Positions 1 to 32,241 of a stretch of DNA of 32,241 bases are shown here, in pieces (position 1 is the first letter of the stretch; each line of letters starts with the position of its first letter). The DNA lies in NCBI GenBank assembly GCA_046153645.1, contig JBJXGI010000049.1, positions 1-32,241 on the forward strand. The letters run 5' to 3'. Source of the stretch: Elusimicrobiota bacterium. GTDB taxonomy: Bacteria; Elusimicrobiota; Elusimicrobia; F11. Under the pieces are notes generated by a model. The model had not been told where the DNA came from. It ran no database searches and saw only the letters and a list, made by a program, of their open reading frames with translations. A program made the translations under genes and the position numbers.

Positions 1-1812
1 CCCGGCAGGCGCATTTACAAAAACCACTTCACCTGTTTTAATGGTGAAAACTTTCCGGTTACCATTACTTTCAAGACCACTCACAATAAGACCTGTAGCA
101 CGAGGATCCAATTCCACGAAAAAGCCATTTTCATAGCTTAAATTTGAAGTATTTAATACTTTGGTTCCCAAATTAACTTTTACACCATTAATCACTGCTT
201 CTTGTGTCACTCGAATAAAGCCCATTTGAGTAATGCCAGGAATAAAAATTTGAACGTGATTTATGTTTTGGGTTCCGATCGGACGAGCCGCATAGAGCTG
301 ATCGTTACGGATAATTATAATGGGGTTCCCATCGGGGCCAATTTCTCCGGTTTCTTCACCTGCTGGAGAAAGTTGCGCCACAGGATTAAAATTTTGAAGA
401 CCTGTTAAAGTAGCGTCAAATAAAACAATTCCAGAGGTCAAATCAAATTCTTTTACTGAACCATCTTTATTTAAAAGTTGAACTGTCATGGAGACTGCTT
501 CAGGGTGAACATTCATTTTAATTCCAGATTTGTAATCAGGAATACTTTCAACATCAATAAGATCAGTTGTGACCAGGCGACCATCAGCTAACTTTTGAGT
601 GATGCGAATAAGCGCATTTTCTGTCGGAAGTGCTGGGATTTGGACACGCGCTTTATTGGGTTGCCCAATCACATTGGGGATATTGGCAAATAATGTATGC
701 CGCACAGAAGGCGCATTGGGCCCAACTTCAATTTTTGCCGGGTTTAATTGAGTGGCCACATATAACGGCGAACCAACACTCACGGTATCAAAAAAATCAA
801 CCCAGCCAGTGGGAGTGGCAAAAGGAATGCCTCTCCCATTTAAATCTTCTAACCCAACCAAAACACCTGTGATACCCGGGTCAAATTGAACAGGAATTCC
901 TTGAACAAAGGTATCGGTATTGGCAGAAATTAAATTGGTCGCCTCAATGCTTCCATCGGCCCTCACCACAAAAACCCGGAGCTGTCTATTAGACGCATTA
1001 GGAATTTGGGGAAGTTGAACTCGCATCACCCCACCTTGCACAGCCAGTTCAACAGGAACAGAGGCATATAACAAATCTTGACGTTCTACTTCTTCATTAT
1101 CAATAACAACCTTAGCAGGCCCAAAAGGAGAGCTGCGCATGTTTTCTGTTTCACTTGGTGAGAGTGGTTTAAACGTGGCCCAACCGGTAGCAGGAGTAAA
1201 GTTAATGGGATTGCCATCTTTATCTACTTGGGACACCGCCACTGTTTTTGTGTCAAGGAGAAGGGAAACTTTGAGGATTCCCCCCACAATATCTCTGCTT
1301 GGAATGAGGCGGGTTCCAATGACTGTATCATCTTGAGATCTTTCAATGACACGAACATAAGTGGCTTGATTTGAAAAATCAGCTTCAATTTGAACCCCAG
1401 TTCCTAACCCCTGCGCCTCTGGACGAATAGCAAAAAGTGTGTCTAACCGTGTTTCTGACAGGGGAGTTAAAAGGCGTGCAGGCGTATCCAGCGGAGTTAA
1501 ATTGCCTAACTTTATAGAGTCCACATTAATAGGAAGGTTATTGCCCAAATCATCTACTCGCACTAAATTTCCTGAAGCGTCTTTTGTATAAATGATCACT
1601 CCCGCTAAATCAGCGTCGTCTCGTTTTAATATATAACCATCCAGATAATTTTTTTCAGACAAAAGTTCAGTGACAGATAAAACAACAGCTTTTCCATCTT
1701 CACCACGTTTAATGCGAAGCACGCGCGCGAAATATTCTTTTCCATCATTCAGAAAAGGGATTTGCACCTTCATGCCATCTTCATCGGGAGAACCTCGGGG
1801 TAAGATTTGGCG
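1..1812 (-). repeat. Tandem ~121-131 aa protein repeats within giant protein A
   Basis: Units start at Arg codons 1812, 1449, 1083, 702 and 309 (RQILPR, RLDTLFAIRP, RQDLLYASVP, RHTLFANIP, RNDQLYAARP), with recurring VQI/VQL, (I/V/L)R(V/I), DG and G-x-x-F elements. Similarity is visible only at the protein level. Confidence 0.7.
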
Positions 1813-4800
1813 AATAGGGAAACCGTCTTTCCCTTTCAAATCAATTCCCAAACCGTTGACGGCAATCACGTTGGCATCAGGCGATGGTTCCGTTTTTGGG
1901 ATTAGTTCAATAAATGGATTGGGAAATACTTTAGAAACAATGCTTCCATCAGGATTAATGGTAAAGGCTGAAAATTGGATCCCGTGAGCGTCAACACCTT
2001 CAGGCACAGCTAAAGTGGCTTTTGGGTTATTAAAAAATGAAACGGGCATAACCTCAACAAAACTTTGAGCGGAAGCAGGGTTACCAATGAAACTTTCTCC
2101 GCCCTCATTTATTGTTACCGCAATTCGATCATTAGGACCAAACCCAGCTGTGTTAAAAATATTAACTTCAAAAGCACCAGTTTGTTCATTGGGAACACCC
2201 GGGAGATTATCTGAGGCGTTTCCAACTAAGGTGGTAAAGTCAGGCACTCCATTTATTGCGGTTGGGTTCGCGGAAAAAGGTTTCCCATCCGCAGCCAAAC
2301 GATTTTCTAATTCAATATTTTGTCCCAATGAAGGTTTTGAAGCCTCTTTTTTGTCTTCAAAAAAACCGACCACCTTATCTTGAACAGTATCCGCAAAATC
2401 AATCACACGACCCCAGAGACGATCAAAAAATGGTAGTGGTGCTGTTGGCTCTTTCGTTTTTCCAGCAGGCGAATTCTCTTCTTTTGGACTAACGTCAACA
2501 CCAGAATTGGTTACTAATGCATTCAAATCATAGGGTTTTTCTTTTTCTGGTGTTCGATATGTACCTTGCTCAACCAAGCTTTTAGAAAAATTAACAACAA
2601 TAGGCGAAGGATCCTGAAGATCTATAGGCGCGAGTGCGGATGAGTCATCATCTCCCAAACTCCTCAACCAATGTGCCACCGGATCAACAGTATTCGACTC
2701 TATTTTCTGTGGAGAACGAACATCAATCGCCCATCCAGTCAAATCTAGATCGTCCGAAGACTTAGAATCCACATCTATTGGTTGAAAATTGTCATCTCCG
2801 GAAGCCTTAGTTGGAGATCCAAGCTCTGGAGTGGTAGATTCCCGACCCGCTTGCTGGCCGACGGGCAGGCTAACACTTTCAGGGATGACGGGCTGTGCAA
2901 TTTGATCTGGCAGACCATCTTTATTTGCCTCCGTTACGAGAATTCTGGAACTCTTATCAAGCTGCATTCTGGATTCGACGTTTTTTGGAGCAACCTTTAC
3001 CTGCGGCCCATCATTCTTGCCTAAGCCGTCATCCCGGCGAAGGCCGGGATCCAGGTCTTGCACCATATTTTGAAGAGGGTTTAAAGCCTGGATTCCCGCC
3101 TGCACGGGAATGACGGCCTGCGTACCCTTTGATGAGGGATTTGTGACGGATACAGCGGGAGTGCCGGCTGCCTTCGCTCCAAACATAGGGTTATAATCAT
3201 AAGGACGAAGAAGTCCTTTAAGAAAATCTTCTTGAGACACATTTTGAGAATTTGTTTTACGAGCAATTGACTTAACGAGGAAATATATAGCAATAACCAA
3301 TAGAACTGCATAAAAAGCGATAGCCTCGGGCCGCAATAAAGCTCTAACAACTTTTTCAGAAGATCCTATTATTGATGCCTGAAGTTGATTATCTTCAAGG
3401 AGAACATAGAGCATTGATAAAAACGCAACCAGTGCAAAACGACCAGTCAACATTTGCATTACTTTTCTAAAACCGCGGCCGAGATAGTTTCCTAAGGTGT
3501 AATTGGTACGCGTTGTTTGGTCAATCGCAAGTCGATAGGTTTTCCCTCTAAAAGGAATGGTTAATAATACTCCTGCTAAAACTGCTAATGATGTAACGAC
3601 GGCGGCGATATTGCCTGTTTGAGTGGTGAGAGTCACCGGGATTGTTTCTTGCCCAACAGCCATGCTTGGAATAGCGGCGAGTAAAGCTAAAAAACCATAT
3701 TGCGTGGAAGCGGCGGCATCCGAACCACCGGGCAATTGCTTCTCAGGAATAACAAAAAGTCTTTCTCCAGAAAAAATTTCTTCGAGGGGCGTTTTATCGC
3801 GGTCAAAAACACTTAAATAGTCACTTCCTGCCAAGTCGTCAATCTTCGTTAATCGCGGTGAAACAACCAAATAAGGAATTTTCTTTTGTTTGAGTAAAAA
3901 CATGATGTCTCTGGAATGGAAACCACCGGTTAAAATAACACGAGGGCGATTTGTTTTTACTTGTAGAACGTTTTTCAACATTTCTTGGCTTCGAATATCG
4001 GCCGATCGGTAAAAATCTTCGAAAGAGTTGAGGGTCTCAATTAAGACATTCGGGGATGAAGAATCTTTCATTTCCTGGTAAAGTTTCCACTCTTCCGGAG
4101 TTAATTCAAATTCAATTAATTTTTCTGCTAATCGAAGATATTCTGAGGTTTGGGCTATTTTTTTATCATTGGCGTCGCGGGAAAGCGTTTGTATGAGCTG
4201 GCGTTCTGTTTTTTCAACACTTTGGAATAAAGAATCAACTTTAATTCCATCAGACAGAAATACGTACCGAATATAATTATCAAAATGTTTAAACTGCGTT
4301 AAATGAATGGCTTTTTTATCACATAAATCTTTTAAATACCGGTAATAAGCGCCAAAACCCATTTGACCTGATTGGTAAGCCACACTGCCCTTGAGCAACT
4401 CTTCTAATTCTGTTTTAGATAATTTCCCGGCCAAGGCATTAACAACGGTGGCTCGCTCCTGCTCAATACGGCGAAAATCAAGCGATTTTTCCATTTGATA
4501 CGCTTGCAAAAATTGCTCGATATGAAGATCCATGTTGTTATCAAGCTGGCTTAATTTTTCAAGGTATTGGGCAAACCCCATTTTCCCTTCATGATAATGG
4601 TCGCGAAAATTTTCAAGCTTTTTCACGCCATCTGAAAGCTGGTTATTTTTAATGCTTTGGAATTCTTTTTTAAATTGAGAAAGCTTTTCTTTCGTGAAAG
4701 ATTTGTTTTTTTGGCTTTTTTGGTAAGCCTCCACATTATTTCTGTAATGTTCAGCGTGATCTATACCTATAATAGGAGGAACAGGATTATTTGAAATACC

Positions 4801-5373
4801 GACAAAAGAAGCCGCTCCCATCAATTTTTCTTTGACAAAAGATTCAGCCAATTCTCTTTTCAAGTTTTGATCCACCGCAACTTGATAAGGCGTAAAATCA
4901 AATTTTTTCCATGCCCCTTCAACCCCAAAAACACCCAATTGATTGTTTTTCATCAGTGACTCAATAACAGCAATCTCATTAAACTGAGCTTCCGAATTTA
5001 AATGGACATCTTGAATGAGAACAACTGGGATGGTATTTGCGGCACTCTCTTTTGGCCAGTAAATATCTCGAACTTGGGCTTTATGGAGAGGAACAGCTTT
5101 CATTAAATTGGTTAAAGGAGAAGGCACATTAATATTTTCAAAAGAGGTGAGGTTTTTACCGATTGTCTGACTGATCACTTCGGTTCGAGGAAGTTGTGGT
5201 ATGAAAGAAGAAGACTGCCCCGGGAGTTGCGCTAACTGCTGTTGGGTTCCTTTCTTCCGATCTTCCCAAATATTGGCTTCAGCCAAAGACCCCAACGCCA
5301 CTTGAGTGGAGAAATAAATGATACTCACAAAAAGACTCGTGAGCCCCTTAAGATTTTTTGTTTTTAAGTTCAT
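1..5373 (-). CDS. Giant secreted/membrane multidomain protein A (3' partial, >1790 aa)
   Basis: Manual read of the minus frame from ATG 5373 (alternative in-frame ATG 5397) to base 1 found no stop. It begins MNLKTKNLKGLTSLFVSIIYFSTQVALGSLAEA-NIWEDRKK (signal-peptide-like). Conserved domain with IQDVHLN, VEG, DIRS, GGFH; hydrophobic segments ~3270-3700; low-complexity linker; beta-rich repeats. Absent from the ORF track because it lacks a stop in the window. Confidence 0.9.
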   Translation of the reverse strand, partial: MNLKTKNLKGLTSLFVSIIYFSTQVALGSLAEANIWEDRKKGTQQQLAQLPGQSSSFIPQLPRTEVISQTIGKNLTSFENINVPSPLTNLMKAVPLHKAQVRDIYWPKESAANTIPVVLIQDVHLNSEAQFNEIAVIESLMKNNQLGVFGVEGAWKKFDFTPYQVAVDQNLKRELAESFVKEKLMGAASFVGISNNPVPPIIGIDHAEHYRNNVEAYQKSQKNKSFTKEKLSQFKKEFQSIKNNQLSDGVKKLENFRDHYHEGKMGFAQYLEKLSQLDNNMDLHIEQFLQAYQMEKSLDFRRIEQERATVVNALAGKLSKTELEELLKGSVAYQSGQMGFGAYYRYLKDLCDKKAIHLTQFKHFDNYIRYVFLSDGIKVDSLFQSVEKTERQLIQTLSRDANDKKIAQTSEYLRLAEKLIEFELTPEEWKLYQEMKDSSSPNVLIETLNSFEDFYRSADIRSQEMLKNVLQVKTNRPRVILTGGFHSRDIMFLLKQKKIPYLVVSPRLTKIDDLAGSDYLSVFDRDKTPLEEIFSGERLFVIPEKQLPGGSDAAASTQYGFLALLAAIPSMAVGQETIPVTLTTQTGNIAAVVTSLAVLAGVLLTIPFRGKTYRLAIDQTTRTNYTLGNYLGRGFRKVMQMLTGRFALVAFLSMLYVLLEDNQLQASIIGSSEKVVRALLRPEAIAFYAVLLVIAIYFLVKSIARKTNSQNVSQEDFLKGLLRPYDYNPMFGAKAAGTPAVSVTNPSSKGTQAVIPVQAGIQALNPLQNMVQDLDPGLRRDDGLGKNDGPQVKVAPKNVESRMQLDKSSRILVTEANKDGLPDQIAQPVIPESVSLPVGQQAGRESTTPELGSPTKASGDDNFQPIDVDSKSSDDLDLTGWAIDVRSPQKIESNTVDPVAHWLRSLGDDDSSALAPIDLQDPSPIVVNFSKSLVEQGTYRTPEKEKPYDLNALVTNSGVDVSPKEENSPAGKTKEPTAPLPFFDRLWGRVIDFADTVQDKVVGFFEDKKEASKPSLGQNIELENRLAADGKPFSANPTAINGVPDFTTLVGNASDNLPGVPNEQTGAFEVNIFNTAGFGPNDRIAVTINEGGESFIGNPASAQSFVEVMPVSFFNNPKATLAVPEGVDAHGIQFSAFTINPDGSIVSKVFPNPFIELIPKTEPSPDANVIAVNGLGIDLKGKDGFPIRQILPRGSPDEDGMKVQIPFLNDGKEYFARVLRIKRGEDGKAVVLSVTELLSEKNYLDGYILKRDDADLAGVIIYTKDASGNLVRVDDLGNNLPINVDSIKLGNLTPLDTPARLLTPLSETRLDTLFAIRPEAQGLGTGVQIEADFSNQATYVRVIERSQDDTVIGTRLIPSRDIVGGILKVSLLLDTKTVAVSQVDKDGNPINFTPATGWATFKPLSPSETENMRSSPFGPAKVVIDNEEVERQDLLYASVPVELAVQGGVMRVQLPQIPNASNRQLRVFVVRADGSIEATNLISANTDTFVQGIPVQFDPGITGVLVGLEDLNGRGIPFATPTGWVDFFDTVSVGSPLYVATQLNPAKIEVGPNAPSVRHTLFANIPNVIGQPNKARVQIPALPTENALIRITQKLADGRLVTTDLIDVESIPDYKSGIKMNVHPEAVSMTVQLLNKDGSVKEFDLTSGIVLFDATLTGLQNFNPVAQLSPAGEETGEIGPDGNPIIIIRNDQLYAARPIGTQNINHVQIFIPGITQMGFIRVTQEAVINGVKVNLGTKVLNTSNLSYENGFFVELDPRATGLIVSGLESNGNRKVFTIKTGEVVFVNAPAG
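2791..2889. repeat. Degenerate palindromic element 2 (GTCAT...ATGAC) in frame inside giant gene A, with a nested 24-bp insertion
   Basis: Inverted arms gtcatctccggaagccttagttggagatcca and (reverse complement, after removing 2846-2869) gtcatccctgaaagtgttagtcgggaatcta match at 22/31. Total length 99 bp = 33 codons. Confidence 0.7.
3025..3117. repeat. Palindromic element 1 (RPE-4/dRS3-like REP doublet) in frame inside giant gene A
   Basis: gccgtcatcccggcgaaggccgggatccagg ... cctggattcccgcctgcacgggaatgacggc. Each arm is itself a hairpin and the two arms are inverted. 3092-3111 is ATTCCC-N8-GGGAAT. 93 bp = 31 codons, translated AVIPVQAGIQ...LDPGLRRDDG. Confidence 0.9.
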
Positions 5374-5520
5374 GTTTAAGTTTATCCATGAATTCATAAC
5401 AAAAGGGTATGAAGTTCGCATTAAGATTGCCTTAACTTTTGGTAAATTTGTCGTAACATTTTTCGATCAGATTTTTGTGTTCCAGTGCCCTTTTTATGAT
5501 GTTCATGAAGATTCCTACCA

Positions 5521-5549
5521 AACTTACGACGGGAAAGCAGTAACTGCAA
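5521..5549 (-). promoter_or_regulatory. Putative sigma70 promoter of giant gene A
   Basis: Minus strand TTGCAG-17 nt-TAAGTT, about 150 nt upstream of the start. Pattern match only. Confidence 0.35.
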
Positions 5550-5654
5550 GAGATATATTGGGGTTTCTAAAGGTTCATAACAGGTTTCAACCGAATTCAG
5601 GCTGTCTTTTCAAAGCGTTTTAGGTTTTTAATACAAATAAAGAGTTTAAAACAA

Positions 5655-5883
5655 CCCCTCACCCTAACCCTCTCCCCGAGGGAGAGGGGAGATTTTTTCT
5701 AAAAAGAAGTGAGCACTGTTTTTCCCAAAGAAGGATCAACCTCTTTTCCCCTCGCCCGATTGCGGGAGAGGGGACATTTTTTTCAAAAGAAGTGAGTACT
5801 GTTTTTCCCAAAGAAGAATCAATCTCTTTTCCCCTCGCCCGCTTGCGGGAGAGGGTTAGGGTGAGGGCCAGGCACCCCCATTC
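5655..5883. repeat. REP-like palindrome cluster (left), with an internal ~84-bp tandem duplication
   Basis: cccctcaccctaaccctctccccgagggagagggga at 5655-5690 and inverted copy cccctcgcccgcttgcgggagagggttagggtgaggg ending ~5867. The linker aaaagaagtgag(c/t)actgtttttcccaaagaag(g/a)atcaa occurs twice (units start 5680 and 5764). Confidence 0.9.
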
Positions 5884-6193
5884 TCATTTTCTCCAAAACC
5901 GCTTCTATTTGACTCAAAACCTCATTATTCCAAAATCGAATTACTGTTAAACCTTGCGTATTAAGATAACGGGAACGAATTTCATCATAAAAACGACTCT
6001 CATCATGATGTCCGCCATCCACTTCTATAACCAACTTCAATTCATAACAATAAAAATCAACTATATAAGGGCCAAGGGGCACTTGCCTTTTAAACTTATA
6101 TCCAAAAAATCTTCTGCTTCGGAGTTGGTACCAGAGAACGGATTCTGCTTTTGTTTGATCTTTGCGAAGTTGCCGAGCGAAATGAATATCCAA
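5819..6193 (-). CDS. DUF559 / Vsr-like (PD-(D/E)xK-type) endonuclease
   Basis: ARQLRKDQTKAESVLWYQLR...FKRQVPLGPYIVDFYC...LVIEVDGGHH...D..R...L...G..VIRFWNNEV are DUF559 hallmarks. The start is probably TTG 6193, preceded by AAAGGAAGG (the track uses 6244). The C-terminus PHPNPLPQAGEG is encoded by the REP. Confidence 0.9.
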   Translation of the reverse strand: MDIHFARQLRKDQTKAESVLWYQLRSRRFFGYKFKRQVPLGPYIVDFYCYELKLVIEVDGGHHDESRFYDEIRSRYLNTQGLTVIRFWNNEVLSQIEAVLEKMRMGVPGPHPNPLPQAGEGKRD

Positions 6194-6250
6194 AGTTTGC
6201 CTTCCTTTGGAGAGGATGGTTGAAGGGGGTTTGTAGATTAGCAAATTTAT

Positions 6251-6396
6251 CCCTCACCCTGACCCTCTCCCCGAGGGAGAGGGGACACTTTTTTCTAAAA
6301 AGAAGTGAGCACTGTTTTTTCCAAGGAAGGATCAACCTCTTTTCCCCTCGCCCGCTTACGGGAGAGGGTTAGGGTGAGGGCCAGGCCCCCCCATTC
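6251..6396. repeat. REP-like palindrome cluster (right), direct repeat of the left cluster
   Basis: ccctcaccctgaccctctccccgagggagagggga, then the same linker, then cccctcgcccgcttacgggagagggttagggtgagggccaggcccccccattc. Same order and orientation as 5655-5883. Confidence 0.9.
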
Positions 6397-6460
6397 ATAT
6401 ATTTCACTAGAGTGTTTTATTCGTATTGAAATAGTCTCAATACATTTCAAGATTAAAGGG

Positions 6461-7045
6461 TTAGTCTTTTTTCTGAATTTTCATTTTTAGGAAGTTTTTT
6501 AAAATTGTTTTTCCACCTTCCGTTAAAATGGATTCTGGATGAAACTGAACCCCTTCCAGAGCTTTTAACTTTAGATGGCGAACACCCATAACTTCACCTT
6601 GACTTGTTTTGGCGGTGATTTCAAATTCGTTCATAATGCTGGTAGGTTCTGCCAATAGAGAATGATAACGCGTAGCCGTAAATTTATTAGGAAGCCCCTT
6701 AAACACCCCTTTCCCGTCATGAATAATTTCTGAGGTTTTCCCATGCATGAGTCTTTTAGCACGAATAATATTGCCACCAAAAGCGTGGCACATCGCCTGG
6801 TGCCCCAAACAAACTCCCAAAATAGGAATTTGACCTGCAAATCGACGGATGAGATCAATGGTAATTCCGGCGTCTTCCGGACGACCGGGTCCGGGAGAAA
6901 TAACAATATGCGATGGTTTAAGACGGCGAATAGTATCTAAATCAATCTCATCATTTCGGTAAATCTCTAATTTTTGACCCATCTCGCCCAAATACTGAAC
7001 CAAGTTATAAGTAAAGGAATCATAATTATCAATCACAAGAATCAT
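6461..7045 (-). CDS. trpG: Anthranilate synthase component II / glutamine amidotransferase (TrpG/PabA)
   Basis: IDNYDSFTYNL, SPGPG, GVCLGHQ, RYHSL, QFHPES; overlaps the trpE stop. Confidence 0.9.
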   Translation of the reverse strand: MILVIDNYDSFTYNLVQYLGEMGQKLEIYRNDEIDLDTIRRLKPSHIVISPGPGRPEDAGITIDLIRRFAGQIPILGVCLGHQAMCHAFGGNIIRAKRLMHGKTSEIIHDGKGVFKGLPNKFTATRYHSLLAEPTSIMNEFEITAKTSQGEVMGVRHLKLKALEGVQFHPESILTEGGKTILKNFLKMKIQKKD

Positions 7046-8562
7046 ATTCGCTCCAAATACAAATGACCCAGTTCCGCTAATTCAATGGTTCGTTTCATTC
7101 CAGCCGCTTTATTTTCTGTTTCTAAATATTCATGAGCCGGGTTTGAATCAGCCACAATGCCCGCCCCTGTTTGAATGGAAACTTTTCCTTTTTCCCATAA
7201 AATTGTTCGGATGGTAATAGCCATATCCATATTTCCAGAATAAGAAAAATACCCCAAACATCCAGCATAGGGACCGCGTTCCGTTGTTTCTAATTGATCA
7301 ATAATTTCCATGGCTCGAATTTTTGGAGCGCCACTCACCGTTCCCGCTGGAAAAACCGCCTTCAACAAATCAAAAGCGTCTTTATCTGACTTAATTTTCC
7401 CGGTTACTTCAGAAACGATATGCATCACGTGAGAGTATCTCTCAATTGTCATCAGTGTTGGCACTTTGACTGAACCATACTGACAAACACGACCCAAGTC
7501 GTTGCGACCCAAATCAACCAACATTAAATGTTCAGCGCGCTCTTTTGCATCTTTCATGAGCTCTTTTTCAAGACGAATATCATCTTGAACATTGACACCT
7601 CGACCACGGGTTCCAGCAATAGGGCGAGTCATTGCCACTCCCTCTTCTAACCTCACCAAAGCTTCTGGACTTGAACCGATAATGGCACGATCTTTCATTT
7701 TAACCAAATACATATAAGGAGAAGGGTTGACCACTCGAAGAGATCTGTAAATATCCAACGGAGAAGCCGAGGTTTCTTTTTCCAATCGTTTAGATAAAAC
7801 CAACTGAAAAATATCACCTTTTCCAATGTATTCTTTGGCCTTTTGGACACTCTTCATGAAATCCGGTCGACTGACATTAGATTTAAAATCTTTGGTCACC
7901 TTTTTCTTTTTAAGTTTTGAATGATGACGAAGTGCTATCAAAGATTTTTTTAAATCTTTTAATTTTTTGTTTAATTTTAAAATTGCGTCTTTATATTGTT
8001 TTTCAGGTTTTATTTTGGGATTGAGCCGCACACATGTCACCAATTTTAAAGTCTGTTGCATGTTGTCAAAAATATACATATCCCCATTAACAAAAACCTG
8101 CGCTTCAGGCCAGCCTAAATCATCGGGTTGAGTTCGCGGTAAATTCTCAATATGGTGAACTGTTTCATAAGAAAAATAACCAACCGCACCACCATAAAAC
8201 CGAGGAAGACCGGGGTAACTGACTGGTTTTACGCACCGCATATATTTGGAAAGGGTCTCTAGTGCAGGCGATTTAGAACGCATAAATACTTTTCCACCTA
8301 CGGTTTGGAATTGACTCATTCCATCTTTTTCAACCAATACCGCCTCCGGCTCAAAAGAAACAATAGAGTACCGCCCTAAGCGTTCTCCCCCTTCAACACT
8401 TTCGAGGAGAAAACAATAAGGAACCTTATCCCAATAAGCGGAAATCAAAGAAACAGGTGTGCAATGATCAGCCAATACATCAATCGAAACCGGGATGAGG
8501 TTCCCTTGTTTTGAATAGGCTTTAAATTCCGCTAGTGATGGCTTAACAGCTGTGTAATCCAT
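7042..8562 (-). CDS. trpE: Anthranilate synthase component I
   Basis: FLLES, GRYS, GDIFQLVLS, NPSPYM, PIAGTR, EHLMLVDLGRND, FPAGTVSGAPK. Confidence 0.88.
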   Translation of the reverse strand: MDYTAVKPSLAEFKAYSKQGNLIPVSIDVLADHCTPVSLISAYWDKVPYCFLLESVEGGERLGRYSIVSFEPEAVLVEKDGMSQFQTVGGKVFMRSKSPALETLSKYMRCVKPVSYPGLPRFYGGAVGYFSYETVHHIENLPRTQPDDLGWPEAQVFVNGDMYIFDNMQQTLKLVTCVRLNPKIKPEKQYKDAILKLNKKLKDLKKSLIALRHHSKLKKKKVTKDFKSNVSRPDFMKSVQKAKEYIGKGDIFQLVLSKRLEKETSASPLDIYRSLRVVNPSPYMYLVKMKDRAIIGSSPEALVRLEEGVAMTRPIAGTRGRGVNVQDDIRLEKELMKDAKERAEHLMLVDLGRNDLGRVCQYGSVKVPTLMTIERYSHVMHIVSEVTGKIKSDKDAFDLLKAVFPAGTVSGAPKIRAMEIIDQLETTERGPYAGCLGYFSYSGNMDMAITIRTILWEKGKVSIQTGAGIVADSNPAHEYLETENKAAGMKRTIELAELGHLYLERI

Positions 8563-8564
8563 TT

Positions 8565-8963
8565 TTATTTTTTGTAAACAGTCTCAGGGTCAAAAAGCGG
8601 TTTGGAAATTGTTTTCCAAGAACCATCTTCTTCTGCTTGTCGATAAAAACAGCTTCGGTGCCCAGTATGACAAGCAGCCCCGCCTATTTGTTCAATTTTG
8701 ACAATGAGCGCATCGGCATCACAATCTTTATAAATTGCTTTGACCACTTGAAAATTGCCAGACTCTTCGCCTTTTTTCCAAAATTTTTGGCGAGAACGGC
8801 TCCAATAAACAGCTTTCCCCGTATTTATTGTCATTTCAACAGAAGCTTTATTCATATAAGCCAACATGAGAATGGTGCCATCTTGAGCATCCTGCGCAAT
8901 AACAGGAATAAGACCGTGCCCGTCATATTTTAAATCTGATAAATCAAACTTTGTTGCATCCAT
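8565..8963 (-). CDS. hisI: Phosphoribosyl-AMP cyclohydrolase (monofunctional)
   Basis: [27 protein letters not shown]. Start ATG 8963 follows AAGGAG (the track uses 8996). Confidence 0.93.
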
Positions 8964-8980
8964 TGTAGTAACTCCTTTTT

Positions 8981-9736
8981 TTATTTCCTTACACAAATTT
9001 TTTGTTTTGATAAATATTTTTTTAAATCTTTTATTTCTAGCGTTTTAAAATGAAATAAAGAAGCGGCTAAAGCGGCACTGGCACCGGATGTAAAGGCATC
9101 GGAAAAATCTTTTTCTTTTCCAGCCCCTCCTGAGGCAATAACAGGGATTCGAACTGATTGGGAAATTTTTCGTGTAATTTCTAAATCGTATCCTTCCTTG
9201 GTTCCATCTGCGTCCATGCTGGTGAGTAAAATTTCTCCCGCCCCTCTTCGCTCAACTTCTTTCGCCCAAAGAACCGCATTTAGTTTTGTTGAAGTCCGTC
9301 CGCCATGAATAAACACTTCCCAAAAATTCGGTTTTGTTTTTTTCACATCAATGGCCACAACCACACACTGATTTCCAAAACGTTTTGAGGCTTTATTTAT
9401 CAAATCTGGCGTTTTAACAGCAGAGGTATTTATTGAAACTTTATCAGCCCCCGCTGAGAGAAGCACCCTAAAATCTTCTTCAGTTCGAACTCCACCGCCA
9501 ACAGTAAGAGGAATAAAAACTTGTTCAGCTGTTTTAGAAACAACATCCAACAAAATAGGTCTCGCATCGGAGCTGGCTGTAATGTCAAGAAACACCAACT
9601 CATCGGCCCCTTCGCGGTTATAACGTTTGGCGACTTCGACCGGATCTCCGGCATCTCGCAAATTTAAAAATTTGGTCCCTTTAACCACACGGCCTTTATC
9701 GACATCCAAACAAGGAATAATTCTTTTCGCTAACAT
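8981..9736 (-). CDS. hisF: Imidazole glycerol phosphate synthase cyclase subunit
   Basis: [46 protein letters not shown]. Confidence 0.97.
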
Positions 9737-9758
9737 AATTCTATTTTTTTCAACTTCA

Positions 9759-10478
9759 TTATTTCGCTTCCGCTTTTAAAATCGCTTGAGCTAAATCTAA
9801 CTTCCCTTCATAAAGTGCCTTTCCCACAACACAAGCGGGGCAATTAATTGTTAGCAATTTTTCGATATCACTCATTTCCGCCACCCCACCAGAAGCAACC
9901 ACTTTCATCCGGGTTTGTCTCATCACCTGTTGGATAGCAGGCAAATTCACTCCCTCTAAAGTGCCATCTCGAGAAATATCAGTAAAAATAATTTCTTGAC
10001 CCCCCAATTTTTCAACGGTGCCAAGGGCTTCAACCAGCGGAATTCCAGAAGCGTCTTTCCAACCATGCACAGCAACCCGGTCTTTTTTGACATCAAGCCC
10101 AACAATAATTTTTCCGGAAAATTTTTTCATGGCTTTTTGAACCACGCTCTTATGATCAACAACCGCAGATCCAAGAATAACACGATCGATTCCTTTCGAT
10201 AAAACAAGTTCAATGGTTTCCATGGTGCGCAGGCCACCGCCCATTTGAATTTGGACTCCGGTTTCGTTTTTTATTTTAACCACCCAATCTAAATTTTGAG
10301 GCACTCCCGTAAATGCGCCATCTAAATCAATCACATGTAAACGTTTGGCTCCTTGAGCCACCCATTTTTTGGCCATTTCAACTGGATCGTTAGAGTAAAT
10401 CGTTTCTTGTGCCACTTCTCCATGGCGAAGGCGAACACACTTACCTTGTCTTAAATCAATAGCTGGAATAATAAGCAT
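9759..10478 (-). CDS. hisA: ProFAR isomerase
   Basis: [33 protein letters not shown]. Confidence 0.96.
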
Positions 10479-10480
10479 AA

Positions 10481-11128
10481 CTAGACCTTTTTGACTTCAG
10501 TTAAAATATTTTTTAAAAGTTTGAGTCCAACTTCCCCACTTTTTTCTGGGTGAAACTGTGTCGCAAATATATTTTTATCTGAAACAGCGGAACAAAAAGA
10601 GGCGCCGTATTCAGTTGTAGCTCCTATCACACTTTTATTTTTAGGATTGGCGAAATAAGAGTGCACAAAATAAAACCGCGCGTGCGCTGGTATTTCTTTA
10701 AAATATTTTTTGGCTTGAGTTTGAGCTGGAATCACCTCATTCCAACCCATGTGCGGAATTTGTAATTGTTTTTTTTGAGAACCAGAAAAATGAAATTTAT
10801 CAATGGACCCGGCCAGCACACCCAAACCCTTCACATTTTTTCCTTCGGCGCTTTTTTCAAATAATAACTGTAACCCCAAACAAATTCCTAAATACTTTTT
10901 TCCTTTTGAAATCCAATCGCGCACAAAATCATCAAGTTTATTTTTAGCTAAAGCAACCATCGCAGGTTCGAAAGAACCAACGCCCGGAAGGACAAGTAAA
11001 TCAGATAAAGTAAGTTTTTCACGTGACGATGAAACCACTACATTTGCCCCCTGCAAAGACAGCGCCTTCGCGACACTATGAAGGTTTCCCGTCCCATAAT
11101 CGATGACACCGACTTGTATTTTTTTCAA
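10481..11128 (-). CDS. hisH: Imidazole glycerol phosphate synthase glutaminase subunit
   Basis: DYGTGNL, LPGVG, GICLGLQ, IPHMGWN, YFVHSY, QFHPEKS. Confidence 0.96.
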   Translation of the reverse strand: MKKIQVGVIDYGTGNLHSVAKALSLQGANVVVSSSREKLTLSDLLVLPGVGSFEPAMVALAKNKLDDFVRDWISKGKKYLGICLGLQLLFEKSAEGKNVKGLGVLAGSIDKFHFSGSQKKQLQIPHMGWNEVIPAQTQAKKYFKEIPAHARFYFVHSYFANPKNKSVIGATTEYGASFCSAVSDKNIFATQFHPEKSGEVGLKLLKNILTEVKKV

Positions 11129-11715
11129 AGAGATCCTTTTGTTGAGGGCATTCCTTTGTAACGTGTATCTTTGGCAATCGCCATCGAAAGCGCTTTTCCA
11201 AATGCTTTAAATATTGATTCGGCCATATGATGATTATTTCTTCCACGAATAAGTTTAATGTGTAAATTCATTCGGGCCACAGTTCCCAACGCTCTAAAAA
11301 AGTCTTCCAAGAGATCTAAATCGAAGGTGGGCCACCCCATTTTAAAACAAGGAACTTCGTATTCCACCCAAGGGCGCCCTGATAAATCAATCGCGATATA
11401 GGAAAGAGCTTCGTCCATAGGAAGCAAAAAGAAACCATAACGTTGAATTCCTTTTTTATCTCCCAATGCTTTTTCTAAGGTGCCTCCCAAAGTAAGCCCA
11501 ATATCTTCCACTAAATGATGCGCGTCGATATGAGTATCTCCCTTGGCGTTGATATTCAAATCAATAAGGCTATGTTTTGAAAACAATTCCAACATATGAT
11601 CGAGAAATGGAATTGTCGTTGAGACTTTATATTTTCCCTGACCATCTATATTAACCGACACGTTGACATCAGTTTCTTTTGTTATTCGGTGCCAAGTGGC
11701 TGTTCTTTTTTTCAT
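11125..11715 (-). CDS. hisB: Imidazoleglycerol-phosphate dehydratase
   Basis: RITKET, FLDHML, IDAHHLVED, PMDEAL, NNHHMAES.FKA, PSTKGSL. Confidence 0.96.
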   Translation of the reverse strand: MKKRTATWHRITKETDVNVSVNIDGQGKYKVSTTIPFLDHMLELFSKHSLIDLNINAKGDTHIDAHHLVEDIGLTLGGTLEKALGDKKGIQRYGFFLLPMDEALSYIAIDLSGRPWVEYEVPCFKMGWPTFDLDLLEDFFRALGTVARMNLHIKLIRGRNNHHMAESIFKAFGKALSMAIAKDTRYKGMPSTKGSL

Positions 11716-11721
11716 ACGTAG

Positions 11722-12906
11722 TTAAACCCTTACCTTTAAGGCTTTCGCGTGTTGGATGAGCCCTTCACGTTCGGCCATTTTGTGTGCAGCGGAAAATCCT
11801 TTCATAAATGCGGCTTTGGAAATATCAACAAAACTCGATCTTTTAAAAAACGTCATCACAGAAAGACCTGAGGCAAACCGAGCAGAACGCCCTGTGGGCA
11901 ACACATGACTGGGGCCCGCCCAATAATCGCCCATGACTGCCGGAGACCAAGGACTTAAGAAAAAAGTCCCCCCATTTTTTAATTTCTTAAAGATTTGTTT
12001 ACTGTTTTTCATCAGTATTTCCACATGTTCACCGGCATAAGCATCCGTTAATTGGATGGCTTTATTAACAAGGGGTTCATAAATAAATTGGCATTGATTC
12101 AATAAATTTTTTGGGAGAAAATTTTTAACCTTTTGGATGAGCGCTGAGTCTAAAGAGATAAGAACTCCTGTTGAATCAGGGTCATGCTCCGCTTGCGCGG
12201 CCAAATCAGCGGCAACATAAGAGGGATCTGCAAACTTATCAGCTAATACCACCAATTCACTTGGACCCGCTAAAAGATCAATTCCCACTTCACCAAAAAG
12301 TTGACGTTTGGCTTCAGTCACATAAGCATTTCCAGGTCCTAAGATAAGGTCTACTTTAGGAATGGTTTTTGTCCCGATCGCTAAAGCACTAACAGCGGCA
12401 GGGCCGCCCACCTGGTAAACGGCATCAACACCTGCCATTTGAGCCGCACCTAAAATTTCAGCTGATAATTTTCCTGGCGGAGTCACAATAATGATTTTTT
12501 TAACACCCGCCACCTTGGCAGGAATCGCCGTCATAAGAACAGTAGAAGGATATGAAAACCGCCCTCCGGGGACATAAATGCCGACTGATTCAATAGGCCT
12601 GTAAGATTGCCCTAACCCAACCCCCTGTTTTGTGACACTCCAGCTCTTAGGAATTCTTTTTTTTTCTTCTAAATGAAAGGCTTTGATTCGATTGGCACAA
12701 ACTTTTATTGCATTCAATACCTTAGGGTCAAGTTTTTTTAAACTTTTTTTTATTTCATTGTTTGACACTTTGAATTGTGACGGAGTTAACTGAAGATTGT
12801 CGAACTTCGCAGTAAAACCAACAAGCGCTTTATCTCCAGTTAATCTAATCTGAGAAATAATATGTTGAACATTTTTCTGAATTTTAAAATTTTCTTTTAA
12901 GCTCAT
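11722..12906 (-). CDS. hisD: Histidinol dehydrogenase
   Basis: GIYVPGG, YPSTVLM, GPGNAYV, AGPSE, QAEHD, GDYWAGPSHVLPT. Probable start ATG 12906, just after the murA stop (the track uses 12942). Confidence 0.93.
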   Translation of the reverse strand: MSLKENFKIQKNVQHIISQIRLTGDKALVGFTAKFDNLQLTPSQFKVSNNEIKKSLKKLDPKVLNAIKVCANRIKAFHLEEKKRIPKSWSVTKQGVGLGQSYRPIESVGIYVPGGRFSYPSTVLMTAIPAKVAGVKKIIIVTPPGKLSAEILGAAQMAGVDAVYQVGGPAAVSALAIGTKTIPKVDLILGPGNAYVTEAKRQLFGEVGIDLLAGPSELVVLADKFADPSYVAADLAAQAEHDPDSTGVLISLDSALIQKVKNFLPKNLLNQCQFIYEPLVNKAIQLTDAYAGEHVEILMKNSKQIFKKLKNGGTFFLSPWSPAVMGDYWAGPSHVLPTGRSARFASGLSVMTFFKRSSFVDISKAAFMKGFSAAHKMAEREGLIQHAKALKVRV

Positions 12907-12907
12907 T

Positions 12908-14164
12908 TTATTTTGGATTAATTCGTCTGATCTTTGCTCCAAGCTTTTTTAATTTTTGTTCCATTTTTTGATATCCACGGTCCAAATGGTAAACCCGAAG
13001 AACGGTTGTTTTTCCTTTGGCGGCAAGGCCTGCTAAAACAAGCGCGGCCCCCGCTCTTAAATCAGAAACCATAACGGAGCAACCGGACAAATGAGAAACT
13101 CCGGTAACACGCGCGTCTCGCCCACTCAATTGAATATCAGATCCAAACCGGAGTAATTCTTGAACGTGTAAAAACCGATTTTCAAAAACAGTTTCTTTCA
13201 CTTGACTATGCCCCTTCGTCATACTCATGAGCGTAATCCATTGGGCTTGCATATCAGTTGGAAAACCTGGATAAACATCAGTTTCTATATTAATAGGTTT
13301 TAATTTTTTAACCCATTTAACTTGGACATCTGTTCCGTTTTCATTAATCAAAAGCCCAGCTGCTCGAAGTGGCCCTACCACACTGCTTAAATGAAGGTAA
13401 TTGACATTTCTAAGAGTAATATCACCTTTAGTAATGGCCGCGGCAATAAGAAATGTGCCTGCTTCAATCCGATCTGGAATAATCGTGTGGGTAACACCGT
13501 TTAATTTAGAAATACCATCAATAATAATTTCTGAGGTCTCAAGTCCTTTTATTTTGGCGCCCATTTTTTCTAGCATTCGTCCCAAATCTGTGATTTCAGG
13601 TTCACGCGCCGCATTTTGGAGAATCGTTTTCCCTTTTGCCAAAACGGCTCCCATCATTAAATTTTCAGTTGCCCCAACGCTCGGATAGGGTAAAGGAATA
13701 AGTGCTCCTTTTAGCCCAGTGGTTTTAGAATCAACATATCCTTCATTAATTGAAATTTGTACACCCATTCGAGAAAAACCGTCTAAGTGATAATTGACGG
13801 GGCGGGCGCCAATTGCGCATCCTCCCGGCAAACTGACGGTCGCTTTTTTTTGACGCGCCAAGAGAGGTCCCATGACAAGAACGCTGGCTCTCATTCTTCG
13901 AACCAATTCATAAGGGGCTTTACCGGTCAGTGATTTTCCTTTAGCCACTGCAACTGAATTTCCTCTTCTTTCAACTTTTTTCCCTAGAGTCACTAAGAGT
14001 TTTATGGCCGTATCGATATCAGCGAGTTCGGGAACATTAAGCAGAACACAAGGCTCATCCGTCAGAAGTGTGGCGAACAAACAAGGAAGAGCCGCATTCT
14101 TTGATCCAGAGATAACAACCTCTCCTTTTAATTTGGGTCCACCAATAATTTCAAATTGATCCAC
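12908..14164 (-). CDS. murA: UDP-N-acetylglucosamine 1-carboxyvinyltransferase
   Basis: SGSKNAALP, LPGGCAIGARP (Cys form), SVGATEN, PDRIEAGT, PGFPTDMQ, DLRAGA, HLDRGY. Confidence 0.97.
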   Translation of the reverse strand: MDQFEIIGGPKLKGEVVISGSKNAALPCLFATLLTDEPCVLLNVPELADIDTAIKLLVTLGKKVERRGNSVAVAKGKSLTGKAPYELVRRMRASVLVMGPLLARQKKATVSLPGGCAIGARPVNYHLDGFSRMGVQISINEGYVDSKTTGLKGALIPLPYPSVGATENLMMGAVLAKGKTILQNAAREPEITDLGRMLEKMGAKIKGLETSEIIIDGISKLNGVTHTIIPDRIEAGTFLIAAAITKGDITLRNVNYLHLSSVVGPLRAAGLLINENGTDVQVKWVKKLKPINIETDVYPGFPTDMQAQWITLMSMTKGHSQVKETVFENRFLHVQELLRFGSDIQLSGRDARVTGVSHLSGCSVMVSDLRAGAALVLAGLAAKGKTTVLRVYHLDRGYQKMEQKLKKLGAKIRRINPK

Positions 14165-15044
14165 GATTTTCTCCTATGGCAATGCGATCTAAGCCATTTA
14201 AATCTTTTAAAATCTCCACGTTAAAAAAACCCTCATCTAACATTTTTTGCCGGGCCCAATCACCCTGATCAAACCCAATTTCGAGCATGAGTATTCCATC
14301 AGAACGTAAATATAATTGAGACTCTTCAATGATTCCCTTTATTATTTCCGTTCCACTTTCTCCACCTTCTAAAGCCAATCGTGGCTCAAAAAAAAGGTCC
14401 TCAGCCAAATGAGGAATATCAGCAGTAGAAACATAGGGAGGATTCGAAACAATGATATCAAAATACCCCTTCTTATCTGGTCCTATCGAAGAGAATAAAT
14501 TGGTCTGAATAAAAACCGCGGAGTCTACCTTCAATTGAGCGGCGTTTTCTCGAGCTATCTTCAAGGCCGCAGGAGATATATCAGCCAATACAATTTCTGA
14601 TAATTCAAATATTTTTCCAAGGCTTAAACCCACACAGCCAGAACCTGTTCCCAAATCAAGAATCCGAGGATGAGTCCATTTTCTTTTTTTAATCCATTTT
14701 TCGGATTGTTCTACTAGCATTTCCGTTTCTGGTCGAGGAATTAAGACATCCGTATTAACTTTAAAATTACGCCCCATGAACTCCCATTCTCCAAGAATAT
14801 AAGCCACAGGCTCATGACGCGCGCGCCTGGCAAGACACTCCTCATATTTCAAAACAAGATCACGAGCTAAAATTTGATCTCTCATCACATGAATTTTAGT
14901 AACAGAAGTCTTTAATAAGTCAGATAAAAAGAATCGGCAGTCAACGCCTGAATGTAATACTCCATATTTTCCTAAATAATGAGTCCCCCATTCGAGAGCA
15001 TCACCTATTGTTAAAACTTCTTTTTCTCGACTTAAACTAATCAT
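14151..15044 (-). CDS. prmC: Release factor glutamine methyltransferase
   Basis: EPVAYILG, VLIPRPETE, LDLGTGSG, SNPPY; adjacent to prfA. Confidence 0.95.
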   Translation of the reverse strand: MISLSREKEVLTIGDALEWGTHYLGKYGVLHSGVDCRFFLSDLLKTSVTKIHVMRDQILARDLVLKYEECLARRARHEPVAYILGEWEFMGRNFKVNTDVLIPRPETEMLVEQSEKWIKKRKWTHPRILDLGTGSGCVGLSLGKIFELSEIVLADISPAALKIARENAAQLKVDSAVFIQTNLFSSIGPDKKGYFDIIVSNPPYVSTADIPHLAEDLFFEPRLALEGGESGTEIIKGIIEESQLYLRSDGILMLEIGFDQGDWARQKMLDEGFFNVEILKDLNGLDRIAIGENRGSI

Positions 15045-16108
15045 GATGAAATGTCAGCCTTTCTTAATTCCGCTTCTTTTTTTTCTAACTCTTGGATCAT
15101 GGAATCCAAATCACCGGCAATAAATCGGTCCACACCGAAGACAGAAAAATTAATTCTATGATCAGTAATTCGATCCTGAGGGAAATTATAAGTTCTAATT
15201 TTTTCGGACCGATCACCAGAGCCAATTTGTTTACGTCTTAAATCTCGACGCTCTTTTTCTTGTTTTTCTAATTCAAATTCTTGAAGTTTTGACCTTAACA
15301 CATTCATGGCTCTTAATTTGTTCTGCCCCTGACTGCGTTCTTCCTGACAAGCGACAACCAATCCAGAGGGTATATGCGTAATTCGAATTGCAGATTCGGT
15401 TTTATTCACATGCTGCCCGCCTGCTCCCGAGGAACGATACGTATCTATTTTCAGATCTTTTGGATCAATTTTAACGTCATCAATTTCAGTGGCTTCGGGT
15501 AAAACAGCCACAGTCACTGTCGAAGTATGAATTCTTCCTTGGGCTTCTGTTTTAGGAACCCGTTGAACCCGGTGAACTCCCTGTTCAAAACGAAACCAAC
15601 CATATGAGTACGGACCTGAAACGCCAAAAATAACTTCTTTTAATCCCCCCACACCACTATCACTCATGGAATAAACATTCACATCAAGATTTTTAGACTG
15701 AGCAAAACGCGTGTACATTCGAAGAAGGTCGCCAGCAAACAATCCAGCCTCGTCACCGCCAGCACCAGCCCGAATTTCAATAATGGCGTTGCGCTCTGCC
15801 ATCGGATCAGGAGGATTTAATAGTTTCACTAATTTAATTTCCACTTCCTTAAGACTGGGCTCAATTTCTTTAATTTCTAAAAGAGCCAGTTCGACCATCG
15901 AATCATCTTTTCCTTCTTTGATGATTTCCTGCGCCTGTTCATAATTTTCATTTAATTTAAGCCAGGTTTCCGATAATTGAATAATGGGTTCGAGTCGCTT
16001 TCTTTCTCGAGAAAGTTGGGTCATTTGAGTGGCATCAGAGGCCCTCTCGGCCATTTTGCGTTCAAGCGCCTTAAATTCTTCAATTACAGAGTGGGCTTTT
16101 TCTTTCAT
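15041..16108 (-). CDS. prfA: Peptide chain release factor 1
   Basis: EIRAGAGGDEA, HRVQRVPKTE (PxT recognition motif), GAGGQHVN, RSEKIRTYNFPQ. Confidence 0.97.
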   Translation of the reverse strand: MKEKAHSVIEEFKALERKMAERASDATQMTQLSRERKRLEPIIQLSETWLKLNENYEQAQEIIKEGKDDSMVELALLEIKEIEPSLKEVEIKLVKLLNPPDPMAERNAIIEIRAGAGGDEAGLFAGDLLRMYTRFAQSKNLDVNVYSMSDSGVGGLKEVIFGVSGPYSYGWFRFEQGVHRVQRVPKTEAQGRIHTSTVTVAVLPEATEIDDVKIDPKDLKIDTYRSSGAGGQHVNKTESAIRITHIPSGLVVACQEERSQGQNKLRAMNVLRSKLQEFELEKQEKERRDLRRKQIGSGDRSEKIRTYNFPQDRITDHRINFSVFGVDRFIAGDLDSMIQELEKKEAELRKADISS

Positions 16109-16143
16109 ATATTAGATTGGATTAAAAAGTTCATAGAAATAGA

Positions 16144-16180
16144 CAATAACCCAAAAGGAATGAATCCTTTCGGGTTATTG
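16144..16180 (-). terminator. Intrinsic terminator-like hairpin downstream of rpmE
   Basis: Minus strand caataacccgaaagga-ttcat-tccttttgggttattg followed by tctatttct. Confidence 0.65.
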
Positions 16181-16193
16181 AGCTTAAATAGTT

Positions 16194-16514
16194 CTAATGA
16201 GCTTCTTTCTTCTTTTTAGAAGTTGGAGTTGAGGTAAGAACTTTGGCTTTTGGAGTTTTAATAACTCGAGATATTTTTTTCTGAACTTGCTTTTCTCGAA
16301 CAACTGTTTTACCTTCAGTTTTGGCAAAACGTTTACCGAATTTTTCAACACGTCCGGTAGAGTCTAGAAGCCTTTGTTGTCCGGTAAAAAAAGGATGACA
16401 AGAAGAACAAATATCAGTTTTTATTGTTTGCACTGTCGAGCGCGTTTGGAATTCAACTCCGCAAGCACATCGAACAGTTGCAAGTTCATATTTTGGGTGA
16501 ATGTCTGTTTTCAT
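16194..16514 (-). CDS. rpmE: 50S ribosomal protein L31 (Zn-binding type) with a basic C-terminal extension
   Basis: [31 protein letters not shown], then a ~35-aa Lys-rich tail. Confidence 0.96.
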
Positions 16515-16520
16515 GGGACG

Positions 16521-16550
16521 GTTTTATACCATTTCCGCAGAAAAAAGCAA
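16521..16550 (-). promoter_or_regulatory. Putative promoter of rpmE (extended -10), likely leaderless
   Basis: Minus strand TTGCTT-16-TATAAA with TG at the extended position, 8 nt before the ATG. No Shine-Dalgarno. Confidence 0.55.
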
Positions 16551-16697
16551 ATATTTTTTTACAAAAATGGCGCAAAAAAATAAACAAGCCAAAGAGGTGT
16601 TCAAAATCGACATGTTTTTTAACACCATTTCTTTTATTCGACGGAATTTAATCGAAACTTAAAAGAATTTACCGTGTCAATCTGTGATAATATGGGC

Positions 16698-17075
16698 ATG
16701 AAAAAGATGATTACTTTTATATTGGGACTCATTCTTCTTTTAAGCCCCTTGACCTTATTCTCAACTGAAGAGAATCAACCAGATGAGATGCCTCCTATTT
16801 ATGGAGGTAAAACATATGAGCCCAAAAAAACAATTGAATTCCCTAAAATAGCAAAGAGCTCTTCGGAAAAGCTTTCAACAACAGGCCTAGAAGAATCTAA
16901 TGAATTTTCAAAGACCAAACTACGTTCTAAAATAGAGGAAGTTGTTGATGGTGCCTTAATAATGAAACTCAATATACCTCAAACCCTGACCCTGAATACA
17001 TCCCCATGGCCCTTGGAAATAGAGAGACACCTTCTTCCACCGGTTAAAAACCACACACTTGAATCAAATAAATAA
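16698..17075 (+). CDS. Hypothetical secreted protein
   Basis: MKKMITFILGLILLLSPLTLFS looks like a signal peptide; no recognisable domain. The track start is 16674. Confidence 0.6.
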   Translation: MKKMITFILGLILLLSPLTLFSTEENQPDEMPPIYGGKTYEPKKTIEFPKIAKSSSEKLSTTGLEESNEFSKTKLRSKIEEVVDGALIMKLNIPQTLTLNTSPWPLEIERHLLPPVKNHTLESNK

Positions 17076-17191
17076 ACTAAAACCAAAAATTTTCCTTTCA
17101 AAAAAATGAAAATAAGATAGAATAAGGACCTCAAATTTCGATCCCTACCGTCGGAAAAACAATAAATCGCTGTCTATATTAAGGAGTTTTT

Positions 17192-18550
17192 ATGCCCGCT
17201 TTAGATTTAGTTTTAAATACACCAGAAAAATCACAACATCCTATTCAATTTATTCAACTCATGGAGAAGTTCAAAACAAAACAAGCCATTATTGGTGTTG
17301 TTGGTCTTGGTTATGTTGGCCTTCCGCTGAGTCTCCGATTTTCACAAGAAGGATTTAATGTCATCGGGTTTGATATTGATTCAAATAAAATAGAAAAACT
17401 TACCCTAGGTCAAACTTATATTGAACATATTAAGGCAAACTTAATTGAAGAAGCCATCAATAAAAATTTCAAAGCAACGGCTGATTTTTCTAAGGCAACT
17501 GAATGTGACGCTTTAATTATTTGTGTTCCAACTCCTCTTAATAAATATAGAGAACCAGATCTTTCTTTCGTTATCGATACCACAGAATTCCTTATTCCTC
17601 ATTTAAGAAAAGGACAAATTGTTTCGCTGGAAAGCACAACTTACCCTGGAACAACAGATGAAGAATTACTCCCAAGAATTCAGAAATGCGGCTTTACTAT
17701 TGGTGAAGATATTTTCTTGGTCTTCTCCCCTGAAAGAGAAGATCCGGGAAATGCGAAATTTAACACCAAAACAATCCCCAAAGTGTGTGGCGGCGTTACC
17801 TCATATTGCCTAAAAGCCGGGCTGGCCCTTTATGGCGGCGTTATTGATTCTGTTATTCCGGTTAGCTCAACCAAGGCTGCGGAGTTAACAAAACTCCTAG
17901 AAAACATTCATCGATCGGTTAATATTGGCCTTGTTAATGAAATGAAAATTGTTGCCGATAAAATGGGGATTGATATTCATGAAGTCATTCGAGCAGCGTC
18001 TACCAAGCCTTTCGGATTTACCCCTTATTACCCTGGCCCTGGTATTGGCGGACATTGTATTCCGATCGACCCTTTCTATTTAACATGGAAAGCAAGAGAA
18101 TTTGGTTTACACACTCGCTTCATTGAGCTTGCTGGTGAAATTAACAGCAGCATGCCAGAATATGTTGTGTCAAAAATCGCTGATGCCCTAAATTCTCAAC
18201 AGAAGTCTCTTAAAGGAAGTCATGTTCTTATCCTTGGAATAGCCTATAAAAAAGATGTGGACGACCCAAGAGAATCTCCGGTCGTTGAATTAATGGAACG
18301 CTTAAGAGATAAAGGAGTCGTATTAAGCTACTCAGACCCACATATCGCTGCTTTCCCGAAAATGAGAGAACATTCTTTTGATTTAAAAAGTGTCCCTCTT
18401 ACGCCAGAGTCACTTGCCGCCTATGATTGCGTTGTCATTGGAACAAACCATACCAAGTTTGATTATGATTTGATTAAATCTCATTCTAAACTTATCGTTG
18501 ATACACGAGGTGTGTTTGTTACCCCATCACAAAATATTATTAAAGCTTAA
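17192..18550 (+). CDS. Nucleotide-sugar dehydrogenase, UDP-N-acetylglucosamine 6-dehydrogenase (WbpA)-like
   Basis: [70 protein letters not shown] at 17181. Confidence 0.9.
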
Positions 18551-19625
18551 TTATTCCGTTCTTTTCTCAAAAAGAGCCTTTTGGATTTATTCCAAAAGGC
18601 TCTTTCTTTTTTTTCTTCTTGCCGTCACCAGCTCAAGCTGTATTAAAAACACCATAATGAAGCGCCCCCCCTCTCTTCATCTTTCTGCCTGGGGTGTTTA
18701 TTGGGATAAATATCTCCAAAACCATATAGAGACTCAAGGCCAAGAATTAAAACAAATTGATTTATTTCTTCTCCATTTAGATGAAAAGGGCGACGTTGTT
18801 CCCGCCCATTCTAATTTCAATGAACTTTCTTCAATGATTTATGAATTAAAACAGAAATATCCTTTAAAACACTTTTATATAACCATTGTTAATGACGTCA
18901 TAACAACCCCTCCCAAATTAAAAGATCCTGAAATAATCCATCACATACTTTCAAATGAAAACAGAAGAAATAACCACATAAATCAATTACTTAAATTTTC
19001 TGAACTTGGAGATGGAATCGAAATTGATTACGAAAGAGTCTGGGTTAAAGATAGAGAGTTATTTACTGGCTTCATTAAAGACTTAAGCGTTTCTCTTCAT
19101 GCTCGAAAGAAAAAATTAAGTGTTGTGGTTCAGCCAAAAACAAAAGATGAATTAACCAATGGCGCAGGTGCAATGGATTGGCAAGAACTGGGACGATACG
19201 CTGATCAAATAAAGATTATGGCCTATCATTTTCATTACCCAGGTGGTCCATCAGGACCTGTAGCCCCCTTATATTGGGTCAAAGAAATAGGGACATTGGC
19301 TTTAAGCCAAATACCACAAGAAAAAATTTGGATGGCGTTTACATTAAGCGGATTTGAATGGGAAGAAGGCGCAAAAGGAAAATCTCTAGATTATTCTCAG
19401 GCCCAGGAAAAAATTGTCTATAAAAACATCAAATTAGAACGAGATGAAGATTTGATCCCCCACTACAGTGAACAAGGAAGTAAAGGAATCACGGAAGGGT
19501 GGTTTGAAGATTCAATCAGCATTCAAAAGAAAATAACAACCCTACAAGAAATGGGGATTAACCAAATATCTTATTGGCGAATGGGCACTGGGGACTCGAA
19601 AATATGGGAAGCCCATCATGAATAA
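18498..19625 (+). CDS. Glycoside hydrolase family 18 protein (start uncertain: 18498/18516/18657)
   Basis: DGIEIDYE catalytic-type motif, IMAYHFH..G..GPVAP..W, IPQEKI, WFED..S, ISYWRMG. Possible lipoprotein signal [16 protein letters not shown]. Confidence 0.85.
18571..18614 (+). terminator. Intrinsic terminator-like hairpin after the dehydrogenase
   Basis: aaagagccttttgga-tttat-tccaaaaggctcttt (15-bp perfect stem) followed by a T run. Confidence 0.65.
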
Positions 19626-19628
19626 CAA

Positions 19629-22600
19629 CTAAAATCGAACGCTGTAATAAGCCTCAGAAAGTGTTGATCGATAAGTGGCAGATTTATCCCATGAAAAATT
19701 GAGATTTAATGTCCGAGAAGATTTCCACCTTGACTTAATGCCGACAGAAAAACTGTTTACAAAAGTTCCATCAACATTTTTCTCTTTTCCGTATCCTGGG
19801 AGGTCTTGGATATAAAAATCTTGGTAACGATTGAGTTTACTATCAAATCTTAAACCCAATCGATTTTCAATCAATACTTGTGGACTGTAATATTCAGATA
19901 CTATTTTTTCCGTATCGTCAAAATCCCCTTTATAAACCACTTTTAATCCTTCTGATAAACTCCCTTTTAAAACGCGTGCCATTTGCAAATTTCCAGCAAC
20001 TCGCTTGTTATTATCAGTTAAATCGACATATTTTAGTTTGGTTGTTATTTTCCAAAAAGAACCCAGATTGGCAAAAATAGCTGGTTCAACTCCAGTTTGC
20101 CGAAGCCCGCGAAGAAGAGCTCGAGAAGTAAAAACAGGTGATGTAAAAAAGGAAAACTCAGTTCGAACATTATCTGTCCAATCTGAGGCAAACTTGGTGC
20201 GACCAGAAAAAGTATCAGGCGCCGTTTGAGAAAAGCGACTGCCTACAACCTGAGCATCTAAATTATGAACCAATCCTAAAGCTGCATTAAATCCCAGTCC
20301 CAGCGCATTTTCATAAACATCTTTTACTGACTTTTCAGTAAAACGACCAAATTTATGAATAAGTCGGTAATTTATACGCCCTTTAAACCCTGAATCTAAA
20401 GTTTGAGCAAATAAAAGATTATGTCGCCCTCTGTTATCATCTTGATAGGAAATACCTGGTGTCCAAGAAGGTTTCTTTTTTGCCTCTAATGATGTCCTAA
20501 ATCCAAAATCATGATCAAAATTCCCTTTAACAGACTCTCGTTCTTTCAGCAATTGTTCAGCACTTGATAAATCACCTCGGCTCGAGTGGATCATAGATTC
20601 ATGAGCTAAAAGCATGGATTTAGATACACCTGATTTTTTTAATTGCTCTAACCAATACAACGCTTCTTTTGGTTTCCCTTCCCATAACGCCCATCGAAGT
20701 AACATTGACTGCATGCGATTAGCAGGGTTTTTATCGGAAATATGTTTAATTAAATCTTCTCCCGTCCATTTATTGGGAGGCTCAACACGCGTTAGAAAAA
20801 TAGGATTTCGAATCCGTGTGTTTAAACCAATTCGGTCTTGATAAAAACATATTCCATATTCTTTTTGCGCGATTTCAACGTTCGTTGGAGCAGACTGAGG
20901 ATAGTTAGGAATCTCAATTTGCCCTAGATTCCCCTCTGGGAAAGCAAACGCAATGGGCTCAGTTCCTAAGTGTTTCTTAATTTTTTCTTTAGCGCTTTTA
21001 TGATCGGTATGAACTCGTTCTTTCCATTCTGATGGAAATTCGAGGCGTTGAAGATCATGAAGCCATTTGCGATTAACCAAATAAAGCCCCATGTCGCCGG
21101 TTTGAGATGTTTGAATATAAGAATGTCCGAAATCACCATGGGCCTGAACATCCCATCTCCCTGTGGCTTGATACTCTTTATATTCATTCCAATTGGCATA
21201 AGCGGGAAGTTCTCTCTCAATATTTTGAACAATCGCAAACATAGTCGCTTTTTGATCATTTTTTTCTAATACAGGATCGGCGTTTCTAAAACTATCTAAA
21301 CGACCATCGTCAAAAGTAATGAGAATCGGCTTCTTTGGTAAGGACTCTTTATTAGAAAACCAATTGTTAACTTGAACGGCTGTTACTGTTTCAAAACCTG
21401 CTTTTTTAAGCGCATTCATATGATTTTCAAAAGATTCAATTGAAACATGCTCTGGATGGGCCAGAATAGGGTCATGTTTAACGTTTGTTAAACCGTGATA
21501 ACATAAAACAGGAACAAGTGATCCATCACTGCTTAACAACCAGTCTGTTAACTTCTTTTTTGCTTCTGATTTCCTATTAAGTTCATAAAGATTGTTGGCC
21601 TCTCTTACTAAATAAAAAGGATTCGTAATGTCATACTTGCGAAACTCTCGAATGAGTTTATAAGACTTATCATACTGACCTAAACTTTCATAAGCGTCTG
21701 ATAAACCAAGAACAGCCGCAGTATTATAGGGGTTTAATTCCAAAATTTTCTTAAAAACAGGAATGGCCTCTTTATATTGCTTTAAATCTAGCAAGCAGGA
21801 AGCTTTTATAATAAGGGACCGTCCATCATTGGGCTTTAAGCTAAGAAGCTGGTTGGCTACACCAAGAGCCTCTGAAAACATATTCCCTTTCAAATAAATG
21901 ATAGCTAGGCGTTGTTTTCTACGCCAATCACCTTCGAAATTGCCTGAAAGGTTTCCTCTCAAAATATAAGCCGCCTCTTTATCGTTTCCTCTCGCGAGAG
22001 CTTCATCAACTAAAATATCCAGCGATCGTCGATTGTAAACATCATCATTTAACAAATCTTCGTAAGTTGAAACGGCTTCGTCCCTTTTTCCAGAATAAAG
22101 TAGCGATTGCGCAAGTTGAAAACGATATTCACTTTTATTATCAAAAAGTTCAGTGGCTTTTTCATACCAATAAGCCGCATTAGAAAAATCTCTCTTTAAC
22201 TGAAGAACTCTTGCTAAGCGAGGAATCATCGATTTGCTAGGGCTTTCTAACAGCAGTTTTTGAGCTTCATCATATTTTCTCAGATCCGTGTACAGATGAG
22301 CCAAACCAATTCGAGCTTTTTCATCCGAGGCATCACGACCGAGAACTTTTTTATAAGCTTGAACCGCAAGATCAAATTCTTTCCGTTCTAACCTGACCCG
22401 CGCAATAGAGGACCAGGAATCATTCAATCGTTGAGATAAATCAATAGTGCTGGTTTTGTTTTTTTCTATGTAATTTAACTGCTGCTCTGCCTCACTGATA
22501 TTCCCAGCCGAGATGAGTGCGTTAATATAGGAAAGGCGTGAAGGAAGGTTTTCAGGATCATAATAAAGAAGGTTTTTATAAGCCTTCGTCGCCTCTGGCC

Positions 22601-22928
22601 ATTTTTCCAAGGAAAAATAGGCTTTCGCAATAATAGAGAGCGCATCAATATCAATTTCTTTGAGGGCTTTAACTTTAATAGCGGAATCTAATGCCGCTTG
22701 AGTTTGCCCTGCCATCCACTGAGACCACATTAAATCTCTTATTAAATCCACGTTATCTGGGTTTTCATTTAATAGTTGCTTATATAAAGTGACCGCTCGA
22801 GGAAATTCTCCCGCTCGGTAACTCGAGACCGCTTGTTCTTGAACCTCTTTTACATTTAACTGTGAAAACAAAGAAGGATTAATCGAAAAAACCAAAGTAA
22901 TGCTTAATGCTATTTTTATATATTTCAT
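19629..22928 (-). CDS. TPR + CE4 polysaccharide deacetylase + C-terminal beta-barrel fusion (PgaA/PgaB-like export and modification protein)
   Basis: Signal peptide; ~430 aa of TPR-like repeats; VPVLCYHG, ILITFDDG, QAHGDFGH, AFPEG, LTRV (CE4/PgaB-like); short helical segment; amphipathic beta region ending YYSVRF. Confidence 0.85.
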   Translation of the reverse strand: MKYIKIALSITLVFSINPSLFSQLNVKEVQEQAVSSYRAGEFPRAVTLYKQLLNENPDNVDLIRDLMWSQWMAGQTQAALDSAIKVKALKEIDIDALSIIAKAYFSLEKWPEATKAYKNLLYYDPENLPSRLSYINALISAGNISEAEQQLNYIEKNKTSTIDLSQRLNDSWSSIARVRLERKEFDLAVQAYKKVLGRDASDEKARIGLAHLYTDLRKYDEAQKLLLESPSKSMIPRLARVLQLKRDFSNAAYWYEKATELFDNKSEYRFQLAQSLLYSGKRDEAVSTYEDLLNDDVYNRRSLDILVDEALARGNDKEAAYILRGNLSGNFEGDWRRKQRLAIIYLKGNMFSEALGVANQLLSLKPNDGRSLIIKASCLLDLKQYKEAIPVFKKILELNPYNTAAVLGLSDAYESLGQYDKSYKLIREFRKYDITNPFYLVREANNLYELNRKSEAKKKLTDWLLSSDGSLVPVLCYHGLTNVKHDPILAHPEHVSIESFENHMNALKKAGFETVTAVQVNNWFSNKESLPKKPILITFDDGRLDSFRNADPVLEKNDQKATMFAIVQNIERELPAYANWNEYKEYQATGRWDVQAHGDFGHSYIQTSQTGDMGLYLVNRKWLHDLQRLEFPSEWKERVHTDHKSAKEKIKKHLGTEPIAFAFPEGNLGQIEIPNYPQSAPTNVEIAQKEYGICFYQDRIGLNTRIRNPIFLTRVEPPNKWTGEDLIKHISDKNPANRMQSMLLRWALWEGKPKEALYWLEQLKKSGVSKSMLLAHESMIHSSRGDLSSAEQLLKERESVKGNFDHDFGFRTSLEAKKKPSWTPGISYQDDNRGRHNLLFAQTLDSGFKGRINYRLIHKFGRFTEKSVKDVYENALGLGFNAALGLVHNLDAQVVGSRFSQTAPDTFSGRTKFASDWTDNVRTEFSFFTSPVFTSRALLRGLRQTGVEPAIFANLGSFWKITTKLKYVDLTDNNKRVAGNLQMARVLKGSLSEGLKVVYKGDFDDTEKIVSEYYSPQVLIENRLGLRFDSKLNRYQDFYIQDLPGYGKEKNVDGTFVNSFSVGIKSRWKSSRTLNLNFSWDKSATYRSTLSEAYYSVRF

Positions 22929-22933
22929 ATTTT

Positions 22934-24214
22934 TTATAGAGACTCAGAGGAATTATTAATCGGAGTTATTTTTAGTTGAACACCATTTGCCCAAGCCACA
23001 CCACGCACTCGCTCAAATACCATGAGTGAGACTGGTTCAAAAATGTTTGCGGTTGATGAAAGGTCATATACACGACTCAAAGGCCCTTCATTAACACTGA
23101 AAACCAATTTATTCGCTTTGATTTGAACTCGCGCAGAAAATGCTTTTGTACGTTTCCATGGAAAAGTCTGCCGATGATGGCGAAACTGACTGTCTTCTTG
23201 ATCAAAAATAATGAAATCATCTGAAAACCCTAGTCGAACAGATTCACCTTTTCCTTCATTTCCTCTTAAGGTGAGCCATATTTCACCAAAATACTCTTGG
23301 ACTGATAAGTCCAATTGATAATCATGAATATTTTTAGTGGCTGACCAAGCAACTTGATGCACTCGGTTATCAAGGCGGCTTGATAGATCAAAAAAGAAAT
23401 CAGACTGTTTCGCGTGCGCATCTGGGTATGAAACCGGAATGGGTTTATTACTCATATTTAGCAAAGATAAATAACTTGGCCCATCAATTTGTCTATGTCG
23501 GTAAATATAATTTAATAAATCTTGACCAGTCCAGTTGGGGTTAATGGCAAACGCTTGAAAGGAGGAAGAAGCATTTAGGGTTGTTAATGCCGTATTTTCA
23601 TCTTCTGAAATAGTTCCATGAAAAGGCGCGCCTGTTAATTCTATTCGGGGAGAAAAAAGAGAAAAATTTTTCTTTTCTGAATTGAAAAAACCAAAGTCCC
23701 ACAAATGAGAAGTTTTTTTTAATACCTCAATGTCATGTGAATTGATAAATCGAATATCTTTATTTTCTAAACCGGCTTGGTCTGTTAACCATGTAATGGG
23801 CATATCAAGTTCTTTTATAAGTGGTTTAATAGCGTCAAAACTTTGACGGAAACCTGGACTAAAATAGAAAACGACACTTTTAACCGGAACGTTTTTCCCT
23901 TGAGATTGGCGTGATAAAACATCAGAAAGAGACATGAAAGTAAAATCCGCATTTTTTAAAAATTTTATCCATAATTTTAAATGAGATAAAACCAAAGTTC
24001 GATCAGGATCATTTAAAGGAATTTCAGGAATTTTAAATAAATAAAACCAATCTACTTGTTGACCTCTATCAGAAATGGAGAAACTGGTTTTATTTGAAAT
24101 TTCTCTTTTTTCTTGAAAAAATATTAAACTTGCCGCAATAAGAAGTAAAAAAAATAGAAATGCCGCCCAATATTTACCATTACTGGTTCTTTCTAGCGCT
24201 TGATCAGAACTCAT
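22934..24214 (-). CDS. Membrane-anchored protein with a degenerate polysaccharide-deacetylase-like domain and a C-terminal beta-sandwich
   Basis: N-terminal TM helix; FLKNADFTFMSLSDV...VPVKSVVFYFSPG...IKPLIKELDMPITW and WTGQDL parallel the neighbour's CE4 (LPKKPILITFDDG, WTGEDL) without the DD and H-x-x-x-H residues. ATG 24214 overlaps the upstream stop (ATGA); the track uses 24226. Confidence 0.65.
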   Translation of the reverse strand: MSSDQALERTSNGKYWAAFLFFLLLIAASLIFFQEKREISNKTSFSISDRGQQVDWFYLFKIPEIPLNDPDRTLVLSHLKLWIKFLKNADFTFMSLSDVLSRQSQGKNVPVKSVVFYFSPGFRQSFDAIKPLIKELDMPITWLTDQAGLENKDIRFINSHDIEVLKKTSHLWDFGFFNSEKKNFSLFSPRIELTGAPFHGTISEDENTALTTLNASSSFQAFAINPNWTGQDLLNYIYRHRQIDGPSYLSLLNMSNKPIPVSYPDAHAKQSDFFFDLSSRLDNRVHQVAWSATKNIHDYQLDLSVQEYFGEIWLTLRGNEGKGESVRLGFSDDFIIFDQEDSQFRHHRQTFPWKRTKAFSARVQIKANKLVFSVNEGPLSRVYDLSSTANIFEPVSLMVFERVRGVAWANGVQLKITPINNSSESL

Positions 24215-25839
24215 CTTGTGCCCCAATGGGTTTTATTCATGGTCAAAATGGCGTAATACGTTTGCCAACATAAAACGCATAAATAAAGAACAGCGAAAAT
24301 AAGGCCATAGTACCAATTAGATTTTTTTGTCTGATGGAGGTAAATAAGGCATAGAAGTAAATACACCAAAGAGACCCCAATAAAATAGGACAAAGGAGAA
24401 ACACCTAAAATAGCGGGGCCATAAATAACCGCTCGTAAAAAAACCAAAGGTGAACACAAAGTGACAATGGTCCCCACAAAAAAAGAAATAAAAGCAATCG
24501 GATGTTTTTTAAGCAAAATAAAACCCGCAATGGGAGCTTCTCTGGCCCACGATTTCTTCCATCTGAGTTGCTGTCTAAAAAATGTTTTAAAGTTACTAGG
24601 AACAAAAGTAACGCAATTGGCATTGGAATGATAAAGAACTTTATAATTCCTTAAAATATAATTCGTTAAACTTCTGTCATCTCCAAAAGTGGCTTTTACA
24701 CCCAAGAAAGTTTGATTCAGCCATTTGGGTAATACCTCGAGAACAGCTTTCTTTCGATAAGCTGAAAATGCGCCAGGACAACAGGTGACTGTTCCAAAAA
24801 TACTTTCAGCCGTCTTAAAAAGCTGGTGCGATATAAAATAACGAACCGCTTCCATTTTTGAAATGATATTTTTATCTTCAAGAATAACGCGCGTATGCCC
24901 TGCCACTGCCGCCACTTTTCGGTCATAAAAAGGTTGAACAATTCGGTAGAAACTTTCGTGTTCCATATAACTATCGGAATCAACATAAACCAAGATTTCG
25001 CCATTAGCGCTTTCAGCTCCCACAGCCATTCCGTGGCGTTTACCTCTATTTTCAGGAAATTTGACGAGTCTCAATTTCGGATACTTATCTTCAATGGACT
25101 TTAAAACATCCCACGTTTTATCATCGGAACCATCATCAATAACAATGAGTTCCATAAGTCGACGGGGATATTTTGTTTTGAAAATTCGATCTACTGTTTC
25201 AGCAATGTGATCCTGTTCATTTTTAACAGAAATAATAACGGAAATAGAGGGCATATACCCTTTATCTTTTGGCTCTCTATAAAAAAGTGAAAGGAATATT
25301 CGGCTTAAGAAAAAGAAACCAGCCATTAAACTATAAGTATGGAGAAGAGGATCATACCAGTACCACTTCACATCTCTATGCTTAAGGAAAAGAATAAGAC
25401 CAATAACAACCCCCATCATAGCCAAGGTCACAAAAGCCTGAAAATAGCCTTTTTCAATCTGAGCCATTTCATTTAAAGGTCGTTCGAAACGAACAGTCAG
25501 ATAAACGCCCTCAATAGTCGCCCAAGAGCGAGTGACAATAGCTTCTAACTTTAGTTTTTTTGCGGGAAACCCCGCTGTCATGGTTTCAGGCGTACAAGGA
25601 AGAGCAACTTTTAATTTTTTCCCAACTTTAAAAACAGTCCTTTCATCCTTAATAAAGATTTGAAGGCCAAACTGACTAAGATTTACAGATCTTGCTGCCC
25701 ATTTTTTACCAAAAAATCGTAAACCAGAAAAAAGTGTTAGTGGGATTGAAATTTTTGTTCGGTTATATCTGCGATTATCAATAGAATCAACAAATGTATT
25801 ACTGGAATTTTCTTCCTGAATAACTGAAGGGGTATTCAT
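24211..25839 (-). CDS. PilZ-domain + processive GT2 synthase (hyaluronan synthase/NodC-like)
   Basis: N-terminal RRYNR...NLSQFG (PilZ RxxxR, NxSxxG); 2 TM helices; DDGS, VDSD, CCPGAFSAYR, GDDRSLTN, QQLRWKKSW; C-terminal TM helices ending WGTR. Confidence 0.88.
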   Translation of the reverse strand: MNTPSVIQEENSSNTFVDSIDNRRYNRTKISIPLTLFSGLRFFGKKWAARSVNLSQFGLQIFIKDERTVFKVGKKLKVALPCTPETMTAGFPAKKLKLEAIVTRSWATIEGVYLTVRFERPLNEMAQIEKGYFQAFVTLAMMGVVIGLILFLKHRDVKWYWYDPLLHTYSLMAGFFFLSRIFLSLFYREPKDKGYMPSISVIISVKNEQDHIAETVDRIFKTKYPRRLMELIVIDDGSDDKTWDVLKSIEDKYPKLRLVKFPENRGKRHGMAVGAESANGEILVYVDSDSYMEHESFYRIVQPFYDRKVAAVAGHTRVILEDKNIISKMEAVRYFISHQLFKTAESIFGTVTCCPGAFSAYRKKAVLEVLPKWLNQTFLGVKATFGDDRSLTNYILRNYKVLYHSNANCVTFVPSNFKTFFRQQLRWKKSWAREAPIAGFILLKKHPIAFISFFVGTIVTLCSPLVFLRAVIYGPAILGVSPLSYFIGVSLVYLLLCLIYLHQTKKSNWYYGLIFAVLYLCVLCWQTYYAILTMNKTHWGTR

Positions 25840-25944
25840 AAATTTATTACAAGCACAAGTACGACTTGCGCTTTTTCTCCTAAATATGGTGTTGCGGTTG
25901 GGTTTCTAAGGCGAACTAGATGGATATTTTCTTAGAATGCCGAG

Positions 25945-25972
25945 ATTCTATCAGAAAATATTTTTTTGTAAA
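25945..25972 (-). promoter_or_regulatory. Putative promoter of the synthase operon
   Basis: Minus strand TTTACA-16-TAGAAT with extended TG. Confidence 0.5.
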
Positions 25973-26127
25973 GCTTTCTTCCGTCTAAGCAGTTAAATCA
26001 TAGGAAAGGGAGTCTCCTTCATCATATACCTCCTCAATAAAGATATTCGACCGGTGAAATCAAGATGTTTTGATTTTAATAGGAATTTAATCAGAATGTA
26101 ATGAGTTTTTAACAACTTTCATATATA

Positions 26128-26136
26128 TTATCCACA
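26128..26136 (+). promoter_or_regulatory. Single DnaA-box consensus match
   Basis: TTATCCACA 10 nt upstream of the giant gene B start; isolated copy, could be chance. Confidence 0.25.
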
Positions 26137-26146
26137 TAAACACAAT

Positions 26147-29100
26147 ATGAAAAAAACAATTTTACTTTTAACCATCCTTTATGGAATGAACATCATTCTC
26201 TCCCCACTGGCTCAAGCAAGTATCTGGGGTGATCGCAGGAAAGCCCTTGAGTCTAAGGAAAAACCTGTCCTCTTGGCAGCCGTTCCAACGCAACACTCCG
26301 ATATTCGTTTTCCCGGAATCAACTTCAATCAACCACAATCAAATAGCTTAACTGCACTTATAAATAATAATGGAAAGAACAATAATATCCCCGCTAACTC
26401 AAAAAACATAATTGGAATTATTGCCCGCAATAAAGGCTTAGTAAAAGAAACATTTTTCCCAAGACAACGAAATTCTTCTCCCATACTCATTATTCAAGAT
26501 GTGCATTTGAATAATGAGGCCCAAGAAAATATTTCCAACATCCTCCAAGAGCTCATTTCAAAGGAAGAAATTGATTCAGTTTCAGTTGAAGGCGTAGAAG
26601 GCCCTTTTGATGTTGAGAGGTTCCAAGCTTTCCCCAATAAAGACCTTATTTATCAAGCCAGTAAAGATTTCATGGTTAAAAACCTTATTAACGCTCCCTC
26701 TTTTGTCGCGATAAACAATCAAAACCTCGATTTACATTTTCAAGGCGTGGATGATAATAACCACTACAAAAAGAATATTTTGGCTTATAAAAATTCAATC
26801 AAAAATAAATCGCAACTCACTTCTGAAATTAACAGCTTCACGGAGACATTAATAGAGAAAAAAGCATTAACCTCACCTGAACTGCAACAAATCTTCAAAT
26901 TAAGAGAACAATATGAGAAAGGAAATATTGAATGGGGAGCCTACGTTAAAGACATGGCTTCAAAAGATGAGGAACTTGATTTTTCAATAGAACAATTTCT
27001 TGGAGCTTATAACTTAGAAAAAACATTGAACTTTTCATTAGTTGATAATCAAAGAAAATTAATTCTTGAAAAATTAACAAAAAAACTATCAGATCAAGAA
27101 GTTAACTTCCTTTTTGAACTAAGCCTAGCGCATAGGGCTGGGAACATCTCATTTGGCGATTTTTTTAAATATCTACAAAACTTATGCCAATCTAAAAACA
27201 TTAATCTAAAAGCGACTCCTCAATTCGAGAAATATATTCAATATGTTTTACTAACAGACCAAATTAATCCAGATAAATTATTAACTGCGATAGAAAACCT
27301 TCAAGAAAGAGTTTTTCATCGGTTTTCTAAATCAGAAGAAGAAAAGACCATTTCCCAACTAGATCAATTTTTAATCCACCTCAATAAATTGGCATCTTTC
27401 TCTCTGACTCCACAAGAATGGATTTCTTATAAAGATTTAAAGAAAAAAATTGAGCAGAAAAATATTATCCCCAAATTCAATATCGCTGAGAACGAACAAT
27501 TTTATATTGAAGCAGACATAAGATCCGAAAAAATGTTAACTAAAGTTCTCTCTTTTAGACAAAGAAAACCAATCGTCCTTATTACTGGTGGATTTCATAC
27601 CTTCGAAATAACAAGCACTCTTAAAAAGAAAAATATTCCTTTTATCACCATATCCCCAAAACTAGAAAAAATTGAAACACTCAATGGTTCAGAATATCTT
27701 TCAGTGTTTTCAAGCGAAAAAGCACCTTTGGAAAAGTTATTCGCGGGTGAAAAGCTATTTTTACAACCCGAATCCTCCGTGGGAGGATTCCCAGGAGGGC
27801 CACAATCGATTGTTAGGACGACTCTCATTGCTGTCATCGGCGTCCTCCACCTACTCGCTGGAATGGCCACCCCTCAAAAGACAGGAATTATTAATCATTC
27901 ATCAAAAGGGAACAACTATACAATTGTCACTGCTGGAGAAAATTCTCCACCCCAAACCTTTATCGCTAGAACAGACGCGGCACCAACTGAATCAGGAGAG
28001 TTAGAAACATCTGGAATCCGCATTCATCGCTCAACGCCTGGTGCGTGGGCAGTACTAATAGAACCCATTTTTAAATTATTCGAAAAAAATATTTTTAAAA
28101 AAATTAAACCTTCAAAACTAGCTCAATTTAAAATCGGAACTTCTGGTTTTATAGAAGGGTCTATCGCGGCTTTCGTTTTTATCACCTATAGAGATCAATT
28201 ATTGATCGCAACCAGTCTTTGGTTTATTGCCAATGCCTTCATACATCTTTTTGGTATTTATTACTGGGACACAGAAAAACAAAAATGGGTCATTAAATCA
28301 TTCATTAAATTGGGTTCTCGCCCTTCAGAAGAAGGATTTACTTCTTATCTAGGAGGAAGAATACATGTCAATTTCTCAACAAATTTCTTCCAAGATTATT
28401 GGATAGCCATATTTAAATCTTCAACAAGCTTACTTGGATTTATTTATGCACTTTTCAGTGGAAATGTATTTATGATTCTTTTCTTAAGCATTGTTCCCCA
28501 CGTCTCTTCCGCTTATTCAAATCTCTATGAAAGAGAAACAAAACGCAGACGCGCCGTTGACGAATTGGCGGACAAGATGGATAAATACGAAAAACTTTTA
28601 GATGCCATTAATCAAAATAAACTAGGAAATACAAGCGCTTTCGATCAAAAAATTTCTCTTACAGGTGAGACAGATAGCGAATTACAAAGTCTTCTTAATG
28701 AATATTCGGTAGCGCAGCTTCTCCATCTCAAAAAAGCTCCTTTCGAGAAAATGAGACTCATTCGTTTTTCTAGACCTGGAACAACCTACGACGGAGAAGG
28801 CCCCGGTATTAAAACACTCAATGACACAATTGGGTTTAATGCCAACGATCAAGTCATCGATTGGACCATGAATTTTTTATATGAAGAATTGACGCGTGAA
28901 TTGCGTACCCAAGGACTTCTTTCAGATTCTGCCGGCTTCATTAAACTAGCAGTCGAATCAAAAGGGATTGTGGTTGCCGTCCCAGATGATGGACGTATTT
29001 CTGAACAACAATATATAGAGTTGGCTAAAAAAGTCACAGAAAATGTATCAGCAAGAATGATAAGTGAATTAACTAAGAAAAGAAATGGGGATCAAAACAA

Positions 29101-32100
29101 TCGCAGCAATGAAGCCATTGTAAGCCTAGTACAACTTTTTCAAAAAGAAGGAAAACTACCTGAAGAATTAACATTCCCTCTTTATTTTGGCATGAGTGAA
29201 CAATTCAATTCTTCTAAACTTACTGCGGAAGAGCTGGTTGTAAAAGCGGCAACAACAATGACTGCCGCAAATTTATACAGAGCATTAAAAATCGTTTTTC
29301 CAGAATTAGAAGATTCAAGCCAATATTCGTTATTTTCACAAAATTCAATGGCTTTTCTGAAAGAGGAATATCGCAAAACAATCGACGAATTAATCAACCT
29401 AAAAGCAGGTAGCATAAAAAATGGTTCTTATTTTTCATTAGATGTCCCAATAAAAAATGGCTCTAACGCCAGTAAAAGAGAAATACTCAAAAAACACTTT
29501 AAAGATCCCCAAACAATAGAAAGAATCATTTTTCTCATTAATAAAGAAGGCTTGTTAAAAAATGCTTTTGACTTTCAAACTCCTTGGGTTGGAAGCAATC
29601 AGAAAGAAGAAATTATCGAACAAGCCATCAAATTAGAAAAATATATTGGAAACACAAAAGAACTGACCATCGATGAAATAGTAGAACTAAGGTCGCTTTT
29701 ACTACGACATCCACGTTTTACAGAGATGGGATCAAAAGCGGGCTATTTTGGTGAAACGGTTACTGATAATCCTCTTTCAGAAGAAGAGAAAAATAACCCG
29801 AGAACTGCATACCTATTTATCGATGCTCGAGGTTTTGGCGATCGAATAAAAGTAAATTTAGCGCAAACAGCTTATCTTATAGCTGAACAATCCCCTGAAA
29901 ATATTTTAGATGCTTATGCTTCTGCCATGTTAACCCTCGGAGATGGAACTCTTAATCCTTTTGCCGCCATGTTTACCGAAATAAAACAATATATTGACGA
30001 TTATGTAGCAACTCAAGATAGCCCCGCACAAAATTATTTTGGTGGTGACGATAATGCTTTTGCAGTTCCATTATCAGGAGTTTATACAGAAGATGCAAAA
30101 GAACTAAAACCGGGTTTGATTGAAGAAATTTTCAAAATTACTCAAAAACATGGTTTTCCAATAAGAATGTTAGCTACAAGTACTTTACCCTATTTATCAC
30201 GAACCAGAGCCGAAGACACACCGAATAAAAAGAAAGCACTGGCCATTAGTCTCTTAGACATACTAACGGATGTTTCTAAGGGCATCGAAAAAAATAACGC
30301 TATCTTTGAGGAAAAAGTGGAGCAAGCTGTTGTATACGCCGACGGAGTAGAAGCTTTTTATGCGCGAGGGATAAAATTAGAAAAAAATAATTTAATTTAC
30401 AATGATCCCGTTCTTATAAAACCGGGGCAAGAATTCACCAACTCAATATTTGTGAGAGCAATAACTAGAATAAAGTCATTATTATCAAAAACAATTTTAG
30501 GTGATCGCTCAAACCCAAATAGAAAGTTAGGTAGATTTTTTGAATGGACCGGGTCTTTAAGTTTTATTGCCACCGGATTTAACACAATCATTATTTATTC
30601 TTTTCACTACGCACTTTCATATGTATTGGGTCAAATTTTTAATCTTAATGCTTTTTTAATTTTCATCTCTATCCCCCCTGTTCTTATTGTTTGGCTACTT
30701 ACACCAATACAGAAATTTCTTCAAGGCCCCCCAAGCACTGTCACAACAATGAAAGAATATTCTAAAAACAATCTTATTTCTCGAATAAAGGTTAATGCTC
30801 GCTATGCAATACTGGGAGAAATACCAGGGGAGAAAAGGCCTACCATTAAATTAACCAAAATTATTTCCAATATCTTTAACGGTGGTTATATTAACAAGCA
30901 TACAGACAGAATTTTCCAAAGTCTTGTCATCGCTATTTTTCATTACGTGGCTGTTCTTTCTCTGGGAATGGGCTCAACGGCAAATATAAGCGCAACCATC
31001 TTATTTTTAAACGGGTTTCTGATACTTTGGGTTAGTTTTACCAGCTGGAATATTTTAACTCTTTCTCATCTTCAAATAGGCCCTTTTACCGAGAATATTG
31101 CGGCTAAAAGAGCTCAAAGAAAACCATTTTTGTTGCCTACCTCCGAAAACGAGAAAAAATCTCTATCGGCCGTAGTCACTAATTCTGTTCCTACTCACGA
31201 CCTATTCAGAAGACAACCAACTGGCGGTCTCATTCCCATCTTATATCGGTTTTTTATTGATTCGCGATTAGTGCGAGTTATTTCGAAAGTTACGGGTTTT
31301 ACAAATGATTCAATTACAAGATATTTTGTTGTCCCCCTCATTGAACAAATTATTTTTTCTATCCCACTTATCATTCTCGCCAATCATTTGGCATTAATAG
31401 AAGGGTCTCCTATAACCAAGGCTCTTATTTATTTTTCTATTGCTCTTGTTGTGCAATTGTTATTTATCGTTGCTCATATTTTTAGATTAGATTCCACTCA
31501 ACGAGAGGGTTATTTACTTAATAATTTCGTTTATATTATTTCTGTAGCCGTCTTTAACATAATGATTGGGGCGCTATTTTTAAACCCAAATTTCTCAGAA
31601 TTCGTCTCTATTTTTATAGTGGGCTATCTTTTTCATGGAACCATTATTAATCCTATAGCAAAAGGCCAGGAAATTGCCGATTTCAATTTAAGCTTAAGTC
31701 GCCTCATTAATGCAAAAGATGAAAAAGTCTCAAAAACCCTTGAAAGAAATGGAGGGGTCAATGTTTTATATTTACCCAGTCTTCTGTCCCAAGAAATTAA
31801 GGCGGTAGAAACAATAGACGACCTCATAGAATTATCTGCGACCGGCAACACCATCGCCACTATTTTTAAAGAACAAGACCCCGATATTTATTCAAGTGTT
31901 ATTAGTTTCAATCAAATCATTCAATCCATAGAAACAATACGAACTCAAATTTCAGAACTTTCTTTAACAAAAAATTCAATGGGAAATATCACGCTGACAA
32001 GACTGAGCAGCAAATTGAATTATTTATTCTCAATATTCGAATCTTTCTTAAAAAAATCTGAAAATCATTTAGAATTAGATCAACAAATGCTCAGTAACGC

Positions 32101-32241
32101 ATACACGATTTTAAATAATAATCGTGATTTTCTAGGTGCTCGTTATGACAAATTTTTACAATTATTAAATGAGCGACCACTATTAGAACAAATGAAAAGA
32201 AAAAGCCATTCTAAAATTCTTAATCGAATTCTAAAGGTTAT
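26147..32241 (+). CDS. Giant secreted/membrane multidomain protein B (3' partial, >2030 aa)
   Basis: Manual read from ATG 26147 to the window end found no stop. It begins MKKTILLLTILYGMNIILSPLAQA-SIWGDRRK and shares the N-terminal domain with giant A. TM clusters ~28140-28510, ~30550-31070 and ~31320-31650; GGDEF/palm-like segments 28750-30300. Confidence 0.92.
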   Translation, partial: MKKTILLLTILYGMNIILSPLAQASIWGDRRKALESKEKPVLLAAVPTQHSDIRFPGINFNQPQSNSLTALINNNGKNNNIPANSKNIIGIIARNKGLVKETFFPRQRNSSPILIIQDVHLNNEAQENISNILQELISKEEIDSVSVEGVEGPFDVERFQAFPNKDLIYQASKDFMVKNLINAPSFVAINNQNLDLHFQGVDDNNHYKKNILAYKNSIKNKSQLTSEINSFTETLIEKKALTSPELQQIFKLREQYEKGNIEWGAYVKDMASKDEELDFSIEQFLGAYNLEKTLNFSLVDNQRKLILEKLTKKLSDQEVNFLFELSLAHRAGNISFGDFFKYLQNLCQSKNINLKATPQFEKYIQYVLLTDQINPDKLLTAIENLQERVFHRFSKSEEEKTISQLDQFLIHLNKLASFSLTPQEWISYKDLKKKIEQKNIIPKFNIAENEQFYIEADIRSEKMLTKVLSFRQRKPIVLITGGFHTFEITSTLKKKNIPFITISPKLEKIETLNGSEYLSVFSSEKAPLEKLFAGEKLFLQPESSVGGFPGGPQSIVRTTLIAVIGVLHLLAGMATPQKTGIINHSSKGNNYTIVTAGENSPPQTFIARTDAAPTESGELETSGIRIHRSTPGAWAVLIEPIFKLFEKNIFKKIKPSKLAQFKIGTSGFIEGSIAAFVFITYRDQLLIATSLWFIANAFIHLFGIYYWDTEKQKWVIKSFIKLGSRPSEEGFTSYLGGRIHVNFSTNFFQDYWIAIFKSSTSLLGFIYALFSGNVFMILFLSIVPHVSSAYSNLYERETKRRRAVDELADKMDKYEKLLDAINQNKLGNTSAFDQKISLTGETDSELQSLLNEYSVAQLLHLKKAPFEKMRLIRFSRPGTTYDGEGPGIKTLNDTIGFNANDQVIDWTMNFLYEELTRELRTQGLLSDSAGFIKLAVESKGIVVAVPDDGRISEQQYIELAKKVTENVSARMISELTKKRNGDQNNRSNEAIVSLVQLFQKEGKLPEELTFPLYFGMSEQFNSSKLTAEELVVKAATTMTAANLYRALKIVFPELEDSSQYSLFSQNSMAFLKEEYRKTIDELINLKAGSIKNGSYFSLDVPIKNGSNASKREILKKHFKDPQTIERIIFLINKEGLLKNAFDFQTPWVGSNQKEEIIEQAIKLEKYIGNTKELTIDEIVELRSLLLRHPRFTEMGSKAGYFGETVTDNPLSEEEKNNPRTAYLFIDARGFGDRIKVNLAQTAYLIAEQSPENILDAYASAMLTLGDGTLNPFAAMFTEIKQYIDDYVATQDSPAQNYFGGDDNAFAVPLSGVYTEDAKELKPGLIEEIFKITQKHGFPIRMLATSTLPYLSRTRAEDTPNKKKALAISLLDILTDVSKGIEKNNAIFEEKVEQAVVYADGVEAFYARGIKLEKNNLIYNDPVLIKPGQEFTNSIFVRAITRIKSLLSKTILGDRSNPNRKLGRFFEWTGSLSFIATGFNTIIIYSFHYALSYVLGQIFNLNAFLIFISIPPVLIVWLLTPIQKFLQGPPSTVTTMKEYSKNNLISRIKVNARYAILGEIPGEKRPTIKLTKIISNIFNGGYINKHTDRIFQSLVIAIFHYVAVLSLGMGSTANISATILFLNGFLILWVSFTSWNILTLSHLQIGPFTENIAAKRAQRKPFLLPTSENEKKSLSAVVTNSVPTHDLFRRQPTGGLIPILYRFFIDSRLVRVISKVTGFTNDSITRYFVVPLIEQIIFSIPLIILANHLALIEGSPITKALIYFSIALVVQLLFIVAHIFRLDSTQREGYLLNNFVYIISVAVFNIMIGALFLNPNFSEFVSIFIVGYLFHGTIINPIAKGQEIADFNLSLSRLINAKDEKVSKTLERNGGVNVLYLPSLLSQEIKAVETIDDLIELSATGNTIATIFKEQDPDIYSSVISFNQIIQSIETIRTQISELSLTKNSMGNITLTRLSSKLNYLFSIFESFLKKSENHLELDQQMLSNAYTILNNNRDFLGARYDKFLQLLNERPLLEQMKRKSHSKILNRILKV

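Follow-up and report, generated by a model that had tools for sequence, protein, structure and literature searches.

Giant genes A and B, which run off opposite ends of this contig, belong to a very large Elusimicrobiota family of paralogues that encode giant inner-membrane proteins with many passes. The contig was analysed whole, at its full length of 32,241 nucleotides (the window). In each member a variable remainder, the cargo, follows a constant start made up of a Sec-type signal sequence, then a conserved W-x-(E/D)-R-(R/K)-K motif, then a domain of ~450 residues with the TIKI/ChaN/erythromycin-esterase fold, here called the head. Judged by sequence comparison, the homology underlying family membership is beyond doubt; activity, localisation and cleavage are all computed predictions.

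Giant gene A occupies positions 1..5421 on the reverse strand (1807 codons, 3'-open at the contig start) and giant gene B positions 26147..32239 on the forward strand (2031 codons, 3'-open at the contig end); both open frames are real and both leave the contig. The start of A is ambiguous, with ATG 5397 or 5373 more likely than ATG 5421, which is disfavoured because it sits within an upstream repeat element. The public gene call for A, at 1791 aa, corresponds to a start at 5373, as also chosen in an earlier sequence-only reading of this DNA. That reading took both genes to have been missed by the open reading frame track; gene callers found both, and both are present in the public protein collection; they are absent from the open reading frame list because the list drops frames that run off the ends.

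A BLASTP comparison aligns residues 28-611 of A with residues 4-596 of B (198/601 identities, 33%; E 9e-96), and because the second-best segment reaches only E 0.088, nothing downstream of the head is alike in the two proteins. Counted from the signal peptide, the common N-terminal region spans ~560 residues. These results agree with the sequence-only reading, which had described a shared N-terminal module followed by unrelated sequence: all of the motifs that it listed are found in both proteins, the C-termini, whose homology over a full-length alignment it had named as the counter-case, are not alike, and its shared folded domain stands, although at ~450 rather than ~420 residues. In A the N-terminal hydrophobic segment, a signal peptide or signal anchor preceded by lysines, comprises residues 27-47 (5281..5343, reverse strand), and is followed by the conserved motif EANIWEDRKK (residues 48-57; 5251..5280, reverse strand), in which W52 and R55 are conserved across at least 90% of 40 paralogue heads. 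In B the signal peptide (residues 1-24) and the SIWGDRRK motif (residues 25-32) together occupy 26147..26242 on the forward strand. The head domain proper covers residues 113-560 of A (3742..5085, reverse strand), with the TIKI/ChaN/Ere-like alpha/beta core contributed by residues 113-220 and 494-525, and residues 95-545 of B (26429..27781, forward strand).

The head is found at 47 loci in this 2.6-Mb genome, distributed over 34 of its 105 contigs and amounting to at least 103,063 codons and at least 11.8% of genome bases, with an identity between paralogous heads of only 25-44%. Of 41 related genomes 22 contain it, as do 62 of the 201 genomes sampled from the phylum, and ~9,840 metagenome protein clusters contain it at E<=1e-3. 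Of the 150 proteins listed as matches, 148 have the head starting no later than residue 33. Headed proteins reach more than 10,000 residues, and head-only proteins of 540-620 residues also occur. The sequence-only reading had called for a paralogue count, and held that a head confined to A and B, or a family with a function already described, would speak against it; the 47 loci dispose of the former, and no description of the head family was found in print.

An AF2 model of the head (pLDDT 80.5) shows a parallel beta-sheet at the centre of an alpha/beta core, with helices on its flanks; this is the architecture of the TIKI superfamily. VIA-align places ChaN at the top (2g5g; 190 residues aligned, rmsd 5.8) with a Z of 9.2, a moderate score given that unmatched models typically reach 7-8 according to the tool, and the other top rows are HopBA1 (5t09, 8.2), EreC (6xcq, 7.8), 2qgm (7.7), 2rad (7.0), PMT (2ebf, 6.0) and RRSP (5w6l, 5.8). 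In the accessible text of PMC6254334, PMT (2EBF), HopBA1 (5T09), Bcr135 (3B55) and ChaN (2G5G) are listed under the TIKI superfamily, to which RRSP and the Ere family are also assigned. Foldseek searches with the head model gave no match at E<=0.001 in the PDB (best 0.21) and none in BFVD (best 0.027), and the head profile returned only unrelated matches among PDB sequences (E>=0.1). The core is split by a ~240-residue helical insert that matches PF23202 in 18 of 40 heads and 2ld7 at Z 5.9; in A it is seen in the secondary structure of the model as an all-helical, partly PAH-like segment at residues 222-486 (3964..4758, reverse strand). PF04187 (ChaN, Tiki superfamily) gives weak matches (E<=1) in 18 of 40 heads, the best at 4.9e-6; A scores 14.5 bits (E 0.035), below the curated cut-off of 27.7 bits, and neither A nor B matches any Pfam model of the TIKI superfamily at its cut-off. 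All nine PF04187 matches in the genome lie in head loci, and two of them pass the cut-off when neighbouring stretches are summed. Because of these sub-threshold scores, we describe the head as a relative within the TIKI superfamily rather than as a member of the PF04187 family.

The family alignment reveals a complete set of catalytic-type residues in the head: D-x-H, an E 28 residues on, an R, and GGFH. In A these are D138, H140, E168, R477 and H502, invariant in 40 of 40 paralogues along with G499 and G500, and in B they are D118, H120, E148, R459 and H484 with identical spacings. Across 192 proteins of the family, whose identity falls to as little as 20%, the set is retained in 188-192. It matches the 2His/2Glu motif (E-x-H, E, H) of the superfamily with Asp replacing the first Glu, and its His-to-Glu spacing of 28 equals that of H85/E113 in Bcr135 and H3902/E3930 in RRSP (accessible text of PMC6254334), the correspondence being one of order and spacing and not of superposition. 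We infer that the head is a periplasmic, active hydrolase, either a peptidase or an esterase.

Compared with the superfamily at large (ChaN, PF04187; Ere; BcR135/136, 3B55/2QGM/2RAD/6XCQ; HopBA1; RRSP of MARTX; Tiki; TraB/PrgY/GumN), the head thus shares the alpha/beta core with its parallel sheet, the 2His/2Glu-type set, and an Arg ~25-29 residues before the second His. ChaN, Tiki and PrgY are extracytoplasmic, as the head is predicted to be. It differs in the Asp, in the partly PAH-like insert, in the W-x-E-R-R-K after the signal peptide, and in fronting proteins that can exceed 10,000 residues, with 20-47 copies in a genome. The exported TIKI-like domain and following helix bundle of PrgY/TraB-type proteins correspond to the minimal unit of the head giants, but the giants carry thousands more residues of other modules, and in sequence they differ: PF01963 (TraB_PrgY_gumN) has no match in the genome at E<=1e-5, the listing of 25 families that match the 40 heads does not include it, and hhalign of the head profile with one true TraB-family protein gives a probability of 2.5% (E 0.018), the sole aligned stretch pairing R...GGFH of the head with RN...GSAH.

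The cargos begin at the membrane. In A, 3-4 hydrophobic helices are clustered after the head (residues 575-716; 3274..3699, reverse strand), followed by a Pro/Ser/Asp-rich stretch without a recognised domain (residues 717-1204; 1810..3273, reverse strand) and five tandem repeats of ~120 residues that leave the contig (residues 1205-1806; 4..1809, reverse strand). In B, ~5 hydrophobic helices and then a basic ETKRRR follow the head (residues 551-782; 27797..28492, forward strand), and two more membrane-helix clusters (residues 1470-1835; 30554..31651, forward strand) precede a C-terminal soluble part without a recognised domain that leaves the contig (residues 1836-2031; 31652..32239, forward strand). 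The N-terminal flank is basic, and basic loops occur after the first post-head helix in both proteins; by the positive-inside rule the cargo is computed to open with membrane-helix bundles and to continue on the cytoplasmic side. Most cargo modules, including a GGDD cyclase-like domain in B, would therefore face the cytoplasm. The repeat array of A probably continues on another contig, C38, which has a 7,736-codon frame with no Pfam match. The two share no terminal k-mers of 21-141 nt, Logan contigs matching window positions 1-1500 are pieces of 228-508 nt, none of which covers the first 134 bases, and an Atlas search with the repeats gave no usable match.

By the hydropathy of 46 paralogues and by Pfam, a signal peptide is combined with numerous membrane helices and varied enzyme domains in one very long chain. 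Pfam domains are found in 18 of the 39 other cargos scanned. Domains recognised in cargos of the family include AAA_5, sigma-70 r2/r3/r4, helicases, methyltransferases, NUDIX, IMPase, HATPase_c, cNMP_binding, aldo-keto reductase and adenylate kinase. In an all-against-all comparison of 41 cargos, A and B match none, and some modules are shared between paralogues as a mosaic. An iterated HMM for a common membrane module behind the head picked up just 11 of 40 paralogues, neither A nor B among them. A CPBP/Rce1-like module was considered as part of the constant head, since a MAFFT consensus gave FxxxH/HxxxN, yet PF02517 matched only 4 of 40, and with the HMM reaching 11 of 40 this module is a subgroup feature. 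In a general Pfam scan at E<=0.1, no SecA-like DEAD helicase, C39 or S8 domain was seen in A or B; helicases of other kinds occur in two paralogues.

Residues 1170-1480 of B (29654..30586, forward strand) form a predicted palm nucleotide-cyclase-like module of the GGDEF/Cas10/mCpol fold. Confidence in the model is low (pLDDT 58.4, from 4 sequences); VIA-align gives Z scores of up to 10.0, and 48 of the 50 rows listed are palm domains (GGDEF, Cas10/Cmr2, mCpol, class III cyclase and GTP cyclohydrolase III); Atlas leads point to mCpol/Cas10 at 0.83-0.86. In common with GGDEF diguanylate cyclases, Cas10/Cmr2 and mCpol the module has a candidate metal-binding Asp, D1226 within FIDARGFG (FIDxRGFG), and a GGDD loop at 1299-1302, both invariant in 4 of 4 relatives. 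It differs from GGDEF cyclases in having GGDD and not GG(D/E)EF, and in lying between membrane bundles of a giant protein. No Pfam family matches residues 531-2031 of B at E<=0.001, with PF00990, PF22335 and PF18182 all unmatched, and residues 800-1480 matched only themselves among 5.8 billion proteins.

The sequence-only reading had suggested the logic of polymorphic effectors, in which the head would serve an uncharacterised secretion system as its export or targeting unit, and the cargo delivered would be interchangeable effectors or toxins. Unrelated C-terminal parts behind a constant head, and the mosaic sharing of some modules, are what this would predict, and Rhs- and CdiA-type toxins likewise keep the N-terminal part constant and vary the C-terminal one. 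In such families, however, the N-termini are near-identical, the C-terminal toxin is short, an immunity gene lies adjacent and there is a dedicated secretion domain, and none of these features turned up in the head family: its heads are just 25-44% identical, its cargos contain many membrane helices and cytoplasm-type enzymes, head-only proteins exist, and BLASTP of flanking open reading frames in the genome found no conserved small neighbour of the immunity type. No neighbour family is shared by more than six loci, and the six-locus one is a DUF4143/AAA_14 ATPase. Secretion genes, which that reading had proposed to look for, are absent from the window, and neither A nor B has a secretion-related Pfam domain. 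B has an orthologue in another genus that is collinear over 1523 residues (26% identity, E 1e-116), so head and cargo have been inherited together with no recent interchange; the nearest relative of A is an 8,881-codon frame. The cargo is thus not a secreted effector, and the delivery explanation is very improbable and largely refuted. What survives is a constant head with variable cargo and, because the head is exported and enzyme-like, a possible processing role.

Both genes are preceded by four direct repeats. The element of A (5420..5459, reverse strand) has TTAC/TTAA cores at 5456, 5445, 5435 and 5424, spaced by 11, 10 and 11 bp, and ends 22 nt before ATG 5397; that of B (26074..26113, forward strand) has TTAA/GTAA cores at 26076, 26087, 26098 and 26109 in exact 11-bp phase, followed by a TATATT-like box at ~26124. 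Three phased TTA[AC] cores are found upstream of 17 of 42 head genes as compared to 11 of 910 control open reading frames, and TTAAK-N5-7-TTAAK precedes 22 of the 42, in most of which it stops 22-24 nt short of the start codon, although this enrichment is overstated because the patterns were defined after inspecting the same upstream regions. The activator-type promoter they share suggests joint induction of the family.

As a whole, a giant membrane family with an exported, hydrolase-type TIKI-fold head is the best explanation, and we regard it as plausible if somewhat short of probable. More tentative is the specific proposal that the head works in cis as a maturation protease, to which the retention of an intact head by each of the ~47 giants points. 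The head would trim the conserved N-terminal peptide and/or cut periplasmic loops, and the giant precursor would yield membrane-anchored pieces. A periplasmic head could, however, reach only periplasmic loops, and a purely self-processing role is not required since head-only proteins imply action without cargo in cis. The fullest form of the proposal, in which the giants are polyproteins cut at periplasmic loops into membrane-anchored modules by their own TIKI-fold protease, and together, at between an eighth and a quarter of the genome, form one regulon with a shared activator-dependent, nearly leaderless promoter, is unlikely; if true, bacteria would be using a way of expressing genes that is otherwise known from viruses.

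The head could instead follow a receptor logic, as a periplasmic sensor or trans-acting envelope enzyme that binds or cleaves an external or envelope substrate and controls cytoplasmic modules through the membrane bundle. Several cargos are signalling or regulatory (HATPase_c, cNMP_binding, sigma-70 r2/r3/r4, the GGDD cyclase-like domain, AAA+ modules in paralogues), head-only forms show that the head can work alone, B is divergent to a polysaccharide synthase operon, and PrgY/TraB-type proteins, with a TIKI-like ectodomain and membrane helices in signalling, are a precedent for the layout. We nonetheless find this doubtful: IMPase, NUDIX, aldo-keto reductase, adenylate kinase and methyltransferases are ordinary metabolic enzymes and would be unusual receptor outputs, and 47 ligand specificities would be hard to place in a pocket whose catalytic-type site is invariant across the paralogues. 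It is less likely again that the head, instead of being catalytic, serves for docking, ligand binding or insertion, whether for haem or cofactor binding, as an envelope anchor, or as a starter for Sec/YidC insertion of long many-pass chains. Its best structural match, ChaN, is a haem-binding lipoprotein and not an enzyme, which also counts against a catalytic head; the head is always the first exported part among the proteins listed; and the TIKI fold alone does not mean catalysis, because PMT has the fold and lacks the catalytic motif (accessible text of PMC6254334). The retention of D-x-H/E/R/GGxH at the spacing of active members in 188-192 of 192 proteins is, however, expected of a catalytic or metal site and not of a scaffold.

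A cis-processing head would parallel the N-terminal C39/S8 peptidases that are proposed to cut the chain in Omnitrophota giants (accessible text of bioRxiv 10.1101/2023.11.21.568195), proteins which also combine a signal peptide with numerous membrane helices and enzyme domains of diverse kinds (the same preprint and bioRxiv 10.64898/2026.06.07.730766, accessible text). Very long chains, HATPase_c, NUDIX, methyltransferases, AAA_5 and a peptidase-like domain near the N-terminal signal peptide are common to both groups as far as the accessible text goes, but the likeness is one of design, in another phylum and with peptidases that are C39/S8 and not TIKI-like. The accessible text of neither preprint mentions a TIKI-like head ('tiki' 0 in that of 2026; 'erythromycin' 0, 'chan' 1 occurrence in that of 2023). 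Elusimicrobiota are reported to be unusually rich in huge proteins, which are called uncharacterised (accessible text of PMC11573180), and the head provides a common handle for many of them, as one conserved, probably catalytic, exported domain in ~47 genes and ~ten thousand clusters. If it is a self-acting protease, whether the giant products work whole or in pieces becomes testable with one small domain. The family would tether cytoplasm-type enzymes, sigma-factor modules, AAA+ rings and a Cas10-like cyclase to the membrane, an unusual organisation for a small cell.

The other genes in the window are trp, his, murA and prfA genes and a polysaccharide operon, and B is oriented divergently to the polysaccharide synthase operon.

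Both ends of the contig, which is present in its entirety and is one of 105 in the 2.63-Mb genome, are occupied by giant genes that run off it. In an ORF listing with open ends, giant A comprises 1807 codons on the minus strand (1..5421) and leaves the contig at its start, and giant B comprises 2031 codons on the plus strand (26147..32239) and leaves it at its end. The sequence-only reading had described both as missed by the ORF track, which applies to ORF lists that drop end-open frames but not to gene callers; a public collection includes A and B, with 1791 and 2031 residues respectively. When the two are compared by BLASTP, a single strong segment emerges (A 28-611, B 4-596; 198 identities in 601 positions, E 9e-96), all other segments having E values of 0.088 or worse, and every motif quoted in that reading is found in both proteins, so its observation of a shared N-terminus followed by unrelated remainders holds. 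Neither protein reaches a curated Pfam cut-off; at E<=0.1, B has no match and A just one, below threshold (PF01367, 16.8 bits; cut-off 40).

The shared N-terminal module (the head, everything behind it being the cargo) marks a family and not a pair, and the observation is thus far larger than could be seen from the window. With the A and B heads as queries, tblastn finds 47 head loci on 34 contigs of the genome, 46 of them at E 1e-24 or better and the remaining one at E 6e-6. Head-bearing frames range from about 1,300 to 10,179 codons and sum to at least 103,063 codons, or 11.8% of the genome, a sum that leaves out the head gene on contig C67 with its frame of 3,136 residues. Frames of at least 1,000 codons number 93 and make up 23.4% of the genome, and 41 of these bear a head; C79:12477-38690 (+) and C87:10610-30481 (+) are examples of long frames genome-wide.

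The head is present in 22 of 41 relatives, including all 11 same-family genomes, with 18-45 matches each, and, at E<=1e-10, in 62 of the 201 genomes sampled across the phylum. Of 1.84 billion cluster representatives, a profile of 40 paralogue heads matches 9,840 at E<=1e-3, a number that falls to 6,659 when E<=1e-30 is required. Among the 150 proteins listed from this search, which are 553-6,142 residues long, the best head stretch starts within residues 1-33 in 148; those with a source name are labelled either as hypothetical proteins from Elusimicrobia, Endomicrobium or Candidatus Obscuribacterium or after a cargo domain. In a pattern scan across species genomes, 294 of 325 head candidates were confirmed; the MAGs that supply the best 80 of these 294 all bear the label Elusimicrobia/Elusimicrobiota or Candidatus Obscuribacterium magneticum.

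The 40 aligned heads have 14 invariant columns, including D138, H140, Q146, E168, R477, G499, G500 and H502 (A numbering). An AlphaFold2 model from this alignment (pLDDT 80.5) has a small alpha/beta core with strands at 115-121, 133-138, 164-173, 217-220, 494-499 and 517-522, split by an all-helical insert at 222-486. Foldseek finds no significant match to this model in the PDB. VIA-align against 48,161 chains places ChaN at the top (2g5g, Z 9.2), followed by HopBA1 (5t09, 8.2), EreC (6xcq, 7.8), 2qgm (7.7) and 2rad (7.0), with PMT (2ebf, 6.0) and RRSP (5w6l, 5.8) lower down, Z values that only moderately exceed the tool's stated usual level for unmatched models. Excerpts of the RRSP structure paper (PMC6254334) place RRSP and the Ere family in the TIKI superfamily, and give PMT (2EBF), HopBA1 (5T09), Bcr135 (3B55) and ChaN (2G5G) as members. 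The ChaN family of Pfam (PF04187, Tiki superfamily) gives matches at E<=1 in 18 of the 40 heads, the best at 4.9e-6 (A scores 14.5 bits, the cut-off being 27.7), and all nine of its matches genome-wide lie inside head loci, which may be taken as weak sequence support for the fold, independent of the structure search. We conclude that the head is a divergent TIKI superfamily member outside all of the superfamily's Pfam families; as a branch of this known superfamily it is new and very divergent, and the architectural role it fills is unusual.

According to the same excerpts of PMC6254334, the catalytic set of active members is 2His/2Glu, represented in RRSP by E3900, H3902, E3930 and H4030, with R4001 required too; the corresponding residues of Bcr135 are H85 and E113. 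The A head contains D138-x-H140, E168, R477 and then H502 within GGFH, and the same set in B is D118, H120, E148, R459 and H484. The His-to-Glu distance from H140 to E168 is 28 residues, the same as in RRSP and Bcr135, the pairing of residues between the head and these proteins being drawn from order and spacing rather than from coordinate superposition. The site residues are retained in 188-192 of the 192 family proteins aligned to the profile, among them ten just 20-32% identical to A. The head very probably has a working active site, as predicted from sequence, and would presumably act as a hydrolase. When the head profile is compared by hhalign with one true TraB-family protein the result is not significant (probability 2.5%), and the sole aligned stretch pairs R...GGFH with RN...GSAH. 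Three heads (L015, L016 and L017) have an in-frame insert of ~25 residues (KSPKLKK...NLDFGNYQ type) between the positions of R477 and G499 of A.

In every paralogue a basic stretch and a hydrophobic segment lead directly into a conserved motif with the consensus x-E-T/S-x-x-W-x-E-R-R/K-K. In both A and B, basic residues are few or absent on the head-facing side of the first post-head helix, and the loop at its other end is basic. The family also contains head-only proteins, which have only the N-terminal hydrophobic segment and stop a few residues past a P-K-I-T motif. They include a same-strand tandem pair of 602 and 559 residues in another class of the phylum (ORFs 3557-5365 and 6715-8394 of locus L140, G044:C56:20000-34000, with a 382-residue ORF in between), and a 540-residue and a 621-residue protein on contigs of 324 kb and 143 kb. 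From the N-terminal layout, the charges flanking the helix and the head-only proteins, we infer that export takes the head to the periplasm and that it forms an autonomous unit. Genes for a Cache/HAMP/PAS histidine kinase, a LysM/FecR protein and a response regulator with GGDEF lie near the L140 pair.

In hydropathy plots, almost every paralogue has a helix cluster around residues 560-780, with more clusters downstream. An iterated HMM detects a CPBP/Rce1-like module immediately behind the head in 11 of 40 paralogues (L001, L002, L003, L004, L007, L016, L017, L024, L028, L033 and L040), with FxxxH and HxxxN present and EExxxR absent in most; PF02517 matches four of the 40 post-head regions, and one has an M50-like match. 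This HMM does not reach A or B, so the constant part ends at the boundary where the sequence-only reading had placed it. Its description of a constant head with variable cargo is also correct, since all-against-all BLASTP of 41 cargos yields merely scattered mosaic matches, and none for the cargos of A and B.

Pfam domains are detected in 18 of the 39 other cargos. These are AAA_5 in three paralogues, VWA in one (the longest, on C86), cNMP-binding, HATPase_c, SNF2 and SF1 helicases, methyltransferases, metallophosphatase, UDPGP and an SdiA-regulated propeller, together with sigma-70 region 2 in L011 (G000:C15:3-3242, G000 being the genome under study), L016 (G000:C31:7194-14603) and L019 (G000:C71:4299-9779), the last two also having region 4 and the last one region 3. 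A single chain of these sigma-70 giants has as many as four stretches of region 4, between membrane bundles. The longest paralogue, L001 (G000:C86:21853-41851; whole gene C86:11312-41851, 10,179 codons), combines AAA_5 and VWA with ~52 hydrophobic segments arranged in a repeating pattern. In relatives elsewhere, the modules found are aldo-keto reductase, inositol monophosphatase, NUDIX, adenylate kinase, GT2, GNAT, M48 and HEAT. The cargo modules are of cytoplasm type and are not toxins. Two neighbouring genes recur: a DUF559 (endonuclease-like) gene upstream of A (5819-6244, minus strand) is found near three head loci, and a DUF4143/AAA_14 ATPase gene lies near six in varying orientation (e.g. 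L143, G000:C100:65513-66655). BLASTP of the ORFs flanking the head loci of this genome reveals no small partner gene that is conserved.

Behind its head, A has three to four helices, a Pro/Ser-rich stretch and then, at residues 1205-1806 (window 1-1809, minus strand), five tandem repeats of ~120 residues that run off the contig. Beyond A, these repeats are seen solely where a frame of 7,736 codons, open at its 5' side and lacking any Pfam match, begins at the end of contig C38 (G000:C38:32998-56205, minus strand; L136, L137). Since the repeats are found only there, the orientation fits, and the first C38 unit is 64% identical to the last of A, A probably continues on C38 to a total of at least 9,500 codons; neither a terminal overlap nor a bridging contig was found at this junction. 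The nearest head relative of A (41% identity) heads an 8,881-codon frame, the later part of which has just faint similarity to A (E 8e-4).

Residues 800-1480 of B have no relative among 5.8 billion proteins at the sensitivity of that search, and three relatives in same-family genomes; FIDxRGFG and FGGDD are common to all four sequences. The model of this cargo is of low confidence (pLDDT 58.4) and has the beta-alpha-alpha-beta-beta-alpha-beta order of a palm domain. Palm domains of GGDEF, Cas10/Cmr2, mCpol, class III cyclase and GTP cyclohydrolase III proteins account for 48 of the 50 listed VIA-align matches (Z up to 10.0), and an Atlas search agrees on the palm/cyclase lead with scores of 0.83-0.86. 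The palm-like module should face the cytoplasm because the chain reads ETKRRR after about five helices. From the signal peptide through the GGDD domain, B is collinear with a 1,792-codon frame of a different genus (E 1e-116; 393 identities over 1523 residues), head and cargo being co-inherited.

A polysaccharide operon adjoins B at 17192-25839. It includes a GT2/chitin-synthase-like synthase (24211-25839), divergent from B on the opposite strand, a 430-residue protein and a 1099-residue TPR and polysaccharide-deacetylase protein also opposite to B, and a GH18-like protein and a UDP-sugar dehydrogenase on the strand of B. The synthase N-terminus contains RxxxR and NxSxxG, a PilZ-like pair read by eye; the PilZ family is not among its Pfam matches at E<=0.001. 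The adjacency of this pair to the cyclase-like domain of B hints at second-messenger control.

Each giant retains its own intact head though dozens coexist in the cell, which argues for action in cis, and the role we consider most likely for the head, at a probability well below even, is that of a maturation protease working on its own chain. Excerpts of a bioRxiv preprint (10.1101/2023.11.21.568195) describe Omnitrophota giants with C39 and S8 peptidases beside the signal peptide, proposed there as chain cutters, and by analogy these would support such a role. Against it stand the existence of head-only proteins and a reach limited to periplasmic loops. The head could instead be a sensor or a trans-acting enzyme coupled to the cytoplasmic modules, to which we assign a rather low probability, or a non-catalytic docking or insertion module, which we consider unlikely. 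The interpretation offered in the sequence-only reading, a head that serves a secretion system for effectors, is not right in view of cargos that are cytoplasm-type modules rather than toxins, and we regard it as very improbable.

A search of the portion of the literature open to full-text queries found no description of a TIKI-like head on Elusimicrobiota giants; within that searchable literature the head family is undescribed, and its function is testable. Excerpts of PMC11573180 report that huge proteins are enriched in Elusimicrobiota and that these received no COG assignment. The Omnitrophota giants, as portrayed in excerpts of two preprints, are similar in design and belong to a different phylum.

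Direct repeats with TTAC/TTAA cores at 11 bp spacing lie upstream of many head genes, those of A at 5420-5459 on the minus strand (cores at 5456, 5445, 5435 and 5424) and those of B at 26074-26113 on the plus strand (cores at 26076, 26087, 26098 and 26109). In many paralogues a TATAAT-like box stands ~10 bp past the repeats, and its position only ~7 nt from the start codon suggests that head-gene mRNAs are nearly leaderless. The pattern TTAAK-N5-7-TTAAK is found upstream of 22 of 42 head genes (23 hits observed, 0.5 expected given 312 genome-wide), usually ending 22-24 nt 5' of the start, and three phased cores precede 17 of the 42, compared with 11 of 910 other ORFs of at least 300 codons; because the patterns were picked post hoc from these same sequences, the enrichment is overstated yet still large. 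The repeats resemble activator sites standing in for a -35 box; pho boxes are activator sites that take the place of this element. Headless giants of 8,738 and 6,624 codons also carry the TTAAK-N-TTAAK element, 22-28 nt upstream, and several other giants lacking the head, whose 5' parts are cut off where a contig stops, may be parts of 3'-open head genes.
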